This document shows, piece after piece, positions 1-64,000 of a stretch of 64,000 bases of DNA. The stretch is taken from the IMG/VR virus record IMGVR_UViG_3300021197_001928, positions 1 to 64,000 of that record; one strand, given 5' to 3'. The translations under genes were made by a program, and so were the position numbers. This DNA is from a virus. Under the pieces are notes generated by a model that did not search any database, had not been told where the DNA came from, and worked only from the letters and a program-made list of their open reading frames with translations. How positions within the stretch are numbered: position 1 is the first letter of the stretch; every line of letters starts with the position of its first letter.

Positions 1-384
1 GCCACCCGTGTGAAATTGTAATGAATTGATTGGCCCCTCGCCCGCAACTGAAGAGGTGACAATAATGTTACCACTAGCATCTAAGCCAAGATAACTGCCA
101 TCTCCGGCGAGAGCACCAGAAACAGGATTTTCCAGTTTGATACCAACAGACGATGTTAATCCCGGCACGGTTAGGGCGTTAGCGTTTACATTAAAACTGA
201 ACCCATCATTTGCATTTAGGCCTAACTCTCCGCCAATGGTTTTATAGAATGGTATTTTAGTAACACCAGCATTCTGTAAGGGAAACTGCTCGACGTTCTC
301 AAGACCGGACCCATCTCCGACAAATGATCCACTGGAGATTACACTTATTGCTGAGGTACTTCCACTGAGAACATTGTAACCCAT
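1..384 (-). CDS. Virion structural / tail-fibre-like protein (partial, runs off the left edge; not in ORF track)
   Basis: ATG at 384 with AGGAGG upstream, open to position 1: MGYNVLSGSTSAISVISSGSFVGDGSGLENV...GEGPINSLQF. FxGDGSGL is a fibre-type motif; GEGP..S/AxQF/Y is shared with the neighbouring ORF. Confidence 0.6.
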   Translation of the reverse strand, partial: MGYNVLSGSTSAISVISSGSFVGDGSGLENVEQFPLQNAGVTKIPFYKTIGGELGLNANDGFSFNVNANALTVPGLTSSVGIKLENPVSGALAGDGSYLGLDASGNIIVTSSVAGEGPINSLQFHTGG

Positions 385-396
385 ACATTAAACCTC

Positions 397-1005
397 CTAA
401 TATATAAACCAAGCGTCAACACCATTAGAATATAAAGTCAAAGCAGGATTATCACCAGATAAACTATAGGTCGTGTCTCGGTCAATCTTTTGACTACCAG
501 CACCAGAAACTGCTATCTTGTTTGAGTCTGATCTGGTTGATGTTGTTTCATCTTTAATGATTAAAAGTTTACCAAAACCAGCGACTGATGCGCTTGGTAA
601 TGTAATTGAAACATAGTTCGTATTTGAAATTCCTATGATACTATCATAAGCCTGAACTGTGTGTGAAGTTGTCGACAGGTGATAATAATGTTGTCTTAGT
701 CCACCAGAAACAATCGAGACAGACCCAGTAAAGACGTGTTGATCTCCACTGCCATCACCAAAATTGGTTCCACCCGAGGAGCTTAGTTCTATCTTGTTTG
801 TATGAATTACGTCAAATGTGTGGGCTTGCAGTGTGCCACTAATGACCATAGTACCAGTCAAAAACAAATGGTCAGTAGTCTGGTTGAAAGTAAAGTTGGT
901 GCTACCAGTTAACTCGCCATTCTCAGCCTTAAGATACTGTACTGCTTTTGCTGGTCCTTCACCAGTAACCGCCCCAGATAAATATGCCCATCCAAAATCT
1001 GCCAT
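397..1005 (-). CDS. Virion structural / fibre-like protein
   Basis: Gly/Ser/Thr-rich beta-type sequence (SGGTNFGD..DQHVFTGS, ITLPSA..G..LIIKD, LYSNG..WFIY) typical of phage fibre/decoration proteins. Confidence 0.55.
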   Translation of the reverse strand: MADFGWAYLSGAVTGEGPAKAVQYLKAENGELTGSTNFTFNQTTDHLFLTGTMVISGTLQAHTFDVIHTNKIELSSSGGTNFGDGSGDQHVFTGSVSIVSGGLRQHYYHLSTTSHTVQAYDSIIGISNTNYVSITLPSASVAGFGKLLIIKDETTSTRSDSNKIAVSGAGSQKIDRDTTYSLSGDNPALTLYSNGVDAWFIY

Positions 1006-1017
1006 TATTCTATCCTA

Positions 1018-1479
1018 TTAAAATGTGCTACAAGCGGCAAAGACGTTTACTCTGGTGGGATTAGACCCAACAAAAGCCACCTTATCGACACCAACTATTT
1101 GATAAACCCTGTACTCTCTGGAAGCAGGTACATGATTAGCAGGCGTAGTGCTACTGTTAGACGGCTCAACAGACGAGACTGCAACCCCTGAGTTTGATCC
1201 ATCAGGCGCAAAGCTTTGAGGAATTTCAAACCACCTTTGAAAAGCGTGACAGTAACCATAAATAGAAACAGGATCTGCATCGGTGTTACTGCCGTCATTG
1301 GTCTCCTCGATAAGGACGTGAAGATATCTTTGGTTTTCAGTATTATATCCTGCCGAGGTAGCAGTTATACCTTCAAGGGTATCTGTGTTTGCTAGAACTA
1401 CAATTTCTGTTCCGTGTGGCCCTGCTATATTTTTTGGGCTTCTTGTTCTGCCCCAACTGTTATGCTTGTGTACTGCCAT
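1018..1479 (-). CDS. Hypothetical protein (possibly structural)
   Basis: 153-aa ORF with GGAG RBS, in the structural region. Confidence 0.6.
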   Translation of the reverse strand: MAVHKHNSWGRTRSPKNIAGPHGTEIVVLANTDTLEGITATSAGYNTENQRYLHVLIEETNDGSNTDADPVSIYGYCHAFQRWFEIPQSFAPDGSNSGVAVSSVEPSNSSTTPANHVPASREYRVYQIVGVDKVAFVGSNPTRVNVFAACSTF

Positions 1480-1507
1480 GATTATTTCTCCAATCTTTTA
1501 TAAATAG

Positions 1508-1714
1508 TCATTTGTTAGCTTTTGCTAACTCTTTTGCTCTTCTTCTATCAGAGCGTTTTTTCGCCCTCCGTCTTTTTTCAGACGGCTTCATATAACGTTG
1601 TCTTTCTTTAACTTCATTTATGATACCCAACTTTTTAATTTTTTTATTGAACCTTTTTATAGTTCTCTCAATATTTTCATTACGTCGAGGTCTGACGACT
1701 AGGTTTGTAGCCAT
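1508..1714 (-). CDS. rpsU: 30S ribosomal protein bS21 (phage-encoded)
   Basis: 68 aa, very basic; bS21 pattern V..NENIE..IKRF.KK..K.GII.EVKERQRY.KPSEKRRR. Confidence 0.92.
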   Translation of the reverse strand: MATNLVVRPRRNENIERTIKRFNKKIKKLGIINEVKERQRYMKPSEKRRRAKKRSDRRRAKELAKANK

Positions 1715-2124
1715 TATTTTTTCTCCATTAATCTTTGGCTCATTGCAAAGGCTTTATCACCAAAAAGACCAGAAATATCAACACCCGGGTCGCTTGGCGA
1801 AACATCAGACAATGGTCCCCTTGCTTGTCCTTCTGGAGAAGAAGCGGGAGCAGGACTTATGCCTTCAAAAATGTTAACACCGCCATAGGCGTCTCTACCG
1901 ATTGCATCAAGTAATTTCTTTTTTCTTTGCTTAAGTTGCTGGTTGTTTTTCTTTCTTTGTCTTGGAGGGTTGACTCTTACTTCATTAACTTGTTGCTTTC
2001 CAACCAAACCACCAGCTACTTCTTTAATAACATGAGAAAGAGCACCGTCTTCCTCAAATAGTACTTCCTTAATGCACTCCTTAATAAGGGGCTTTAGGAT
2101 TTTCTTTAATTCATTTTTATTCAT
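1714..2124 (-). CDS. Hypothetical head-region protein
   Basis: 136 aa, N-terminus MNKNELKKILKPLIKECIKEVLFEE; coupled between protease and rpsU. Confidence 0.7.
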   Translation of the reverse strand: MNKNELKKILKPLIKECIKEVLFEEDGALSHVIKEVAGGLVGKQQVNEVRVNPPRQRKKNNQQLKQRKKKLLDAIGRDAYGGVNIFEGISPAPASSPEGQARGPLSDVSPSDPGVDISGLFGDKAFAMSQRLMEKK

Positions 2125-2750
2125 TAGTCTCTCAGGATTTTATCGAATAGATCATTGATAATTAGATCTTTCTTTTCATTTAGTTTGTTTTCATATACTT
2201 TAATCGACGACCTAAATTTGCTGGCCTCTGGTTGCATATATGCATTTGGTGTCGAAGGTTCTGATACTATGTCAAAACAAATTAGTTCAAAATCTTCTTG
2301 AACTATGGTATCTCCCATGCTTTCTTTTACGGAACCTAAGCCTCTAGAGGAGATTCCCAACTTAACACCATTATCAATTAGGTCTTTTAGAATGCGGCCC
2401 GATGGAGTATTAAGTACTTTTATTTTTCCCATAACATCTTTTCCATCCCACCACATATCAACAACAAGGTGAGAGGCATTTCTCAGATTAATAACAGAAT
2501 CATCCGGATGGTCTAATTCACCCAGAGCCCTGTTGTCTTTGATCAGTTTTTGATAGTTTTTAACTTCCCTTTCGAGAACCTTACAGGGATATACTCTCCC
2601 GTTTCCATTTCTCTTTTCACAGGTCTGCATTCTTCCAGACAAATAAAGAGCGCCATTTGCTACTTCTCTTTTCTCTCTTTCAGTTAAGAGATCTTGACAA
2701 ACGCCGTCCTTACATAATTCATAATATTCTGTTAATAATTTCTTAGCCAT
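2124..2750 (-). CDS. Prohead core protease (T4 gp21-like)
   Basis: Motifs NGNGRVYP, ALGELDHP, NASH, LNTPSG, LGISSRGLGS, FDIVSEPSTPNA. Confidence 0.93.
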   Translation of the reverse strand: MAKKLLTEYYELCKDGVCQDLLTEREKREVANGALYLSGRMQTCEKRNGNGRVYPCKVLEREVKNYQKLIKDNRALGELDHPDDSVINLRNASHLVVDMWWDGKDVMGKIKVLNTPSGRILKDLIDNGVKLGISSRGLGSVKESMGDTIVQEDFELICFDIVSEPSTPNAYMQPEASKFRSSIKVYENKLNEKKDLIINDLFDKILRD

Positions 2751-2770
2751 TTTTATTCCTTTTATAAAAA

Positions 2771-3049
2771 TTATTCACCATATTGCATTATATAGGCTAG
2801 AGCGTTAGGGTCGCCTTCCATTGCGGCTTGCTCTAGTGCAGCAAGTTTTCTCTTCATTGCTTCTTCTTTAGAAAACTGTGGCATGTGCTTATCTTTTTGT
2901 GTCTTCATATCATGTTCACCTTCATAAGCTTCTTCGTTCATATAACCTTCTTCGTTCATATAACCTTGCTCATTCATATGGTCCATCTCATACATAGAGT
3001 TCATCTCTTTGATAATCATCTTTTTTAATTTTTCTGTTGTTAGTTTCAT
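2771..3049 (-). CDS. Small acidic protein with shared N-terminal leader (MKLTTEKLKKMIIKEM)
   Basis: 92 aa with internal (GY)MNE repeats; leader shared with five other ORFs in the window. Confidence 0.7.
   Translation of the reverse strand: MKLTTEKLKKMIIKEMNSMYEMDHMNEQGYMNEEGYMNEEAYEGEHDMKTQKDKHMPQFSKEEAMKRKLAALEQAAMEGDPNALAYIMQYGE
2930..2983. repeat. 18-bp in-frame tandem repeat (2 exact copies plus 1 degenerate) encoding GYMNEE
   Basis: ttcttcgttcatataacc at 2930 and 2948, with a degenerate copy following. Confidence 0.8.
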
Positions 3050-3100
3050 TTTATTATATTCCTTTTTATTTTTTATTGATACCGGCGCTACCGGCTTGAG

Positions 3101-3154
3101 TCAGCTACCGCTGCAACAACGTCTAACAGGTTGTAACATCCATTTTTTAGTCAT
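3101..3154 (-). CDS. 17-aa peptide MTKKWMLQPVRRCCSGS (not in ORF track)
   Basis: ATG overlaps the end of the upstream gene, GGAG upstream; ends in TGA that is in frame with ORF 2771..3049. Confidence 0.45.
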   Translation of the reverse strand: MTKKWMLQPVRRCCSGS

Positions 3155-3458
3155 CTTTAGCTCCAAGTTGTATGCCGTCATCCTTAACAACCATCGAAAG
3201 CAGGTAAGATGTTCCAGCAGAAAGCCAACCGCATATAAAAAAGTTAGCGATTGTATAATCAAATGTAAATAGTTCGGTTCCAGCGTTTATGACAAAAAGC
3301 AAACAACCAACCCAAAATCCTATACAAAGAGGGCAATGGAATAGAGTATTCCACTTTTTTGTATAATCTTTTTCAGGTCTTAAGTCTTCGAAAATCTTGC
3401 CGTAGACCAAAATAAAGGTCAAGCCATAAGAGGCAAGTACAAAGTAAAGTAATTCCAT
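3147..3458 (-). CDS. DUF1360-like membrane protein
   Basis: Three hydrophobic segments and LFHCPLCIGFWVG (CxxC-xx-FW) motif. Confidence 0.65.
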   Translation of the reverse strand: MELLYFVLASYGLTFILVYGKIFEDLRPEKDYTKKWNTLFHCPLCIGFWVGCLLFVINAGTELFTFDYTIANFFICGWLSAGTSYLLSMVVKDDGIQLGAKDD

Positions 3459-3510
3459 TAAATCTCCAATTTTCTTCGTTAAACTTAAACAGGTAAATCA
3501 TTTATACTGC

Positions 3511-3927
3511 TTATGCTTCTTTGAAACTTGACGGCATTAAATCTACACCAAATTTCTTTGCTAGCTTAACCAAAACAGCGACAGCAATACCTCCACCGGG
3601 CAAAGCGACGATTCCTAATAAGAAGCTGCCCAAAAAGATGTCTTTTATTTGTTCTTTTATAAAGCTAACCTCTTCAGCGCCTAACTTGACTCCTCTCATC
3701 ATTTTTGCAAGAAGTCTAACGCCTTCCTTTGTCTCGGACATTTCTTGTTTAAATTTTCGAAAAAACTCTTTCATGCCTTGAATTCCGGCTTTTCCTTTTT
3801 TCTTAGCCCAGCCCAAAGCATCTTGAATCATTCCCTCTTCAATCAGAATTCGTTCTTGTTCATTAAGCATTTCGTAATTAGCCTCTTTAATAAACCCACG
3901 CCAGTTTTCAAAAATTAGATCTTTCAT
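3511..3927 (-). CDS. LETM1-like domain protein
   Basis: C-terminal ...QIKDI....LLGIVALPGG........L......LMPSSF resembles short bacterial/phage LETM1-like proteins; N-terminus MKDLIFENWRGFIKE. Confidence 0.5.
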   Translation of the reverse strand: MKDLIFENWRGFIKEANYEMLNEQERILIEEGMIQDALGWAKKKGKAGIQGMKEFFRKFKQEMSETKEGVRLLAKMMRGVKLGAEEVSFIKEQIKDIFLGSFLLGIVALPGGGIAVAVLVKLAKKFGVDLMPSSFKEA

Positions 3928-4571
3928 TAGTAAGTATATCTCCCATAATAATAAGGAGAGAACATTCCATTTTGTTGTATACCGCCTTTTTCGTCTTCGT
4001 GCGGTATTTCTCCCAATTCTGTTGAATATTCGTCATCCGGATCCAGCAAGTGATCGTCCATCATCTCTTCGTGCGCTTCACTTGATTTAGAATAAGGCTG
4101 CTCGGTGGTTATCCATTCGCTAATTTGCAATAAAATATAGTCAATAGACTCTGGTTGCTTGTCTCCTTTCATTTCAAGCATCAATCCCTCCATTGAGCCA
4201 TACACGCTACCGCCTTGGATCGAGTCGTATGCAACAACCCCTTGTCTTCTAAGATGTGTAAAAAGTCTATTTTCGGCACCGTAAACAACGTCGGACATCA
4301 TGTCCTTTGCAAAGGCTACAATTTTCTTTTTTTCTGTCAAAACCATAATATCGATGTCGCTGTGGTCGAAAATCATAAGATCTCCGTTCAAAGCACGTCT
4401 AACTCTAAGTTTAAATTCAAATTTTTGTTTTGTTGGATCATGCACATGCACACGAAGAGGTGGCTCGGCCACTTTAACCTTCAGTGAGTTATCTACATAA
4501 ACAGGAATTTTATCCTCTGGTTTAATGTTAACTCCTAGTTCTTTTTCTCTATCAATATTAATTGTCGGCAT
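3927..4571 (-). CDS. Hypothetical protein
   Basis: 214-aa ORF coupled in the head operon. Confidence 0.7.
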   Translation of the reverse strand: MPTINIDREKELGVNIKPEDKIPVYVDNSLKVKVAEPPLRVHVHDPTKQKFEFKLRVRRALNGDLMIFDHSDIDIMVLTEKKKIVAFAKDMMSDVVYGAENRLFTHLRRQGVVAYDSIQGGSVYGSMEGLMLEMKGDKQPESIDYILLQISEWITTEQPYSKSSEAHEEMMDDHLLDPDDEYSTELGEIPHEDEKGGIQQNGMFSPYYYGRYTY

Positions 4572-5389
4572 TACTTTTTGACCTCTTCAACTAAATCTTG
4601 TATATAAAAAACATCCTTGACTAGTTGTTCTGTTATTGGGTTATTTGAAAAAGACTCTAACTTATCACAAACACGCTCTAATTTAGACAATAAGGCACCA
4701 TTTTTAGAGTTTTTTTGTGTTTCGGTAAGTAGACCTATCTCATTTTTAAGTCTCGAAATTTCCTCGTTTAAGAACGATTTAAGGCCAAGCCCATTATCAG
4801 AAAATGACACGATATAATTAGTCAATAAATCTTTTTGCTCTTTTCTCAAGGACCTTTCATAAGTTTCATTGAATTTATTAACAAAAGTTCTGTACGTCAG
4901 GTTGTCAATGTGTTTCATTTCTTCCTTAATTAATTTTTGCCTTGTTAACAATTTAATTAATTTGGTTTCAATTATCAATCTAGATTTAGCTTTCAATTTA
5001 GAATCAAAAAATGTACCGATTGAAGCAATGTCTTTATAATTTGATAAGAAATTAGCAAAAGCCGATGGAGATAGTGTCTCGTTTATATTTTTTATTAAGA
5101 TCGTTTGTTGATTAAAGACTTCTTTTCGATCCAAATCATGAAAATCTTTACGAGTTTCAGTCAAAAACCTTTGTGCAAACTCTTTTGACATCTTTTTTGA
5201 TTCTAAAATCGACCGATACACTTCCAGATCCTGTCTAAGAGTGGACCCTTTGCAAAAAAACTCTTTCAAGATTAGCAATATTTTGCTTTTTTTCTGATGT
5301 TGTTCTCTTACTACTGATTTTGTGAGTTCTTTAATTAAAGACTCGTAAAGAAAAGCGGTATTTCTTTTCTTATTGTGTTTCATCTTCAT
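4571..5389 (-). CDS. Hypothetical helical protein downstream of portal
   Basis: 272 aa, MKMKHNKKRNTAFLYESL; overlaps the portal stop. Confidence 0.7.
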   Translation of the reverse strand: MKMKHNKKRNTAFLYESLIKELTKSVVREQHQKKSKILLILKEFFCKGSTLRQDLEVYRSILESKKMSKEFAQRFLTETRKDFHDLDRKEVFNQQTILIKNINETLSPSAFANFLSNYKDIASIGTFFDSKLKAKSRLIIETKLIKLLTRQKLIKEEMKHIDNLTYRTFVNKFNETYERSLRKEQKDLLTNYIVSFSDNGLGLKSFLNEEISRLKNEIGLLTETQKNSKNGALLSKLERVCDKLESFSNNPITEQLVKDVFYIQDLVEEVKK

Positions 5390-7379
5390 TTTGCTTCCTC
5401 TTTATGTTTGTTTGTAACCCTTCTAATAAAACAGAAATTTCATCTTTCATATTAAATAGTTTGTCTTCTTCAATAACGTGTGACTCCATAATTCCTTTAC
5501 CCAATTGCCGAAATTCATGAGGGTATTGTGCACCCTTATTGACTCCATCTGAGTATCCTTTCCATCTTGAGCGAAATGTATTGCCATATTCGCCTGTGGC
5601 TTGATTCTTAAATTGTTTTTTTCTTCCACCTTTGTCATATGAAGACTTATGTCGCCTGTATTGGCCTCTCTTTCTAGACTTGGCTGCGTCTGGCTGTACC
5701 CAAACAGAATCATCACGCTTGGCTGGTGCGGCTAATAGGGTTTCGTCTTCTCCACCACCCGCTCCTGCGCCGGCCTCTTCGTCTCCGCCTAAATCAAGAT
5801 CTCCGCCGCCTGCATCATCATCGGTATCTCCAAGACCGCCCAGATCTCCGAGGTCTCCGCCACCAGCGTCACCGCCAAGGTCTAATCCACCACCGGCATC
5901 TCCACCTGCTGCCCCGCCGGCTGCTGCGGCCTCAAGGCTAGCCATGAATTTTTTATCAAAGTACATTTCTCTTTGCATTCTAAGAAACTCATCTTCTGAT
6001 ATTCCAAGCATGTTTTCCGCAACCCAACGCTTTGAGAAATAGTTTTCTGTTGCTGCGCCTGCTGCTTCAAATTTAACTTTCCAGTGCTCTAATTCTTGAA
6101 GCTCTGCTATTTTTGAAGGATTGTTAAGCCTTAATTTAAAAGATAATAAATCATCTCCACGATAGCCAAGAGTGAACAGGTGAATAATCCCAATCTTTTC
6201 TAGCTCTGATACAATAGAGCGTTGTAGTCTTTGTATTGTTCTTGCAAACCGTATATCTTTTTGTGCAAGAGTTGTTTTATCTTCCTGAGCGCCCTCTCCC
6301 ATTACAAGATATGATTGGGGGATCTTTATAGCGGCAAATAGCTTTTCACGAAGATATTTAACGTCTTCTATTTGCCCGGTAAACTGTCCGCCTGCCATAT
6401 TTTCTATTTTGGTATTAGAGGCCCCACCACGCACAGGTACGAAATAGTCCTCTTCAATTGACAAAGGATTATAGCGAAGATCAACTCGGCCTGTCTTGGG
6501 ATCGACCACTTGATGACGCTTCATTTGTGTCATTACTTTCTGCATATATTGTTCGACATCTTGTGGGGGAATTGCACCAACATCAATATAAAACACTCTA
6601 CGCTCTGGGGAGCGAACAATACGATAAGCCATCATGGCGTCTTCGAGTAAAGTGAGTTGTCTCCAAATACGACGAGCAGGTTCAAGCACTGAAGTACCGT
6701 ATGGGTAATGTTTATCATTGCCGAGGACTCTAAAGTGTGCGACTTGCCAGTTTTCTAGTGTTAGGCCGGCTGAGTTCCATTGGAATTGCACGTAGTTAGG
6801 ATTTGAATCGTCTTCACCTTCAAGTCTTTCAATTTCTTGCTGTGGGACTCCGATACATGACTTAACACCTAGATCATCATCGAGATCCAAATATAGGAAC
6901 AAATCACCATATTTGCACATTGTTCTAGCCCAGCCAAAGAGGTTGTGTTCTATGTTCAACACATTATAATACAATGAACTTAGCACTGCTTTAATTTCTT
7001 CATTTGGGCATTTTATATTAAGCATCGGCTGTATTGAAGAATGCGTCGTTATCTCATCCGCATAAATATCAATGCTCGATGCGATGATGGGTTCATATTC
7101 CATTTCATCAAAGTCAATATATCGCTCTGAGCGGTTTCTATTAGAAATCATACTGACCGTGATAGAATTCATTGCATTGTATTCTGTCTTTTTAAATTGC
7201 TTTCCGCTTGCTGATTTAAATCTAGAAGAAAATATATCTAAATGGCGGCGCCTTAGTTGCCTACCGGTTTGCGTTCTTCTGTTGACAATCGGTCCAGAAA
7301 ACAGTTTTGTTAGTGATCTAAACAATCCAGATGTTTCGTTATATGGGTTGTTACCTTTTCTTATTTTTTTATTAGCCAT
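5370..7379 (-). CDS. Portal protein (T4 gp20-like)
   Basis: QLTLLEDAMMAYRIVRSPERRVFYIDVG, EEDYFVPVRGG, IEDVKY..KLF.A.KIP, DIRFARTIQRLQ; adjacent to terminase. Confidence 0.95.
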   Translation of the reverse strand: MANKKIRKGNNPYNETSGLFRSLTKLFSGPIVNRRTQTGRQLRRRHLDIFSSRFKSASGKQFKKTEYNAMNSITVSMISNRNRSERYIDFDEMEYEPIIASSIDIYADEITTHSSIQPMLNIKCPNEEIKAVLSSLYYNVLNIEHNLFGWARTMCKYGDLFLYLDLDDDLGVKSCIGVPQQEIERLEGEDDSNPNYVQFQWNSAGLTLENWQVAHFRVLGNDKHYPYGTSVLEPARRIWRQLTLLEDAMMAYRIVRSPERRVFYIDVGAIPPQDVEQYMQKVMTQMKRHQVVDPKTGRVDLRYNPLSIEEDYFVPVRGGASNTKIENMAGGQFTGQIEDVKYLREKLFAAIKIPQSYLVMGEGAQEDKTTLAQKDIRFARTIQRLQRSIVSELEKIGIIHLFTLGYRGDDLLSFKLRLNNPSKIAELQELEHWKVKFEAAGAATENYFSKRWVAENMLGISEDEFLRMQREMYFDKKFMASLEAAAAGGAAGGDAGGGLDLGGDAGGGDLGDLGGLGDTDDDAGGGDLDLGGDEEAGAGAGGGEDETLLAAPAKRDDSVWVQPDAAKSRKRGQYRRHKSSYDKGGRKKQFKNQATGEYGNTFRSRWKGYSDGVNKGAQYPHEFRQLGKGIMESHVIEEDKLFNMKDEISVLLEGLQTNIKRKQNEDETQ

Positions 7380-7385
7380 TTTTTA

Positions 7386-8969
7386 CTATCCTTTGTAAAT
7401 CCAAGAGTATTGCGTTAATTGTTCTTTAAAATCTTGTTGTTTTTCTTTTGTTGTCTCACTATAACCTTGCATACCTTTAATTGTTGTGTTCATGATACTA
7501 TCACTCTTATACATAGAATTTATCATTGCCTTTTTGTATTCTACCTCTCTCTTGTTTACCTGAAGAGCAGTATCCTTTACCCAACAACCGATAGCAATAG
7601 CCATAATTAAATCGTCATTGTACGACCTCATTGCTTGAGGTTTTCCGTTATTCCAGATAAAAGTTTTAAATTCGTGATATAATCTGGATGAATATGTTGT
7701 TAGCATTTTGTTTCTTACGAATTCTTCTAATTTCGCAACAACGAGGGGCCTTGTTTTTGTTGAGGTTGTAAATCCCGGGATTGCCCTTTCCATTGATTCT
7801 CCTTGGTGAGCCTCAACAAACTCATGCGTCGCCTTCATGGAATAATATAAGTTAGGATATCCAAGGTCTACAAGCTTCTCTAAAATAGAAATGCCAATGC
7901 CGTTGTTTTCGACAACCATTAAGCAGCCACCATATTCCATACCAGCATCAAATAAAATTCTAGAATACATATCTAACGTTGGCTTTCCTTGGTATTCTGC
8001 TACGATTTCCATCGTATTTAATTTTAAAATATGAAACACAGAATTATCAGCACCGTCACCACGTGCAACATCAGCAGTTAACAAATATTGATTATTGCCA
8101 TCAAATTTGCCCCATATCCAAAAGTTTCTATCATATCCTGTTCTGTATACGGGTTCTTTTATATTTCCATGAACCCACGTTAAATCATCTGGGTGTATTA
8201 CTGTATCACCGGAAGTATTAAAGTTGCACAATAACTCTTGTGCTATTTGTCTCTTTGACATATTCTTGGTCTCTTTTTCAAACCAAGCCTGATCTCTTTC
8301 GGGGTGTACGTCCCACATTAATTCAATTGGGTTAAATTCATTATCTCCGTCAACAGCACCGACATAAGTTTTATGAAACCAATTACCAGTTCCCTTTGGG
8401 GTAGATAACGCAATACAGCGACCACCGGTCGCCAATGTAGAATAAACAGCAGTCCATATGTCACTCATCTTCTCAATGTGTGCTGCCTCATCGACAACCA
8501 ATAACGACAGAGCTTCAGATCGACCGGCATCTTCCGATGTGGGTACGGCTTTAATAATCGATCCATTTGACAATTCAAAGGATGTCCTATTATCCACATC
8601 AATAGTCGCAATTTTCATCCAATCAGGTAGATTCTTCATCATGCTTTTTACTTTTTTAACTAAATTGGCCGCTGTGCTGAACTTTGTTGCTAATACAACG
8701 ATGCTCTTTTCTTTGTGAAAAAGCATAAACCAAACACAATAAGCAGCGGTAATCGTAGAGATTCCTAACTGCCTAGCTTTTAATATTACATTAAATCGAA
8801 AATCATTATAATCATTTAGCAAATCGTCTTGATAAGGGTAGGTTTTAAATTGAATTAGCCCCCTCATTGGGTGACTTATGCGACAATAATTATTAATAAA
8901 GTATGGAGCATCTTTCCCACACTTTAATATTTCTTTAACAATTTGTTTTTTTGTTAACCTGAAGGCCAT
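7386..8969 (-). CDS. Terminase large subunit (T4 gp17-like)
   Basis: Walker A-type ILKARQLGIST, Walker B LLVVDEAAH, LSTPKG; nuclease motifs DVARGDGAD, VENNGIG, NDDLIMA. Confidence 0.95.
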   Translation of the reverse strand: MAFRLTKKQIVKEILKCGKDAPYFINNYCRISHPMRGLIQFKTYPYQDDLLNDYNDFRFNVILKARQLGISTITAAYCVWFMLFHKEKSIVVLATKFSTAANLVKKVKSMMKNLPDWMKIATIDVDNRTSFELSNGSIIKAVPTSEDAGRSEALSLLVVDEAAHIEKMSDIWTAVYSTLATGGRCIALSTPKGTGNWFHKTYVGAVDGDNEFNPIELMWDVHPERDQAWFEKETKNMSKRQIAQELLCNFNTSGDTVIHPDDLTWVHGNIKEPVYRTGYDRNFWIWGKFDGNNQYLLTADVARGDGADNSVFHILKLNTMEIVAEYQGKPTLDMYSRILFDAGMEYGGCLMVVENNGIGISILEKLVDLGYPNLYYSMKATHEFVEAHQGESMERAIPGFTTSTKTRPLVVAKLEEFVRNKMLTTYSSRLYHEFKTFIWNNGKPQAMRSYNDDLIMAIAIGCWVKDTALQVNKREVEYKKAMINSMYKSDSIMNTTIKGMQGYSETTKEKQQDFKEQLTQYSWIYKG

Positions 8970-8975
8970 TATACA

Positions 8976-9527
8976 TTAGCCCTTTTTCCTTGTATCGTTC
9001 TGTGGTCTCTTGTTATTATTGCTCAATTCAAGAAATTTACGAACAACGCTATCTACTTCTCTACCTTCCGACCCTTTCCAGCCTTCATCTTCTTTAAGGC
9101 CGGATATATTATAATGCCGATAGGCTTGAACGAAAGACCTTACACGAGAAACTGATGTGGCCATAATGTGAATATCATCGACCTTAGTTAAGGTAATGCC
9201 TTTTCCTGTTATAGCTTTATATTCTTTTTGCAAGAATTTCTTAATTTCATTTAGTCTACGTTCCATTTCGTTTTCGAATCCGCCGCCATGAATTTCTTTT
9301 AGTTGAATATCCGACTGGTATTTAATGCAGATTTTGTTGCCGTAAAACTTAACTCCAAAGCCGTCCATGACCCTTTTGTCCATGATTGGGCACCCTTCTT
9401 CTCTTTGAAGTCCAACTTTTTTAGCTTCGCCATCACGAACATATCTTTCGTCATGAGAACCATCATAAGCGCTCGCAGCAGCTTGCGCCAGCCCTTGGAT
9501 AATTTCTAAAATATTTGATTCTGCCAT
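8976..9527 (-). CDS. Hypothetical protein
   Basis: 183-aa ORF with AAGGA RBS directly upstream of terminase. Confidence 0.7.
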   Translation of the reverse strand: MAESNILEIIQGLAQAAASAYDGSHDERYVRDGEAKKVGLQREEGCPIMDKRVMDGFGVKFYGNKICIKYQSDIQLKEIHGGGFENEMERRLNEIKKFLQKEYKAITGKGITLTKVDDIHIMATSVSRVRSFVQAYRHYNISGLKEDEGWKGSEGREVDSVVRKFLELSNNNKRPQNDTRKKG

Positions 9528-9545
9528 TGTTTATTTCCTTTTAAT

Positions 9546-9806
9546 TTATTTCTTTTTAGATTCTTGCATTGCGTTTCTATTCATCGCCATTTTTTTCGCT
9601 CGCTCTACATTGCCTTCGAAATTCATAGGGTCTGCGCCGTACATCTCTCTCATCAACTCTACTAGTTCTTGTTGTTTTCTTTCGTGATATCCGCCTGCAA
9701 ACCTATCTGTTTCGCCTTGATATGAAGTGGCCATCTGTGGCATTTCGCTTAGATTTTGCATTTCTTCTTTGATAATCTGCTTAAGTCTCTTATGTGTTAT
9801 TTTCAT
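9546..9806 (-). CDS. Small protein with shared N-terminal leader (MKITHKRLKQIIKEEM)
   Basis: 86 aa; member of the leader family. Confidence 0.7.
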   Translation of the reverse strand: MKITHKRLKQIIKEEMQNLSEMPQMATSYQGETDRFAGGYHERKQQELVELMREMYGADPMNFEGNVERAKKMAMNRNAMQESKKK

Positions 9807-10170
9807 TTTTAGGTCTCCATCCTGTTAGCCATCTATCTTCTCGATCCTCGACCCACTTTATATAACATTTTTCACAACAATCAAACTTTGACATATAAAC
9901 ATCATCGCTAGATTTGAATGAATAAACATTACAAACTGGGCAGGAGCGCTCTGATTCTCTTGTAATTAGTTTCTTTGATATTAAAACACCTTCAATTTCA
10001 ACTTCGTCTGCTGTTTGCTCTGGTGGTTTATAAAATTCTTTTAATTGGGACAAGTATTCTTTTTCTTTATCTTCATCCCATTCTTTTTTTGGATGCTGTA
10101 CTGTGTCTTCTCCGTACTTCTTTGCAATCGCTTGCTCGATTTTAATTGAATAGTTTGGGTCTTTGCTCAT
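9790..10170 (-). CDS. Hypothetical protein with C-terminal Zn-finger-like motif
   Basis: Start reassigned to ATG 10170 (AGGAG RBS, MSKDPNY); CPVC...CCEKC. Confidence 0.65.
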   Translation of the reverse strand: MSKDPNYSIKIEQAIAKKYGEDTVQHPKKEWDEDKEKEYLSQLKEFYKPPEQTADEVEIEGVLISKKLITRESERSCPVCNVYSFKSSDDVYMSKFDCCEKCYIKWVEDREDRWLTGWRPKNENNT

Positions 10171-10178
10171 TATTTCTC

Positions 10179-10589
10179 CTATTTTACCACATACATAATT
10201 CCGATTGCGGTTGCGACGCCGGTAATAAAACCACCAGCCAACCACAGTCCATTCCTATTAGGGTTGATTTGATCTCTGAGGTATTTGTTTTCTTCGTCTC
10301 GGATATCGATTAATTCATTAAGGCGCATATCATCTGCTTCGCAAGTGGCTGTCAAAATATCAAATTTGTAATTTTCTTGAATTCTCATCAAATTAACTTC
10401 ATAATCAACTCGAAGCTCGCACTGTTTCCCTTCAAACTGCTTGTCAACGAGCAGTCTGGCAACTGCTGCGTCATTAAATAATCTGCCGTCAAAGGGAACA
10501 ACATCGCCCTCTTGAACGGGTGTAAAAACAGGTTCCTCTGCGTGTGCAACAGGGCATGCTATTAATAGAAATAATAAAAAACTAGTCAT
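10179..10589 (-). CDS. Envelope protein with signal peptide, coiled coil and C-terminal TM helix (spanin-like topology)
   Basis: Start reassigned to ATG 10589 (GGAGG RBS); MTSFLLFLLIACPVAHA/EE signal; C-terminal LWLAGGFITGVATAIGIMYVV. Confidence 0.6.
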   Translation of the reverse strand: MTSFLLFLLIACPVAHAEEPVFTPVQEGDVVPFDGRLFNDAAVARLLVDKQFEGKQCELRVDYEVNLMRIQENYKFDILTATCEADDMRLNELIDIRDEENKYLRDQINPNRNGLWLAGGFITGVATAIGIMYVVK

Positions 10590-10610
10590 AAGACCTCCAT
10601 GTAAAGATAT

Positions 10611-10639
10611 ATTATAACATAGTTTTAGGGGCTTGTCAA
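10611..10639 (-). promoter_or_regulatory. sigma70-type promoter
   Basis: Minus strand TTGACA-17 nt-TATAAT with extended -10 TG, intergenic, upstream of ATG 10589. Confidence 0.85.
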
Positions 10640-10647
10640 GTTTTTTC

Positions 10648-11019
10648 TTAAACTTTTTTACCGTCAATATAGATGTCAATGCTGTCTAGATCGGGCTTAC
10701 CAATGTTAAACGACTCACCTTCATCAGAACCCGGACCACCAAAGTGCCCAAGCAGTTCTCTTGCCATCTTAAAGCGAGGTGCATTGTCCCAATCCCTTAT
10801 GCTAGCATTGTATCTCATTCGACTTGAATCAAAATCAACATTTCGCCCCTTATAAGTTCCTTTTATCGCCCAACCAGCTTCAGATGGAGTTACTCGAAGT
10901 TCATCTCTTTCTTCCGGATAATATCTTTGAGCCATCTCTCCATGGTCCATAGCTTCGCCTTGAAGCATGCCGAGTTCTTCTTTTATCATCTGTTTTAATT
11001 GTTTTGTTGTTAATTTCAC
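10648..11019 (-). CDS. Protein with shared N-terminal leader (MKLTTKQLKQMIKEEL)
   Basis: 123 aa, GTG start overlapping the upstream stop. Confidence 0.7.
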   Translation of the reverse strand: MKLTTKQLKQMIKEELGMLQGEAMDHGEMAQRYYPEERDELRVTPSEAGWAIKGTYKGRNVDFDSSRMRYNASIRDWDNAPRFKMARELLGHFGGPGSDEGESFNIGKPDLDSIDIYIDGKKV

Positions 11020-11270
11020 TGTATGTCTCCTACTGATTGGTTTATTTCTTGCGTAAAATCTTTTCTTAGTTTAATTAGTGGATTAAAGTTTGCTTTCTTT
11101 CGCTCCAGAATTAAATTACCTTGTGGTTTAACTAGTTCACCTTCAAGCTCTAATGCCTCAAAGTCTATCTCTGTTTTCTTTTTGTAAATTACAATTGGAT
11201 CATCATCGTCATCATCAGCCATAACTGGTGTTGTTATTAACAACAATCCGATTATCATAAATTTTTTCAT
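11016..11270 (-). CDS. Secreted protein resembling myxobacterial gliding protein CglF/GltF
   Basis: Signal peptide followed by YKKKTEIDF...LEGELVKPQG..I.ERK...F.PLIKLR.DF..E...SV, matching the CglF family pattern as I recall it. Confidence 0.7.
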   Translation of the reverse strand: MKKFMIIGLLLITTPVMADDDDDDPIVIYKKKTEIDFEALELEGELVKPQGNLILERKKANFNPLIKLRKDFTQEINQSVGDIQ

Positions 11271-11419
11271 TTCTTTTTCCTCTTCGCTAGTTTCTCTATT
11301 CTTTCCAATTCGCTCTCGATGTGATCAAGGCGGTGTTGCGTTGTATAATAGAATCCACCGAGAATAGCAATTATGCCCCCGATGGTTAGTATAGTGGTTA
11401 GGTTCATTTCTAATTTCAT
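11267..11419 (-). CDS. 50-aa single-TM membrane protein (not in ORF track)
   Basis: MKLEMNLTTILTIGGIIAILGGFYYTTQHRLDHIESELERIEKLAKRKKK; ATGA overlaps at both ends fill the gap exactly. Confidence 0.7.
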   Translation of the reverse strand: MKLEMNLTTILTIGGIIAILGGFYYTTQHRLDHIESELERIEKLAKRKKK

Positions 11420-11820
11420 TGTTTCTTTATGCCTAGCTCTTCTTCTAAGATGCGATCAATCTCTTCTGGGTTGGTCTTCGCCTTTTTCACCATTTTTTTG
11501 ATGGCTTCTTTTTTAGCGTGAGTTAGATTAAATTGATCTTCTTCATGCTTTTTCTCAATTTTTGCAACAGCCTCTGAGTACCGCTTGTGTGCTTCCTCTT
11601 TCTTTTGCAACTCTAGCCTGTGTGTTCTTTCGATTATTTCTCTTTCTTTGATATACATTTCTTTGGCTAGTCTTGCTTGCTCTTCAAGCTTGCCCTTGCC
11701 TTTCTTTCCAAAAAAATAAGACGCCAACACTGCGATAGCAAATATAAGCCATCTCCAATATTGGCGACACCATGCGGCAGCTAATTTCAACTTAACCCAA
11801 AACATTAACCATGCTTCCAA
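11416..11820 (-). CDS. N-terminal TM plus coiled-coil protein (inner-membrane spanin-like topology)
   Basis: WRWLIFAIAVLASYFF followed by a charged helical region. Confidence 0.55.
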   Translation of the reverse strand: MEAWLMFWVKLKLAAAWCRQYWRWLIFAIAVLASYFFGKKGKGKLEEQARLAKEMYIKEREIIERTHRLELQKKEEAHKRYSEAVAKIEKKHEEDQFNLTHAKKEAIKKMVKKAKTNPEEIDRILEEELGIKKQ

Positions 11821-12071
11821 ACTTTAACTGTGTCGATGACTGATTGGCCACCAACATAAATCATTGCAATTAATCCCCAAGTGTCGGGATCAAGCCCGTA
11901 CCACATAAACATGCCTGTTGCTGTTGCAAAAACCAACAGCTTTCTAGACACAGCTTTACCAAGAATAATATCTACCACTCCAAGTTTGTTCATTGCTTCC
12001 ATTGACTCGCAGTCACCTGATAATTGAGTGCCCTCTTGTTCGGCACCATGATCGTGATCGTGACAAGACAT
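11805..12071 (-). CDS. Holin-like two-TM protein with His-rich N-terminus
   Basis: ATG 12071 with GGGAGG RBS; SRKLLVF motif and two TM segments; begins MSCHDHDH. Confidence 0.55.
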   Translation of the reverse strand: MSCHDHDHGAEQEGTQLSGDCESMEAMNKLGVVDIILGKAVSRKLLVFATATGMFMWYGLDPDTWGLIAMIYVGGQSVIDTVKVWKHG

Positions 12072-12151
12072 TAGCAACAGCCTCCCTTACAAGTGCAACC
12101 TTCACAGCATGGTGTTGTGCATTTGCATTTTTTTTCTTCTGTTTTACTCAT
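12071..12151 (-). CDS. 26-aa Cys-rich metallothionein-like peptide (not in ORF track)
   Basis: MSKTEEKKCKCTTPCCEGCTCKGGCC; GAGG RBS; ATGA overlap upstream and TAATG overlap downstream. Confidence 0.7.
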   Translation of the reverse strand: MSKTEEKKCKCTTPCCEGCTCKGGCC

Positions 12152-12498
12152 TTTTTGTTCCTCTTTTTGTTTTCCATATATTTTTGGTAATGGTCTGGCC
12201 CTTTAGTAAAGTCTGGCTTTCTACCATAAAATGGCTCTGATTTGCGTGTTTCGTATTCCTTTTCATGTCCACCTTGAGCCATACCATCTTGCATGCCTCT
12301 CTGGTATTCAGGGTCTTCCAAGATGCCTCGATCTTGCTCTCCGCTTTCTTTACCGAACCTTACCTTACTGAATCCTGCGACCCAGCCCTTGCGGTACATC
12401 GGTGTACCTTCGGGTACTTCCTGTAAAAGTTCCATTTCGGTTAGAGCCTGAAGCTCTTCTTTGATCATTTGTCTTAATCTTTCTGATGTTAGTTTCAT
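12148..12498 (-). CDS. Protein with shared N-terminal leader (MKLTSERLRQMIKEEL)
   Basis: 116 aa; member of the leader family. Confidence 0.7.
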   Translation of the reverse strand: MKLTSERLRQMIKEELQALTEMELLQEVPEGTPMYRKGWVAGFSKVRFGKESGEQDRGILEDPEYQRGMQDGMAQGGHEKEYETRKSEPFYGRKPDFTKGPDHYQKYMENKKRNKK

Positions 12499-12500
12499 TT

Positions 12501-15500
12501 TTATATCCTCACGTTAGCATAGCCATCAATTTTATTTATATCAATTGTCGTGTCAACAACATCTTTTAAGGAATCAAGATGAGAGATTAAAATTACAGTC
12601 TTGAATTGATTCTTAATCAACCTAAGCAATCTTGTAAAACCTTCCATGTGCTCTTGATCTAAAGCGGTTGCTGGCTCATCAAGTATAAATAGTTCACTCT
12701 TTGGCAAATTCGTTATTGATATTAACGCTAGGCGAATAGCCATTGAAGCAAGAGTCTTCTCTGCGCCTGAGCCCATCGAAAGTGGGCGAGGATCGTAATA
12801 TGGATGCTTTATCAAGATGTCGAGTTTGGCATCATTGGACTCAAAAAACACTTCAAAATCCACAATATTGCTCAGTATCTTGGATATTTCCTCGTTAACA
12901 AGGGGCAGCTTTTGTTTAATGATTTGATATGGTATACCGTTTGCATGCATACATTGCAAAAATAAATCGTAAGCTACCCACTCCTTTTCAACTTCTTCTA
13001 GCTCCTTGCGGCTTTCTTTCAAGTTATTTAAATTTGCTTGAGTCGAGCCCTCCTCAACAAGTATCTTAGTAATCCTATCTTGGCACTTTATAAAACTATT
13101 ATCTTTGATCTGTATTGCTTTTTCCAAATCTGACTTTTCCTTGGTTAATGCGCTTAGATTTTCAATTGCTTCACGATTTTCTTCATAAACTTGCTTTTTG
13201 TAACACAACTCTTCGTACTCTTTTTGTAGAAGATTAATTTTTGACTTATTGCCTTCAATCGATAGTTTATTCATTTCGACTGTTCTTTTGATTTTATGAA
13301 TCCCCTCTTGTAGGCTGACATGTAAATCGATATTTTGGTCAACTTCCTCGACATTTAAAGAATTTAGGCTGTCTGATAAATCTCTTTGGTGCTGCTGTAG
13401 GTGTGCAATCCTATCTGTTGTTGTTAATAAGGACTCCTTGGCTTTGTGGGCATCTTTTACAAACTTATTTTCACAACAAAAGCTACAATCCGGATCATAT
13501 TCATGATTGTCAAGCATCTTAATTTTGTTTCTCTCAACTTTTTCTTGAGATATCCAATTATCTAATGCCTGCCGGGTCTTTTTAATCTTGTGCTCAATAG
13601 CATCAGCCGAGGCCTTTTTCAGTCTTAGCTCGCCAATGTTAATTATATCAAAATCTTTAGATTTCAACTCTAGACTTTCTTCTAATTCCCAAACCTTAAA
13701 GTTAAATTCTTGAGTTTTATCTTTCAGATGTTGTTTTCTTTTTTGTATCTGTTTGATTTCGTTCGTGACCTTATCAATGTCTATTGACTCAGCAGGTATA
13801 CTGTTTATTTTGCCATCTATCAAGTCCAATTCCGACTGCAACTTCGCACGTTTAGACGTTATGTCGCCGCATCTTGCCCTTTGAGCGACCAACTCTTCTT
13901 GAATTTCCTCTAAAATTTCAATATTTTTTTGAATATCCTTATCCCATTTCTTATCTTGAAGTCTCTTGACAACTCCTTTTAGTTCTGCTGCGTCTTTCTT
14001 TGCTAGTTTAAATTTTTTATCAAATATTTCTAAATCAAGAAACTTTGCAAGAATTTCCTTACGTTTTGTCGACCCCTCTTTAACAAATGACAAAGAATCC
14101 AACTGTGATGACATAGAGGTGAGAAGAAAGTCTTCCATTGTTCCAAAGCGCTTTCTTATATTGGCGTCAGTCTCATTGCGAGTTGTACCATTCATGCTTT
14201 CGTCCTCGGAGGTCAAATGGAAATCCAAGTCAACTTTTGCTTCTTGCGTCTCTCTACCTTTATACCTTTTGGTATATTTTTCAAGATTGCGGCAAATTTT
14301 GTACCTCTTATCCCCAATGTCAATTTCAATCTTACCAATCGCCTTGGTTTTATTTTGATTTATGACGTGTACGTTTTTGCGCTCACCTTTCGAGGTTGTA
14401 TTAAACAGCGTGAATAAAATGCTGTCGATAATACTAGATTTTCCGGAATAGTTACGACCAAAGATCCCAACAAGGCCGTTGAGTTTTGAAAAGTCGATTT
14501 GATTCTTTTCACCGTAGTTGAAGAGGTTCCCCCACTCCGCTTTCCTAATTTTCCAAATAACATTTCTACTAACTTCCTCCCCTTGTTCTGCTAAAGTATT
14601 GTATTTTTTATTGTGCTCTAAAACCTTTTCGATTACATCAGATTCAAGCTCCATCCCGGCTAAATAGTTGTTAATATACTTTTCTTGCACACTAATATCA
14701 CGAAGGTTCTCTGTTAGTATGGAATTTCCGTAATTTCCTTCGTCATGCATATTCGAAGACTCTTTTCCATTTAACATAACAACAGAGTATGGGCTCCACC
14801 TCATTTCTGCGATTGCCTTTGCTTTTCTGACTTTATCAGATGGCAGGTTAGTCTTGGAAACAATTCTAAGTCTAGAATTTCTGGGTACATGGGTATCGGG
14901 CAGTTTGCCTTCTTTTGACAACCTTACAGTAATAAATGGCCTTGGATTAATTAAGTGACGTTTTAAAACGTTAAAGTTATTCTTATCTTTAATCTCCCAC
15001 AGGAGATAGCCTTTCATGGCAGATTCACTAAACTTTTGTTGAGTGGTTGAACCACAATACCACACACGACCATCGTCATCTAATTTTTGTTGCCTGTGTA
15101 TGTCGCCAAGCATTGCAAAGTCATGGTCGTTAAATATTGTTACTTCGTCATCACCCTGATCCATTGTCCAGTTAGAACCAGTTAGACAGCCGGCAATGGC
15201 TCCATGGTATAGCGCAACGTTGATTTTATTTTTATCGGTTGGCTTAATCCAGTTATCTCTATCAAAGACCGATAGTACATTAAGCACTAGGTCGCCCTCT
15301 ACCCTTGTTTCTCCGCTGTTTTTCAACAAATGGAGGTTAGGGTGCTTTAAAGCGTTTACGATTGGCGTAACAGCGTCCTGTCGGCTGTCATTCTTAAGAT
15401 TCCCATCATGGTTCCCAAGGATAATATATGTCGGTGCAATGTTTGCCAAAGATGATAAAAACTCAGCACATAATTGAAAGTATTCAGGGCTGAGTTGTGT

Positions 15501-15650
15501 TTTGGTGTGTGCAAGGTCTCCACAGTGGACAATACAGTCCGGAGAGTCGTTTGCCAGTTTCTCATAGAGATCACGAAACGCAATGCGATATTCATCGTGA
15601 TACTTTAAATTTCTTATATGTGTGTCTGCTATATGTGCTATCTTATACAT
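12501..15650 (-). CDS. Fused SbcD/Mre11 nuclease - SbcC/Rad50 ATPase (gp47-gp46-like)
   Basis: Phosphoesterase motifs HIADTH, GDL, GNHD, LGDIH; Walker A GRNYSGKSS; coiled coil with CSFC hook; signature SGAE, Walker B FILDEP, ISH. Confidence 0.92.
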   Translation of the reverse strand: MYKIAHIADTHIRNLKYHDEYRIAFRDLYEKLANDSPDCIVHCGDLAHTKTQLSPEYFQLCAEFLSSLANIAPTYIILGNHDGNLKNDSRQDAVTPIVNALKHPNLHLLKNSGETRVEGDLVLNVLSVFDRDNWIKPTDKNKINVALYHGAIAGCLTGSNWTMDQGDDEVTIFNDHDFAMLGDIHRQQKLDDDGRVWYCGSTTQQKFSESAMKGYLLWEIKDKNNFNVLKRHLINPRPFITVRLSKEGKLPDTHVPRNSRLRIVSKTNLPSDKVRKAKAIAEMRWSPYSVVMLNGKESSNMHDEGNYGNSILTENLRDISVQEKYINNYLAGMELESDVIEKVLEHNKKYNTLAEQGEEVSRNVIWKIRKAEWGNLFNYGEKNQIDFSKLNGLVGIFGRNYSGKSSIIDSILFTLFNTTSKGERKNVHVINQNKTKAIGKIEIDIGDKRYKICRNLEKYTKRYKGRETQEAKVDLDFHLTSEDESMNGTTRNETDANIRKRFGTMEDFLLTSMSSQLDSLSFVKEGSTKRKEILAKFLDLEIFDKKFKLAKKDAAELKGVVKRLQDKKWDKDIQKNIEILEEIQEELVAQRARCGDITSKRAKLQSELDLIDGKINSIPAESIDIDKVTNEIKQIQKRKQHLKDKTQEFNFKVWELEESLELKSKDFDIINIGELRLKKASADAIEHKIKKTRQALDNWISQEKVERNKIKMLDNHEYDPDCSFCCENKFVKDAHKAKESLLTTTDRIAHLQQHQRDLSDSLNSLNVEEVDQNIDLHVSLQEGIHKIKRTVEMNKLSIEGNKSKINLLQKEYEELCYKKQVYEENREAIENLSALTKEKSDLEKAIQIKDNSFIKCQDRITKILVEEGSTQANLNNLKESRKELEEVEKEWVAYDLFLQCMHANGIPYQIIKQKLPLVNEEISKILSNIVDFEVFFESNDAKLDILIKHPYYDPRPLSMGSGAEKTLASMAIRLALISITNLPKSELFILDEPATALDQEHMEGFTRLLRLIKNQFKTVILISHLDSLKDVVDTTIDINKIDGYANVRI

Positions 15651-15874
15651 TAGTCCTCCTTGATAAGTTTTTCCATAATAGTTAATGCTCTATCGATTGG
15701 ATAGAGCGCTTCTTTTAATATCTCATAATGGTCTTCGCCCTTTAATGGTGCCAGAGTCATTATTACAATCTCTCTCTTAAGTTTCTTCAATTTCATCCAG
15801 TTTCTTTCTAGATACTCTTTGTCTTTTGGGTTCATTCTTTCTCCTAATTGTTTTATTTGTGATTTGAAATTCAC
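15650..15874 (-). CDS. Hypothetical protein
   Basis: 74-aa ORF coupled at both ends. Confidence 0.55.
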   Translation of the reverse strand: MNFKSQIKQLGERMNPKDKEYLERNWMKLKKLKREIVIMTLAPLKGEDHYEILKEALYPIDRALTIMEKLIKED

Positions 15875-16134
15875 AAGTTCTCCTTCTGAATTGTTACGTA
15901 GGGCAAGGTGCCCGTTATTCCGCCAACACGATGAGGCAGATCATAATTCTTCGCAACTCTAACAACAATCTTTTTCATTATTGGTGAGTTGCCGGTGATG
16001 ATCTTCATCTCTTTGCCCCAGTTTTCGTTAATAAACTTGTGGCATTGGTATGGAGCATTTTCATAATCCACTCCGTGTAAATCTAGTTCATTCACATTAT
16101 CCTCCTTCTTTGTTGTAAAGTCTCTTGCCTTCAT
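15871..16134 (-). CDS. Stand-alone Smr (small MutS-related) domain protein
   Basis: ELDLHG and IITGNS motifs; the true start may be GTG near 16095. Confidence 0.75.
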   Translation of the reverse strand: MKARDFTTKKEDNVNELDLHGVDYENAPYQCHKFINENWGKEMKIITGNSPIMKKIVVRVAKNYDLPHRVGGITGTLPYVTIQKENL

Positions 16135-16711
16135 TCAAATACTTCTTAATTTGCTCGCTCTCTTTCTTTAGTAACACATCTCGTGATATGTCGCAAGGTA
16201 ATTTTTCGATTACTTCATAAATAAATGCTTCCTCTCCGTACTTGTCCCAGTCTTCTTGAAGTTGTTTGTTGCCGTGTCTGTTGTGTCGCAAATTCCATTT
16301 GTGATTGGCCCATCGATTTCGATATGCGGTTGATTGGCCAATATAAGTTGTTCCTGTTTTTATGTTTGTTATTTTATAGACCGCAGCAGGTTGTTGTGTA
16401 CGGCATTCTTTCTTGCGTTCATTAATTCGTTCTTTGTTTTTTTCATAGTGTTTTTTATCGTACTCTTTCTTTCGTTCTTTGTTTTTTTCATAGTATTCTT
16501 TGAGCCGTTCTTTGTTTTTTTCATAGTATTCTTTTTGTTGTTTTGAAATTCGTTCTTTGTTTTTTTCATAGTATTCTTTCACGTATCCTTTTTGTTGTTT
16601 TAAAATTCGTTCTTTGTTTTTTTCATAGTATTCTTTTTGTTGTTTTGAAATTCGTTCTTTGTTTTTTTCATACCATTTTTTATGGTATTCTCTTCTGTCT
16701 CTTTTCGTCAC
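16097..16711 (-). CDS. GIY-YIG endonuclease with N-terminal helical repeats
   Basis: AVYKITN..TG..YIGQS....RW..H...L....H.N..LQEDW.KYG...F; N-terminal YYEKNKER repeats. Confidence 0.85.
   Translation of the reverse strand: MTKRDRREYHKKWYEKNKERISKQQKEYYEKNKERILKQQKGYVKEYYEKNKERISKQQKEYYEKNKERLKEYYEKNKERKKEYDKKHYEKNKERINERKKECRTQQPAAVYKITNIKTGTTYIGQSTAYRNRWANHKWNLRHNRHGNKQLQEDWDKYGEEAFIYEVIEKLPCDISRDVLLKKESEQIKKYLNEGKRLYNKEGG
16425..16672. repeat. Imperfect in-frame tandem repeats encoding YYEKNKER(ISKQQKE)
   Basis: About six copies of the core cgttctttgtttttttcata at irregular, in-frame spacings. Confidence 0.85.
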
Positions 16712-17646
16712 ATTATCCTCCTTAGTTCGTCCATTAAAAAATAATCATCATGGTCAATGGCTTGCGCCATCTCCCTTCGAGTTTCCAAAACCCTTCGTGG
16801 CATTTCAGCGATGTCCTCAAATCCACTTACATCGATCTTGTAAAGTTCGATGTCATAGTATAACATATTTTTGATGATTTGTCCAGTCTTTTTCTCTGCA
16901 TCATGATCAAAAGCTAAGTAAACCGGCGTGTCATTCAGGGCAATCGCTTGAAATAATTTTGTTTTGTCTCGTAAAGTGGAGCCAAGCACAGGAATAGCGT
17001 TTTCCCCAGCCGCTATGGCATCAAAAACGCCTTCTACTAACGTGATCGGTTCATCCCAGTCTACAAACAGTTCGTTGAAAATAACGTCCTTCTTGGCCGG
17101 GGGATTGAGATAGCGCCATGAGTGACCCACATAGGATCTTGCAATAAAATAATTAATGTCTCCGTTGTTGTTAAACGAAGGTATAACAACTCTGCCTCCA
17201 TAATGACCTTCGGGACAATAGCCTATCTTCCACCTCAATATCTTTTCTTTGCTAATTCCTCTACTCTCCAAATATTCTAGTGGCTTCTGTGATGACCGTG
17301 GCAGGCGCTTATTGCAAAGCGAAATAAATTCTTCAGGGAGGTCAATTGTGATCTCCTCTTCAACATTGTTAATTTCATTAAAGATTTGATCAAACTCTGA
17401 TAGATCGAGTCTGCCTTCCAACTCAAGCCACTTCTGTCTTTGCTGGTATGTTCCGAACTTACGAACGATACGATAAGCATTCTTGCCTCTTTTGTCGCAA
17501 ACCCAGCAATGCCAGCCTTTCTTAAGGTTGATTGCTAGTTTCTTCTTGTGATGATTGCAATAAGGACAATGGTAGTATAGTTCACCGCCCGATGGGGTGT
17601 TTGGCCTCCCAAGCATCTCCGATAAAATTCTAACTTTCTCTTCCAT
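16708..17646 (-). CDS. DNA primase (Zn finger plus TOPRIM)
   Basis: Start reassigned to ATG 17646 (AGGAGG RBS); CPYC..H...HCWVC, YLESRGI, RVVIP, YLNP, LVEGVFDA, FDHD. Confidence 0.9.
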   Translation of the reverse strand: MEEKVRILSEMLGRPNTPSGGELYYHCPYCNHHKKKLAINLKKGWHCWVCDKRGKNAYRIVRKFGTYQQRQKWLELEGRLDLSEFDQIFNEINNVEEEITIDLPEEFISLCNKRLPRSSQKPLEYLESRGISKEKILRWKIGYCPEGHYGGRVVIPSFNNNGDINYFIARSYVGHSWRYLNPPAKKDVIFNELFVDWDEPITLVEGVFDAIAAGENAIPVLGSTLRDKTKLFQAIALNDTPVYLAFDHDAEKKTGQIIKNMLYYDIELYKIDVSGFEDIAEMPRRVLETRREMAQAIDHDDYFLMDELRRIM

Positions 17647-18070
17647 TGTTCCTCCTGTTTTCCAATATTTTATACAAGTTGTGGTAGCTCCATTTTCTAC
17701 CACTACGATTATTGTGGTCATTTTCATTTAAATACGCAACAATCTTCGTTAATTTTGCACCACCCTTAGTCATGCTATCAACAATTCCCAATACATTTTG
17801 CTCTTCTCTAGACTCTAATAATTCTGTTCTACATTTGGATATGACATATCCATACTTTGGGTTACCTTGTATCTGACCGGCGAGACGCTTTTTTCTTAAT
17901 CCATCAATTATTAATTTTTTTGAATTTGACGCATTGCCATCTCTTCCGTGCGCTTTCATATGACATGAATGACATAGTGCGACTGTCTTTGTGCCACCTC
18001 GACTTCTTGGAACAACATGGTGCTGGTGGAGGTCTTCTGTTGTCTCGCACTCAAAACATTTATCTTCCAT
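17630..18070 (-). CDS. HNH endonuclease fused to a recombinase-type DNA-binding segment
   Basis: CFEC...HHVVPRSRGG....LCHSCHMKAH; C-terminal GNPKYGY...EQ....I...LN......GRKW. Confidence 0.75.
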   Translation of the reverse strand: MEDKCFECETTEDLHQHHVVPRSRGGTKTVALCHSCHMKAHGRDGNASNSKKLIIDGLRKKRLAGQIQGNPKYGYVISKCRTELLESREEQNVLGIVDSMTKGGAKLTKIVAYLNENDHNNRSGRKWSYHNLYKILENRRNNGRES

Positions 18071-18246
18071 TATCCCCTCCTTTTAACTGGCTTGTCCTTG
18101 ATGAACTTTGGGTGGAACGGTTGGACTATCCCGTTAGCAAAGCCAACAATGTAATGTTTACCTTTTAGTCCCACTACTATTCCCATCTCTGGGTATCTCA
18201 TTTCGAGCATTGATTTGCTCATGTACGCTAAATCACCTATTTTCAT
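18070..18246 (-). CDS. SH3/KOW-like microprotein 7 (not in ORF track)
   Basis: 58 aa MKIGDLAYMSKSMLEMRYPEMGIVVG...; GGAGG RBS. Confidence 0.7.
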   Translation of the reverse strand: MKIGDLAYMSKSMLEMRYPEMGIVVGLKGKHYIVGFANGIVQPFHPKFIKDKPVKRRG

Positions 18247-18446
18247 ACTTCCTCCAAAAAAAACCTATTTAAAATTATTGTGTCGGTTCCGAATGCAACA
18301 TAATAATTGTCTCCATGTACTGATAAGATAACACCTGCTCTATTATCTGTCAACTTTTTAATTCTTTCATAATACTTTACTGCCGTTAAAGCTCCGGGGC
18401 AGTCGGTAGATGTCATTTTAAAATAAACCAAATCACCTATTTTCAC
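18243..18446 (-). CDS. SH3/KOW-like microprotein 6
   Basis: MKIGDLVYF...AGVIL....YYVAF......FLEEV. Confidence 0.75.
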   Translation of the reverse strand: MKIGDLVYFKMTSTDCPGALTAVKYYERIKKLTDNRAGVILSVHGDNYYVAFGTDTIILNRFFLEEV

Positions 18447-18612
18447 TTATTACCTCCAATTCATATTTATAAAAAGGCCACGCTGTTATATCTCCATTTA
18501 ACATTACAGATACCATGCCAGTGTCTCCACTCCAATGCATAGCAATCACTATACCATACCCATTATCTCTCATGGTTTTCTTTTTAATCTTTACTAAATC
18601 TCCTATTTTCAC
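18433..18612 (-). CDS. SH3/KOW-like microprotein 5 (not in ORF track)
   Basis: 59 aa, GTG start, MKIGDLVKIKK...YGIVI...VSVML...ELEVISENR. Confidence 0.75.
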   Translation of the reverse strand: MKIGDLVKIKKKTMRDNGYGIVIAMHWSGDTGMVSVMLNGDITAWPFYKYELEVISENR

Positions 18613-18628
18613 TTATTACCTCCAATTC
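18436..18628. repeat. 27-bp direct repeat at cassette junctions
   Basis: cctattttcacttattacctccaattc is identical at 18436-18462 and 18602-18628; aaatcacctattttca also occurs at 18230 and 18430. Confidence 0.85.
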
Positions 18629-18781
18629 GTCTGCGTGAAACCATGCCGCTTCGTTATCCTCCCAAGCAACTTTTAACAGCTTCCCGTCTGGTGTTTCCAT
18701 TATTTCAATTATGATTCCTATGTGTTCATCAAACTCATAAAACTGTCTCCTGTCGAGCCAGACTAAATCACCCACTTCCAT
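18584..18781 (-). CDS. SH3/KOW-like microprotein 4
   Basis: MEVGDLVW...IGIIIEI......LKVAW......ELEVISE. Confidence 0.75.
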   Translation of the reverse strand: MEVGDLVWLDRRQFYEFDEHIGIIIEIMETPDGKLLKVAWEDNEAAWFHADELEVISENRRFSKD

Positions 18782-18935
18782 TGATCACCTCTAGGTCCTC
18801 TGCGAAGAATGAATATGAGTGCCCACTAGCAATCCAATAAACCTCTGCCCATTTAAACCTGCCGTTTATTTCTAAAATGATGCCATAGTCTTGCCATGAC
18901 GTGTTCCTAACTTTTACTAAGTCTCCAACCTTCAC
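18768..18935 (-). CDS. SH3/KOW-like microprotein 3
   Basis: Start reassigned to GTG 18935: MKVGDLVKVR...YGIILEI.....AEVYW......DLEVIN. Confidence 0.75.
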   Translation of the reverse strand: MKVGDLVKVRNTSWQDYGIILEINGRFKWAEVYWIASGHSYSFFAEDLEVINGSG

Positions 18936-19135
18936 TTTACCACCTCCAACATAGTGACTTTGTATAATTCGTGCTCTCCATTGTCCCACAAGACCCAAAC
19001 ATATTCAATACACTGGTCAATGTTACGTGGGGAATGATATTCAATTCTTGAAGTTGTAACTCCGTATGTAACCTCTAATGAGTACTTGTTTCTAACCAGA
19101 GCACCTTCTTTAATAAAACTAACTGGTCTTTTCAC
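18932..19135 (-). CDS. SH3/KOW-like microprotein 2
   Basis: IKEGALVR...YGV....VWVLW......MLEVVK. Confidence 0.7.
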   Translation of the reverse strand: MKRPVSFIKEGALVRNKYSLEVTYGVTTSRIEYHSPRNIDQCIEYVWVLWDNGEHELYKVTMLEVVK

Positions 19136-19298
19136 GTATAACCTCCAAGTGGTTAACTGGTTCTAAATAGATGTGCTCTGACCCAAACCAGAGTACACCT
19201 ACAAGATATTCGCTGACCACCTCTATAATTATACCATATTCTTTGGAGAAATACAATGGCAAGTCTGGTTTCCACGTGACAAGATCACCTATGCACAT
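19119..19298 (-). CDS. SH3/KOW-like microprotein 1 (not in ORF track)
   Basis: 59 aa MCIGDLVTWK...YGIIIEV....VGVLWF......HLEVIRE; overlaps the uvsE stop. Confidence 0.7.
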   Translation of the reverse strand: MCIGDLVTWKPDLPLYFSKEYGIIIEVVSEYLVGVLWFGSEHIYLEPVNHLEVIREKTS

Positions 19299-20206
19299 AC
19301 AAAATCTTTCCTGTATTTGAGCAGGGCTTGTTCTTTCATCTTACACTCCAACACAACGTCAACAGGTTGTGCATAGTTCTCGAATGGAGTATAATACCAA
19401 TCTGAATGTGCACTGGCTCGTACCGAACTATCTTCATAGTTTTTCTTAGAGTTGGAGTGATGACACTGCTGCTTGACATTGACCGCATTCCATGTGTCAC
19501 GTGCAAGATAGAATGCATCATGATATGAAGAATCTTGTGGACCAAGCTCGTGATGATGCGAGTCAAACACAATTGGTATGCCAATGTGCTTGGACACGCC
19601 GTTGTAAAGCATCTTGGTGGAGAACATTGATGGTTTGTCGTCGTTCTCAACAGTTAGTCTGGCACGTGTTGTGGCGCCAAGTCTAGCAAAGTTTTTGCAG
19701 AATCTAGCCATGGCTTTGTCATGCTCGCCATACGCACCACCAACATGTATATTGATCTTGGCACGATGTGACACAGGAAGGCCCATGAGGTCCATCTGTA
19801 GGGCATGAGCATCAAGCTCGGCAATGGTTTTGTCAACAGTTGCTTTGTTTGGTGATGCAAGACAGTTGAATGGGCCGGGATGAAATGATAGACGCTGACC
19901 AGCATCCATAGCAATCTTGCCGGCAGCAGACATCGTATCTACAATGGCGTCGATGTCAGGCAAGTCGAAGATGTCATACTCGGACATCCAAGGGAACAGG
20001 TTTGAGGTCATGCGATATACTGAAATATCGTTGACGATATTCCACTCGATGATCTTCTTGAGTGCTGTAACGTTGATAAGAGCTAGCTCTGATGCGTATA
20101 CAATACCTTTTTGTTGAAATGTGCGCTTGATCATACCACGATTGGAACTGACCTTTTGCTTTTGTAATGCTGAGTTGATACATGCGTATCCTAAGTTTAT
20201 TGTCAT
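19289..20206 (-). CDS. uvsE: UV damage endonuclease UvsE
   Basis: Start ATG 20206 (GGAGG RBS); LGYACIN, YRMTSNLFPW, RLSFHPGPF..LAS, INIHVGG, LTVENDD, PIVFDSHHH, AHSD, LECKMKEQAL. Confidence 0.93.
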   Translation of the reverse strand: MTINLGYACINSALQKQKVSSNRGMIKRTFQQKGIVYASELALINVTALKKIIEWNIVNDISVYRMTSNLFPWMSEYDIFDLPDIDAIVDTMSAAGKIAMDAGQRLSFHPGPFNCLASPNKATVDKTIAELDAHALQMDLMGLPVSHRAKINIHVGGAYGEHDKAMARFCKNFARLGATTRARLTVENDDKPSMFSTKMLYNGVSKHIGIPIVFDSHHHELGPQDSSYHDAFYLARDTWNAVNVKQQCHHSNSKKNYEDSSVRASAHSDWYYTPFENYAQPVDVVLECKMKEQALLKYRKDFVCA

Positions 20207-20228
20207 ATTGACCTCCGATGTTAATATC

Positions 20229-20256
20229 AATATAACCTATTAGAAAAATTTGTCAA
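20229..20256 (-). promoter_or_regulatory. sigma70-type promoter upstream of uvsE
   Basis: Minus strand TTGACA-16 nt-TATATT, intergenic. Confidence 0.65.
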
Positions 20257-20257
20257 G

Positions 20258-21415
20258 TTATTTCATTGACTTTGAGCCACGACATTTCCACTTCTTTCTT
20301 GAAAGGGCGTTAGCGCAGGGAGGGTTCTTGCATTTTTTTATTTTTGCTGATCTTGCACAATAGGCATCGCCCTTCTTTGTTCCGGGACGAATTCTATCTC
20401 CGCCTCCTTTGGCTTGCCCTTTCTGCCCAAATGACCGACACTTACCGTCAACTCTTTTAGCGAAACGCTTTCCCTTTGATGGCTTACATGCTTTCTTTTT
20501 TCGTTGGCGCTTTGAGCCTTTCTTTTCTTCAAGTTCGTCTTCTTTAATAATATCGATTTCTCCCTTATCATCAAGGATATAATCTTTGTCTTTGTGTTGT
20601 CCCACGTCGGGCATAGCATCTAAAGTCTTTTTGATCTCATCTTCCATCCCCTTGCCAATGGCTTTTACAAATGGATCCATACCAGATGCCCCACCTTCGT
20701 CTTTTAAAACCTTTCGCAACGCAGCAGGATCAACATGTGTGTATCCTTTCTTGGCTAGTCCTTCATGATCTTCAACCTTATTAGCTTTAACCTTCTTGTT
20801 GCTTTTGGGGTCATACATCATGTGTGGCTTAAAATTACTTTCTTTTAACCGATTTATACGAACCTCAACAACTCTTTTTCGGGATTCATTTTGTTTTGGT
20901 TCTGTTTTACATGCAGAAGGAGTAGGCCTACAATACGGCTTTGGATCACTAGGCTTTTCTCTAGCACATTCTTTATATCCGCCGTCGCCATCTGGGCGAT
21001 TACAATTAACCCATCCGCCTTTGGAGCCTTTTTCACCCTTGCGTTTGAACCACTTGTCTAAACGACCAGCATCTTCACTACTTTGTTTACCTTCTTTCTT
21101 GGGTTCACCTTCTTTCCAATTAGCAGCACCAACTTTACGACACTGAACAAGGCGCCCTGAAGCATATGCTGAAGGCCATGTCCCGCCTTTTCTTTTTACT
21201 GCCCCTTTGATTTTTTTGTAGCATGCGTCTTTTTTAACTTTGTCGTCTTCGTTCAATCCTTCGTCTGCTTTGACGCAATTTCGATATGTTTTGCCATACA
21301 TTTCTTTGGTTTTACGAGTTGGGTGTGTCTTATATCCCTTTTCACAACGCTCATCAAGAATCACTTCAAGTTCCTCTTGAATAATTTGCTGTAGTTGTTC
21401 TATTGTAAAATTCAT
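20258..21415 (-). CDS. Basic, Cys-rich modular protein with shared N-terminal leader (MNFTIEQLQQIIQEEL)
   Basis: 385 aa string of short modules (C.KGY...NCVK; DACY..WPSAYASG.LVQCR; FKPHMMYDPK; SFGQKG...YCARS) separated by xxE sites. Confidence 0.7.
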   Translation of the reverse strand: MNFTIEQLQQIIQEELEVILDERCEKGYKTHPTRKTKEMYGKTYRNCVKADEGLNEDDKVKKDACYKKIKGAVKRKGGTWPSAYASGRLVQCRKVGAANWKEGEPKKEGKQSSEDAGRLDKWFKRKGEKGSKGGWVNCNRPDGDGGYKECAREKPSDPKPYCRPTPSACKTEPKQNESRKRVVEVRINRLKESNFKPHMMYDPKSNKKVKANKVEDHEGLAKKGYTHVDPAALRKVLKDEGGASGMDPFVKAIGKGMEDEIKKTLDAMPDVGQHKDKDYILDDKGEIDIIKEDELEEKKGSKRQRKKKACKPSKGKRFAKRVDGKCRSFGQKGQAKGGGDRIRPGTKKGDAYCARSAKIKKCKNPPCANALSRKKWKCRGSKSMK

Positions 21416-22569
21416 TTGTTTCTCCTCTTTGATGCTTTTTCTTGAATATTGGTTACGTCTGTTCCGTATTTGGTTGGCTTAGTGTGATCTTCACGAAACA
21501 AACCCACATCAACAATAACAATGTCTTTTGTTCCCGGCCTTACAAGGACATTTCTATCGTGCATATCATACGCATCGATGCCTACTTTATTTTTAACTTC
21601 TTCAATAGCTGCCAATAGACTCTTGGCACCGGGATAGCTAAGACCTTCAGTTTCTTTGGGGGCTCCGGGATAGTTTGGGCCACCCATACCAATTGGTGTG
21701 TAATTCCTATATGACTCAATAAAGTGCTCAACAGAAAACTCTAACTCGCTCAAAATATCATTTAGAGTAATTTTTTGTGGGTATTCTTGTAGCAACTTAA
21801 TCGAATAAGCTAAAAAGTAAAACAAAAAAGACATAGCAGCTACACCAGATTTTGCTAAATCTTCCTCAGCAACATCCATATAATCCCACAATGCAGGGCT
21901 CTTCTGTGACATTCTTGCTTTCAGTTTGTTAAACTTTTCTTGTGGGTAGATCATATTATCAAAGTTCATTGCTAAAACAACCTTCCGCAGTTCATCTCGA
22001 ACCTCATTAGGAAAACTATAGGCCATGTGATTAATAAGAATTAGCCTGCTCTTTGGCTCAACCACCATCATATTTGCTCTATAACCAATGTCCTTAAAGA
22101 CATCTAAATCTTGCAATGACACGTCAGGTCTAAACGCTCCAACTTCCCTATATCCAAACAGATCCTCAATGACTGCCTTTACATTGGGATCACTTTCTAG
22201 CAATTCCATAACAATGATTACATGTTTCCCATCCGAGGTCTTACGAATCATATCAACTCTAGGAAAGTGCTTGGCAATTAGTGGAGAATCTCTTCTGGCG
22301 TCAGAGATCATTCTGTAGATTCGTGCTTCTTTTTGTGCATGCACATCATTAGAAAGCACTTTTATAGCCCTTTCTAGGCCATCATAGCGCCAACTTCCCT
22401 TGAAAACACTCCCATATTGTCCCGAAGAAATAAATTCAACGTTTGTAAAGCCTATTTCATCAGTGGCCTTTATCATTTCATCGGGGTTCGGTGTTATTCT
22501 CGACTCATTAAATAATTTTTGCAGTTCTTCATTGATTATATGTTTTAACTGGTATTGTGTAAGATTCAT
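21412..22569 (-). CDS. Protein kinase-like protein with shared N-terminal leader
   Basis: Gly loop SGQYGSVF, AIKV lysine, helix-C Glu, VMELL, catalytic DMHDRNVLV, DVGLF (DFG-like); starts MNLTQYQLKHIINEEL (alternative GTG 22575). Confidence 0.8.
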   Translation of the reverse strand: MNLTQYQLKHIINEELQKLFNESRITPNPDEMIKATDEIGFTNVEFISSGQYGSVFKGSWRYDGLERAIKVLSNDVHAQKEARIYRMISDARRDSPLIAKHFPRVDMIRKTSDGKHVIIVMELLESDPNVKAVIEDLFGYREVGAFRPDVSLQDLDVFKDIGYRANMMVVEPKSRLILINHMAYSFPNEVRDELRKVVLAMNFDNMIYPQEKFNKLKARMSQKSPALWDYMDVAEEDLAKSGVAAMSFLFYFLAYSIKLLQEYPQKITLNDILSELEFSVEHFIESYRNYTPIGMGGPNYPGAPKETEGLSYPGAKSLLAAIEEVKNKVGIDAYDMHDRNVLVRPGTKDIVIVDVGLFREDHTKPTKYGTDVTNIQEKASKRRNK

Positions 22570-22594
22570 ACTCACAACTCCTATCAGTTACTAA

Positions 22595-23125
22595 TTAGCT
22601 CTTTCTTTGATTTAAACCCGCCCATGCAATCACAATGGCGTCTGCCCTGTCGTCTGTTCCGGGTTTTGGATTTCCATACCTTGTTAATTCATATTTAAAA
22701 TCATTCGGAAATGCTTTCTCAACATGTTCAATGACTCTGAGTTTCGTATTTTCTCCACGCTTAATTTTAAGATGGACAAGTCCTCTTGCTTTAGCTGGTG
22801 ATATTGCCAGAGCGTTATATCCGAACACCTTTCTAAGCATATAGCAGACCATGCCATTAAACCTTTGTAGTTTACTCATTGTAACGGCAGATGTTTTTCC
22901 TCCAGAAAATGCAATAAAGGCTGACTCAATATAAACATTTTTGATAAAATAATTATTTTTATTTATTTTATTAATATATTCCTCAATTTGGAAACATCTG
23001 TCTTCTAATTCATCTTTCGTATTTAATTTTAATAATACGGTCTCTAATAGATTAAACTCATAATCCATTATACATATACCTATTTTACTGGTACTAATAT
23101 CTAATCCTAAAACAACTTCTTTCAT
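22595..23125 (-). CDS. RuvC-like Holliday junction resolvase
   Basis: VLGLDISTSKIG, VYIE, DDRADAI acidic motifs of the RNase H/RuvC fold. Confidence 0.8.
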   Translation of the reverse strand: MKEVVLGLDISTSKIGICIMDYEFNLLETVLLKLNTKDELEDRCFQIEEYINKINKNNYFIKNVYIESAFIAFSGGKTSAVTMSKLQRFNGMVCYMLRKVFGYNALAISPAKARGLVHLKIKRGENTKLRVIEHVEKAFPNDFKYELTRYGNPKPGTDDRADAIVIAWAGLNQRKS

Positions 23126-23131
23126 AATACT

Positions 23132-23160
23132 ATTATAACACGTTTTGTTAACCTTGTCAA
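23132..23160 (-). promoter_or_regulatory. sigma70-type promoter (probably yields a leaderless transcript)
   Basis: TTGACA-17 nt-TATAAT with extended TG; only 6 nt (AGTATT) between the -10 box and ATG 23125; no SD. Confidence 0.85.
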
Positions 23161-23161
23161 G

Positions 23162-24319
23162 CTAAATATCTAATTTTAATTTAAAAGTATACGCAAGGTC
23201 CTCAGTTTTCCTTACCGGGGTTGCTACTTTTGCCACACCAATTAGGTTTCTATCTTTATCATAGATTCCAACCTTTGATATGTATGTAACCTTTTTAAAC
23301 TCTGGTGTTTCGTCTGTGAACTGCGAATATACAATGTTCTTTATCTCTTTGGGCTGCTCACTGTATTGGTAGGACCCGGTGTTAATTTGGTTGATGTCAG
23401 AAGACGTTACAAAGGTTGGATTGTTTGAGTGGTTTAGTTCTCCGTATGGAGCATGAGCCATCATTGTCACAACCTGCGTATGTGTCGTACCAGAATACTC
23501 CATCAAAAAACTAGCAGATAATGTCGTATTAGCAACAGAAGGAACAACGCCTAAACTGTTCTTGACTCCATATCCGAAGTGTAGCCACTTGGAACTGGTG
23601 GTGGCGTCATAAGCAATTGAATGAGAATCTAGAGCCCAGCTACCCGTCAAAACCACAAAGCCCTCATTGTATAGCACAACTCCTGCGACGGACCCAGAGC
23701 CTGTTGATCCTACCGGTCCTACTTGCACCAGTTCTCCGTTACGCCTATAATCGGATAACTCGCCTATTAAGCTACCAGTTATATAATATTTTAATGACAA
23801 TGAACCTTGCTTAATCGAAGATCCGTACATAATTGATGGTATTGATATTAAATTTACAGTTTGTGTGCTTTTGTCTCCGAAATCAGAAGTATATTGATAA
23901 TGCTGGGACAAGTATGAGTAATGATTGATTGTGTTTTTTAAAGAGTTTAGCCTTGTTCTTGAGACAGAATTAAAATAATCTCTGGATATGCTTGCAGATA
24001 ACCTGTATGATCCTGTTATGTTTTCCCCAGAAAAGCCAAACTGTGTGTTGAATTCCTTTTGTGTTTGAGTTCTAAAGCCCATTCTGTTTCCGCTTTTAAT
24101 GATAAACGGATATATGTAGGTATTAGCCCTGTCTATGTTATATTCATACAAAGATACATGGCCATCGGGCACATTTAAAATATTATCAGAATTTACACCA
24201 GTTATATTTTGGATGTTATCCAGATACACTGAGCCACTCTGAATATATACCGAATACTTTGGATACATTTCCAAAGTATTAATAAATAAATCATCATCGG
24301 TAAATTTATAAAATGTCAT
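23162..24319 (-). CDS. Virion structural protein (baseplate/tail; paralog of 24335..25456)
   Basis: G.V.Y.EG..V, N.SNNPT, YI.KVGIYD....LIGVAK...P.RK C-terminus. Confidence 0.65.
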   Translation of the reverse strand: MTFYKFTDDDLFINTLEMYPKYSVYIQSGSVYLDNIQNITGVNSDNILNVPDGHVSLYEYNIDRANTYIYPFIIKSGNRMGFRTQTQKEFNTQFGFSGENITGSYRLSASISRDYFNSVSRTRLNSLKNTINHYSYLSQHYQYTSDFGDKSTQTVNLISIPSIMYGSSIKQGSLSLKYYITGSLIGELSDYRRNGELVQVGPVGSTGSGSVAGVVLYNEGFVVLTGSWALDSHSIAYDATTSSKWLHFGYGVKNSLGVVPSVANTTLSASFLMEYSGTTHTQVVTMMAHAPYGELNHSNNPTFVTSSDINQINTGSYQYSEQPKEIKNIVYSQFTDETPEFKKVTYISKVGIYDKDRNLIGVAKVATPVRKTEDLAYTFKLKLDI

Positions 24320-24334
24320 TCTAAACCTCCCTTA

Positions 24335-25456
24335 TTAGAAGTCTAGGCGGCATCTAACTGTGTACTCTTGGCTTGGATCTTTACGAAGAGGTTCTGATAG
24401 TTTAGCAGTTGCCATTAACTCATTATTGCTATTATACAGGCCAATTGATGTTACATAAGCAATTGGCACATCAGATGATTTTGTTTTAACTCTTACTTTC
24501 CCGTTATTCAAATATGTCGGGTTTGTTGAATAATTGAACTCGTTGTGGTTCATGCGGCAGAAATAAATTGTTGAGTTCAGTTCCACTGTATTATTGAACT
24601 GAACGTTGTAAATCCTATTACGAATATTGTCTGCTGCTCCGGATATTTCAGAACCGGTCAGTACGGCAATAAAACTCTCGGCATTGCTTGACGGGCCTAA
24701 CATCGGCGTATACCCGAAGGTGGCGTTTGGGTCGTCTTTCTTAATTCCTCCTTTACCCGCATTAGTAAAAATAGAGCCACTAATGACAGCTACACCTGCT
24801 TGATAAAACAAAAGGCCGCATGGGTGTCTTACATTTGTCTTTAATACTTGAGATGGAGAAACAGATGCTGTTGCATAAAGAACGCCGTATTCACCAACAG
24901 GTGAGTTAACCAAATAGCCATCAGAGCCACTAAAGTCTGTGATTTTAATCCTGTTAGCGTCAATGAATTGTTGACCAGCGTAATTAACTGCTCCATGAAT
25001 TGACATTTCCAACTCAAATGTTCCTTTTTTAATCTCGTCTTTTACCAATAAACGAGAAAAGTTCATAAAGAAAACATTGTCAAGTTTTGTACCACCATCA
25101 GTAATATTTCCGTCTTCGTCAAATCTTTGCACTGATCCTGTGTGGTCGTATCCCATTAAGACTTGCGCCATTTGATTATAGATGTTTTTCTTCTTCGCTG
25201 CTTGGTTATGTGACGTATTGTAATGTGTCGACTGGGTGCCGAGTCCAATACTAATATCAAATACATGATTCGCAGATGAACTCAAGAAAGGATAATCATA
25301 TACAGACTGAAACATGCCGTGTGCATAATTTTTTATGTTGTCCATTCCGTATGTTCCTGATACTATTGTACCAGTTAAAGGTATTGCTTCATGCAATAGG
25401 GTTCTCGTACTTACAACGTCTTTTTCGTTGTCTAATGTTTTATAAAAACTAGCCAT
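24335..25456 (-). CDS. Virion structural protein (baseplate/tail)
   Basis: G..FY.AG..V, EFNYSTNPT, YVTSIGLYN...ELMATAKLSEPLRK, RLDF C-terminus. Confidence 0.65.
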   Translation of the reverse strand: MASFYKTLDNEKDVVSTRTLLHEAIPLTGTIVSGTYGMDNIKNYAHGMFQSVYDYPFLSSSANHVFDISIGLGTQSTHYNTSHNQAAKKKNIYNQMAQVLMGYDHTGSVQRFDEDGNITDGGTKLDNVFFMNFSRLLVKDEIKKGTFELEMSIHGAVNYAGQQFIDANRIKITDFSGSDGYLVNSPVGEYGVLYATASVSPSQVLKTNVRHPCGLLFYQAGVAVISGSIFTNAGKGGIKKDDPNATFGYTPMLGPSSNAESFIAVLTGSEISGAADNIRNRIYNVQFNNTVELNSTIYFCRMNHNEFNYSTNPTYLNNGKVRVKTKSSDVPIAYVTSIGLYNSNNELMATAKLSEPLRKDPSQEYTVRCRLDF

Positions 25457-25469
25457 ATTTTTCTCTCTA

Positions 25470-26435
25470 TTAAATAATTGTTTTGATGAATCTCACAGGT
25501 ACGTCAACTGAGTATCCTGTTTTCATTCCAGTAACTTTTACTGTGCTGTCAATGAATCGTACACTTTGTGATGCACTTCCTGCTTTATTGGTCATCGTGA
25601 TCTGGCCACCTAGCTTAGTAAACAAAAATGTGCTTGTTTGTAATTCTAAGGATGATCCTACTTTAAATTCTAAAATTGTCCCTCTCGGTCCTTTGATAGT
25701 TTGATTGTCAGAGGTTGTGTCATTGGTATTAATTGATACAACCGCACCAGCGTTTTGAATTCCGGCACCAACAGATGCGTCGACTGTGTAGTAAGCAATA
25801 TCGTCATCATCAATATAATCACTACCAATCAAGTTTCCTTGCAAATCTGTTAAATTCCCCAAACGATTGTCCATCTGGATGATGTACACGTCTTCGATTA
25901 AGTTTGTCATGAGGCTTGTCTTCTTTGGAGACAACTCTGTTGAGTCAATACCCTGATCTATTCGAATAGTTTGTGAGGACTCAAACGAGGCACCAAACAA
26001 GATACCAGAAACGTTTCCGCCGCTACTGTTTACACCAACAGATGCATTAACGCTTGTATCGCCAGTACCTTCAGTCTCTCTGTCGACTGCAACATAGAAC
26101 GAGCCATCTGAGTGTCGGGGAGAACCAAAGTTTTCATTTATTTTAAGAACCGGCAAATACAACAAGTTCAGGTCCTCAAACGAAGCCAATTTGGTTTTCA
26201 TCGCAGACCCGTTGTTTGTGAAGGCCTCCAAGACTGGTGTTTGCAATATTTCCAAGTCATAGTAAGCGGACCCACTAGCATGTGACGAATTGAATAAACT
26301 ATAATCAATTTCCTCATCACAAACAGCAAATTTTGTTATTTGGAATGAACCATCCCCCTTTGCCATTACTTTTCTACCGTGGTCTGTCAGTACAACATCT
26401 AATATGATATCACCACTATTGTCTAAAAATGCCAT
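25470..26435 (-). CDS. Virion structural protein
   Basis: MAFLDNSGDIILDVVLTDHGR...FQITKFA..DEEIDY N-terminus, related to 30690..31601. Confidence 0.65.
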   Translation of the reverse strand: MAFLDNSGDIILDVVLTDHGRKVMAKGDGSFQITKFAVCDEEIDYSLFNSSHASGSAYYDLEILQTPVLEAFTNNGSAMKTKLASFEDLNLLYLPVLKINENFGSPRHSDGSFYVAVDRETEGTGDTSVNASVGVNSSGGNVSGILFGASFESSQTIRIDQGIDSTELSPKKTSLMTNLIEDVYIIQMDNRLGNLTDLQGNLIGSDYIDDDDIAYYTVDASVGAGIQNAGAVVSINTNDTTSDNQTIKGPRGTILEFKVGSSLELQTSTFLFTKLGGQITMTNKAGSASQSVRFIDSTVKVTGMKTGYSVDVPVRFIKTII

Positions 26436-26470
26436 TAATATTCTCCTTATTCACAATAAATAGAAACTTT

Positions 26471-28327
26471 CTAGAAATCTGCTTCTGAATCTTCCTTCTT
26501 AAGGTTAAAATCAACATTGATATCTAAAATTTTCCCAGTGTTTTTTGATTTGATTCTAAATTTAAACTTTTTACCCCAAATTGGATCCTCAGTGTCGCCA
26601 ACATAATATTGTTTATTATTAAAAGTTATCGTATCTTTGGTGGTGTTTTCATTTGGGTTAAATTCTGTTAAAAGCAACTGATCAAACGCTGGAAATATTC
26701 TTAAAAACCTGCCGAACTCTCTATGTCTATCATCTTCTTGTTCTTCAAAATTAATAATCTTCGATATTATTTTACTTTCATCAGAATCTTGTATAAGTTC
26801 TACTTCATAAATAGGTGTTGGATTTGAAAAAAGATTAAAATTGTTTCTAGCCCTAAAAGTAAAATAATGTTTCATGTTTGGTGTCAGAAACATTTCAAAA
26901 ATTTCTGAGGAACCTCTGTCTGTCCCTGCGACGATTGCAAACAAGGAATTTTCAAAGTCTCTGTACGATGTTGGCCTCTTAGTAGACTTGAAAATTTGGA
27001 AATCTAAAAAATCCTTGCCCAATTTATATTTTGTTCTTCCTAAATTATCTTTCATTGCTTTTAGTTGGTTTTCAAAATCAGATTCTAAAATTTCAATAAA
27101 ATTTTCTGCTGTTTCATGAAAGTTTGGTTCAAAATAAATTCTGATTCTTTTTTCAGCATTAGATGAATTAAGAAAAGAAATTTCTGGTGTTGTCGGCGCT
27201 ACGCCCTCAACAGTATGATTGTGATTTGCAATTTTGATTTTTAGAAATTTAATAACCTTTGAATCAGTAACACCTACACTAACACCATTACTAGATTCCG
27301 TAACCTCATATTCATAATTGTTGGAAAACAAAACATTGATTGCAAATATTTCATATCTATAACTCGATCCAAAATTAATTTGATTATCAATATAATATCG
27401 ATTAGAGTCCGACGCTGGTACATAAAAAGTTTGTAAAAGAGTCATTGAACTCGCTGAATATTTTTTAATTTCATAACATATCGTTTCTACGTATGGAACC
27501 TTGTCACCAGTTATTGATTGAAAATAGTTCGGGCAATTTTCATTTACGTATCTATCGATTGCAGACTTAAGTAAAATTGTGTCCAACTCATCTAAATTAG
27601 AGCCCCACACTTCGCTAAACTCAAAAGAAGGCGAATGAAGGATTTTAAAATTTTCCGGGTTTGGGTTTAAGCTTGAAAGTATGCTTAATAAACTAGCGGT
27701 TTCTATTGCAACTAATCCGTTTATTGTTGGATAGCCTTGCTCTGTGAATTCAGAATCCATAAAAGCTTCTAGCATTAATTCATAAGCGTCTTGACTTTTA
27801 AGAAAGTTATAAAAATTATTTGGTGTGTCTGGGAATGTAAAATTAACATAAAACGGGAAGTATTGTTTATTAGTGTGGATCATAGAGTTGTCCAATCTTT
27901 CATTGACTGCTATTCTGCTAAAATCTTTTTGGATTTCTAAATCTTGCATCATAGTAGGACTAAATGAGCCATTTATTGAATTCTCGGATATCTCCTGAAA
28001 TTCGGCAGCAGTTGTATCGTAAATTGTTCTAATGCTTGTTTCAGATAGTGTTTGCTGCGGGCTGTATGATTCAGCAGAATTATAATTGAATATTTGGGAT
28101 ATATTAACTTTCATATCTGTGTTATATGTAAAAGTGTTATCGGCGATTACCGCCCCATTGTTATTCAATATCAGTTCTCTAATTTCTCCATCATCACAAT
28201 AAACCTTAAACTTAAAAGAGAAACCCTCGGTGGTGTTTATCTGCATGTTTGCAACTGCACCCTGCTGCACTTTACTCTTGATTATGTGCGCTAATTCATC
28301 CTCAGATCTAACGTCTATAACAGTCAT
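26471..28327 (-). CDS. Hypothetical (probably structural) protein
   Basis: 618 aa in the tail block; beta-rich, FN3-like segments (YRYEIFAIN, YFTFRARN). Confidence 0.6.
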   Translation of the reverse strand: MTVIDVRSEDELAHIIKSKVQQGAVANMQINTTEGFSFKFKVYCDDGEIRELILNNNGAVIADNTFTYNTDMKVNISQIFNYNSAESYSPQQTLSETSIRTIYDTTAAEFQEISENSINGSFSPTMMQDLEIQKDFSRIAVNERLDNSMIHTNKQYFPFYVNFTFPDTPNNFYNFLKSQDAYELMLEAFMDSEFTEQGYPTINGLVAIETASLLSILSSLNPNPENFKILHSPSFEFSEVWGSNLDELDTILLKSAIDRYVNENCPNYFQSITGDKVPYVETICYEIKKYSASSMTLLQTFYVPASDSNRYYIDNQINFGSSYRYEIFAINVLFSNNYEYEVTESSNGVSVGVTDSKVIKFLKIKIANHNHTVEGVAPTTPEISFLNSSNAEKRIRIYFEPNFHETAENFIEILESDFENQLKAMKDNLGRTKYKLGKDFLDFQIFKSTKRPTSYRDFENSLFAIVAGTDRGSSEIFEMFLTPNMKHYFTFRARNNFNLFSNPTPIYEVELIQDSDESKIISKIINFEEQEDDRHREFGRFLRIFPAFDQLLLTEFNPNENTTKDTITFNNKQYYVGDTEDPIWGKKFKFRIKSKNTGKILDINVDFNLKKEDSEADF

Positions 28328-30693
28328 CAGTAACCTCCTATATTAGTCTGTGTGGACGCCATTGCCGGGGATGGCTGTGGCGTCGACGGTGTTGCTTGTG
28401 CTGCTGATGGCGTTGCTTGTGCTGCTGATTGTGTTGCTTGTGCACTCACAACTCCCATTGTGGTGTCATGGCTTAATACAATGTTCCCCTGAGCAAACAT
28501 GGGGTCCGCTACGGCATAAAGCTGTGATGCCTCTACTAGACTCTTGTCTTCTGTTTGTAGGCTCAAGTCTGTAAATTTGTATGCATCGGAGTTATTAATC
28601 AATTTATATTTATTAGGATAAGGATAGTTTATATTTGTAGTCAAGTCACCAACAGGGATCTGCTTGACTATTGTCGAATCACTCATAATCTCTCCGCCAT
28701 ATGGTGACCAAATGGGCTGGGTTACGGCTAACATACCTTCCTTGTTGAGGTTGAACCCAGATAAGATTTCCAATTTTGTAGTAAAGTTTTTCATTTCATC
28801 TTTTACATCCTGCGATTCGCTAATGATTTTTAATTCAATCTCTTCTGCCACGATTGGCTTAGACTTTGGGTTTTCGCACTTTTCTTCGTCTGTGAACGAG
28901 TTTAGGCTTGTTTCACTCCCTAGTAATTCAGTAACCTCTATGAATTTTTCTGGCTCTGGCTGTTCTATTTTAATAGAGAGTGGTACAATTGTTATGGAAC
29001 GGTTGCGTTTATTAAATTTATTTTTTATTACCCTGTTGATCATTGGGTTTGTTTGGCCTTTTTCAAAATTAAAACGATTTCCCAATCTTCCAAACTTTAT
29101 TGGATTTCGGGGAACCATTTTTAAATTTGTACCCGTTACTTCCTCTTTCTCAAAAACATAGTGCAATTTTGAATCAGAGGGTTTTATAATTTTTTTGAAT
29201 TTGTGTTTCATAAAAATCTTATTAGTCATATTATTTGACTTAGTTCCAACTAAGTTTGTATAATTCGACCCTACCTTCGAGGTTTCAAATCCATATATCT
29301 TCACCAATTCGTTATATAATTTTTTCATATTGCTTGTAAAGATAGCAACAGATTCAATTGTACAAGAATTAGGACTTATAAGATTAAAATTGTTCATTAA
29401 AAGGTTGCTTTTTTCAAATTCCGGAATCATATAGATAAACGATTTTATCTTGCTATATAAATAACAAAAGTTTTGAGCAAGCTGGTTGTTGCTAAAAAAC
29501 CCTGCTTTTGTTTCATCTTTTATCTTTCTTGTGTTTTTATCATATTTCCTTGGCAATGATAACATTTGAGAAAAATCTTCCAATTTGTTTATGGCATCAG
29601 ATAAGCGAGCCAAAAGAGTCTTGAAATATAAGACTGTCTGGTCGCTAAAATATATTTCTAGCTCATACCGATATCTACCATATGAATTTTGATTTATTGT
29701 TTTATCATGAAATTTAATTGCTCTAATCGAGGGCCCCATCTTATGAGATATAAATTCCAATTCTTGTCCAAATGTTGATTGAAATCCGTCGGTACTCAGT
29801 TCAAACCCACTTAAAATATCTTTAATCTCAAAACTGGCTGTTGAGTTGTTCTCGATAGAATGTCTCTTGACTCTGATCGATGAAAAAACTGTGTTATTGA
29901 GAATTGTTTCTCTTTCATTTAATTGTAGTCTTTTGTAAAGATGTCCGAATTTGGTTTTGGAAATTATCAATTGCTCGATATTAATAAAAAACATATAGTT
30001 AAACTCAGTTTCACTATTAAAGGACGCTAACAGGTTACCAAAGATGGGCGTCATTGAATTTCTTGAGAGCTTCTTTTTTGTATATATTTTACCTCTTAGG
30101 TCTTTTATTTTTAAGTTTAGTCCCGAATTGACTTCAATTTTTGAATGTGGGGTTGTTTTGTGAATCTTTCCTTCCATGTAGCCCCCTTCATGGTAGTGCA
30201 CTGGTCCGTAGTATTGCTCTTTGCTTTTATATAAAATATTAGTTATTGTTTTTAGTCTGCCTTTGGTGAATATTGTTTCTGATGCAACTGGGCCTTGCAT
30301 ATTAGCGTCATCAATAAATACATTTGCAAAAATTGTTATATTTTCAGGTTGTTCGTTGAAAGCATACGTGCACGTTTTCATATAAATGATCCGATTGTCT
30401 AAATTGGATATACCTGTTGTGGTTACTTTTTTCATTTTTGAAACCAATTCCATTTTAATTTGACCCTGATGGGCATTAAAATTAGATGCTCCGCTTTTAA
30501 TATTTTCAATTTCGGACTCATCAGTGAATATGCCATGTTTTATTTTTAATTTGTGGTCAAGTGATTTTTTATTCGACCACGCTGGGTTTTCAATGTCGTC
30601 TAAAATAACAATATCATACCTTAATGAATTTTGGTATATCTCTATATTATTAATAAAAACATTTGGAAGAATATCATGTCCAATAATCATCAA
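28327..30693 (-). CDS. Hypothetical (probably structural) protein
   Basis: 788 aa in the tail block; YYGPVHYH..YM.G..H motif; low-complexity AQATPS C-terminal tail. Confidence 0.6.
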   Translation of the reverse strand: MMIIGHDILPNVFINNIEIYQNSLRYDIVILDDIENPAWSNKKSLDHKLKIKHGIFTDESEIENIKSGASNFNAHQGQIKMELVSKMKKVTTTGISNLDNRIIYMKTCTYAFNEQPENITIFANVFIDDANMQGPVASETIFTKGRLKTITNILYKSKEQYYGPVHYHEGGYMEGKIHKTTPHSKIEVNSGLNLKIKDLRGKIYTKKKLSRNSMTPIFGNLLASFNSETEFNYMFFINIEQLIISKTKFGHLYKRLQLNERETILNNTVFSSIRVKRHSIENNSTASFEIKDILSGFELSTDGFQSTFGQELEFISHKMGPSIRAIKFHDKTINQNSYGRYRYELEIYFSDQTVLYFKTLLARLSDAINKLEDFSQMLSLPRKYDKNTRKIKDETKAGFFSNNQLAQNFCYLYSKIKSFIYMIPEFEKSNLLMNNFNLISPNSCTIESVAIFTSNMKKLYNELVKIYGFETSKVGSNYTNLVGTKSNNMTNKIFMKHKFKKIIKPSDSKLHYVFEKEEVTGTNLKMVPRNPIKFGRLGNRFNFEKGQTNPMINRVIKNKFNKRNRSITIVPLSIKIEQPEPEKFIEVTELLGSETSLNSFTDEEKCENPKSKPIVAEEIELKIISESQDVKDEMKNFTTKLEILSGFNLNKEGMLAVTQPIWSPYGGEIMSDSTIVKQIPVGDLTTNINYPYPNKYKLINNSDAYKFTDLSLQTEDKSLVEASQLYAVADPMFAQGNIVLSHDTTMGVVSAQATQSAAQATPSAAQATPSTPQPSPAMASTQTNIGGY
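28391..28443. repeat. 21-bp in-frame tandem repeat encoding SAAQATP
   Basis: gttgcttgtgc recurs at 28391, 28412 and 28433. Confidence 0.8.
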
Positions 30694-31601
30694 TCACACT
30701 CCTCAACATCGCCAATTGTAGAATTATATATACTAACGTTAGACAACGTCTTGTCTGGGCATTTTAGGTCTAATTCTAAATAGATATTACTTTCTTTTAA
30801 TTTTTCTATACCTTTACATATTTCTTTATCCGGTATCTCTGAGTCTATCAAAAAGTCTATATAAAATTCTACATTTTTACTCGTCGCTTCTTTATTTGTT
30901 TGCTCAGTTTCATAAAACATATCGTTCCTCACATGTTTTGCTCTTTTTTGAAAATCAATTTTCTTTAAGTTGTTATTGTCTTCTTCATACATAAAGACTT
31001 CGACTTCATAGGCATCATTATTAACAAAGCCATTTTTTTCTGTGAGGTGAAGAACGAGGGTTTCTTTCTGTATTTTTACAAAGTTATTGTTATCATCAGT
31101 TTCAAAATCAAACTCATTAACAAGATCATCAAAATCTCCGTTAAAGGTGCTCAAGTTGTCAACAGACATTGTAAAATTTAAAGTGCAATTTATTTGCGGT
31201 ATGTTTTGTATTGAAGAATTCAAAGACGAAGACAATTCAAAAGTGTTAAACTCCTTGTCCAAAGCAACCACATTCCATCCTGCTGTTTTTTTCTCGATTG
31301 GCGAACTTGTCCCTATAGGGTTCGGCATGTAATTATCAATTACTTGCTCATACATCGTATCAACGTTTGTCTCGACTCCAAAGTTTGTTGATTGTGGTCT
31401 CAAGGAAGGTGTCTCGGTTAAAATTCTGGTCTTGCTTTGAGCATTGGTCTCCGTAAAACCGGCCTTTCCTGTGTCGTAAAGAACATCATCGTCAAAGAAA
31501 GCGTAAAATTCTGGTTTTAGTTTTCCCTGTGACAGCAACTTCCTACCGTATGGTGTCAGTTGCAGTTCTAATATATTTTCTTTTTTATTAAAAAATGTCA
31601 T
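30690..31601 (-). CDS. Virion structural protein
   Basis: LTPYGR..LSQG...P.FYAFFDDDVLYD, parallel to the N-terminus of 25470..26435. Confidence 0.6.
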   Translation of the reverse strand: MTFFNKKENILELQLTPYGRKLLSQGKLKPEFYAFFDDDVLYDTGKAGFTETNAQSKTRILTETPSLRPQSTNFGVETNVDTMYEQVIDNYMPNPIGTSSPIEKKTAGWNVVALDKEFNTFELSSSLNSSIQNIPQINCTLNFTMSVDNLSTFNGDFDDLVNEFDFETDDNNNFVKIQKETLVLHLTEKNGFVNNDAYEVEVFMYEEDNNNLKKIDFQKRAKHVRNDMFYETEQTNKEATSKNVEFYIDFLIDSEIPDKEICKGIEKLKESNIYLELDLKCPDKTLSNVSIYNSTIGDVEECD

Positions 31602-31603
31602 TG

Positions 31604-34600
31604 TTAAACCTCCTCTACACTATCAATGAGATCTGGGCCGACGCCAACATCATTTAATAAAAATCGCTTGACATCATTCCTCGAAGCAGCCTTACGCTCC
31701 CCCTCAATGACCGACATTGTGACATTTTGGTATCCATCTCCCATGGGAATTGACTCGATGTATTCATCAACAACTTCTATATCATTAGGAAAGTTATAGT
31801 TTCCATCAGTGTATGCCCTTTTCCTTACAATTACACGCCAACGCCACATTGCCATTTCTTCTTCTGGGATAGTAACTAGCCCGACCAGAGAACTGGGTGT
31901 CCAATCTTCTGCTGGTAGATTTTGCTGCCCGAACATTGGTGCTACTTGATCTAGTTTAGGATTCTGAACTGGTTTTATCTCGTCTTCGAATTTGATATCG
32001 TTTCCTGCTAGCACAACTTCGGCATCGATCTGAGCTAATTCAACTAAGGAAAAGAAGTCATACGGCCAGTTGTACGATATATCGACGTTGACACCTTCTG
32101 GTCTTAGTATACTGGCTGCTTGGAACGCTTGTTGCACTGAATTATCCAACTCGCCGACAACTTTATTGTAATAATTGGTTTGCGCTCTCTGTTTGGCCTT
32201 AAATACCATCCATCTGATTTTCTCTGGTAATGGTTCTCCTTTTTCTATCTTGCCTTCTTTAATCACCTTTCCACCACCTAATAGTTCGTGGGCCAAAAGG
32301 GGATGCGACAACGACACCTCGGATTCTTCAAATTCAGTTCCAATCGATGGAGGCAAGTTCTGCCAAATATCGGCTAGATCTTGTTGTGATAGCTTGTGTG
32401 TAAATTCGAAAATGTACATTGCAAACGGCTCGACCTCTTTGACATTCACGAAATCGAGCGAAGGGGGTATAACAAATCTTTGCATCTTGTCTACCATATC
32501 CAAAATTGCACTACTCACTACACCCTCTGCCACTGATCTGGCTTCGATGGCCATTCTAATTGAATTAGAATCTATTTTAAAAAATTTGCGCTGATTATTT
32601 TCTTCAATAAAGGGTATGGCAACAACTGCCTCTCTGATTATTTTAGCTGAAGCAACGTGCCCTAAGCGCTTTGGCTCGTCTTTAAAACCACAAAGGTCTT
32701 TTAAGGAGAATTCAGTAATAGACCCGCTCACATGTTCTTGAAAACTTGATGGTATGTCTGTTACTTGCAAAAAGATCCCCTTTTCTGGTGAGTCTTCGAT
32801 TCTACCATATTGGTGCCACATACCTCTTGGTACAGATCTAGCGCCTTTTGTTGGCTGGTATACAGTGTCTGATCCGGAATAGTGATTAAAGTTTAACATC
32901 GGAGTTTCAAACTTTGTTTGGATTACCCATCTAGATTTTTCTCCGCTTGATACATCAACAGCAATGTTAACTTTCTCAGATGTTGAATCGTCTAAGAGAT
33001 CAACCGACTTTAATTCTCCTTGTGTGAAAAGGTTAACAGAGGCTGACAGTTGCATCGCATCTCTATTGTAAAGCTCATTGATAATTTGTGATTCTAAATA
33101 CGGAAACGAATCCGCTATGGCTGTTTTACCACCAGAAGTTTTATCAACATATCTCCAGTACGTTACACTTGATTCTCTAATTATTTCTCCAATTGTGTAT
33201 TTTTTTGTCTCGTCTGGTGTAAACTTAATATCAGCCCACCCTTGTCCATAGTAGTATGGCGGCGTGAATGGGTAGTTTTCACCATTACGAGAATCATTTC
33301 CATATCCGGGATGGCCGGGCCACACCGAAGAGGTAATAAAACTTGGGGGACCAAATGCTGTTGGTCTAGAATACATTGTGAAGTTTTCATGAATACCATT
33401 AGCATATTGTGGCACCATAAAAAAGTCAACACCAGAGGACCCAGACCTTACAGGTTGGAGAGGGGTCTGGGCAGTTTTATACATCTTAACCCTCATTGAG
33501 TAAGTCGCATCCTTGACTGCGTTGCCAACGTTTTCATGATCTGAGGGTAATGAATATATAGTAGAAAATTGTGATCCCTGTAGGAAGAAGTTTGGGACTT
33601 CCGCTAAAAAATTGTGTGCCATCATTTTGTATAAATTATCGCCAGAGCCATCCCAAAAAGCGCTGATTTTTGTATTTGATTCAGCGTGAGGCTCCTGACA
33701 GAAAAACTTTCTATTTGAAAGGAATCTTTCGGGCTCCACTAGGGCCTTAAACGGAATTCTTCTTGGAAACAGCACATCAGCATGACCAAAATGAGCAACG
33801 GCGCCCGAAGTAGGCTGCAATAGATAATTATTAGAATTTAAGTAATTGATAAAATGGGAATCATTTGAACTCGTTACCACAGGATAATCACAAGCCACTC
33901 CAGATTTTATTGCATTAAACAGCACACCCGGAGCAAATAAAGGATTTAGGATGTTTTGTTTGGCATGTTCTACGTTACTTGCGAATGGGTTGAACGATCC
34001 ACCGGCATTGTGGCCGGTAATTGATCCGCTATAAGAGGCGTAAAATTGTTCTGCTAGGTCTACAGTTCTTTGGCATGGATAAAATCCATTGTATGGTAAA
34101 AATTTCTTGATTGCTTTACATTTTAATGTAATCTTCATTGGATCCACAAATTCTTTATGGTCGTCTTTAATCAAATCGAAATGCTTCAAAAATTCACTAG
34201 TTGAGTAGATTTTATAAAAGTTGTCTTCATCGCTGCCATTGGCGCTCGACAGACCACCAACCATCTCGAACATATTGGAAAACTTTTTTTCAACTCCTTC
34301 AGCAACTATTGTTGGGATGTGATTACTAATTCTGAATTCGGGTATGATTGTATAACCTTTGCCTTTTTGTCTAACACCTTGGGCAAAGGCATCGTAAGAA
34401 TCATAAAAAGGAGTTTTACCAGATTGCTCTGCTGCTTGCCACAAAGCCTCACCTGACGGTATGTCTTGTGTTTGGTGCAGGTTTGCCTTTGTGCCATAGG
34501 TTATGTCCTCAATTTGCATTCCGTTCGGGGATACACAAGATTCTGACGGAGTCAAAGTGTGTTTTCTTGCGTATATAGGGGCTGGCTTATAGATATCATT

Positions 34601-35713
34601 CAGGTCGCTTTTCGAAAAAGTACCGGGCATATCACCACATTGATTATAATTATTTTGCAAAATTCCATGATGTTTACGATGATCATAGCCATAATGAGCA
34701 GTGAACCTGTTATCGGTGCCAGTTTCGCCTTGAGTCTTGTCGTAATCAAGTGGCCATATACTATCTTTGACCGTGTTTCCAAAGCCATTATCTGCACTGT
34801 CACGTTTCCTGTCCGGATAATTATGTCTCCAATTGAAAGAGAAGGTTGTTCTTTGCCTTGTGTAGCTTTTATTAGTATACACTTGGGTAGGATAAATAGT
34901 CTCCGCATACTCAACCATACTGAATGAGTTGATTGGAGAATTAGAATCCTCTAGGGCGCCTTTCAAATACATCTTTGTGATTTGTTTGTATTCTGGGTTT
35001 GCACAATTGTCAAAGTTGTAATATTTGTCCAAATCTATGTTATTAAAGTGACAAACACTGTTACCCATTGATGTTCTGATTTCTAGTTCCATCTTGCCAT
35101 CTGCGGATGCCAGAACTTTTAAAGGCTTATAGCGAGATATGACGGGTGCCTCAATAAACAGTTTGAGATCTCCGTACCTTTGATTTATTTGTGATCCTTC
35201 GATCTGGATTGATGGCCCGGGCTCTTCGACATGTGTGAAAATGTTGTGCTTCACTTGTTTTCTTATGAGAGGACTTTGTCCTACTCTTATTTGTTTCCAT
35301 GTTGGGTGGCCATAGGGACCATTACGATGTAACATAAGGGCCGGGAAAAAAGAAGCCGTGGCTCTATGTTCAAAACCAGCAGCCGGAGTAACACCGGTTC
35401 TAGGGTCGGGAAGCCAATGAGGAAAAATAACGTTTTTATAATTCTGTAGTCCTGCGTGGAATGTTCCTATTGTTGGCTGATCGGGGCACAGTTTAGAGTT
35501 TACTATCGCAGCAATAGAACCACCGGCGCCAGTATAAGAGGTATCATTCCAGCCAATATTGTTTATTCCGGGTTCTAAAGGGTATCCAGTTCCCGCTTCC
35601 GAGTGTTTTTCAACTAAAACTCCGGTGCCATTGTCCAGTCTACAAAATTCGTACCCAACAGGTTCATAAATAAAAGTGTTCAATCCAACAAAGTCTAAAT
35701 AATAATTCGCCAT
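31604..35713 (-). CDS. Large virion structural protein
   Basis: About 1370 aa (likely start MANYY at 35713); SYNWPYDFFSLVEL motif near the C-terminus; tail block context. Confidence 0.65.
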   Translation of the reverse strand: MANYYLDFVGLNTFIYEPVGYEFCRLDNGTGVLVEKHSEAGTGYPLEPGINNIGWNDTSYTGAGGSIAAIVNSKLCPDQPTIGTFHAGLQNYKNVIFPHWLPDPRTGVTPAAGFEHRATASFFPALMLHRNGPYGHPTWKQIRVGQSPLIRKQVKHNIFTHVEEPGPSIQIEGSQINQRYGDLKLFIEAPVISRYKPLKVLASADGKMELEIRTSMGNSVCHFNNIDLDKYYNFDNCANPEYKQITKMYLKGALEDSNSPINSFSMVEYAETIYPTQVYTNKSYTRQRTTFSFNWRHNYPDRKRDSADNGFGNTVKDSIWPLDYDKTQGETGTDNRFTAHYGYDHRKHHGILQNNYNQCGDMPGTFSKSDLNDIYKPAPIYARKHTLTPSESCVSPNGMQIEDITYGTKANLHQTQDIPSGEALWQAAEQSGKTPFYDSYDAFAQGVRQKGKGYTIIPEFRISNHIPTIVAEGVEKKFSNMFEMVGGLSSANGSDEDNFYKIYSTSEFLKHFDLIKDDHKEFVDPMKITLKCKAIKKFLPYNGFYPCQRTVDLAEQFYASYSGSITGHNAGGSFNPFASNVEHAKQNILNPLFAPGVLFNAIKSGVACDYPVVTSSNDSHFINYLNSNNYLLQPTSGAVAHFGHADVLFPRRIPFKALVEPERFLSNRKFFCQEPHAESNTKISAFWDGSGDNLYKMMAHNFLAEVPNFFLQGSQFSTIYSLPSDHENVGNAVKDATYSMRVKMYKTAQTPLQPVRSGSSGVDFFMVPQYANGIHENFTMYSRPTAFGPPSFITSSVWPGHPGYGNDSRNGENYPFTPPYYYGQGWADIKFTPDETKKYTIGEIIRESSVTYWRYVDKTSGGKTAIADSFPYLESQIINELYNRDAMQLSASVNLFTQGELKSVDLLDDSTSEKVNIAVDVSSGEKSRWVIQTKFETPMLNFNHYSGSDTVYQPTKGARSVPRGMWHQYGRIEDSPEKGIFLQVTDIPSSFQEHVSGSITEFSLKDLCGFKDEPKRLGHVASAKIIREAVVAIPFIEENNQRKFFKIDSNSIRMAIEARSVAEGVVSSAILDMVDKMQRFVIPPSLDFVNVKEVEPFAMYIFEFTHKLSQQDLADIWQNLPPSIGTEFEESEVSLSHPLLAHELLGGGKVIKEGKIEKGEPLPEKIRWMVFKAKQRAQTNYYNKVVGELDNSVQQAFQAASILRPEGVNVDISYNWPYDFFSLVELAQIDAEVVLAGNDIKFEDEIKPVQNPKLDQVAPMFGQQNLPAEDWTPSSLVGLVTIPEEEMAMWRWRVIVRKRAYTDGNYNFPNDIEVVDEYIESIPMGDGYQNVTMSVIEGERKAASRNDVKRFLLNDVGVGPDLIDSVEEV

Positions 35714-35714
35714 T

Positions 35715-38700
35715 CTATACTCCAAAAATCTCTGATGCGGTTGGAAAGTTTATCGCTGCAACATGGCCACTTTCACCACCTATATCTACCGAAGAACTCA
35801 ACATGCCATCTGCGTCTGCGTATCCATAAATTCTTTGCTTTCCGCTCTTATATGAATAATTACTTCCCAACGAAGAAGTTACCCAAGAATATTGAAAGTC
35901 AGAGCGTGGCAACAAGGAACTCATGTGTGCGTTGTTATGATCTTCGTTGAACACAGGAGCAGGTATTGTTGATGTGTCAGTTGGTTTTCTTCCAACATTA
36001 CGGTGCATCTTGTTTGTTGACGCTTCCGCTTCGTATCCGGATGATATAACCACACCAAACTGTGAGTCAACTCCAAATTTGCCACTATGTCTAGATAATA
36101 AAGTTCTTTGGCCCTCTCTTCGCCCTGCGTCGCTATTGAGACGAATTGTTGAGCTTTCTCCCGATCCAGAACTTCTGACCGTTAAGTTACGATAGTTCAG
36201 AGAGTTGTAGACCGAGTATTCTCTTGAATACACATCTAAATAGGCTGGGGATGTTTCAATCCCGCCGGGAGCAGAAAATCGAGAAGAAATAATTGTTCTT
36301 GTTGCTGAGGATGTCACATTGGCATTCACGACATCGTGTGCTCTTCTTACATCGCCGGGATCATCATCAATGCCACCGCTCACATCATCACTATTCAATA
36401 CAAAAGAACATTTGCTTGAAACAAAATTAATATTATAAGCAGACCCATTTTGGCTAGCCGTTATCGCAAACTCTGCTTGGCTTGCTGTCAAGGGAATACT
36501 GCTGGTCACAAAAGTAAATCTAGAGGCATCGTCCTCGTGAACATTTAGTGAATTTACAGCACCGTCGCCGGCTATATTGGTTATTCTATTTCCGTAGTTG
36601 GCTCCATCACCGCCGAAGTCTCCAAAAGTATAAAAGAACCCTAGTGCACTAGGATCTAACAAGAACGAGTCATTTTTAGATGTTGGCGCAATGCCACAAT
36701 TGTATATTGATTCAACTTGAGATGTTGTTGCCGCAGCATTCCACCATAGAAATTCACTGATGGCTCCTCTAAAGTATCTGTTTGACGTTAATGTTTCATT
36801 CAACACAAATGCCCCTTCTGGGTCCACTAGTGTAAAAGCCTCAGAAGTTGGAGATATCGGAAAACTACCTACGGTATTCCACGATGTCGCTACCCCATTA
36901 ATAAACAAATTCACAGTACCAGCGGCTGAGGATGAGTTATATGTTAATATAATATTTGTCCATTTGTTATGATAAGTTGCCGGAAAACCATTATATTCCC
37001 ACTTTCGTGCTCTAGATGTACCAGAGCCCCCTTTAAATTTCATTTCAAATATTAACCTATCTGTTCCTGATATGTAAAGCTGATGGGTGCAATCTGTTGG
37101 GCTTGATGAGATTGACTGTGATGAAGTAAGATTAAAAATAGTATATTGTTGTCCGACCGAAGCAGTAGTTGGTTTTATGCTAACATATGCCGTGAAGTCA
37201 TCTGCGTTGACGCTTTGCAAGGAACCACTTAACACTCTTTGCCCAGCGGCGGGGTGATTTGCTTGAAGACCCATGCTGTATGTTGCAGATGAGGTTGCGT
37301 AAGTGATTGAATATTGCGATGGAAAAGCGGATAAGAAAGAGGCAGTAAATTCATTGAACAACCCGGTATCAGTTGATCCTGTAAAGTAGAATTTGGAAGA
37401 GGTATCTGAGGAGTTGCCAACAATTAATTCTCTGTTGGTACTACCAGTTGCTTGCAATACGTGTCCTGAAATGATGTTTTCAAAACCAATTATTTTTAAG
37501 CTACCGCTAGCACGTACTCCCGGTGCGGGCTCTTTAACTGTTAAGTTGCCATCCGGCTGTCTGTTGTTGTAGTGCGTCCCAAAAACGTTACCAGAGACAA
37601 ACGGCGCCTGACCGAATAATGACATCGGGTGTGTAGTCTCCGGCAGTATAGCGGCAATTGGAGACGGAAGGTAATTTGATTGTTCAGGGTTTTTTCTAAA
37701 ATGAAGGTTATTCTGCTGTTTACCGCCGGCAGTAATTACTTCGTAATTTTCTTTGAAGTTACCAAGATTTTTACTCCCTGTTGTATACTGAATATTTTTT
37801 ATGTTAACGGGGCGTTTAGCTCGCTCTTCACGATAGAAAACAGCAGCCTTACGTGCAGGATCAGGGTATGGACCACCATAATCGGGACCAACAATGCCTA
37901 GAGCGCCATCCAAAGGAGTGTATTTGTCTCCCAGTTTCAACATCCAACCTTCTGCTCTGGTGTATTTGTTATCTAAATTATTAAGAGGGGCTGTTCCTGT
38001 ATCGTCATCAACCAGAGTCGTGTCATACCTGTTGATTGGGGCATGTCGATGTTGATGCCCGCCAACCCAAGTTTCAGCAAAAGGGCCCTGCATCGGTATA
38101 TGGTTTGTAGGTGACGTTGTATCGGAATGTATATTTGTAATAACAGAAGCAGAATCAAATTGATTCACAACATCCGTGTTGTATCCGCTATTAAGCGATT
38201 GTGACATTATTGTAACTGGTAGGCCAAGCTCGGTCACCCTATAGGAATATGTACTATCGGTGTTTTTAGGGCCGGGTACTTCGCCTTCATCCGAATATCT
38301 TCCCGCAAACACATCTAACCTGACTCTTTTCTTGAGGTTTGGGTCTATTGTATCGGTCACTTGTTGCGAGTTAATACCATTGCCGGTTCCCGGACCAGCA
38401 ACTACAACGTTCAGTGGTTGGCCGTAGTTACCTTTTGGGCCGTGTCTCTGGACTAGGTGGTAAATGTTATCTCGGTCCTTTTTAGGCGGATAATTAATAC
38501 CGCCACGCAGGGGAGGCTCAAGTTCTTGAGAAATCCTATAAGGTCTGGATAGTCGACGCAAAGCAAAGGTAGATCCCTGATACGTTGTCAAGTCTGATTT
38601 AGCAAGATCTATATGGCTACCCGTGTTTTCTGTTATTATGACCTTTCTTAATTCTTCTCTTTCAGTTATATCAGATCTTTCTTTCCGTAACTTTTGCCAA

Positions 38701-41700
38701 ACTTGATTGTTATTTGCATCCCCGTCAACAGGGGCATGTCCGAATTTCCAATTATATCGTATTTCTGAACTACCTTTAATTGGAGATTCAGTGGCTGTGA
38801 ATGTTTTCAATGTTGGAAATTTATTTTTATATTTACTTCTCTCAAAGATGTGACTCTCGACAACATCGTATATCTGACCTGAGTGTCTTGCTGAGATTGG
38901 AAATAGTTGTGATGTCATACTGGAGACGGAAGAGTCAATCCATTTGTAATATCTTGTGAATTTATCGAAATCAGGGTCTTCTTCTACTTTTTCATAAAAC
39001 AATCTCCTAAGTAAGTCTAAATTTTTATAACCTTCTCTATATCTGTATACTGCCTTACCGATTAAATCGTTAAATTCTACAATTGAAGAAATCATCTTTA
39101 ACATTTCATCAGATACAATTTGTGACATACTCTTCTCTAAGGAATAGAAATTGTCACTTATATCTTCGTCTTTAACAAAATTACGAGTCTCTTCATTTTC
39201 AATTTTGACTTTATCTGCATTGAAGCTTATTTCTGGTTGTTGTTTCTTGTTTGAATAGATGACCTCGTTTCTTAGAACCGCAGTGCTTGAGACGGGGAAG
39301 CCAAAACCCTCTCCTCTGTTTTCAACCATTGATACATTATCAATCCATCCATATCTAGTTGAAACAGAACCGCTTGAAATATCATCAACAATAAATTCCC
39401 CGCTAGCATCTGATGTGGTGACTGTTTCAAAATCCCAATTTATTGCCACTAGGTCTGCGGCTGGTATGGATTTATTGCCCATGTCAACATTAAACATGGT
39501 TGAGGACTTATGTATGCTGTCCATTCCAAAACTAGTTGGGTCCATGTTGTGTTTTCTAATTGTAGAGTCTGATAGGTAATCTATATAATATTTAAAACCT
39601 CCCACCTTGATATCACTTTGAGCTACGACAGTGCCGGTAAAGTTTGTTCTATGTGCTCCAACATAAAATCTTTTTGATTTTGTCAAGAATGCAGAACCAC
39701 TAGCGTTATCGAGACTAGCCGACAGAGAAAACTCACTCTGTACGGTTCCAAATGCGTGATTTACACCATAAAACTCTATTTTGTAAGTCGGGCTTACTGT
39801 TTGAACGACATTCCCTTGGAAAGGATATTTTTCTGGTTTTACTCTTACTGCAAAATTCCAAGACTGATTTGAGTACACTTCTGGGTAGTAGCTCGACGTT
39901 AGAATTGTTCTTCCATCATACGTCTCCAAAATAAATTTGGCCCTACTTGAATCTAACTTATCTCTTTCGGCTGATACTTGAAAATTAGCTACATCAGTTG
40001 CCTCCCAAGTATAATCTCCGGGGACTGCGGATGCCTCATGCATACCAAAAATAGATGACTTCTTAAATGGAATTTTAAAGCTATTTTTTTCAAATACACT
40101 AAGACTTTGTGGAAAAATTGTTGCCACTTCGGCTGTGAATGCAGAATTTATTTCTTTTTGAGATGCATCCGACCCTGTTATGAATGTCAGTGAATTATTA
40201 ACAGACGCAGTTTGATATATTGTCGCATTAAACCGATTAACATCAAAAAAGTTAACATATTTTTTCATCAAAGAAGTTTGTCTGTATTTGTCAGAAAAAT
40301 AATGCATTCCACCATCAGTGTATACATTCATTTTTATTAGCTCATCATCAATACCAAAGCACCTCAAGGTGTTCCTGATTGACTTTTCATTTCCTTTAGA
40401 TTTAAATATCGAAGCTAGATTATTATAAAGATTGGTATATATGAGATTTTTTACCTCTGCTATATCTTTCTCAAAATGAACTTTCTGGTTGTCTATGCCT
40501 TCGATCTTTTCCAAAAGATCTGAATTTAGCAGTATATCATTAGTAATAAACCCTTTGTTTTCTAGCAGTTTCTTTGCAAACGGAATAGCTTTTCCCTGCT
40601 TAAGTGGGTACACTGTGTCTCTCAAAGAAGTTAGAGAAGTTGTCTGGGTATATAGCGTATCAAAGTAGCTTGACATAATTTGATATATGTATCTTAAATT
40701 GCTACCTCCTTCGTCCATATCCTCATCCTTGATCCATTCCGGCACAGTTTTAAAATATAGATTTGTTGTATTTTTTGTGTCCCAACTCGAACCGCTTGTT
40801 TTTAGCTCTGCTAGCAAGGACACAACTTCTGGATGGTTACTTCTAATAATTGGATCTGCTGCTTCCACTATCGTATGTGATGAAGAATGAAAGGCGGACC
40901 CTGTGTTTCTAGATCCTGCTTGGTATCCATACCAAGTTCCGTTTGCAATCCTTCCTGAATAGTCAAGAACAACCGAATCATATGAAGCATCTCCGATTAT
41001 ACCCTCGTTAAATTTAAAATAAAGGCCCAAATTAACATTAGCATCATCGGTGTTTGTACCTCCGCCCACATTACGATGCCAGTTATTATAAATTTGTTTG
41101 TCTGTTCTCCGTGTATTCCAGAATCTGAATTCATCCAAACTAGCACTTAGCTTGCCGGCATATTGTGCAGCAGAGGATGCGGAAGGAGAAGTCTGTAATG
41201 CTCCCAGATAACCATTAAATAATCCAGTGATTGACCCAAGGCCTTTAGAGCCCAGAATTTTTTGATTATCAAGGGCACCATCGACATATAACCTAGACGT
41301 TACACCAGATGCCCCAGAAACGAACGATAAGGCATAATGCTTCCAGTTTCCGAGCGAAGAGGTGGTAACAGTGGTCGAACCAATAGCCTCGTTAAAAAAG
41401 CCATCTGTGCCCGATTGCAGAGAAAGCCTAAATGTGTCAGCGCCAGACTGGGCAACGCCCGTTCCTGATAGTTCTATTGTAAATCGTCCGTAATTTGCTG
41501 ATGAGGTAGCTTCTCCGTTCCACAAATCAAGAACTACTTCTTTTTCTGTTTTCGAGATATCGAATGCGTCCTTCTTCAGCCAGAATTCAACTGTGATTCC
41601 TTTATCGAGGTTTACTTTAAAGGTTGTTGTGCGATTTTTATCTGAGTCGTACACCACCGAATCTGCGAATGTTTTCCATAAAGGTTTGTTTTTCATACCA

Positions 41701-42140
41701 GCCGAAGCAGTGTGCATACCACCACGTGCATATAAATACTCAACTGATGAAGGTAAACCATACCCATCGGCTGTTTTTGAACCGTTGAGGGCGCCCCAAC
41801 TGCCGTATGAAAAATTTGCATAACCAGTTGATTTGGGGTATTTGTTATTGAATATCCATCGATCCAAAAATGAAGATGATAATTCAAACAACAATTTTTC
41901 ATTACGAGAGCCATCATACGGATAATCATTGTATACTCTCTTAATTGAAGTTTCGTAGTATAACTCAGCGGAACCAAATTTGGCGAAATTAGAAGCAGAT
42001 GAAAAATCAATATTTGGGATATATTGATCATCCTTCTTGACTGTTGATAATATTAAGTCTTTTGATTCTACTTTTGCACTACCAGTGGCAGCATTCTCAA
42101 AACTGCTTATTTTGTTTTTAAATAAATTTTTAATACTCAT
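35715..42140 (-). CDS. Large baseplate/tail protein with two LamG (concanavalin-like) domains
   Basis: TVEFWLKK...WKHYAL...LYVDG...LDEFRFW and a second KWTNIILTY..LFING..FRGAISE; also IFKSKGNEKSI...L..FG, a baseplate wedge-like motif. Confidence 0.7.
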   Translation of the reverse strand: MSIKNLFKNKISSFENAATGSAKVESKDLILSTVKKDDQYIPNIDFSSASNFAKFGSAELYYETSIKRVYNDYPYDGSRNEKLLFELSSSFLDRWIFNNKYPKSTGYANFSYGSWGALNGSKTADGYGLPSSVEYLYARGGMHTASAGMKNKPLWKTFADSVVYDSDKNRTTTFKVNLDKGITVEFWLKKDAFDISKTEKEVVLDLWNGEATSSANYGRFTIELSGTGVAQSGADTFRLSLQSGTDGFFNEAIGSTTVTTSSLGNWKHYALSFVSGASGVTSRLYVDGALDNQKILGSKGLGSITGLFNGYLGALQTSPSASSAAQYAGKLSASLDEFRFWNTRRTDKQIYNNWHRNVGGGTNTDDANVNLGLYFKFNEGIIGDASYDSVVLDYSGRIANGTWYGYQAGSRNTGSAFHSSSHTIVEAADPIIRSNHPEVVSLLAELKTSGSSWDTKNTTNLYFKTVPEWIKDEDMDEGGSNLRYIYQIMSSYFDTLYTQTTSLTSLRDTVYPLKQGKAIPFAKKLLENKGFITNDILLNSDLLEKIEGIDNQKVHFEKDIAEVKNLIYTNLYNNLASIFKSKGNEKSIRNTLRCFGIDDELIKMNVYTDGGMHYFSDKYRQTSLMKKYVNFFDVNRFNATIYQTASVNNSLTFITGSDASQKEINSAFTAEVATIFPQSLSVFEKNSFKIPFKKSSIFGMHEASAVPGDYTWEATDVANFQVSAERDKLDSSRAKFILETYDGRTILTSSYYPEVYSNQSWNFAVRVKPEKYPFQGNVVQTVSPTYKIEFYGVNHAFGTVQSEFSLSASLDNASGSAFLTKSKRFYVGAHRTNFTGTVVAQSDIKVGGFKYYIDYLSDSTIRKHNMDPTSFGMDSIHKSSTMFNVDMGNKSIPAADLVAINWDFETVTTSDASGEFIVDDISSGSVSTRYGWIDNVSMVENRGEGFGFPVSSTAVLRNEVIYSNKKQQPEISFNADKVKIENEETRNFVKDEDISDNFYSLEKSMSQIVSDEMLKMISSIVEFNDLIGKAVYRYREGYKNLDLLRRLFYEKVEEDPDFDKFTRYYKWIDSSVSSMTSQLFPISARHSGQIYDVVESHIFERSKYKNKFPTLKTFTATESPIKGSSEIRYNWKFGHAPVDGDANNNQVWQKLRKERSDITEREELRKVIITENTGSHIDLAKSDLTTYQGSTFALRRLSRPYRISQELEPPLRGGINYPPKKDRDNIYHLVQRHGPKGNYGQPLNVVVAGPGTGNGINSQQVTDTIDPNLKKRVRLDVFAGRYSDEGEVPGPKNTDSTYSYRVTELGLPVTIMSQSLNSGYNTDVVNQFDSASVITNIHSDTTSPTNHIPMQGPFAETWVGGHQHRHAPINRYDTTLVDDDTGTAPLNNLDNKYTRAEGWMLKLGDKYTPLDGALGIVGPDYGGPYPDPARKAAVFYREERAKRPVNIKNIQYTTGSKNLGNFKENYEVITAGGKQQNNLHFRKNPEQSNYLPSPIAAILPETTHPMSLFGQAPFVSGNVFGTHYNNRQPDGNLTVKEPAPGVRASGSLKIIGFENIISGHVLQATGSTNRELIVGNSSDTSSKFYFTGSTDTGLFNEFTASFLSAFPSQYSITYATSSATYSMGLQANHPAAGQRVLSGSLQSVNADDFTAYVSIKPTTASVGQQYTIFNLTSSQSISSSPTDCTHQLYISGTDRLIFEMKFKGGSGTSRARKWEYNGFPATYHNKWTNIILTYNSSSAAGTVNLFINGVATSWNTVGSFPISPTSEAFTLVDPEGAFVLNETLTSNRYFRGAISEFLWWNAAATTSQVESIYNCGIAPTSKNDSFLLDPSALGFFYTFGDFGGDGANYGNRITNIAGDGAVNSLNVHEDDASRFTFVTSSIPLTASQAEFAITASQNGSAYNINFVSSKCSFVLNSDDVSGGIDDDPGDVRRAHDVVNANVTSSATRTIISSRFSAPGGIETSPAYLDVYSREYSVYNSLNYRNLTVRSSGSGESSTIRLNSDAGRREGQRTLLSRHSGKFGVDSQFGVVISSGYEAEASTNKMHRNVGRKPTDTSTIPAPVFNEDHNNAHMSSLLPRSDFQYSWVTSSLGSNYSYKSGKQRIYGYADADGMLSSSVDIGGESGHVAAINFPTASEIFGV

Positions 42141-43662
42141 TCTTGTCTACTCTGATTTTAAAGATGTATGGTTGTTCAACATAGGACCCAATTGATTCTT
42201 CATAAAAAGAATATGAAATTCCATAGGTGTATCCCTGTTCTAGCATGGACATATCCAAATCAAAATAGTTTCCCGATACATCATATGATAGGACAGTGTG
42301 ATTGGTTGATGAAGTGCCATAAGAAACAACTACTTTATCGTCTATCAATCTTTTAATTTTATACGATGCGCTCTCTATCAACAAGGCGTCAGGAGTTGTT
42401 TGCGCCTTTGTATAAATACTAGGACTCCAGTTTTTGTATCTTGCATACAGCCTAAACCTTTCTGTTCCGCTGTCTGGGTATGAGGTTTTTAGATTTGGCA
42501 TTGTCACTACGTATTTAGGATTGGGGTTGAAATCCGAAAAGCTATGAGTTTTGGGAGTTATCATAGAACCTGTAAATATTTCTGCTCCAGAGTAACTCCA
42601 GACATCAAATAAATAAGGATACGTATCAACAACTGCACTACTAGCTGTCGAAAACTGAATTTTGTATATTCCTTTTGATACTCTTGAGGCATTCAATGAG
42701 GATACAGTGCTGTTGCTGGAGTTTTCAAAACTCCTAGAATTACCTTCTGGGACAGAACCTGATCCATAATAAAGTTTCATTGTTGGTACAGCGGAATCCG
42801 ATCCCGCTATATCTTTCAAAGCTCCTTTAAAATAATTGTATAAATATAGAGTGTTTAAGTTATCAGCAGTTGTCAGAGTTGAGCTTTTAAAGTGAAAGTT
42901 GCCCCTGTTGTCTCGTATCGAGGAGTCCCAACGTGCTTCAATTTTTGGCCTCTCAAAAAAGAATTCAGAAGACCTAGCAAAGAACTTTTTGGTATAATAT
43001 GATTTTGCTGCGCCTGTTAGGTTTATTGAACTTGAAGCTTCGTAACTAGCACTAAGTTTTATGATAAATCCATGGTCGTCTTTCTTTCCGATTGTATTAC
43101 CTTGCGTGTTGATCCATTGTTCAACCACAGTTGTCACATCTAATTCTAAATCCTCATCACCATTTTCGAATCTAGTTGTGTAATATGAAATGTTATCAGT
43201 ATACCAATCGCCACCTTCTGCTGCCCAGCCAGTTGACCCAGCTATGTTAACCCAGTTCGATCCTATTTTATCGTAAGTTAGGTCAGTATAATTTTCCATA
43301 TCCATACCGACTCCTTCTTCCCACGATGAAGAAATTGAACTAGAAACAGCAGCAACAGTCAAATAGAAATCCCTTGGCAAAGTCCTTGTATGCTCTGCAT
43401 TATACATTTTTAAGTAAAATGACACACTTCCCGATGCTGGTATTGTTCCCTCTTGTCTGCTAGATGATATATCCGTGATTGGGAACTTTAATAATACTCT
43501 GGAAAGTTCTGCTGAACCAGAGTCTCTTTGGGCGTATAGGGAAAACACTTCTAAAATGTCAGCCTGACCCATGTTGGACCCGGTACCTCTTGTATTGAAG
43601 TCTTCTTTGTAAGCATTTGTTATAGTGTTGTCAGCGTTTGCTATATATCTTTTGATTGCCAT
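42130..43662 (-). CDS. Virion structural protein (DNRLRE-like beta domain)
   Basis: ADNTI...N.G..ILEV...SRVLLKF...W.EG.G...LDVT.VV..W...HGFIIK...P.IE.RWD. Confidence 0.6.
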   Translation of the reverse strand: MAIKRYIANADNTITNAYKEDFNTRGTGSNMGQADILEVFSLYAQRDSGSAELSRVLLKFPITDISSSRQEGTIPASGSVSFYLKMYNAEHTRTLPRDFYLTVAAVSSSISSSWEEGVGMDMENYTDLTYDKIGSNWVNIAGSTGWAAEGGDWYTDNISYYTTRFENGDEDLELDVTTVVEQWINTQGNTIGKKDDHGFIIKLSASYEASSSINLTGAAKSYYTKKFFARSSEFFFERPKIEARWDSSIRDNRGNFHFKSSTLTTADNLNTLYLYNYFKGALKDIAGSDSAVPTMKLYYGSGSVPEGNSRSFENSSNSTVSSLNASRVSKGIYKIQFSTASSAVVDTYPYLFDVWSYSGAEIFTGSMITPKTHSFSDFNPNPKYVVTMPNLKTSYPDSGTERFRLYARYKNWSPSIYTKAQTTPDALLIESASYKIKRLIDDKVVVSYGTSSTNHTVLSYDVSGNYFDLDMSMLEQGYTYGISYSFYEESIGSYVEQPYIFKIRVDKNEY

Positions 43663-45461
43663 TATTTTACCGCTCCTTTTATGTCTAGGTTGGGATATTT
43701 TATCTCAAGGATTATATTCTTAGGAACTTTGTAATAAGATCCATCCCGGCTGAGGCCTACTTGTACATTATAATTAATAGCGCTGTATTGGTTTCCTGTT
43801 TTATTAAAAATGTGAACCCTTTTAACGTCTTGCACACCCTCTACGTTGTTTAGCACTTCGTAAATCCTTGTTAAATATAGTGGCTCCCCAATATACATTA
43901 TGTCACCAAAATAATTCTTAACAGCATCTTGGCAATCGAATAGCACACTTTGGGAATCGTAATTTTTGTCATTGACAACAGTAAATTCTATTCCGATATT
44001 GACTATAAAAACATCTTTTATTGTAACAGAGTCATTAATAGGTATATAATGGGTCAAATAGTTCTTAATATTGTTTTTTGTAATCTGATGGGTCTTTGCT
44101 AGCTTTCCATCGTTATCCACAGAAACCACATACATACTTATCTCTCGGTTGGTACTGGATGGGTCGTTAACAATATTAGCCCTTGATACACCGCCAAACT
44201 TAGTTGGCATTTGATAAACCAGTGATTCATAATCTTGTTTTGTCACTGCCCTGTTCTGTGCAGCATAATATGCCTTGGCTCTCTCTTTCAACTCTTGATT
44301 CGAAACGTCTTGAGAGTTTGACACAATTGGTTCTTCGTTTATACATTCGAGAGAATTAACTACTGATCCTCTTAAATTTGATGTAAGGACCGTTTCATCT
44401 TTAAATTCAATTAAGGAGTTGGTAACAACCTGAACAGAGTTTGATGCTGCGGCTGTTTTACCTCCCTCATTCATTCTTATAACAACTCTTAATTTTGTAT
44501 TATAAGGGGAGATTCCCAATTTGTTCGTAGAAATTAATTTTGTTGGATCAAAAGATAGATCACTTATAGTATTTTTACCATGCATTTTTAGAGCAACTTT
44601 TGAAGGGTCTATAATCCCACTTGAATCATCGTCTTGAGACCCAAACCCAAACTGTAAGTAGGTTCCGGAATCATCTTGATAGATTGTGAATTTTCTTGTT
44701 GTTACAAAGGGCTTTAGAATGGATCTGACTCCATCTGCAACAGCGTCTTTATTTGTCGTCTCTACAAAAACAACCTCTTGAGATAGATTGTCGACCTCAT
44801 AATATTTATTGCCTTCAGAATCAGTAACAGAAAAAACCTCTGTGATATTATCATCTCCCACTCTTACTCTTCTAAATCTCTCAAAGACCTCATCTTTAAG
44901 ATCCATTTCAACTACTGCGTAGACACCAGATTGTACTTGGCCATATGCCTTACAAGCAAAATATGTTGTGGCACCTGTCGTTGAATCGAATCTAGCTGCT
45001 ACGAATTGAGTATTCGCATTATCAAAGACAACGTCCTCGGTTAAAATATAATTACCACCAGAATTGCTGCTAACAGTTGTCCCCCTCTTGAGAGTTGGCA
45101 AGTAGTCCAAATCTGGTGCTGTTCCGGCTGCATTTGATGGACATAATATAAAGAATGCTATAACCCCATATGAAGACGGTATGCCTCTAAATTTATACCC
45201 CAAGGCACGGGCATGTTTTCTAATATTATTAAACTCTACAGCAGTATCTAGGAACGATTCATTAACAGCATAGTCTAAATAATATGATAATATATCTCCA
45301 ACATATGAGACACTATCCAGCACCATCGAACCGAAAGAAGGAGTTGTAAAGTCTCTATAATTTTCCGGATAAAACCTTTTGGCGTGTTCAACCAGATCAT
45401 CCTTAATCGTTTCGAATTCTCTGCTAGTGTATTTTATTGTTATGTTTTTACTTTTTGGCAT
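43662..45461 (-). CDS. Baseplate wedge subunit (T4 gp6-like)
   Basis: Y.SREF..IK..L...K..YP..Y.DF, SYVGDILSYYLD..VNESFL.TA, ARALGYK, LQFGFG, AQNRAVTKQDY; start ATG 45461. Confidence 0.88.
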   Translation of the reverse strand: MPKSKNITIKYTSREFETIKDDLVEHAKRFYPENYRDFTTPSFGSMVLDSVSYVGDILSYYLDYAVNESFLDTAVEFNNIRKHARALGYKFRGIPSSYGVIAFFILCPSNAAGTAPDLDYLPTLKRGTTVSSNSGGNYILTEDVVFDNANTQFVAARFDSTTGATTYFACKAYGQVQSGVYAVVEMDLKDEVFERFRRVRVGDDNITEVFSVTDSEGNKYYEVDNLSQEVVFVETTNKDAVADGVRSILKPFVTTRKFTIYQDDSGTYLQFGFGSQDDDSSGIIDPSKVALKMHGKNTISDLSFDPTKLISTNKLGISPYNTKLRVVIRMNEGGKTAAASNSVQVVTNSLIEFKDETVLTSNLRGSVVNSLECINEEPIVSNSQDVSNQELKERAKAYYAAQNRAVTKQDYESLVYQMPTKFGGVSRANIVNDPSSTNREISMYVVSVDNDGKLAKTHQITKNNIKNYLTHYIPINDSVTIKDVFIVNIGIEFTVVNDKNYDSQSVLFDCQDAVKNYFGDIMYIGEPLYLTRIYEVLNNVEGVQDVKRVHIFNKTGNQYSAINYNVQVGLSRDGSYYKVPKNIILEIKYPNLDIKGAVK

Positions 45462-45514
45462 TTCTTTTTTAATCTCCAACAATCAAATATAAATAGATTT
45501 AGAAGAGATTTTAA

Positions 45515-45916
45515 CTATTCGCTAATAATCAAATCGAATCTAGCATGCTTTTTAATATTAGGTATTGTATATTGTATTACGATTTTTATGGCATTTGGGC
45601 TGTCTTCTGTGGTGGTGACCAGTGTATTATCAATAATAATATACGGAACATATTCGTTAATGCCATTTATTATATTGCTTTCTAATTGTTCAAAATCTTG
45701 TAGTTGCCCGGAATTGTATGAAAATAAGAATGTTTTTGCTGCACAGCCAAAATCTGGGTCACTGCGTCTTTCTCCCGGGTGTGTTAAGATAGTACTTTTA
45801 ATGTTAAAATTTATAACATCTACAATTTCATCTTCCCCTAGGGTTTCAAAAGTTTCAGTTTTCGCCCCGCCCTGTTCCAAAGGAAATTTTACGGTATAGT
45901 TTACATTAGACATCAT
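45515..45916 (-). CDS. Baseplate wedge protein (T4 gp25-like)
   Basis: NIK..ILT.PGER..DPDFGC.....LF, I..YVPYI motifs; adjacent to gp6. Confidence 0.88.
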   Translation of the reverse strand: MMSNVNYTVKFPLEQGGAKTETFETLGEDEIVDVINFNIKSTILTHPGERRSDPDFGCAAKTFLFSYNSGQLQDFEQLESNIINGINEYVPYIIIDNTLVTTTEDSPNAIKIVIQYTIPNIKKHARFDLIISE

Positions 45917-48900
45917 TATTCTCCTGCTATGTTAACTAGTCCGCTGAACTGATTCCCACAGGGCTTTCCGTCTTCATCAGTTTCTTTTCTTTTGAATTTT
46001 GATTTCATCCACCATGGCACATCAGCGCCTATAAATATGTTATTAACTGTTTTTGATAAGATATCTTTTGTTAAGTTCTCGACAAAGCCTCCACTTTTCT
46101 CTTCTTCGTTGTCTGGGTCGAAGTCTTTTCTTTTGTAATTTGATACAAATAACTTTCTCAACTCATCCTTCGTATCATTAAAAAGATTTTCTAATCTTAC
46201 AGGCTTGTTATCATCTTCGTCTTCTCTTTCATCGGGATCTCTACCCAGCGAAGAATAAAAATTTAAATAAGAATAGATACACGCAATGGATGGTATCCTT
46301 TTTGCACTAGTGATATGATCAAACAATAGTTTAAATTCTGGAGTTTCACACATCAAATCAACATAACACTTTAGATCTTGATTAAAATTACTATCCGAAT
46401 CAATATATGAGGCCAATTTGTTATCTGGTATGTCTCGCTCGAATGAACAAATAGGAAAAACATACTTTGATGATACTGTTGGGGGATATTTAAATACATA
46501 GCTCTTTTCTTGATTTGCTTTTTGCATAATTTCTTGAGTAATTGATTTAAGAGGTTCAAAATTGCGAGGCATTACCATACAAAGCCTAACTCCAAATTTA
46601 ACACCTATGCTTCCATCATACCCATCCTCTAATAACTTCAATTTTGCATTTCCAAAAAAATCAGAAACATTAGCATCCACTGGGATGTTAGATGCATTTG
46701 TGGATAAAAATTCTTTAAATTTAGCAATGTTTACCACACCTTTAAGATTATTATCTCGGTTGTCCAAAAAAGACCTATTTAATTGTATTCTTTGTGCTGC
46801 TATGGTCTGCGGTGATACTTTTTTGTCTTCTATTCTTAGATATTTTTCTAAAAAGAGACCCCCATTTTCGTTTAATTCATTAGCGTCAATTTCAATTCCA
46901 TCTAGAGGGTGCTGACTGTTTACACTGTTTACACAATCTGGTATTGATCCGTAGTCAAAATTTGATTTTCCTCCCGTAGGTGCCTCTACTTCTACTTCAC
47001 CGGCCCTTATATTGCCCTTCATCATTATGTTAGATGATCCAATTAAGAATTTTGATATGTCATATATATAAGGCCTTGGCTGAATGACTTCTGATAGCAT
47101 ATCTGAATAGAAATTTAGTTGTTCTTCTACCAAATATGATAATCCTTCCATGCATTCTCCCATTACATCATGAATAGCTCCTAGCTTTGCTGCAAACCTT
47201 AACTGATTTAATGTAAATGCTGAGGATAGGGCGATTGCTGTGGCACCAATTCCCACAAAAGCTGGGGCCGCTAATAATCCACCAGCAGCTATTAATCCGC
47301 CAATTGATACCCTGTCTACAACACCATCATTTTTAAAATCACCAAAGACATCCGCATAGGTTGGGCTAACATAAGTTTTCTGTATTTCGTTTAATGCATT
47401 CATTATGTCATCGAGTTGGCTATCAGATTCTATTTCTCCGCTGTCCATTTTTCTCTTTAATAGTTGCATGGCCTGTTCTACAAACAAATACCAATATACT
47501 CCGCCTTCATATGTCGAGGCAAATAAAGAAAACTGGTTTGACAAACTCTCTTCTAGCTTTCTAACAATTAATCTAGAGATCATTTTACTATGATTTCTTT
47601 TAAAATTCATGTCGACATTAGCATTGATTGGAAAGGTCCTTAACATATAATCAACAACGTGCATTCGGATTATCGCTGTTACAACGCCGCCTATAGTGGA
47701 TAGCGTTGACGGATTAGCTATTTTGTCAAAAGGTTTTTCAATAACACAATCAGGTGCTAGTTGTAGTCTTTCGTCTGGTTTTATTGAAGACTCATCTTCG
47801 CCCATCTTATCCATGATGTCTTGAAAAAACATAAAATTACTTTGGACATCCTTACACCCTTTAATGTTGGATACAATGACTTTTGCAAATTGGGACCATC
47901 CTTGCTTTTCCTCTGCTAATATATTATAAAACGGAGCAGAATAGGATCCCCCGTGTTGAGCAGGGTCTAAAAACATCACTCTGGGGTTGTTGGTTAAACT
48001 TCTACCTAAGACTTTTGCTGATTCTTCATAAGTGTATTCCGTAGCTCCTGACTCAGGGTTTACATAAGTAAGATCGGCTGCTGATATCTCGACAGCGTTG
48101 TAGCCATAAAGAAAGCCTTGGGAAGGCTGTCCGCTTGAATCTGATACTAACAACTTTAGTACCTTATCAAACATTATTTTATTTATAATTGATATTGCAT
48201 CTTCGGCATCATCTAGGGTCATTTTACTTTCTCCAAATAACGACCAAGACTTTTCCAACATTGCTCTCATTATCTTTGCTCTATATCTACCGCCCGCTTC
48301 AATATACGGATCCAGATCGTTGAGCATTTTCATGTGCACTTCTTCAACACTTTCCATTACTTCAATATTATAATCAGGAAATTCTGGCGTTACTATTCTG
48401 ATTTTATGTGCAAAGGAGTCCTCACCCCCATCATATACCTTTATTTTGGTTTCAAAAAGTCCATCTTCGTAATCTCCAGTAAAAGTTAAATTCATCTTTG
48501 GGGTTTTATCTTTGTCCCACTCTTCTGTCTGGGCCAGAAACTGGTTTCTCATTTCTATAGCAACAGTATTTGGCAGATCTGCACTTTCTGGGAATATGAA
48601 TGCAAGAGGGCCCAGAGATGACCGAACATTTCTATACCAATTATAATAGTTTAAGGAACCTCCTTTTTTATCTGCTAATATCTGTCCTAAAATTCCGGGA
48701 CCATCAAATGGCTCCCAAAGATTCCAATCAACCATGTCATCCATAAACGCTTTCTGTACTCTCTTGAATATTCCTGCCTTTACATTCTTAAAAGATTCAG
48801 TCTCTCTTGCTTTTTTCAATACAGCACCAACACTATTAATATTGTCTACACAATCCGGATCGGTGGTTGGTGATAACGCCTGATCTATAATATCACCTAA

Positions 48901-51900
48901 AACGGAATCGGGGCCATTCAACACCATATCCAGAACTTGCTCTACATTATCCTCTGATCGGTCTTTCTCTTGCTGCTTATAGTCGTCTAAAACGTCCTGA
49001 GGCAAAGAAGATAATGCTTCATCTGTCGCTTCATTTAGTGCTATCATTTCTGAATTTTCCAAACATTTGCTCGTTGGTGATTCTATGTATACAACTGAAT
49101 CGACTTGATTGTCCATTGCATCTAGCTGATCGGCAGTTAATAGCCCAGATGCCATTTGAAAAAATTCCCCAACAGCATCTGCATTTGATAGTAAATCAGC
49201 AAATGCTGGCGAATTGGCGCTAACCGACTCTGCTATACTTTTCAAATATTCGCTGTCCGGGTTGCCTGTTAGGGCACGTTTCATTTGTACATCAGTTCCT
49301 GCGTTTGAAATTGTCTTGGCTAATTTGCCATATTCCTCTTCAGGCAAGGGGGGTCGACCTTCAGGGGCCATACCGGCTGCTCTTAGAATATCTGACTCTT
49401 TGCAATCTTCCCTTCCAAGAAGGTCCATTAGACTAACGGTTGTAGGTAATTGGCCACCTAATAATTTACACAAAGATGCATCAATCAGTTGAGCTAGTTT
49501 GGCAAACAAAGCAGCCATTGCCTGCTTAAATGTTATTTTTAAAGCTGCTATGAACGCCTTGACAAGGTTATCGAGCATATTGCTCCAGCTAAACTTTGGA
49601 AACTGTTTTAGCGCTGGTAGTGCTAGATCTGGCTTTTCCCAATTGCAAGGGTCTAAAGTTAGTGTGCTCAAGAAGCTGTCAATTGGTGGAAATATAAAAT
49701 GAGTTCTTGGGCATTTAAATTTTGATACAATACTGGTTAGAATTTTAATTCCGGGCAAGTTGTCTATGGCGCTCATTATCTCTTGAATTTCTGCTGTTTC
49801 CATTATTGCATCTTTATATGCTTTCATAATTGCCTGTTGAGTATTACCAAGAGCCTTTCCCATTGTGCCCTGTTCGTAATTGTCTCCGGGATTCAGGCTG
49901 GCAAAATTGTTTTTGTTGGCTTCGGCCGATATTAAGGCTTGCCTTTCCTGTTCAGATAAGTTACTCCAATTCTCAAATTGTCTAGTTTCTTCCAAATCCT
50001 TCTGTAGATTTAGTGCCTCTCCACGCATCTGTTCTATTTTAGTTAGGGAAGCAATTGCCACTTTAGATAAATCTTGCATAACGCCAATAATATCTGGAGA
50101 CTCTCCGGATCTTAAATCTGAAATTTCTTGATTTACCTCTCTCATTTGATCTTCTTTCTCTTCTTGGCGAAAGCCTAGGTTGAATATCCGATCTTTGATC
50201 TCTTGTATTGCTGCGGGGTTCTCATCGAGAGCCACTTGTTCAAGTTCATTATCAGCTAATATTTCTCTTAGTTCTCTTATTTCTGCTTTTATGTCTGTTA
50301 TTTCTTTTGATACTTCTAATAATTTTTTTTCTTTTTCATATATTTTAGAAAGTATTATTTCATCGATAGCTGGGCTGTCTTCTACTGGTATATAATTTTT
50401 TATATTTGTGATATACTCACCGATTTGGGCGGGTGTTTCTCTTATTATAAATTTTAAAACATCGACTTTAGCGTTAAGGTCTCCAACTCTTTCGTCTGAG
50501 TTTGAGCCTTTTGTTTCCGACCAACCTTTTTTTTCGTTTGGGCTATAATCTAATATATAACTAATAAAAGATTCGGAAGCAAATGATATTTGTATATTTG
50601 CCTTAAAGTTTGCTTTTTTCAATTCTGAAAATATTTGTTTAATTCTATCCTGTAGTTTTGATAGCCCACTCTCAGCATTCAGTCTTTTATCCTTCGCTTC
50701 TGTTGCCCTGTTGGTTCGAGGTTCTGCTAATGAACCGGCTTTCCATCCGGGTTCCCATGGTGCCGGCATGTTTCCAAATTCTTTTTCGACAACTTTTCTA
50801 ATTTGCTCCTGTTTGTCTGCCGGTAGGGACATCACGATTACCTCTAGACCTTCTCCAGCAACATTTTTCATAACTGATTTGATAATAGATAAATAAGCAG
50901 AGCTTAAGTCCATGCCTCGAAACAAGCATTTTAATAGTGTCAAAGCAAAATCTTTAAATGAACAGGGGTTAAACATTCTTGCTAATGTCAACAGGTGTTC
51001 TCCGACACCCTCATCCCCCTCAAAAGATAATTTAAAATCGGACAAGGCCTTAAATATTGGGGATTTTTCTTTCATTTTTCTATTTTCTTTTCTATATTTG
51101 TCATGAACGTATGATTTCATATAATCTATTCGACCATTAAAAGTTTCCCTCTTAAATTTATCAGTGTCAAAACCAAAATTAGGTATAGTTTTAAATACTT
51201 TTGTCTTATCTGGGTCGAAATCAGAGGGAGTCTGGTCGAAAATATAACCATTTCCATACATGGAGATGCAGTTTGCTTGATTAAACTGGTATGCAAAAGC
51301 ATTAGAAAAACTCAATGCAGTTTTCAATACCGCACCATTAATTGCATTTATATCAGACAGGCATGTATCTGGTCTTTGATCTTTAAATTTTTCAGCGCTC
51401 CCAAAATCAATGCTTAGTTGCGGAAAGGTATATTCTACAACAAAATCTAACCAATTTGGAGTTTGTCTGGCTGTAAGCTTTGGGTGTATTTTATCAAGCA
51501 CGGCAACATAGCCCATCGTTGTTTGGTCCATATTATATTTTCTTATGAAACGTCCGATACCGCCCTTTTTCATCTTTTTCCAGCGGCAATTTTTCTTTTT
51601 AACTCTAATTCTCTTAATCTTAAATGGCTTTTCTTCATCAGATTTATCAAAAGTTATCTCTATTTGGTGTGCCCTTGGCCCAAAGGAGGGAGCATTTCCA
51701 TATTTAAAGTTATTATTTTCTATAAGAGTTTCAAGTGCACTTCTAAATCTTTTCATCCTTCCTATTACAAAGGACAAATAAAATTGTTTGTTTGATTCCG
51801 CAAAGAATAAGCTGCCGTTCTCCATTTGGAAAAAATGTGACTGGTATTTAGAGAAAACCTCCAAGGCAGAAGTCGTTTCTTTCAACGCTGTGTCGAATTC

Positions 51901-52602
51901 TTCAACATTCATAACTAACTTCTTGACACTAGTATCAACCTCTGGTATATCGGGCATGTCTGGTACCCTGTCTAAGACAAATGCTGGTACGGTTATTAAT
52001 ACTTGTAATATACCATTGTCACTCAAGGTAGTAAATCTAAATTCTGGGGTTCTTGCATACACCTCTAGGGCGTCCATATTTGTTGCCTTGCCACCAACAA
52101 CCGGCGGACTGTCTCCTTTAGTTGTAGGCACAGTGTGGTATGTGAGCGTAGTTGTTCCTAAATCAACAGGGCGCTCTTCTAAATTTATATAGTCATCAAA
52201 GTTTACATCAAAAGTTGTACCACATTGACCTCCGGGATTTTCAGGTGGTAATGCACAAATTATTTCGTCAGAAATCATTTTACCATAATAAGCCAACATC
52301 ATACGAATACCGGGCTTTACGTAAGTTCTCTTTAATGCTTGAAATCCGTTGCTTTCCGATGCCACTCCAATAGTACCAACAGTAAATGTATCTCCATTTT
52401 CATTTATCGTAACTGATATGGAGTATTCGCAAGTTTTCTTGTTTAAAAAGGGCTTATCCAGCGTCCACCAGTCAGGGGGCACAAAATTCTCGTCTGGTAT
52501 GCATGTTGGGCAGACCTTATCGGGCTCTTTTTCTTGTTTGGGTCCTATTTCACAAATGTCTTGCTGAGAAACAAGAAATTCTGATTTGTTTTCTATTGCC
52601 AT
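45916..52602 (-). CDS. Very large (2228 aa) tail-associated protein with central coiled coil
   Basis: Uninterrupted ORF in the baseplate block; heptad-rich segment around 49900-50700; no family recognised. Confidence 0.6.
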   Translation of the reverse strand: MAIENKSEFLVSQQDICEIGPKQEKEPDKVCPTCIPDENFVPPDWWTLDKPFLNKKTCEYSISVTINENGDTFTVGTIGVASESNGFQALKRTYVKPGIRMMLAYYGKMISDEIICALPPENPGGQCGTTFDVNFDDYINLEERPVDLGTTTLTYHTVPTTKGDSPPVVGGKATNMDALEVYARTPEFRFTTLSDNGILQVLITVPAFVLDRVPDMPDIPEVDTSVKKLVMNVEEFDTALKETTSALEVFSKYQSHFFQMENGSLFFAESNKQFYLSFVIGRMKRFRSALETLIENNNFKYGNAPSFGPRAHQIEITFDKSDEEKPFKIKRIRVKKKNCRWKKMKKGGIGRFIRKYNMDQTTMGYVAVLDKIHPKLTARQTPNWLDFVVEYTFPQLSIDFGSAEKFKDQRPDTCLSDINAINGAVLKTALSFSNAFAYQFNQANCISMYGNGYIFDQTPSDFDPDKTKVFKTIPNFGFDTDKFKRETFNGRIDYMKSYVHDKYRKENRKMKEKSPIFKALSDFKLSFEGDEGVGEHLLTLARMFNPCSFKDFALTLLKCLFRGMDLSSAYLSIIKSVMKNVAGEGLEVIVMSLPADKQEQIRKVVEKEFGNMPAPWEPGWKAGSLAEPRTNRATEAKDKRLNAESGLSKLQDRIKQIFSELKKANFKANIQISFASESFISYILDYSPNEKKGWSETKGSNSDERVGDLNAKVDVLKFIIRETPAQIGEYITNIKNYIPVEDSPAIDEIILSKIYEKEKKLLEVSKEITDIKAEIRELREILADNELEQVALDENPAAIQEIKDRIFNLGFRQEEKEDQMREVNQEISDLRSGESPDIIGVMQDLSKVAIASLTKIEQMRGEALNLQKDLEETRQFENWSNLSEQERQALISAEANKNNFASLNPGDNYEQGTMGKALGNTQQAIMKAYKDAIMETAEIQEIMSAIDNLPGIKILTSIVSKFKCPRTHFIFPPIDSFLSTLTLDPCNWEKPDLALPALKQFPKFSWSNMLDNLVKAFIAALKITFKQAMAALFAKLAQLIDASLCKLLGGQLPTTVSLMDLLGREDCKESDILRAAGMAPEGRPPLPEEEYGKLAKTISNAGTDVQMKRALTGNPDSEYLKSIAESVSANSPAFADLLSNADAVGEFFQMASGLLTADQLDAMDNQVDSVVYIESPTSKCLENSEMIALNEATDEALSSLPQDVLDDYKQQEKDRSEDNVEQVLDMVLNGPDSVLGDIIDQALSPTTDPDCVDNINSVGAVLKKARETESFKNVKAGIFKRVQKAFMDDMVDWNLWEPFDGPGILGQILADKKGGSLNYYNWYRNVRSSLGPLAFIFPESADLPNTVAIEMRNQFLAQTEEWDKDKTPKMNLTFTGDYEDGLFETKIKVYDGGEDSFAHKIRIVTPEFPDYNIEVMESVEEVHMKMLNDLDPYIEAGGRYRAKIMRAMLEKSWSLFGESKMTLDDAEDAISIINKIMFDKVLKLLVSDSSGQPSQGFLYGYNAVEISAADLTYVNPESGATEYTYEESAKVLGRSLTNNPRVMFLDPAQHGGSYSAPFYNILAEEKQGWSQFAKVIVSNIKGCKDVQSNFMFFQDIMDKMGEDESSIKPDERLQLAPDCVIEKPFDKIANPSTLSTIGGVVTAIIRMHVVDYMLRTFPINANVDMNFKRNHSKMISRLIVRKLEESLSNQFSLFASTYEGGVYWYLFVEQAMQLLKRKMDSGEIESDSQLDDIMNALNEIQKTYVSPTYADVFGDFKNDGVVDRVSIGGLIAAGGLLAAPAFVGIGATAIALSSAFTLNQLRFAAKLGAIHDVMGECMEGLSYLVEEQLNFYSDMLSEVIQPRPYIYDISKFLIGSSNIMMKGNIRAGEVEVEAPTGGKSNFDYGSIPDCVNSVNSQHPLDGIEIDANELNENGGLFLEKYLRIEDKKVSPQTIAAQRIQLNRSFLDNRDNNLKGVVNIAKFKEFLSTNASNIPVDANVSDFFGNAKLKLLEDGYDGSIGVKFGVRLCMVMPRNFEPLKSITQEIMQKANQEKSYVFKYPPTVSSKYVFPICSFERDIPDNKLASYIDSDSNFNQDLKCYVDLMCETPEFKLLFDHITSAKRIPSIACIYSYLNFYSSLGRDPDEREDEDDNKPVRLENLFNDTKDELRKLFVSNYKRKDFDPDNEEEKSGGFVENLTKDILSKTVNNIFIGADVPWWMKSKFKRKETDEDGKPCGNQFSGLVNIAGE

Positions 52603-52609
52603 AATTACC

Positions 52610-53566
52610 TCAAGTTATAAATACTGAATTGCTTACGATTGACTTGGCTCCCTTAAGTATCTCCAAATCATCTAAATAATTCATTTTTCTTAATTCAGAG
52701 TTTATGGAACCAAATATTTGTTCTGTCCATTGTCCAATATTTCCAGCGAAATTGGTTGAAAATGGAGGGGATCCGAATGTTAGCACCGACATCATGCCAT
52801 TAAGAGCCATTAAATTTTCTGCTATGGTTTGTACGCTTTGATTAAAGTTCTTTAGTTGCTCTTCGACGGTATCCAAGTATTCTATCAAATTATCACCTAA
52901 AACTGCGGGCTGTAATAGGTTTTCTGACCCTGCTACAAGGTCAATCCGTGGTCTAGATAGCTTTCCACCTAGCGTGTTTGTTTCTCCATCTTTCCCTAAA
53001 CCCTCAACATTTGAGGCGCCGCCACAATAAATTCTAAACGTTTCCCTTCCAATAATTCTAACATTGTCTGCTTTTATTCCAACGGCAGATTTATTGCTAA
53101 TTACACCAGATGGTGTCTTGGTGTTTTTCATTCCAAAATATTGGTCTATGTTCAGGGATTTTTGTGTTATGTAGATCCTTGCGGCGTCTGTTATGAAATT
53201 TGGATTAACGGTTTCTTCTTCTCCGATTGGCTTTTTACCTTTTGCCATCTCATGAGCAGAATTCAAAGCGCATCTTCCAACTACTAAATCAATCATTCCA
53301 CATGATGTGTACCCTTGGCCACCACAACCAGAAACAAGAGAATCGGGCCTATCTCTCCCTAAGACTATAAAGCAGTTATTGTTTGGTTCTCCCGGCTTGG
53401 TATACTGTGTTATCACCTTTTCGCACTGGGCTCTTCTAAAATTGGGAACAGGTTCTCTGACTGTTGTGCAAAAGAGTCCTTCTTCTACACCTAGGTCAAT
53501 CATTTCCTCAATGTTGTCATCATATTTTATCCTTTTAAAAGGAGTAAACTTTGGTATTGTTGGCAT
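52610..53566 (-). CDS. Baseplate hub/spike-associated protein
   Basis: IVLGRDRP, IDLVVGR, DAARIYI.QK, IKADNVRIIGRE, QPAVLGDNL; position next to the M23 gene. Confidence 0.5.
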   Translation of the reverse strand: MPTIPKFTPFKRIKYDDNIEEMIDLGVEEGLFCTTVREPVPNFRRAQCEKVITQYTKPGEPNNNCFIVLGRDRPDSLVSGCGGQGYTSCGMIDLVVGRCALNSAHEMAKGKKPIGEEETVNPNFITDAARIYITQKSLNIDQYFGMKNTKTPSGVISNKSAVGIKADNVRIIGRETFRIYCGGASNVEGLGKDGETNTLGGKLSRPRIDLVAGSENLLQPAVLGDNLIEYLDTVEEQLKNFNQSVQTIAENLMALNGMMSVLTFGSPPFSTNFAGNIGQWTEQIFGSINSELRKMNYLDDLEILKGAKSIVSNSVFIT

Positions 53567-53578
53567 ATTTTCCTCTTA

Positions 53579-54904
53579 TTATGGGTCGGTAGATGTTGAA
53601 GATGTTGATAATGATGCTGAATTTGGATCAATTTTCCATCCATGCTTTTCTTTTATTGACCCTCTTTTGTTTGGCCACCCTAAGCTTAACATTGGATTAA
53701 GTTTAACGTATTTTCCCTTTGCAAGAATTTTTAAATTTAAATGCAGGTGACTCCCTGTACTGCCGCCTTCATTTCCTTGGGCGGCGATTGCTTGACCTTG
53801 TCTTACAGTCTCTCCAACTTTAACATATGAACCTCCAACATGTCCATATTCAGCAATAATTGTTTGAGATGAGCCATCTAGAGCCGTCACTTTACTCCTT
53901 ATACGAACCCATGCACCAAATCCACCAACCTTTGATCCATCAATTGATGTGCCTCTAGAATCTATAACGTCTCCCGCAAAAAGACTATATAATGGGCCTA
54001 GGTGAGGACCAACATCAAAATCAACTCCACCATGTCCCGATAAAGCTGCGCCGCCAAATGGATCAGGTCGTGACCCCATTACAGAAGTTACATAAGTCTC
54101 TTTAGGGTTGCCTATAAAAGAAGAGTTAGGAAACATTGTGCTTTTATTCAAACTATTATCCCAGAGAGGTAAGATTCTGATGTCTTGGTCCGGAGGCACT
54201 GGAGGGTTTGGTGGTAGCCTATACACTGGCTTTCCTGCATCGTTAAGAATGCCGGGCACAGGTTTTGGATCTGGTCCTGAATTATAGGCTGTCCAGAGTG
54301 ACATATCATAACCCGGTGTTCCAAATGCGCCGGCACCTGAAAATCCCGGCACAAGTCCGTCTTGTAACCCAAGGCCTCCTCCGGCTTCGTAACACCCCTT
54401 ACCTTTTCTAGATAGTTGGTTTGACTTCACATCTGGTAATAAAGTAAATTCGGCACCTCTTGTTTTGCCACCTTGCTTTGGTGCTCCCCCCGGAAAGCTA
54501 ACTAAAACCTGTATATTGGTGAGAGTGCTTGGTACATTTATATCCATCCCTGCCTGTTGTAATTCACTGCTGAAAAAAGTAGAAATAGCAGTTGTGTGGC
54601 TAAATGCTAATATTGCATCTTGTTTTTTTGAAAACTTTCTCGCATTACCTGTGTCATCTGAACACCTGTTTGCGGGGATATGATGACCATGAAGCTCTGG
54701 TATTCTTATTGTTGCTATGATTTTGTCTCCCTTATCCGTCTTTACAGCCTGCCAAGATATTATAGATCCAAGATACGGACCCTCTTTTAAGTCTGAACTG
54801 TCTTCGATAACCAAATCATTTAACTCTTCATTTTGCATTTGAAGTCTTGTTTTATAATCCGACAAATCATAAGCGTTTGCTGTTTTATTATATTTATAAC
54901 TCAC
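53579..54904 (-). CDS. Tail-associated M23 family peptidase
   Basis: VTS.MG.R, HGGVDF, GFG.WV.I, EYGH, V..G..V..GQ.I...GN.G.STGSHLH. Confidence 0.85.
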   Translation of the reverse strand: MSYKYNKTANAYDLSDYKTRLQMQNEELNDLVIEDSSDLKEGPYLGSIISWQAVKTDKGDKIIATIRIPELHGHHIPANRCSDDTGNARKFSKKQDAILAFSHTTAISTFFSSELQQAGMDINVPSTLTNIQVLVSFPGGAPKQGGKTRGAEFTLLPDVKSNQLSRKGKGCYEAGGGLGLQDGLVPGFSGAGAFGTPGYDMSLWTAYNSGPDPKPVPGILNDAGKPVYRLPPNPPVPPDQDIRILPLWDNSLNKSTMFPNSSFIGNPKETYVTSVMGSRPDPFGGAALSGHGGVDFDVGPHLGPLYSLFAGDVIDSRGTSIDGSKVGGFGAWVRIRSKVTALDGSSQTIIAEYGHVGGSYVKVGETVRQGQAIAAQGNEGGSTGSHLHLNLKILAKGKYVKLNPMLSLGWPNKRGSIKEKHGWKIDPNSASLSTSSTSTDP

Positions 54905-55191
54905 TCATCACTCTCCGATGAAATTGCATTGTAAATGTCTTCCATATCTTTCTTACTAAGACCTTCGCTGTTTTTATCTTTTGAAACCATTCCAGCAATC
55001 TTAACCAATTGTTCATTGGAACGCTGTAAGGTTTCAACGTATTTAGACATAACCAAGCCAACCTCTTTGTGTCTGGATTCATCTTTGGATAGCCACTTAA
55101 TTGCATCATCTAGCAATTCACGTGTTATTTTACGATCATTGCGAATGTTATCAAGAACCTCATCAATATATTTATCTAACTTTTTACTCAT
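54901..55191 (-). CDS. Hypothetical helical protein
   Basis: 96 aa, KYVETLQRSNEQLVK. Confidence 0.65.
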   Translation of the reverse strand: MSKKLDKYIDEVLDNIRNDRKITRELLDDAIKWLSKDESRHKEVGLVMSKYVETLQRSNEQLVKIAGMVSKDKNSEGLSKKDMEDIYNAISSESDE

Positions 55192-55212
55192 ATCACCCTA
55201 AATAGAAATTAA

Positions 55213-55899
55213 TCAAATTTTACCCTTATCCCAGTCGTCCTTAAAGAGCCTATATTTTTTTCTGAATTTGTTTAGCTGGCATACAATCTGCTTTGTATTC
55301 ATTCCTGTTATTTCACGAAGGTAAAGATATATAGCCTTTTTGTTGAAAATCTCAATCTTTTCAACAGATCCTAGGATCTCCCTGATTGCAAAATAAACTT
55401 TCTTTTCATTATCTTTCATATCATCAGTGCCCCAGCCATCCATCTCAAGCCACAATTTAAGCCAAAAGTCTTCTTTTTCCTTGTCTTCATGATAAGGATT
55501 AAAACAAACAATCTTAGAAGGATCAACTTCATTGAGAGCCTTTTCATAGTCGACTTCTCTTTGGTTTCTTTTTGTGGTCTTCTTTACTTGATGAATAAAC
55601 CAGTTCTTGGTTATAACGCTAAAATAAGAAAAGGCCTTTGAACCTTTCTTTGGGTCGTATTTCTCTAGTATTGTTGTCAACCAGACTTTACACTCACACC
55701 TTAGCTCATCAACATTTGGCAGTGTAGTAAATTTATAGGTAAAGACAATTTTATCAACCATCTGGTCAAAGGCTGGTTGTATCCATCTAACATATAAATC
55801 TGTTCTTATTTTGTTGCAATCTGTTTGCGTGTAATCAATTATTGCTTGTTCGTGTTCCTGCGTAAAATACATTTTCTTGGTCGATTTTCTTCGTGGCAT
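55213..55899 (-). CDS. Phage sigma factor (T4 gp55 late-sigma-like)
   Basis: MYFT....AI..Y, KYDPKKGSKAFSYFSVITKNWFI resembles the gp55/sigma region 2 motif F/YDP.K...F.YF..I..N.F. Confidence 0.65.
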   Translation of the reverse strand: MPRRKSTKKMYFTQEHEQAIIDYTQTDCNKIRTDLYVRWIQPAFDQMVDKIVFTYKFTTLPNVDELRCECKVWLTTILEKYDPKKGSKAFSYFSVITKNWFIHQVKKTTKRNQREVDYEKALNEVDPSKIVCFNPYHEDKEKEDFWLKLWLEMDGWGTDDMKDNEKKVYFAIREILGSVEKIEIFNKKAIYLYLREITGMNTKQIVCQLNKFRKKYRLFKDDWDKGKI

Positions 55900-56251
55900 C
55901 TTTTATATTTTCCTCTTGGTTTTCTTCTAATTCTTCTACTTTGTCTTCCGGATTTTCATCTGGTGGTACTGCTATCTCATAAATGTCTTCGTACTCTTCT
56001 AAAACTTCATGAAGGCTAGTTGTGTGCTTCATAAGGTGCTCCAGAGTCTCGTCTCCATAAAACATTTCCATACTGTATATTGTTTTTATGTGGTTTCTAT
56101 AACTTGCTATCATTTGGGCTAAATCGCTCAGATTTTCGCCTACAAAAAATAGCTTACCCAATAGTGAACGAATGTAATAAAGAGCTAATAAATTAGCACT
56201 CACGGACGTTAAAAGGGCTAATATAAGCCAGAATGTTAAATCAATCTTCAT
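55835..56251 (-). CDS. Membrane-anchored hypothetical protein
   Basis: N-terminal TM helix; MFYGDETL motif; acidic tail. Confidence 0.6.
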   Translation of the reverse strand: MKIDLTFWLILALLTSVSANLLALYYIRSLLGKLFFVGENLSDLAQMIASYRNHIKTIYSMEMFYGDETLEHLMKHTTSLHEVLEEYEDIYEIAVPPDENPEDKVEELEENQEENIKDATKKIDQENVFYAGTRTSNN

Positions 56252-56498
56252 AAATTTGGCTCCTTGCTTCTTTTTTCATATTTTTAAGAAGCTCTTGATT
56301 TTGTTTGATATAATCGTTCGTAATATCTCCAGTTGCCTGCTTGTCAGTTGCAACTTCCTTTATGGATGGAATTTGTGGTACCCTAATTAAGTGATCTTCT
56401 ATATTACAAAGATCACACTTGAGTTGGCTATCTCTCATTCCATGCCACACTTGAAAGTGCCCCTCACAAGACAGGCAACGATATACATACCTTGGCAT
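56241..56498 (-). CDS. FmdB-family zinc ribbon protein
   Basis: MPRYVYRCLSC...F...H........CDLC. Confidence 0.8.
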   Translation of the reverse strand: MPRYVYRCLSCEGHFQVWHGMRDSQLKCDLCNIEDHLIRVPQIPSIKEVATDKQATGDITNDYIKQNQELLKNMKKEARSQIYED

Positions 56499-56713
56499 TA
56501 ACTTGTAACAACTCGGCTTGTTTCAGTGGTAGTGGTTACTGGTGATCCCTCTCCTTTGACTAAAGGCGGATTCATTACAACCAACTGTCCGGCGTCGTCG
56601 ATTTGTACATTGAAGCCCTGAAGAACGGGAACAATATCGGCCTGTTCCATCAGGGATTTTTGCAGAGCCATCATTACGGCTCCAATTGCTTGATTTGATA
56701 ATTTATAATTCAT
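56498..56713 (-). CDS. Hypothetical protein
   Basis: 71 aa, AGGAG RBS, coupled to the next gene. Confidence 0.65.
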   Translation of the reverse strand: MNYKLSNQAIGAVMMALQKSLMEQADIVPVLQGFNVQIDDAGQLVVMNPPLVKGEGSPVTTTTETSRVVTS

Positions 56714-56722
56714 TTTTAGCTC

Positions 56723-57673
56723 CTACCATTTAAAATTATTCTTATAATATTCAACGATTTTTATAAGTTCTTCGTCAAATTTCTTTTTTGGGCTCCAACC
56801 TAAACGTCTTAATTTATTATCATTAAGAGCGTATCTTACGTCTTGCCCTTCTCTTTTGTATTCGAGATTTAAATTGTTTATGTAATCCTTGTCTGTTCCT
56901 TTAAAACACTTTATTATTTTTCTAGCTGTTTCTATATTTTTCTGCTCGAATCCGCCTGCAACATTATAAATTTCATTAACTGTTCCGGATTCAATTATCT
57001 TGACCACTGCTGATGCTGTATCATCTGCGTGGAGCCAATTGCGTATTGGGTCTCCTTTATCGTGTAACCTTATTTTTTTCCCTCTCATTAGGTGTTTTAC
57101 ACAAATGGGAATAAGTTTTTCAGGATATTGCCCTATACCATAATTGTTTGTCGGTCTCAATATGACATATTTTATATTGTAAGTACGGGCCCAAGCAAAA
57201 ATTAACATATCAGAAGATGCCTTTGAAGCAGAATACGGGTTAGAGGGTTTGAGAATGTCAGTCTCAACGTGCTCACCATTAGCTATATCACCATACACCT
57301 CATCTGTACTGAAGTGAAAAAAGACTGGTTGATCGTCTACGTTTTTTGGCTTTTTTCTGATTAGATCCAATATATTTTTAACTCCAACGACATTTGAATG
57401 TATGAAATCTTCTGATTCAATTATGCTGTTTCCTACGTGTGATTCTGCCGCTATATTGATTATGTAGTCACAATCAGGTATATACTTTATCTTGGCGATA
57501 TCTTTTTTGACAAAGGTAAAGTTTTTATGTTTCACAAATTCATCTAAAAAATTTAGATTCGCAGCATAAGTGCATTTGTCGATGCCATAAACTTTCCAAC
57601 CTTTCTCTAAGCACTGTCTGGTTACATAAGAACCAATAAGGCCCAAGCAGCCAGTTATTACAACTAATTTCAT
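56723..57673 (-). CDS. rfbB: dTDP-glucose 4,6-dehydratase-like (RmlB/RfbB)
   Basis: TGCLGLIGS, DKCTYAAN, AAESHV, STDEVYG, PSNPYSASK, NNYG..QYPEKLIP, D.RYAL. Confidence 0.88.
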   Translation of the reverse strand: MKLVVITGCLGLIGSYVTRQCLEKGWKVYGIDKCTYAANLNFLDEFVKHKNFTFVKKDIAKIKYIPDCDYIINIAAESHVGNSIIESEDFIHSNVVGVKNILDLIRKKPKNVDDQPVFFHFSTDEVYGDIANGEHVETDILKPSNPYSASKASSDMLIFAWARTYNIKYVILRPTNNYGIGQYPEKLIPICVKHLMRGKKIRLHDKGDPIRNWLHADDTASAVVKIIESGTVNEIYNVAGGFEQKNIETARKIIKCFKGTDKDYINNLNLEYKREGQDVRYALNDNKLRRLGWSPKKKFDEELIKIVEYYKNNFKW

Positions 57674-58104
57674 TATAATTCTCCAACAAAGTCACTACAT
57701 ATTCCGGCGATATCCATATTGTAGTAATATTCAGTCTCTTCTTTGGTATGACAAACAATAACACTATTTTTGGTAACAGGTTTTTTTGGAAAAGTCCAAA
57801 TAAAACCCTCGCTAGTTATTGTAAAGTCATCTGTTTGGTGCCAGAAACAGTGCACGTTGTTATCTAACATGTATTGTAGGGCGTCTAGGTTTTTAGCGTG
57901 GCACCAGAAATTTTCATTTTTTAAGAACTCTAAGGATACCTTATATTTTGGCTCGTCATGTCCAAGAAACAATTCATTATTTATCAGCCAAACATCAATT
58001 TCCACATGAAATCCAGAGTTTGATAAATTAGTCAATACATCTGGTTTGTTTTCTATGTATGGATCTGTCCCGGTTGTGTTTCCCCGGTGTGATATTAAAA
58101 ACAT
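57673..58104 (-). CDS. Short PLC-like/GDPD-fold phosphodiesterase-like protein
   Basis: ISHRGN, VEIDVW, LGHD, W.HAKN, FWHQ.D..T.TS.G.IW, GICSD. Confidence 0.7.
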   Translation of the reverse strand: MFLISHRGNTTGTDPYIENKPDVLTNLSNSGFHVEIDVWLINNELFLGHDEPKYKVSLEFLKNENFWCHAKNLDALQYMLDNNVHCFWHQTDDFTITSEGFIWTFPKKPVTKNSVIVCHTKEETEYYYNMDIAGICSDFVGEL

Positions 58105-58790
58105 TAAAATCCTCCATAATACGGATAACCATTTGCTTTACCCCATAAGTGTTTCAGGCTGAATGGTCCTGCTTTAGTTTTACTTTGGAAGTCCCAATTA
58201 TTTTCAAGAGTATACCATTCAATAGCAGAAGGGCTTATATAATGAGCATTTTTATTTAAATATTCTTTGGCACTGTTGTCTAATTGTGCTGCGTTATCAA
58301 ACAAATTATACAATCCACTTTTATTGTGGTCCCAAGGTTTGCAAGACCATAGATCAAGCATCAGCTTTGTATTCCCAAACATCAGAAGGTCTCCAATCAT
58401 ATTTTTTTGCATACAGGTCTGTTCTGTTAGGATTAGTTTGTGGTGATTTAATAAATTATACAATAACTTCTCATTACCTATGATATCACAGTATCTTAAC
58501 TTTACAGATTTATTTATATTATTCTTCAATAATATTTCATATGACTTTATGCACATTCTTGGGTGTCCACGTCCTATTTGTTGGTTGTCAATGTCCTTTT
58601 CCCAATATAAATCATCAATCTTATCTAAAATTCTTTTTGGCGGGGACGTGCCATGACCAGACAGTACAATAAAGAAATCTTCATAAAAATTATCAAAATG
58701 TTTAATAGCGTATTCGAGCATATTAAATTTATACATTTCATTTGATCTTGTGTGTATGTGGCTGAATATAAGCCCTGTTTTATTTTTCAT
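58104..58790 (-). CDS. Hypothetical glycan-biosynthesis protein
   Basis: In the sugar cluster; K.R.D-like and GDL..FG motifs; likely start MKNKTG at 58790. Confidence 0.5.
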   Translation of the reverse strand: MKNKTGLIFSHIHTRSNEMYKFNMLEYAIKHFDNFYEDFFIVLSGHGTSPPKRILDKIDDLYWEKDIDNQQIGRGHPRMCIKSYEILLKNNINKSVKLRYCDIIGNEKLLYNLLNHHKLILTEQTCMQKNMIGDLLMFGNTKLMLDLWSCKPWDHNKSGLYNLFDNAAQLDNSAKEYLNKNAHYISPSAIEWYTLENNWDFQSKTKAGPFSLKHLWGKANGYPYYGGF

Positions 58791-59352
58791 ATTTAAACCT
58801 TTCAAAATCCTCTTTGTAGAAGTTGATTATTATCTGCTTCATCTCGTGATCGAAAAATCTTGGATCATCTGGTCTTCTGCTTGACCACCTCTCTTTCTTA
58901 AGAGGTTTATTTTCAATACCAATGATGCCTTCTATTTTGGCAAAATCTGCTTGTAGCGATTCAAATCTTCCAACAAAATCAACACCGATATCATCATTTA
59001 TTTTAATATATTCTGACTGGGGTCGTAAATGAATATATTGCGAGTATTCGCTGTTTTTTAAATCTAATATAAACTCTCTAAAATTTCTTTTCTTCTTCAA
59101 TTCGGTGGCCCAATCGTGCCCATCGTATTTTAGATTTATATATGTACTGTATACCCGATCATATGGGTTTCTAACAAAAGCAAACTTAAAATATTCTTTA
59201 GCAACTGGATGCTTATATACAATGTCTTTTAAGAACATATGGTATTTATGAGGAGGCGGGTCTATGTGGTAACCGAACCTTCGACTGATTGAGGTCGAGG
59301 CGCACTTTGCAATACACACAAAGATAAATTTATTATCATGATCAACAATCAT
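58780..59352 (-). CDS. Sulfotransferase family 2 protein
   Basis: Start ATG 59352; KFIFV.I.KCASTSI, FAFVRNPYDR..S.Y, HLRPQ, DFVGRFE.L..DF, Y..DFE.F.Y. Confidence 0.82.
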   Translation of the reverse strand: MIVDHDNKFIFVCIAKCASTSISRRFGYHIDPPPHKYHMFLKDIVYKHPVAKEYFKFAFVRNPYDRVYSTYINLKYDGHDWATELKKKRNFREFILDLKNSEYSQYIHLRPQSEYIKINDDIGVDFVGRFESLQADFAKIEGIIGIENKPLKKERWSSRRPDDPRFFDHEMKQIIINFYKEDFERFKYEK

Positions 59353-60089
59353 TAGAGATCCTCTTTTCTTTTTGTGGGCCAATTAAATCTATTGTCTGAT
59401 GAATATGTTCTTCCGCCATGCACCCAACGTGCTTGATAATCGCCCAATTCATTAATATCTACAATATCAAAATTATCAATAAAGGTGCTTTTTAGTTCCC
59501 AGTTGTTAGTAATTTTTTTTGCATTTAGAAAACTTTTAGCCAATATATTCTCCGCTGTCTGTCTTGGTGGAAACCCTTGTATTAGCCATGGATTTTTAAA
59601 CAAGTTTGCGCCGGTTGTATAAGAATCATATAAAAAATCATAACCTTTACGCAAATATTCTGTCTTTGCAACAAAGAGGTGATCCCCAATATGATATGGA
59701 GAGTGGGACCATGGTTTTGCGAATATATTACCAAAAACAAATTTCTCATCATCTTGCCGGAATACTTCTTTTAATTCGGAAAAATCGGAATAAAATTCGT
59801 CACTTCTCATTTTTATAGTATATTTTGATTTGCTATTTTTTATCCCCATCAGGGTTGAGCAAATTGAATAATAAAATGTACTGTCTTTCATAACGCCAAA
59901 AGTTTTTTCTCTGTTTGGTGTTTCCTGAGATACCAGAAGGGTGTTTTTTGACCTGATTCGTTTCCTTAAATCGCTATCGTCCTCATTCCAATGTGAAACA
60001 ATCACATTTTCAAACTGATTTGATATTGCATCAATAGAATTTATTGAAGCTTCATTTAAAGGGCCCTGAATTACTAAATTAAATTCCAT
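59352..60089 (-). CDS. WavE-like glycan synthesis protein
   Basis: VIQGP, IVS.W, ST..GI......Y.IK.RSD, YHIGD. Confidence 0.65.
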   Translation of the reverse strand: MEFNLVIQGPLNEASINSIDAISNQFENVIVSHWNEDDSDLRKRIRSKNTLLVSQETPNREKTFGVMKDSTFYYSICSTLMGIKNSKSKYTIKMRSDEFYSDFSELKEVFRQDDEKFVFGNIFAKPWSHSPYHIGDHLFVAKTEYLRKGYDFLYDSYTTGANLFKNPWLIQGFPPRQTAENILAKSFLNAKKITNNWELKSTFIDNFDIVDINELGDYQARWVHGGRTYSSDNRFNWPTKRKEDL

Positions 60090-60091
60090 AA

Positions 60092-60571
60092 CTACCTCTT
60101 TAAATTAACATAATATGGCACCTTTGTATTTATTATGTTTTGAAACTCTACTTCGAGTTCTTGTTCATTTGGCCACATCTTTTTCATATTATGAAAGCCA
60201 GAAAGGTGCTCTCTGTCATCAGTGGCCCAGTGTGAAAACCCGGCTGCTCCATAATCCTTATCTCTACCGGCTGCTGCTAGTATTACTGGGATTTTTTCAT
60301 GGTCTATAAATGTTCTTATGACCTCAAAAGGCCGATATAACAGAAACGGGGTCATTGAGTAACACACAGGAATCTTTCCTTCCATCGCCATTCCGCAGGC
60401 CATTCCTAAAAGAAGCATCTCTGCTGCTCCGGGATTAAACACACGATCGGGAAATTCTTCTCTAATTGCGTCAAAGTGGCCATAGCCTAGGTCACCTATC
60501 ACAAACATAATATCTTCGTTTTTCCTCATCTCTCCATGAAGAAGTTTTACAAATGTCTTTCTAACGCTCAT
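60092..60571 (-). CDS. Transketolase-like pyrimidine-binding subunit
   Basis: GDLGYG.FD.....FPDR.FN.G.AE....G.A.G.A.EG..P..Y....FL..R.FE, GFSHWA. Confidence 0.85.
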   Translation of the reverse strand: MSVRKTFVKLLHGEMRKNEDIMFVIGDLGYGHFDAIREEFPDRVFNPGAAEMLLLGMACGMAMEGKIPVCYSMTPFLLYRPFEVIRTFIDHEKIPVILAAAGRDKDYGAAGFSHWATDDREHLSGFHNMKKMWPNEQELEVEFQNIINTKVPYYVNLKR

Positions 60572-61208
60572 TGTTCAATACCTCCAATGCTTCTTTATAT
60601 TGTTCATCGTTAATCTTAATATAGTGAGCATCAAGCCCCCAAAGGAAAGAGAAAGGAAAAGTTTGAGCCTCTGTTCTGTGGAAGTGAATCCTTGGTAAAA
60701 AAGCCTTGCATCTTCTTTCTAAGTAATCAACGTCCATTTCATCGTAACACGCATACCCATTAGCATTAACATGAACTTCAATATTCTCAACGTTCATCTC
60801 TTCTATATATCGCAAAGCTTCCCATACAGAACCCTCAGTCGACTCACCATCACTAATCATAGTGTGAACAGTGATTTTTGGATTTGCAACCGCTCTACCT
60901 ACTGCCATCATAATTCCCATTCCTAAACTACCAGCAGAGCAATAAATATGATTATGTTCGTCTCTATTGGGGTGACCACCGTGCTTATTGACTAATTCAT
61001 CTGCGTCAACGTGAGTGTGGTATTTTTCTAAAACACTGTATAGGGCATATGCGGCATGGCCGTTGGATAGCACAAATATGTCGTCTTTGGCTTTACTAGC
61101 AAATATATTGTCAATTATGTCAATACAAGAAAAGCAGCTTCCAACATGTTCTTCATTGTGCTCATATAGCAGTTTCAATAATCTTTTATGTAAATTTATA
61201 TCTTTCAT
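60561..61208 (-). CDS. Transketolase-like ThDP-binding subunit
   Basis: H.GS.FS, F.LSNGHA..ALY, GHP, GSLGMG, SDGE..EG.VWEA...N. Confidence 0.85.
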   Translation of the reverse strand: MKDINLHKRLLKLLYEHNEEHVGSCFSCIDIIDNIFASKAKDDIFVLSNGHAAYALYSVLEKYHTHVDADELVNKHGGHPNRDEHNHIYCSAGSLGMGIMMAVGRAVANPKITVHTMISDGESTEGSVWEALRYIEEMNVENIEVHVNANGYACYDEMDVDYLERRCKAFLPRIHFHRTEAQTFPFSFLWGLDAHYIKINDEQYKEALEVLNNER

Positions 61209-61211
61209 ACA

Positions 61212-62372
61212 TTATCCTATAGTTTTCTTCATTCTGGTCATGTGCCTGCCGCCATCGAAAGTTGATTTCTTCCAGATTTTTATCATCTGGTCTAGTTCCT
61301 CTTCAGAGACATATTTTTCTGGTATTGTGAAGAAATTTGCACAGTTATGCCTAATTGCATATTCAGCCATATATTCATCTATGACTAAAGCAGACCTGAT
61401 TCCTTCTAGATGATTTGCTAAAATATTAACTCCCTGACCAGTTCGACAAAAGCCCATTGCGAAATCACAGACCTTGTTTTTTATAGAGTCAACTGCTGCG
61501 ACTACATACTCGTTATAATCACAATCTTTCTTAACATATGTACCAAAGTCTATATAAGGTATATTATTAGACTCCAATAATTTTTTTGCTGTTTCTTTCA
61601 TTTGAAAGCCAGAATGATCACAACAAAGCGCTACAGGTTTCTCTCCGAATTTGGCTGTTACGTTATCAACAAAAAACTCCAACTCTGCTGGTGTCCCAAG
61701 GACGTGCATTTTTTCTACCATGTTAATACCAACTTTTAAATTATCTCTAATCATCAAGTTATACATTGGGCAAATATAAAACTCATTCTTTGTGCGAATG
61801 TTTTTCGATATCATCTCTTCCGCATACTCTACGAACATCTTCCCAGTTTTGTAGTAATATACTCCGACGGCTGCGTTTTGACTTATAACTTCTTTTTCTG
61901 CTGTTCTTGTTGCTAACCCGGCGGCATCTAATTCAACATAACTGTGAGCGGGGCTATTTGCCTTAAATGTCAATAAGAAACCATCTAGGTCTTTTGAGAC
62001 AGAAGCCGGATCAAATTGATTTTCGAAATAAACGTCTGGTGTGTAGATAATCAGTGGCAAGTCATTGTTTATATGGTCTTTGGCTAATAAGCAAGTAGAC
62101 ACCGATCCATCAGTGACTCTGTCGATTATAACAATCTCTATATCATCTCCAAACTTTTTTCTTAAAATATCATCAATAGAAAAATTGTTTATATGCTCAA
62201 GCCTAACTGCGAAGATTACTTTGCACTCATCCATATTGATTGAATCCATGGACCAGTCAATAATGTGTTTATCTTTGGACATAATTAATGGCTTGGGCAT
62301 CGTGTACCCTTCATTTATGAATCTTTGGGCTCTACCAGCTATCGGTAGAAGTAGGTTATATTTTTTACTCAT
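61212..62372 (-). CDS. Sugar nucleotidyltransferase fused to RpiB/LacAB sugar-phosphate isomerase
   Basis: N-terminal PIAG...RF...GY..PKPLI, AEK..IS..A..G.YY, EFYICP.YN, LGTP.EL; C-terminal DHSG, DFGT, DY, CRTGQG, HN.AN, FDGGRH..R. Confidence 0.85.
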   Translation of the reverse strand: MSKKYNLLLPIAGRAQRFINEGYTMPKPLIMSKDKHIIDWSMDSINMDECKVIFAVRLEHINNFSIDDILRKKFGDDIEIVIIDRVTDGSVSTCLLAKDHINNDLPLIIYTPDVYFENQFDPASVSKDLDGFLLTFKANSPAHSYVELDAAGLATRTAEKEVISQNAAVGVYYYKTGKMFVEYAEEMISKNIRTKNEFYICPMYNLMIRDNLKVGINMVEKMHVLGTPAELEFFVDNVTAKFGEKPVALCCDHSGFQMKETAKKLLESNNIPYIDFGTYVKKDCDYNEYVVAAVDSIKNKVCDFAMGFCRTGQGVNILANHLEGIRSALVIDEYMAEYAIRHNCANFFTIPEKYVSEEELDQMIKIWKKSTFDGGRHMTRMKKTIG

Positions 62373-63074
62373 TTATTCCTCCCTGTTTAATAACAAATCA
62401 GTAGTACTTTTGGCGGCATATCTTGCACATTCCGCAAGGTCACCAGTGGGTTTACAATCTAAAAAATGTGCAGCGTATATATCGCCAGCACCATTAACGT
62501 TTAAATTTTCATATTTAATTGTTTTTTCTTTATGAATAGGCTCCCCATTCACAATAATTTCAAAACCATCAGGTTCATGTAAAATTATAGGAGTTCGGGT
62601 TGATATGTTTGAATATAAATGTTTTCTTTCACGAGAGTCAAATATAATACTTGACCTTTCCATTAAATTTATATAATCGACCCTGTTTTTATCTGTGCAG
62701 AAATCTAAACTAAAGGGTATAGCAATGTGTTCTAATTTGGAAAAACACTCTATGTCATCAACATAACTAACATGCAGCCAGTCAAAATTGTCATTTATTT
62801 TATTTATTTGGTTTTTTGTTAGGAGTGACTCTTCATTATTTAACACGATGGAAGTTCGAGTGCTCCTGCTCTTGTCGCTAATTATAAATGCTTTCTTGGT
62901 ACCTATAGTGATTGGGCTCATTATCCAATTAACCATCTTAGTTTCAAAAAAGTTATATATACCACCACGTTTTTGTCTTATGGCTGAACAATCGTTTGTT
63001 TCGCCTTCTCTTAGTTGCTGTACAAACATAATTGTATCGGAATATTCTTTACCAATCAAACAAAGAGACTTCAC
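62373..63074 (-). CDS. PfkB/ribokinase-family sugar kinase
   Basis: GG..N near the N-terminus and the C-terminal NVNGAGD.YAA signature. Confidence 0.72.
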   Translation of the reverse strand: MKSLCLIGKEYSDTIMFVQQLREGETNDCSAIRQKRGGIYNFFETKMVNWIMSPITIGTKKAFIISDKSRSTRTSIVLNNEESLLTKNQINKINDNFDWLHVSYVDDIECFSKLEHIAIPFSLDFCTDKNRVDYINLMERSSIIFDSRERKHLYSNISTRTPIILHEPDGFEIIVNGEPIHKEKTIKYENLNVNGAGDIYAAHFLDCKPTGDLAECARYAAKSTTDLLLNREE

Positions 63075-63598
63075 TAAAAACTCTCCTTTTTATCTAGGTT
63101 TTCTATATCCTGCATTGTGCAGTCATTTATTAATTTTCTTGCTTGTAATGTTTCTACCATCTCGCAAATAACATTATTACCACCATTGTTTGATAGGGTA
63201 TTATCAATACCACACACAGATTTAATATCAGTACATGCATCGTTAGGACAAAAAGCATATCCAACAATTTCCATTATACTTTTGTCAAACAAATCGTCAC
63301 CAATATAGAGCATGTTTTCTCTCTTAGTATTATATGTTTTCTCGAACAATTCAACAAAACTAGCTTTATCTTTTCCTCTAGCGGAATAAAAATCTATGTT
63401 TCTGTTCCATGCCATAGGTTTGTTGATACGATCGTCACCAGACAAAAAGCAAACTTTTACACCAGCACCACGCATTCTTTTGATCGCCGTGAAGTCCTTG
63501 TCGCAATAAGTTTTAGCGAAAGGTATACCGTTAAGACCATAATATTTTCTACCATCGGTCAGTACCCCATCAATATCCAATATTACTAATTCAATCAT
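63074..63598 (-). CDS. KdsC-like HAD phosphatase
   Basis: LDIDGVLTDG, KD, LSG, K, YIGDDLFD, CP.DA, GG. Confidence 0.85.
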   Translation of the reverse strand: MIELVILDIDGVLTDGRKYYGLNGIPFAKTYCDKDFTAIKRMRGAGVKVCFLSGDDRINKPMAWNRNIDFYSARGKDKASFVELFEKTYNTKRENMLYIGDDLFDKSIMEIVGYAFCPNDACTDIKSVCGIDNTLSNNGGNNVICEMVETLQARKLINDCTMQDIENLDKKESF

Positions 63599-64000
63599 GT
63601 TTCACCTCTTATATTTTTATTAATATTATTCTCTTTTAAAATTCTGTTTAATTCATCTGGATACCCGGACAGATTCCACTTTCCTTTAACAATTGCTGTT
63701 GCAACATAAGGATAGGCGTTGGAGTCATAATGAAACATTCCCTTTTTCTCTTCATTATTATAATGGAACAGTCCTTTCATATTCATATAGCGGCAAACCT
63801 GCTGTACGTTAGGTTCAAAATCCCTAATATGGTTGATATTTGTATTATTATACATCTCCAACAATCTATCTGTTTTACATATTGAAGGTTGGACTGAAAA
63901 GATATATTGGGAATATGATGGAATAGGAAATAATGTTCTGGTTTTTTTATATGGAAAGACGGGCTTGTCAACCGATCTCAATAGTCTGATGAAATCTATG
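63595..64000 (-). CDS. Glycosyltransferase-like protein (partial; starts beyond the right edge)
   Basis: Frame stays open to the edge (..IDFIRLLRSVDK); FSVQPSI, YPY..TAIVKGKW motifs; sugar-cluster context. Confidence 0.5.
   Translation of the reverse strand, partial: IDFIRLLRSVDKPVFPYKKTRTLFPIPSYSQYIFSVQPSICKTDRLLEMYNNTNINHIRDFEPNVQQVCRYMNMKGLFHYNNEEKKGMFHYDSNAYPYVATAIVKGKWNLSGYPDELNRILKENNINKNIRGET

Follow-up and report, generated by a model that had tools for sequence, protein, structure and literature searches.

Swappable N-terminal leaders as probable capsid-targeting propeptides in an uncultured marine T4-like phage lineage

In an uncultured marine T4-like phage lineage, short N-terminal leaders are shared by proteins that are otherwise unrelated, and we consider these leaders to be probably capsid-targeting propeptides, which would make them a much enlarged, sequence-distinct variant of the T4 capsid-targeting system. 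The window analysed comprises 64,000 nucleotides of a 95.8-kb viral contig (G000), and it was compared with related genomes, among them G001, which is complete, and G002.

The six leader-bearing genes described in the initial annotation were all present as open reading frames on the minus strand, with a common N-terminal helix and with a plausible Shine-Dalgarno sequence before each of them; the start codon is ATG in five and GTG in one. The first, 2771..3049 (92 aa, MKLTTEKLKKMIIKEM...MYE, detected by regular expression), is an insert in the head module, immediately before the 5′ end of the protease gene, and has no counterpart in G001 or G002. The second, 9546..9806 (86 aa, MKITHKRLKQIIKEEM...LSE, profile score of 30.2 bits), is an insert between conserved genes, upstream of the terminase large subunit (7386..8969, minus strand). 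They are followed by 10648..11019 (123 aa, 26.4 bits), which has the GTG start, and by 12148..12498 (116 aa, LTE at residues 20-22, 27.0 bits). The last two carry variants of the leader: 20258..21415 (385 aa, MNFT...LDE, 15.0 bits) has a basic Cys/Lys-rich body, and 21412..22569 (385 aa, MNLT...FNE), recognized by the leader profile and studied by means of an AlphaFold model, has a body that appears to be protein-kinase-like.

The six starts follow the consensus MK[LI]T/MN[LF]T-x3-L-x-[QKH]-[IM]-I-x-[EK]-E-[LM]. A strict regular expression applied to the six frames of the contig retrieved 11 genes with this leader (leader 1), and all 11 matches were located at residue 1, that is, at a start codon on the coding strand. 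A 24-position profile built from relatives, for which noise begins below 7.5 bits, was also applied; in the six frames of three genomes, all the hits above 8.9 bits (27/27) started exactly at ATG or GTG. When the first 16 residues of all 112 called genes were compared all-vs-all, 39 pairs scored 30 or more, against 0 pairs in a control with internal 16-mers. The tag is longer than the approximately 16 residues initially proposed and corresponds to a 22-residue helix, with the pattern MKLTKxxLKQIIKEEL-xx-h-h-x-E (h, hydrophobic) in residues 4-22. This pattern is that of an amphipathic helix with an N-cap, and in the AlphaFold model of 21412..22569 the leader is a lone helix formed by residues 5-22, followed by coil and then by the kinase body. 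Among the 11 proteins of the contig and 251 relatives, no domain described in Pfam-A or PHROGs covered the leader.

It could be argued that the conserved 5′ ends act mainly as DNA or RNA, either by offering sites of recombination through which cassettes are exchanged or by helping translation to initiate, the peptide itself being functionless. Such a role would agree with the identity of the 30 bases that encode the capsid targeting sequence (CTS) in T4 IPII and IPIII, and with the occurrence of in-frame tandem leader-cargo-leader-cargo open reading frames. We regard it as very improbable, given that the codons of the leader vary while its amino acids are fixed: the synonymous differences reported in the initial annotation were seen at L3, L8, I12, and L16, where Leu is encoded from either of its two codon families and Ile by any of its three codons. 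It is also at odds with an amino acid pattern that draws an amphipathic helix with an N-cap, and with a motif-avoidance signal, described below, that is located in the protein bodies.

A second leader family, overlooked in the initial annotation, coexists with leader 1. This leader 2 (MKLLxENWxxF-h-x-E, residues 1-14) is carried by four genes of the contig, for a total of approximately 15 tagged genes (11 with leader 1 and four with leader 2). The top 16 hits of its profile in three genomes all begin at the start codon, and its conservation ends exactly at E14 of h-N-E (residues 12-14). Two further N-termini had been put forward as possible variant tags. One of them, 3511..3927 (minus strand, 138 aa, MKDLIFENWRGFIKE), clearly belongs to the second family (28.9 bits); it is an insert in the head module, and its product has a hydrophobic segment at the C-terminus. 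The other, 1714..2124 (minus strand), is not detected by the leader profile, and the resemblance of its N-terminus, M-x-K-x-x-LKKILKP-h-h-KECIKE, to leader 1 is weak and visual. By comparison across genomes this is a conserved gene of approximately 140 aa, located directly after the protease gene, and its product is possibly a candidate prohead core protein and docking partner. In the cultured Flavobacterium phage vB_FspM_immuto there is one variant-tagged gene, immuto35A_190, with the N-terminus MKKSQLRQIIKEAL.

Both tags terminate in [LIV]-x-E, which is the motif found at the conserved capsid-protein maturation site of the lineage. At this site LTE65/A of T4 gp23, whose propeptide has 65 residues (PMC5694885), aligns with LRE/A of G001 and G002, VSE/A of immuto, and ISE/A of Mel-JY01. 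The xxE site noticed earlier after each leader is real: 86 of 131 leader-1 proteins (66%) have a [LIVM]-x-E with its Glu at residue 21 or 22, whereas more internal positions show a frequency of 1.9% each (binomial p ~6e-89). The remaining third has no such motif at these residues, which counts against loading into the head. The presence of a gp21 homologue was confirmed at 2124..2750 (minus strand), a prohead maturation protease of the T4 gp21 family (Peptidase_S77; phrog_207, 1.6e-62; PF03420, E = 1.9e-35), and a T4 gp20-like portal protein is encoded at 5370..7379 (minus strand; phrog_213, 1.8e-70). S77 was found in all the tagged records with a completeness of 66% or more (10/10), and these comprise the six estimated to be complete (6/6); to our knowledge it is present in every T4-like phage, so the link between S77 and the tags is confounded by ancestry.

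Tagged proteins specifically avoid the cleavage motif in the mature part, which would remain after removal of the tag. The observed/expected ratio of [LIV]-x-E was 0.88 in this part (CI 0.81-0.95), against 1.17 (1.15-1.20) in 2,344 untagged proteins of the same loci, and no depletion of [LIV]-x-D, [LIV]-x-Q, or [LIV]-x-K was found in the mature parts.

Taking these observations together, the following mechanism is proposed. The amphipathic N-terminal helix would attach the new protein to the scaffolding core while the prohead is being assembled, and the gp21-type S77 protease (2124-2750) would cut after the Glu of the terminal [LIV]-x-E. The cut tag would exit the head, and the mature protein would be retained inside and would enter the host with the DNA. 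The tags are interchangeable modules on accessory proteins that turn over rapidly. At the level of sequence, the part of the initial annotation that postulated a portable tag appears well supported by the N-terminal exclusivity, the unrelated bodies, the swapping of tags, the terminal protease-type site, S77, and the avoidance of the motif; from these we infer the docking of tagged proteins onto the prohead core, their cleavage, packaging, and injection.

Beyond the leader the tagged proteins were found to be unrelated, in agreement with the initial reading. The bodies encoded in the window have no BLASTP similarity to each other, and 159 leader-1 proteins fell into 136 body clusters, with nothing in Pfam for 131 of them; Pfam and PHROGs gave no function for most of the cargo in the window. 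The kinase-like assignment of the 21412..22569 body is based mainly on invariant motif residues. Its model gave high probabilities and low TM-scores (~0.2) in Foldseek, the latter because of a large helical insertion. This body carries leader 1 here and in close homologues; the same body type is found with leader 2 in P0022, L245, L248, and L249, and in P0018-P0028 its N-terminus is of a third kind. The body of 20258..21415 has domains in common with leader-2 proteins of other contigs. Tag 1 is carried by small ORFan proteins and tag 2 often by enzymes, including kinase, ADP-ribosyltransferase, SAM lyase, NUDIX, and P-loop kinases.

One short leader placed on many unrelated proteins is also the logic of RiPPs, and the leader could in principle be the recognition sequence of a modifying enzyme such as a radical-SAM maturase. 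One radical-SAM gene does exist in G001, at 80.5 kb, a position distant from the leader islands (113-148 kb), and Radical_SAM (PF04055) is absent from 3/4 complete tagged genomes and from G000. A radical-SAM partner is unsupported by this distribution and this distance, no other conserved enzyme was found beside the leader arrays, and we hold a RiPP-like role to be the least probable of the explanations considered, with hardly any weight left to it.

The tagged genes belong to the accessory fraction of the genome. A homologue of the body in G001 or G002 was absent for 14/14 tagged genes of G000, against 47/98 of the others (p = 1e-4), and the insertions of tagged genes around the protease occupy differing places in G000, G001, and G002. 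In G001 there are approximately 25 tagged genes, which represent ~11% of its genes; this large load counts against packaging in the head. A late-type motif, CTATTTA, precedes some tagged genes as well as the genes for sheath, scaffold, and baseplate proteins; its excess is modest (~8/49 tagged against ~35/524 other genes), and we did not rely on it.

Other observations would suit a different function, in which the leader helices dock onto some hub that is not the prohead, such as a phage chaperone, a host target, or a complex for replication or for nucleotide precursors, so that many enzymes are gathered in the infected cell and never packaged. Enzymes related to nucleotides abound in the cargo of leader 2 (NUDIX, AAA_33/17/18, guanylate kinase, nucleotidyltransferase, and HAD); of these, guanylate kinase and the HAD phosphatases look like ordinary nucleotide metabolism and count against head loading. 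The mature parts are mostly acidic, with a median pI of ~5 and a pI below 6 in 86/131 leader-1 bodies, which counts in the same direction. Several tagged genes lie within replication or recombination operons: the gene 12148..12498 is directly downstream of a fused SbcCD-like nuclease gene, and 21412..22569 and then 20258..21415 follow a RuvC-like gene. That these three lie behind such genes and not behind the late-type motif is a further point against head loading. The high number of tagged genes per genome is also more easily accommodated by such a hub. It would leave unexplained the protease motif at a fixed position ending both tags, the specific avoidance of [LIV]-x-E in mature parts, and the insertions around the protease in three genomes, and we judge it unlikely, although it deserves more weight than the other two alternatives. 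Capsid targeting is the reading that we retain.

The distribution of the system was then considered on a wider scale. In public data, at least 9,290 protein clusters carry tag 1, all of them from viral or marine metagenomes and almost all with unrelated bodies, and tag 1 was found in none of 185,579 prokaryote genomes. That thousands of protein families of an uncultured lineage carry the tag system is a matter of scale missed by the initial annotation. The leader profiles gave nothing in T4, Syn9, S-PM2, P-SSM2, HTVC008M, or Mel-JY01, and the exact tags were not found in cultured phages. Megablast of the region against GenBank phages returned no match, and the matches of the short leader queries in tblastn were limited to LR756508, an uncultured record of 484 kb, and a spurious one in Microviridae. 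A full-text search of the literature for the motif strings and for capsid targeting in marine phages retrieved no paper describing these tags.

We would give about even chances to a broader proposal, namely, that this lineage uses a code of swappable N-terminal address helices, of at least two and perhaps three classes, to have about one tenth of its proteins packaged in the capsid and coinjected, with a cargo that includes protein kinases, ADP-ribosyltransferases, SAM lyases, NUDIX hydrolases, and thousands of ORFans. If this were true, the injected proteome of uncultivated phages could be read from sequence alone, and more than 9,000 protein families would become candidate effectors of host takeover in the first minute or of antidefence. 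If the tags do direct loading into the head, the proteins that an uncultivated phage brings into its host could be listed from sequence, a task for which mass spectrometry of purified virions is currently needed. One functional class, virion cargo, would then take in at least 9,290 marine "dark matter" clusters, many of them candidate factors of antidefence or host takeover. The 14- and 22-residue tags could also be used to direct proteins into T4-like particles other than those of coliphages, which would then deliver them, a use that the T4 CTS already has in T4 engineering. The motif-avoidance statistic is a simple test, usable with any phage in which a cargo tag is suspected.

Among known systems, the closest parallel is the CTS of T4 (MKTYQEFIAE), present in IPI, IPII, IPIII, and Alt and removed by gp21 (Mullaney and Black 1996; PMC8442874, PMC5694885, PMC3012670), which loads foreign proteins into heads and is then cut off (PMC8442874, PMC5694885). 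IPII and IPIII have MKTYQEFIAE in common and unrelated bodies. Both systems consist of a short residue-1 tag on unrelated, polymorphic proteins, ending in [LI]-x-E, and the S77 protease and the T4-type head module of the two are homologous; the turnover of tagged cargo matches the polymorphic internal-protein loci of T-even phages. The end of leader 2, W-x-x-F-[LIV]-x-E, reproduces the pattern of T4 Y-Q-E-F-I-A-E (aromatic-x-x-F-h-x-E), a resemblance of pattern only; no homology to the T4 CTS was found when the leader profiles A1 and A4 were compared with the T4 genome (E <= 1-10). Unlike the T4 CTS, leader 1 is a 22-residue helix of another type, and two tag classes occur side by side and replace each other on bodies, a third class being present in some relatives. 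There are 15 to 25 tagged genes per genome here, against a handful in T4, and the leader-1 proteins form the thousands of clusters mentioned above. The internal proteins of T4 are small, highly basic, and DNA-associated, whereas the cargo here is mostly acidic and includes many enzymes.

In the giant phages phiKZ, 201phi2-1, and SPN3US, ejection or inner-body proteins have long N-terminal propeptides that a gp21-like protease cuts at S/A/G-x-E, and the paralogues gp53 and gp54 have an identical 15-residue N-terminus that was likened to a CTS by the authors (PMC5694885, PMC10052503). As would be the case here, a large number of proteins from the interior of the head undergo processing by a protease of the T4 type. 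Those propeptides are mostly longer than 100 residues, have no single portable consensus, and have a small residue at P3 of the cleavage motif; they are borne by a conserved paralogous set, whereas the present tags are found on thousands of unrelated proteins.

Polyvalent proteins and packaged effectors form a class that includes T4 Alt, and from it the Pfam name ART-PolyVal derives. The tagged cargo includes an ART-PolyVal ADP-ribosyltransferase, protein kinases, a zeta-toxin-like kinase, and a SAM lyase, which fits a delivery accompanied by DNA. Unlike the polyvalent proteins, in which effectors are domains of giant proteins, the effectors here are separate small genes, each provided with its own tag.

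The source record is 95,829 bp long, the window being its first 64 kb, and its estimated completeness is ~53%; nearly all genes of the window lie on the minus strand. A T4-type head module is encoded there on this strand, with the terminase large subunit (7386-8969), a gp20-like portal (5370-7379) and a prohead protease of the gp21-type Peptidase_S77 family (2124-2750; PF03420, E = 1.9e-35; phrog_207, E = 1.6e-62), which bears out the gp21 homologue named in the initial annotation. A ribosomal protein S21 gene (1508-1714, minus strand) lies within the module, between the protease region and the downstream head genes. It is placed likewise in two complete tagged relatives, G001 (186 kb, with terminal repeats) and G002 (190 kb), and in Microcystis phage Mel-JY01, which has the module order, S21 included, in common with the contig. 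Considering this head module and the portal identity to the closest cultured relatives (39.5% to Flavobacterium phage vB_FspM_immuto, 42.5% to Mel-JY01), the phage is marine, uncultured, and distantly related to T4, and its genome measures ~180 kb.

Six minus-strand genes (2771-3049, 9546-9806, 10648-11019, 12148-12498, 20258-21415, and 21412-22569) had been described as sharing a leader, here leader 1. All six are real, with ribosome-binding sites and with N-termini as written. The strict pattern occurs 11 times in the whole contig, every time on the coding strand and at a start codon. The proposed check for enrichment at residue 1 was carried out with a profile built from 134 relatives and run on six-frame translations of the contig, G001, and G002: the 27 matches above 8.9 bits all begin at ATG or GTG, and all else scores ≤7.5 bits. 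When the first 16 residues of contig genes were compared with no prior pattern, 39 high-scoring pairs were obtained, versus 0 for internal 16-mers. As claimed, the proteins are otherwise unrelated (159 leader-1 proteins form 136 body clusters; 124 leader-2 proteins, described below, form 69), and codons differ among copies, synonymous ones varying where Leu and Ile are conserved. The placement at starts, the 39 pairs against none, the unrelated bodies, and the codon variation together confirm the observation far beyond chance. The same synonymous variation contradicts a purely DNA-level role of the conserved 5′ ends, which is very improbable. Arrays of 50-75-aa SH3-like genes starting MK[IV]GDLV (18070-19298, minus strand; also in G001 and G002) are alike through the whole protein, unlike the leaders, and are thus ordinary paralogues.

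Leader 1 is longer than the ~16 residues first estimated: its consensus is MKLTK-x-x-LKQIIKEEL-x-x-h-h-x-E (h, hydrophobic), followed by a stretch rich in Gly, Asp, Glu, Ser, and Pro. The xxE site noted soon after the leader takes the form of an [LIVM]-x-E that in 86/131 proteins ends at residue 21 or 22, versus a per-position background of 1.9%. AlphaFold models the kinase-like protein 21412-22569 with a pLDDT of 88; residues 5-22, the leader, form one helix there, with confidence below that of the body, and coil follows. Many metagenomic ORFs (P0037-P0050; 141777-142631 in G001) carry two or three in-frame leader-1 copies, as leader-cargo-leader-cargo; the internal copies always start with Met, after residues (E-x-K-M) that resemble a ribosome-binding site in translation. 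Such ORFs may represent cassettes that run together, or else genuine polyproteins of cargo that are cleaved at the tags.

A second family, leader 2, has the 14-residue form MKLLxENWxxF-[LIV]-N-E, with conservation ending exactly past Glu14. It heads four contig genes, including one for a 1,556-aa protein outside the window and 3511-3927 (minus strand), so the suspicion that the latter carries a variant tag was right. The C-terminal end of this head-module protein is strongly hydrophobic, Gly-rich, and membrane-anchor-like, which is unusual for a protein expected in the head. The same suspicion about 1714-2124, which encodes a conserved 140-aa protein right after the protease, held only as a visible resemblance to leader 1, the leader profile giving it no statistical support. 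A third N-terminus (MKVRIKKRTNELFAL...) is found on a further group of kinase-body homologues, P0018-P0028; this extension (MKVRIKKRTNELFALKPPG...YNIINE) stands in place of leaders 1 and 2 and may be a further tag class of another sub-lineage.

That the tags are portable, as had been proposed, is well supported by the sequences. On the kinase-like body of 21412-22569, the tag is leader 1 in the window and among close homologues, and leader 2 on other contigs; 20258-21415 likewise shares domains with leader-2 proteins. The head module is collinear in the three genomes except for tagged genes, inserted at differing points around the protease, and a body homologue in G001/G002 was found for 0/14 tested tagged contig genes versus 51/98 other genes (p = 1e-4). 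The Gly-loop glycines, VAIK lysine, catalytic Asp/Asn, and DxG of the kinase-like body are invariant in 30 homologues, and the top Foldseek matches of its model are all protein kinases; a helical insertion of ~200 residues separates the N-lobe from the catalytic loop, and many homologues are extended at the C-terminus, to ~600 aa. The median length is 111 aa for leader-1 proteins, which are small and in 131 cases without a Pfam domain, and 195 aa for the larger leader-2 proteins, among which are protein kinase, NUDIX, DUF192, ART-PolyVal ADP-ribosyltransferase, SAM lyase, P-loop kinase, zeta-toxin-like kinase, HAD phosphatase, and amidase domains. The leader-2 cargo of G001 includes NUDIX, a nucleotidyltransferase, and a guanylate kinase. 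Several cargo proteins are similar to phage effectors known to be packaged or to act early, of which T4 Alt is the classic; others look like plain nucleotide metabolism. Such enzyme-rich cargo would also fit a docking helix for a hub unrelated to the capsid, an unlikely reading, which leaves unaccounted for both the fixed terminal protease motif and the motif avoidance described below.

Degenerate DNA pattern searches of IMG/VR, one per leader, gave at least 120 loci each. When 1.84 billion representative proteins were searched with a profile, 9,290 leader-1 clusters were found at E ≤ 0.001, and those looked up were unnamed and of marine metagenomic origin (Tara, ENA, JGI). Leader 1 was unmatched in prokaryotes (one genome each of 185,579 species). 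The only GenBank phages that responded were an uncultured 484-kb record (12 copies) and immuto (one shortened variant); T4, Syn9, S-PM2, P-SSM2, HTVC008M, and Mel-JY01 gave no leader matches. In the complete genome G001, leader 1 heads ~12 genes and leader 2 heads 12-13, most of them in arrays at 113-148 kb.

The initial annotation took the leaders for address tags that load cargo into the prohead and are cut by the protease, an interpretation that is partly supported. Peptidase_S77 is present in 10/10 tagged records at least 66% complete, including 6/6 estimated complete, and is rarer in shorter fragments, as expected; this presence is required by the head-loading model but is confounded by ancestry. 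A radical-SAM gene is absent from 3/4 complete tagged genomes, and the leaders as radical-SAM recognition sequences, the least probable reading, fail on this point. The propeptide of T4 gp23 has 65 residues (PMC5694885). Its maturation site LTE65|A aligns with LRE|A (G001, G002), VSE|A (immuto), and ISE|A (Mel-JY01), so the protease of this lineage has very likely kept its aliphatic-x-Glu specificity. For proteins confined for a time with such a protease, avoidance of [LIV]-x-E is expected. Relative to their own composition, tagged mature parts have an observed/expected ratio of 0.88 for this motif (bootstrap CI 0.81-0.95), versus 1.17 (1.15-1.20) in 2,344 untagged proteins of the same 235 loci; [LIV]-x-D, [LIV]-x-Q, and [LIV]-x-K are undepleted and slightly higher in tagged proteins. 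This avoidance is the strongest new evidence linking the tags to the protease, and no explanation for it was found under the rival readings.

Several facts count against the head-loading reading: the motif is missing from residues 21/22 in a third of leader-1 proteins, the number of tagged genes is large, the cargo is mostly acidic (median pI ~5), and some tagged genes follow replication or recombination genes and not a late-type motif. Thus 12148-12498 comes after a fused SbcCD-like nuclease gene, and 21412-22569, then 20258-21415, after a RuvC-like gene. The SbcCD-like gene (12501-15650, minus strand) is one 1,049-aa ORF joining an Mre11/SbcD-type phosphoesterase N-terminus to an SbcC/Rad50-like ATPase, the T4 equivalents being two genes, 46 and 47. 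It is preceded by two small ORFs (15650-16134), and a GIY-YIG-type homing endonuclease gene (16097-16711, minus strand) lies between these and the primase gene. In all three genomes the motif (A)CTATTTA(T) precedes structural genes, and some of the tagged ones, by 7-60 nt (1018, 4571, 25470, 43662, 54901, 74822, 83022, and others in the contig; sheath, scaffold, and baseplate genes in G001 and G002). This motif, which differs from that of T4, TATAAATA, probably serves as the late promoter in this lineage.

In T4, internal proteins of unrelated sequence have a 10-residue tag in common, by which they dock to the scaffolding core and which gp21 then cuts off (PMC8442874, PMC5694885, PMC3012670); the common tag was confirmed in the T4 record. 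The leaders would work in the same way, by core docking and then removal by the gp21-type protease. The last seven residues of leader 2, W-x-x-F-h-x-E, have the same pattern as Y-Q-E-F-I-A-E of the T4 tag, a likeness without detectable homology, since the leader profiles detected nothing in the T4 genome. The leaders are not sequence members of the T4 tag family, and a literature search found no paper describing them. T4 internal proteins are basic, in contrast to the mostly acidic cargo here. Taking these points together, the leaders are probably a variant of the T4 head-loading signal, distinct from it in sequence and greatly enlarged. They also differ from the T4 signal in helix type (leader 1), scale, and cargo chemistry, and they come in several classes that can be exchanged for one another.

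Follow-up and report, generated by a model that had tools for sequence, protein, structure and literature searches.

A gene for GltF, a part of the myxobacterial gliding machine, stands alone in the genome of a phage. The protein family and the existence of host-derived genes in phages are both already known; what is new is that a phage carries such a machine part on its own. The gene lies in a 64,000-nucleotide stretch of DNA, hereafter the window, which covers positions 1 to 64,000 of the IMG/VR record IMGVR_UViG_3300021197_001928. The original prediction, made from the letters of the window, had described the gene product as a phage-encoded homolog of the gliding protein CglF/GltF and had been aware of no account of it as a phage auxiliary gene. 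We likewise found no report of GltF/CglF in phages in the literature, a 2026 survey of 790 myxophages makes no mention of glt genes, and tblastn returned no match to gltF in 50,697 GenBank phage records. The features of the gene and its surroundings are collected in Table 1.

Table 1. Features of the gltF region in the window (aa, amino acids; TM, transmembrane).
Feature	Position	Strand	Remarks
Phage gltF/cglF-like gene	11016..11270	(-)	84 codons + stop; NF033764 match, homologs, purifying selection
Predicted type I signal peptide, aa 1-18	11217..11270	(-)	KK n-region, hydrophobic core, VMA before the cut
Acidic linker, six Asp, aa 19-24	11199..11216	(-)	Read from sequence
Extended segment, aa 29-57, Y-K-x-x-T-E-I-D-F-E ... 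G-E-L-V-K-P-Q-G-x-L-x-L-x-R	11100..11186	(-)	Candidate strand for the GltG TonB-like C-terminal domain
F-N-P-L-I-K-L-R box and C-terminal helix, aa 62-84	11019..11087	(-)	Candidate GltC-crevice helix
Terminase large subunit	7386..8969	(-)	phrog_2, E 1.6e-49; marks the record as phage
50-aa protein, N-terminal TM and coiled coil	11267..11419	(-)	ATGA overlap with gltF start; PHROG Rz-like spanin, E 0.0026 (weak)
134-aa protein, TM and Lys/Glu-rich coiled coil	11416..11820	(-)	PHROG Rz-like spanin, E 0.00087 (weak)
90-aa protein, His/Asp-rich start, two hydrophobic helices	11805..12077	(-)	Holin-like in topology only
123-aa protein, MKLT..LKQMIKEE leader	10648..11019	(-)	Overlaps gltF stop
Signal-peptide protein, conserved Cys pair, C-terminal TM anchor	10179..10679	(-)	Likely start ATG 10589
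TATAAATA, T4 late-promoter consensus	12533..12540	(-)	About 35 nt before the ATG at 12498, head of the overlapping run; weak candidate

The source record

The source record comprises 95,829 bases at a completeness of about 53% (CheckV), and a single strand carries 99 of its 103 ORFs. Near gltF there are a gp17-type terminase, a fused Mre11/Rad50-type nuclease-ATPase and a primase-like protein. Among cultured phages, the closest terminases are those of Flavobacterium phage immuto (45%) and Microcystis phage Mel-JY01 (42%); cyanophage gp17 comes next. Elsewhere the genome encodes PhoH2, UvsE, transketolase, RpiB and sugar-nucleotide enzymes, including a dTDP-glucose dehydratase. An NCBIfam scan of the genome gave no other gliding or myxobacterial family among the matches listed (25 of 82 families), and a tRNA scan found no tRNA genes in the 64-kb window. 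Because of the terminase relatives and the phage gene content, the record is a distant T4-like phage.

With the terminase, the Mre11/Rad50 protein, the primase and the ORFs on one strand, gltF sits in a bona fide phage genome. The same features, together with the lack of Glt neighbours, speak against a bacterial fragment miscalled as viral, even though IMG/VR can hold cellular DNA and this record is incomplete. A decaying passenger gene fits poorly with a position kept in ten related contigs, an intact reading frame and a dN/dS of at most 0.17. That gltF is either not phage DNA or not functional therefore seems to us hardly credible.

Family membership of the phage protein

Homology to CglF/GltF, the central claim of the original prediction, was borne out. 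The phage protein matched the family model NF033764 (gliding_CglF) over its full length, with residues 3-83 aligned to positions 3-88 of 88 (E 7e-17, 61.2 bits), and a six-frame search of the window gave 60.1 bits. A homolog search through 5.8 billion proteins returned 135 homologs of 46-147 aa, mostly from marine metagenomes. The equivalog cut-off of NF033764 is 90 bits and is tuned to close Myxococcus relatives. With 61.2 bits, which lie under this cut-off, the phage protein is a member of the GltF/CglF family without the status of a certified equivalog. The low score is no bar to membership, since in a sample of the GltF-rich phylum only 3 of 401 genomes exceeded 90 bits, while 285 of the 401 had a match to NF033764 at E <=1e-5. 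GltFs flanked by Glt genes in metagenome-assembled genomes (MAGs) score 46-63 bits against the same model (46.5 bits for the Myxococcota MAG L008 and 47-63 bits for five other MAG genomes).

Overall, the phage GltF is 42-64% identical to bacterial GltFs that lie amid glt genes, and 50-64% identical to those of marine MAGs. The best match of the Myxococcaceae type, at locus L087, is only 36% identical. Pfam and PHROGs hold no family for the phage protein. The nearest clusters in the ESM Atlas carry viral labels, which we treat as a lead only. A second CglF match in the window, at 16381-16545 (E 0.001), was rejected as spurious; it falls on a Lys/Glu-rich repeat of a GIY-YIG-like protein.

CglF and GltF are names for the same protein (PMC4488436). 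This identity, the type I signal sequence and the likely transfer by outer-membrane exchange are in the literature (PMC4488436, PMC3325183).

Architecture of the phage protein

The ORF encodes the 84-aa protein that had been described, with its signal peptide, its acidic linker and the quoted motif, the last carried by a core of about 60 aa behind the six Asp residues. It starts with ATG, preceded by GAGGA about 8 nt upstream, and overlaps the upstream gene by ATGA. Read from the sequence, phage GltF has a cleavable leader and no membrane anchor. Residue A18, at the predicted cut, is invariant in the homolog alignment (A3), and bacterial GltFs have AxA-type leaders at the same position. An acidic stretch after the leader is common to the bacterial and the phage homologs. 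In the AlphaFold2 model of the monomer (mean pLDDT 66), the leader forms a helix at residues 2-11, followed by coil and a second helix at residues 73-82, and the extended segment at residues 29-57 is unstructured.

A type I signal peptide, a disordered body and a C-terminal helix fit the build of the GltF family and agree with the published model (PMC11761067). The M. xanthus protein (MXAN_4868; NF033764), which is mostly disordered in that model, belongs to the same family as the phage protein over the full length, and the two share a type I leader, an acidic or disordered linker, an extended segment and a C-terminal helix (PMC11761067). The phage copy keeps the residues that are invariant among the bacterial orthologs, with a few positions relaxed. 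The two genes differ in their setting: in M. xanthus gltF lies between gltE and gltG, whereas the phage gene stands alone on a virulent phage.

Gene context in bacteria and phages

A pattern scan gave 53 bacterial MAG loci, with one genome taken per species, and 30 loci in IMG/VR. Their neighbourhoods were checked by tblastn with the Glt proteins of L008, where the order is GltC, a GltD-like TPR protein, GltE, CglF, GltG and CglE/GltH. Glt genes flank the homolog in 52 of the 53 MAG loci, usually gltC-D-E before it and gltG-H after it. The exception, L031, is an 8.9-kb contig with small ORFs on the same strand that was binned in a 'Bdellovibrionota' MAG; it looks like a phage fragment. Some MAGs contain tandem GltF-like ORFs.

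The order C-D-E-F-G-H in the MAG loci is also that of NfsF and the GltF paralogs of the G4/G5 clusters (PMC3169522). Glt-like clusters with functions other than gliding exist, for example the Nfs system of sporulation (PMC3169522). The MAG clusters could be of either the Glt or the Nfs subtype, and the phage copy could serve a machine of the Nfs/G4/G5 type.

By contrast with the bacterial loci, neither the window nor a single one of the 30 IMG/VR loci had a Glt neighbour by tblastn, so that the survey of related phages suggested at the outset turned up a stand-alone gltF throughout. Ten of the 30 (L056-L061, L066 and L069-L071) are syntenic with the window and have terminases 72-89% identical to its own. 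In these relatives gltF occupies the same slot, preceded by the TM/coiled-coil genes and followed by the gene for the tail-anchored periplasmic protein. The other 20 have only gltF in common with the window; they possess a different terminase family, T4-type topoisomerase II subunits, PhoH or DNA ligase. In four other phage clades, gltF lies among genes such as those for Nudix proteins, PhoH, topoisomerase and nucleotide metabolism.

Repeated capture and purifying selection

We built a maximum-likelihood tree from the 62-residue core, with 74 distinct rows. Many forks stay open because the core gives few columns. The phage copies group into about five clades and, on the branches with good support, must have arisen at least twice. 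One clade (L062, L077 and L082) is nested among bacterial sequences, in a clade to which UBA796-type marine MAGs belong (98/92, 99/93). The clade of the window consists of seven phage rows (99/90), without a bacterial sister. On the sequence evidence, phage gltF would be a host-derived auxiliary gene, for which the nested clade speaks directly and the window clade, not being nested, does not.

Within the phage clades, synonymous sites have diverged to near saturation (pS 0.26-1.0) with a pN of 0.007-0.27, and dN/dS is 0.01-0.17 where dS could be estimated. The frame is intact in every phage copy. From saturated synonymous sites with little protein change, gltF is therefore old in these phages and under strong purifying selection. 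Taken together, the sequences point to repeated capture of gltF by phages, and to its conservation under selection in at least five phage groups.

Residue constraints and candidate interfaces

We compared the entropy of each alignment column between 25 distinct phage cores and 48 bacterial cores and found similar patterns (Spearman 0.68). Nine positions of the extended segment are invariant in all 25 phage cores: Y29, T33, I35, F37, G44, P49, Q50, L55 and R57. Five of them (Y29, F37, G44, P49 and R57) are invariant in the 48 bacterial cores too, and T33, I35, Q50 and L55 reach 83-98% there. Toward the C-terminus, F62, N63, I66 and R69 are invariant in both sets, and L68 is invariant in the phage copies and 85% conserved in the bacterial ones. 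On the other hand, some positions that are invariant in bacteria are relaxed in phages, namely E45, V47/K48, M76 and D56, which changes to E, and one phage clade carries the variant 'VLQKPQS'. Such relaxed positions could mean altered binding, which would count against docking in the native manner.

In the published model, the TonB-like C-terminal domain of GltG pairs with a strand of GltF, whose C-terminal helix sits in a crevice of GltC; GltF also touches GltD en route (PMC11761067). Assigned by position, the two segments that this model places on GltG and GltC would both be kept in the phage protein. The partner domain is itself well conserved: the C-terminal domain of GltG is 75-95% conserved across the same MAGs.

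We predicted the complex of phage GltF 24-84 (alignment A3) with the C-terminal domain of GltG from the marine MAG L022 (alignment A2). The score was 0.36 (runs 0.35, 0.44 and 0.36) against 0.01 for the best control. It is rated as weak support: 58 of 80 solved complexes come up to the score mark, as do 2 of 110 mismatched pairs, but no more than 7 of these solved complexes do so at scores of 0.60 or less, a range that also holds the two mismatches. At least 40% of contacts agree between runs, and the partner has a pLDDT of at least 50. The predicted score nudges the odds and settles nothing, and it may be an echo of solved TonB/TonB-box pairs. The GltF strand modelled on the TonB-like domain of GltG (PMC11761067) is similar to the pairing of the TonB C-terminal domain with a TonB box. 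The partners differ, GltF being a soluble linker and the TonB-box partner the plug of an outer-membrane transporter, and GltF-GltG has no solved structure.

Neighbouring genes

The membrane-gene cluster that had been noted around gltF is real, with TM/coiled-coil genes upstream and a tail-anchored protein downstream. From 12498 down to 10179 the genes overlap stop to start, gltF among them. The 50-aa TM/coiled-coil gene is kept upstream of gltF in L056-L059, and the 134-aa coiled-coil gene in all syntenic relatives whose locus reaches that far upstream. The 90-aa two-TM protein has no family match in PHROGs, Pfam or NCBIfam and is 56-90% conserved in the relatives. Downstream, the 123-aa gene occupies the site adjacent to gltF only in the window and in L069-L071; its leader recurs on the ORFs at 9546-9806 and 12148-12498. 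The tail-anchored gene adjoins gltF throughout the phage lineage of the window. We considered it as a u-spanin for its lipobox-like LIAC and C-terminal TM segment, and this candidate was dropped because the lipobox-like Cys is not conserved, being absent in six relatives.

Such a setting raises the question of lysis. T4 RI is a periplasmic antiholin, and the secreted topology of the mature phage GltF, of about 66 aa, recalls periplasmic antiholins. Together with the TM/coiled-coil proteins next to it, two of which have weak Rz-like spanin matches, gltF could then belong to a lysis module of the holin, antiholin or spanin type, and its likeness to GltF would be incidental. We regard this as very improbable. 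The spanin matches find no Pfam or NCBIfam support, no endolysin was found near gltF, and the lipoprotein look of the gene at 10179-10679 is not conserved. Moreover, in the remaining four phage clades gltF has quite different surroundings without such neighbours, and the conservation pattern of the protein mirrors that of bacterial GltF. Membership of phage GltF itself in a spanin or lysis cassette was rejected on the lack of an anchor, the varying context between clades and the weakness of the neighbours' matches.

For the timing of expression, we considered the T4 late-promoter consensus TATAAATA at the head of the overlapping run. It occurs 14 times on both strands of the window against 6.65 expected, with only 5 copies on the sense strand. 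Since it is barely enriched, late expression of the gltF run is only a guess.

Host range

The original prediction had also pointed to a host of the Myxococcota/Bdellovibrionota type. The claim is plausible: the family is one of the Myxococcota (285 of the 401 genomes sampled), but GC content, tree position and terminase relatives give no direct link. A search of the same 401 genomes for a co-binned copy of the window's terminase found none at E <=1e-40, a result that is uninformative. Among 124 genomes of the phylum to which the L031 MAG belongs, the sole GltF match was the phage-like contig L031 itself. GltF has been described from Myxococcales and Bdellovibrionales only (PMC3169522). Because of this family range and the nested phage clade, Myxococcota-type hosts are indicated, and such a host is plausible for the phage of the window.

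The window has a GC content of 37.6%, against 51-73% in the MAG loci that bear GltF. T4 itself has about 35% GC and E. coli about 51%, so T4-like phages can lie 15 points below their host. For this reason the difference is no decisive objection.

The GC gap and the missing link between the window clade and the Myxococcota would also suit a generic binder of TonB or TolA domains, in a host without the full Glt machine and with the GltF core as a strand-donating ligand. Its target could be the older GltC-D-E-G plus AglRQS core of some Gammaproteobacteria or Fibrobacteres, or TonB/TolA, and the phage would tap or block an energised system. A core complex without GltF does exist outside the Myxococcota (PMC3169522), the terminase relatives infect other phyla, and L031 was binned in a MAG of a phylum that is otherwise without the family (0 of 123 other genomes). 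Nevertheless, we hold this reading to be improbable. Phage GltF retains 50-64% identity to Glt-flanked GltFs, the helix box assigned to GltC is conserved, and at least one phage clade is nested inside the GltFs of Myxococcota. T4-like phages are often far below their hosts in GC, and a binned contig is weak host evidence.

Proposed function

In M. xanthus, GltF is periplasmic, is found in focal adhesion clusters and is needed both for gliding and for the clustering of GltD (PMC3169522), and CglF is likely transferable between cells by outer-membrane exchange (PMC3325183). For the phage gene, the data directly support the homology, the export signal, the stand-alone context, the repeated acquisition and a purifying selection with a host-like pattern. 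What the phage protein binds, when it is made, which way it acts and in which host are what we infer.

Given the export signal and the full host-like core, we tentatively favour, at somewhat less than an even chance, a host-derived working GltF that docks on a Glt-type machine of the host and sustains or retunes it. The gene, taken from a host and carried alone by a virulent marine T4-like phage, would be expressed during infection, probably late, with the neighbouring membrane-protein genes. The Sec signal peptide would direct export, with cleavage after Ala18, and the mature peptide of about 66 aa would dock on the host machine as host GltF does. There, the Y-K..T-E-I-D-F-E..G-E-L-V-K-P-Q-G segment may extend the TonB-like C-terminal domain of GltG by a strand, and the C-terminal helix may enter the GltC crevice. 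The linker would in this manner bridge the inner-membrane motor (AglRQS-GltG-GltD) to the outer-membrane platform (GltC-GltABH). By supplying or over-supplying it, the phage might keep this machine, which is driven by the proton-motive force, assembled or retuned after host expression is shut off.

The docking evidence is identical if the phage protein jams the machine, and whether it sustains or jams cannot be read from the sequence. Jamming, with superinfection exclusion as a possible outcome, is the mechanism put forward in the original prediction. Too much of a bridging adaptor can be enough to undo the bridge. Surplus free GltF might saturate GltG and GltC separately (a prozone effect) or bind with altered geometry, and this is an unlikely though serious alternative. 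We give the same standing to its supposed consequence, in which the motor is uncoupled from the outer-membrane platform, so that gliding stops or an entry route dependent on Glt or TonB-like proteins is shut to superinfecting phages. Residues that are invariant in bacteria but have been loosened or exchanged in phage clades (E45, M76, D56 to E and 'VLQKPQS') would suit such a blocker. So would the position among membrane proteins in the window lineage, which is a typical spot for exclusion genes, and the envelope genes near gltF in other phages, for example a choice-of-anchor D lipoprotein with CglD-like repeats. A one-sided blocker, however, needs one interface, and these phages keep both over saturated synonymous divergence, which slightly disfavours jamming; as to exclusion, Glt components are not known to serve as phage receptors. 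Because both interface segments are conserved over a long divergence, we place supply or retuning above jamming or exclusion.

Both readings have counterparts among known phage genes. T4 Imm and Sp and T5 Llp are phage exclusion proteins that act at the envelope. Like them, phage GltF is a small protein sent to the envelope, where they alter it during infection. They are phage inventions or lipoproteins and not copies of host machines, and they have no sequence relation to GltF. For the working linker, the closest counterparts are the auxiliary genes of the psbA/D1 type in cyanophages. As with these, phage gltF resembles a host gene, is carried by a virulent marine T4-like phage, was captured repeatedly, is under purifying selection and retains host-like functional residues. 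The difference is that psbA/D1-type genes replace a short-lived host part and phage gltF encodes no metabolic enzyme but a structural adaptor of an envelope motor, and the functional likeness is by inference.

Implications

A bolder extension, which we think rather unlikely, is that large aquatic phages steer infected, as yet uncultured planktonic Myxococcota by means of their own linker in the Agl-Glt machine. Gliding or particle adhesion would be kept or changed, and the virocell would deliver its progeny to dense patches of hosts. If this is true, the phage linker might also act on uninfected neighbours, with CglF-type proteins passing between cells by outer-membrane exchange, and gltF would be a sequence marker that assigns many abundant marine T4-like phages to Myxococcota hosts.

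Viruses of marine Myxococcota are almost unknown, and a working phage GltF would offer a possible host marker both for these bacteria and for the abundant uncultured T4-like phages of the sea. The phage copies would likewise form a natural collection of GltF variants with which to probe the GltF-GltG-GltC bridge, which is still unproven. Should the protein turn out to block the Glt machine, it would be a compact inhibitor of natural origin. If the working-linker reading is true, this phage would be the first virus known to encode a structural component of a machine for gliding or of an envelope motor.

Host-like genes beside gltF in other phage lineages

Another GltF-bearing phage lineage, represented by the IMG/VR viral loci L080, L076 and L085, shares an arrangement in which a 535-aa lipoprotein comes first, next a secreted protein resembling serine proteases, and then a Nudix hydrolase. 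In L080, the lipoprotein contains a choice-of-anchor D domain, and its repeat matches CglD at E 1.4e-8 and a MIDAS adhesin from Bdellovibrio at E 2.6e-10. The lipoprotein is thus a second host-envelope-like gene near gltF. In a further viral locus, L064, the ORF after gltF resembles a Flp-type pilin by eye (G-Q-S-T-V-E-Y, then a hydrophobic helix); it had no match in NCBIfam.

Features in the window, in other gltF-bearing viral loci and in bacterial MAGs
Feature	Location	Strand	Remark
Lipoprotein, 535 aa	L080 5168-6775	+	two genes upstream of gltF
71-aa ORF	L064 8252-8467	+	directly after gltF
Signal-peptide protein, conserved Cys pair, C-terminal TM anchor	window 10179-10679	-	likely start 10589
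Cys-rich ORF, 26 codons, 8 Cys	window 12071-12151	-
ORFs with shared leader	window 10648-11019, 9546-9806, 12148-12498	-	beside gltF
Mre11-type phosphoesterase (aa 3-222) plus Rad50/SMC-type ATPase, single 1049-aa fusion ORF	window 12501-15650	-
Lys/Glu/Tyr-rich near-repeats (KEYYEKNKERI...), then GIY-YIG-like end	window 16097-16711	-
Tandem GltF-like ORFs	G006 C264 358-549 and 778-1017; G008 C34 571010-571710

Neighbors of gltF in the window

The TM-anchored signal-peptide protein adjoins gltF in all ten syntenic phages, in which gltF occupies the same slot as in the window. Its lipobox-like Cys in the window copy is not kept in the relatives, and a family search returned no match for the protein. 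The Cys-rich ORF overlaps its neighbors on both sides and immediately precedes a His/Asp-rich two-TM protein (11805-12077). Three unrelated small proteins adjoining gltF have in common the N-terminal leader MK(L/I)T..(L)(K/R)Q(M/I)IKEE, which is also found on gltF-adjoining ORFs of other phage lineages (L076, L082, L084 and L085).

Farther along the window, a weak CglF match arose from the Lys/Glu/Tyr-rich near-repeat protein and was rejected as spurious. In T4, the equivalents of the Mre11 and Rad50 parts are separate genes, gp47 and gp46, whereas the window carries them as one fused ORF.

Arrangement of gltF in bacterial MAGs

Some Myxococcota MAGs, among them G006 and G008, carry a tandem pair of GltF-like ORFs, the upstream member of which is far more divergent (36-37 bits vs 122). 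In one bacterial clade (loci L021, L046, L049 and L053), gltH directly follows gltF and no gltG was detected between the two; the order of the glt cluster therefore varies.

Host-like genes across the phage record

Outside the gltF region, the phage record as a whole (G000) is rich in host-like genes: it encodes a split transketolase, matched by two ORFs, together with RpiB, dTDP-glucose 4,6-dehydratase, a KdsC-like phosphatase, a BshA-like glycosyltransferase, UvsE and PhoH2.
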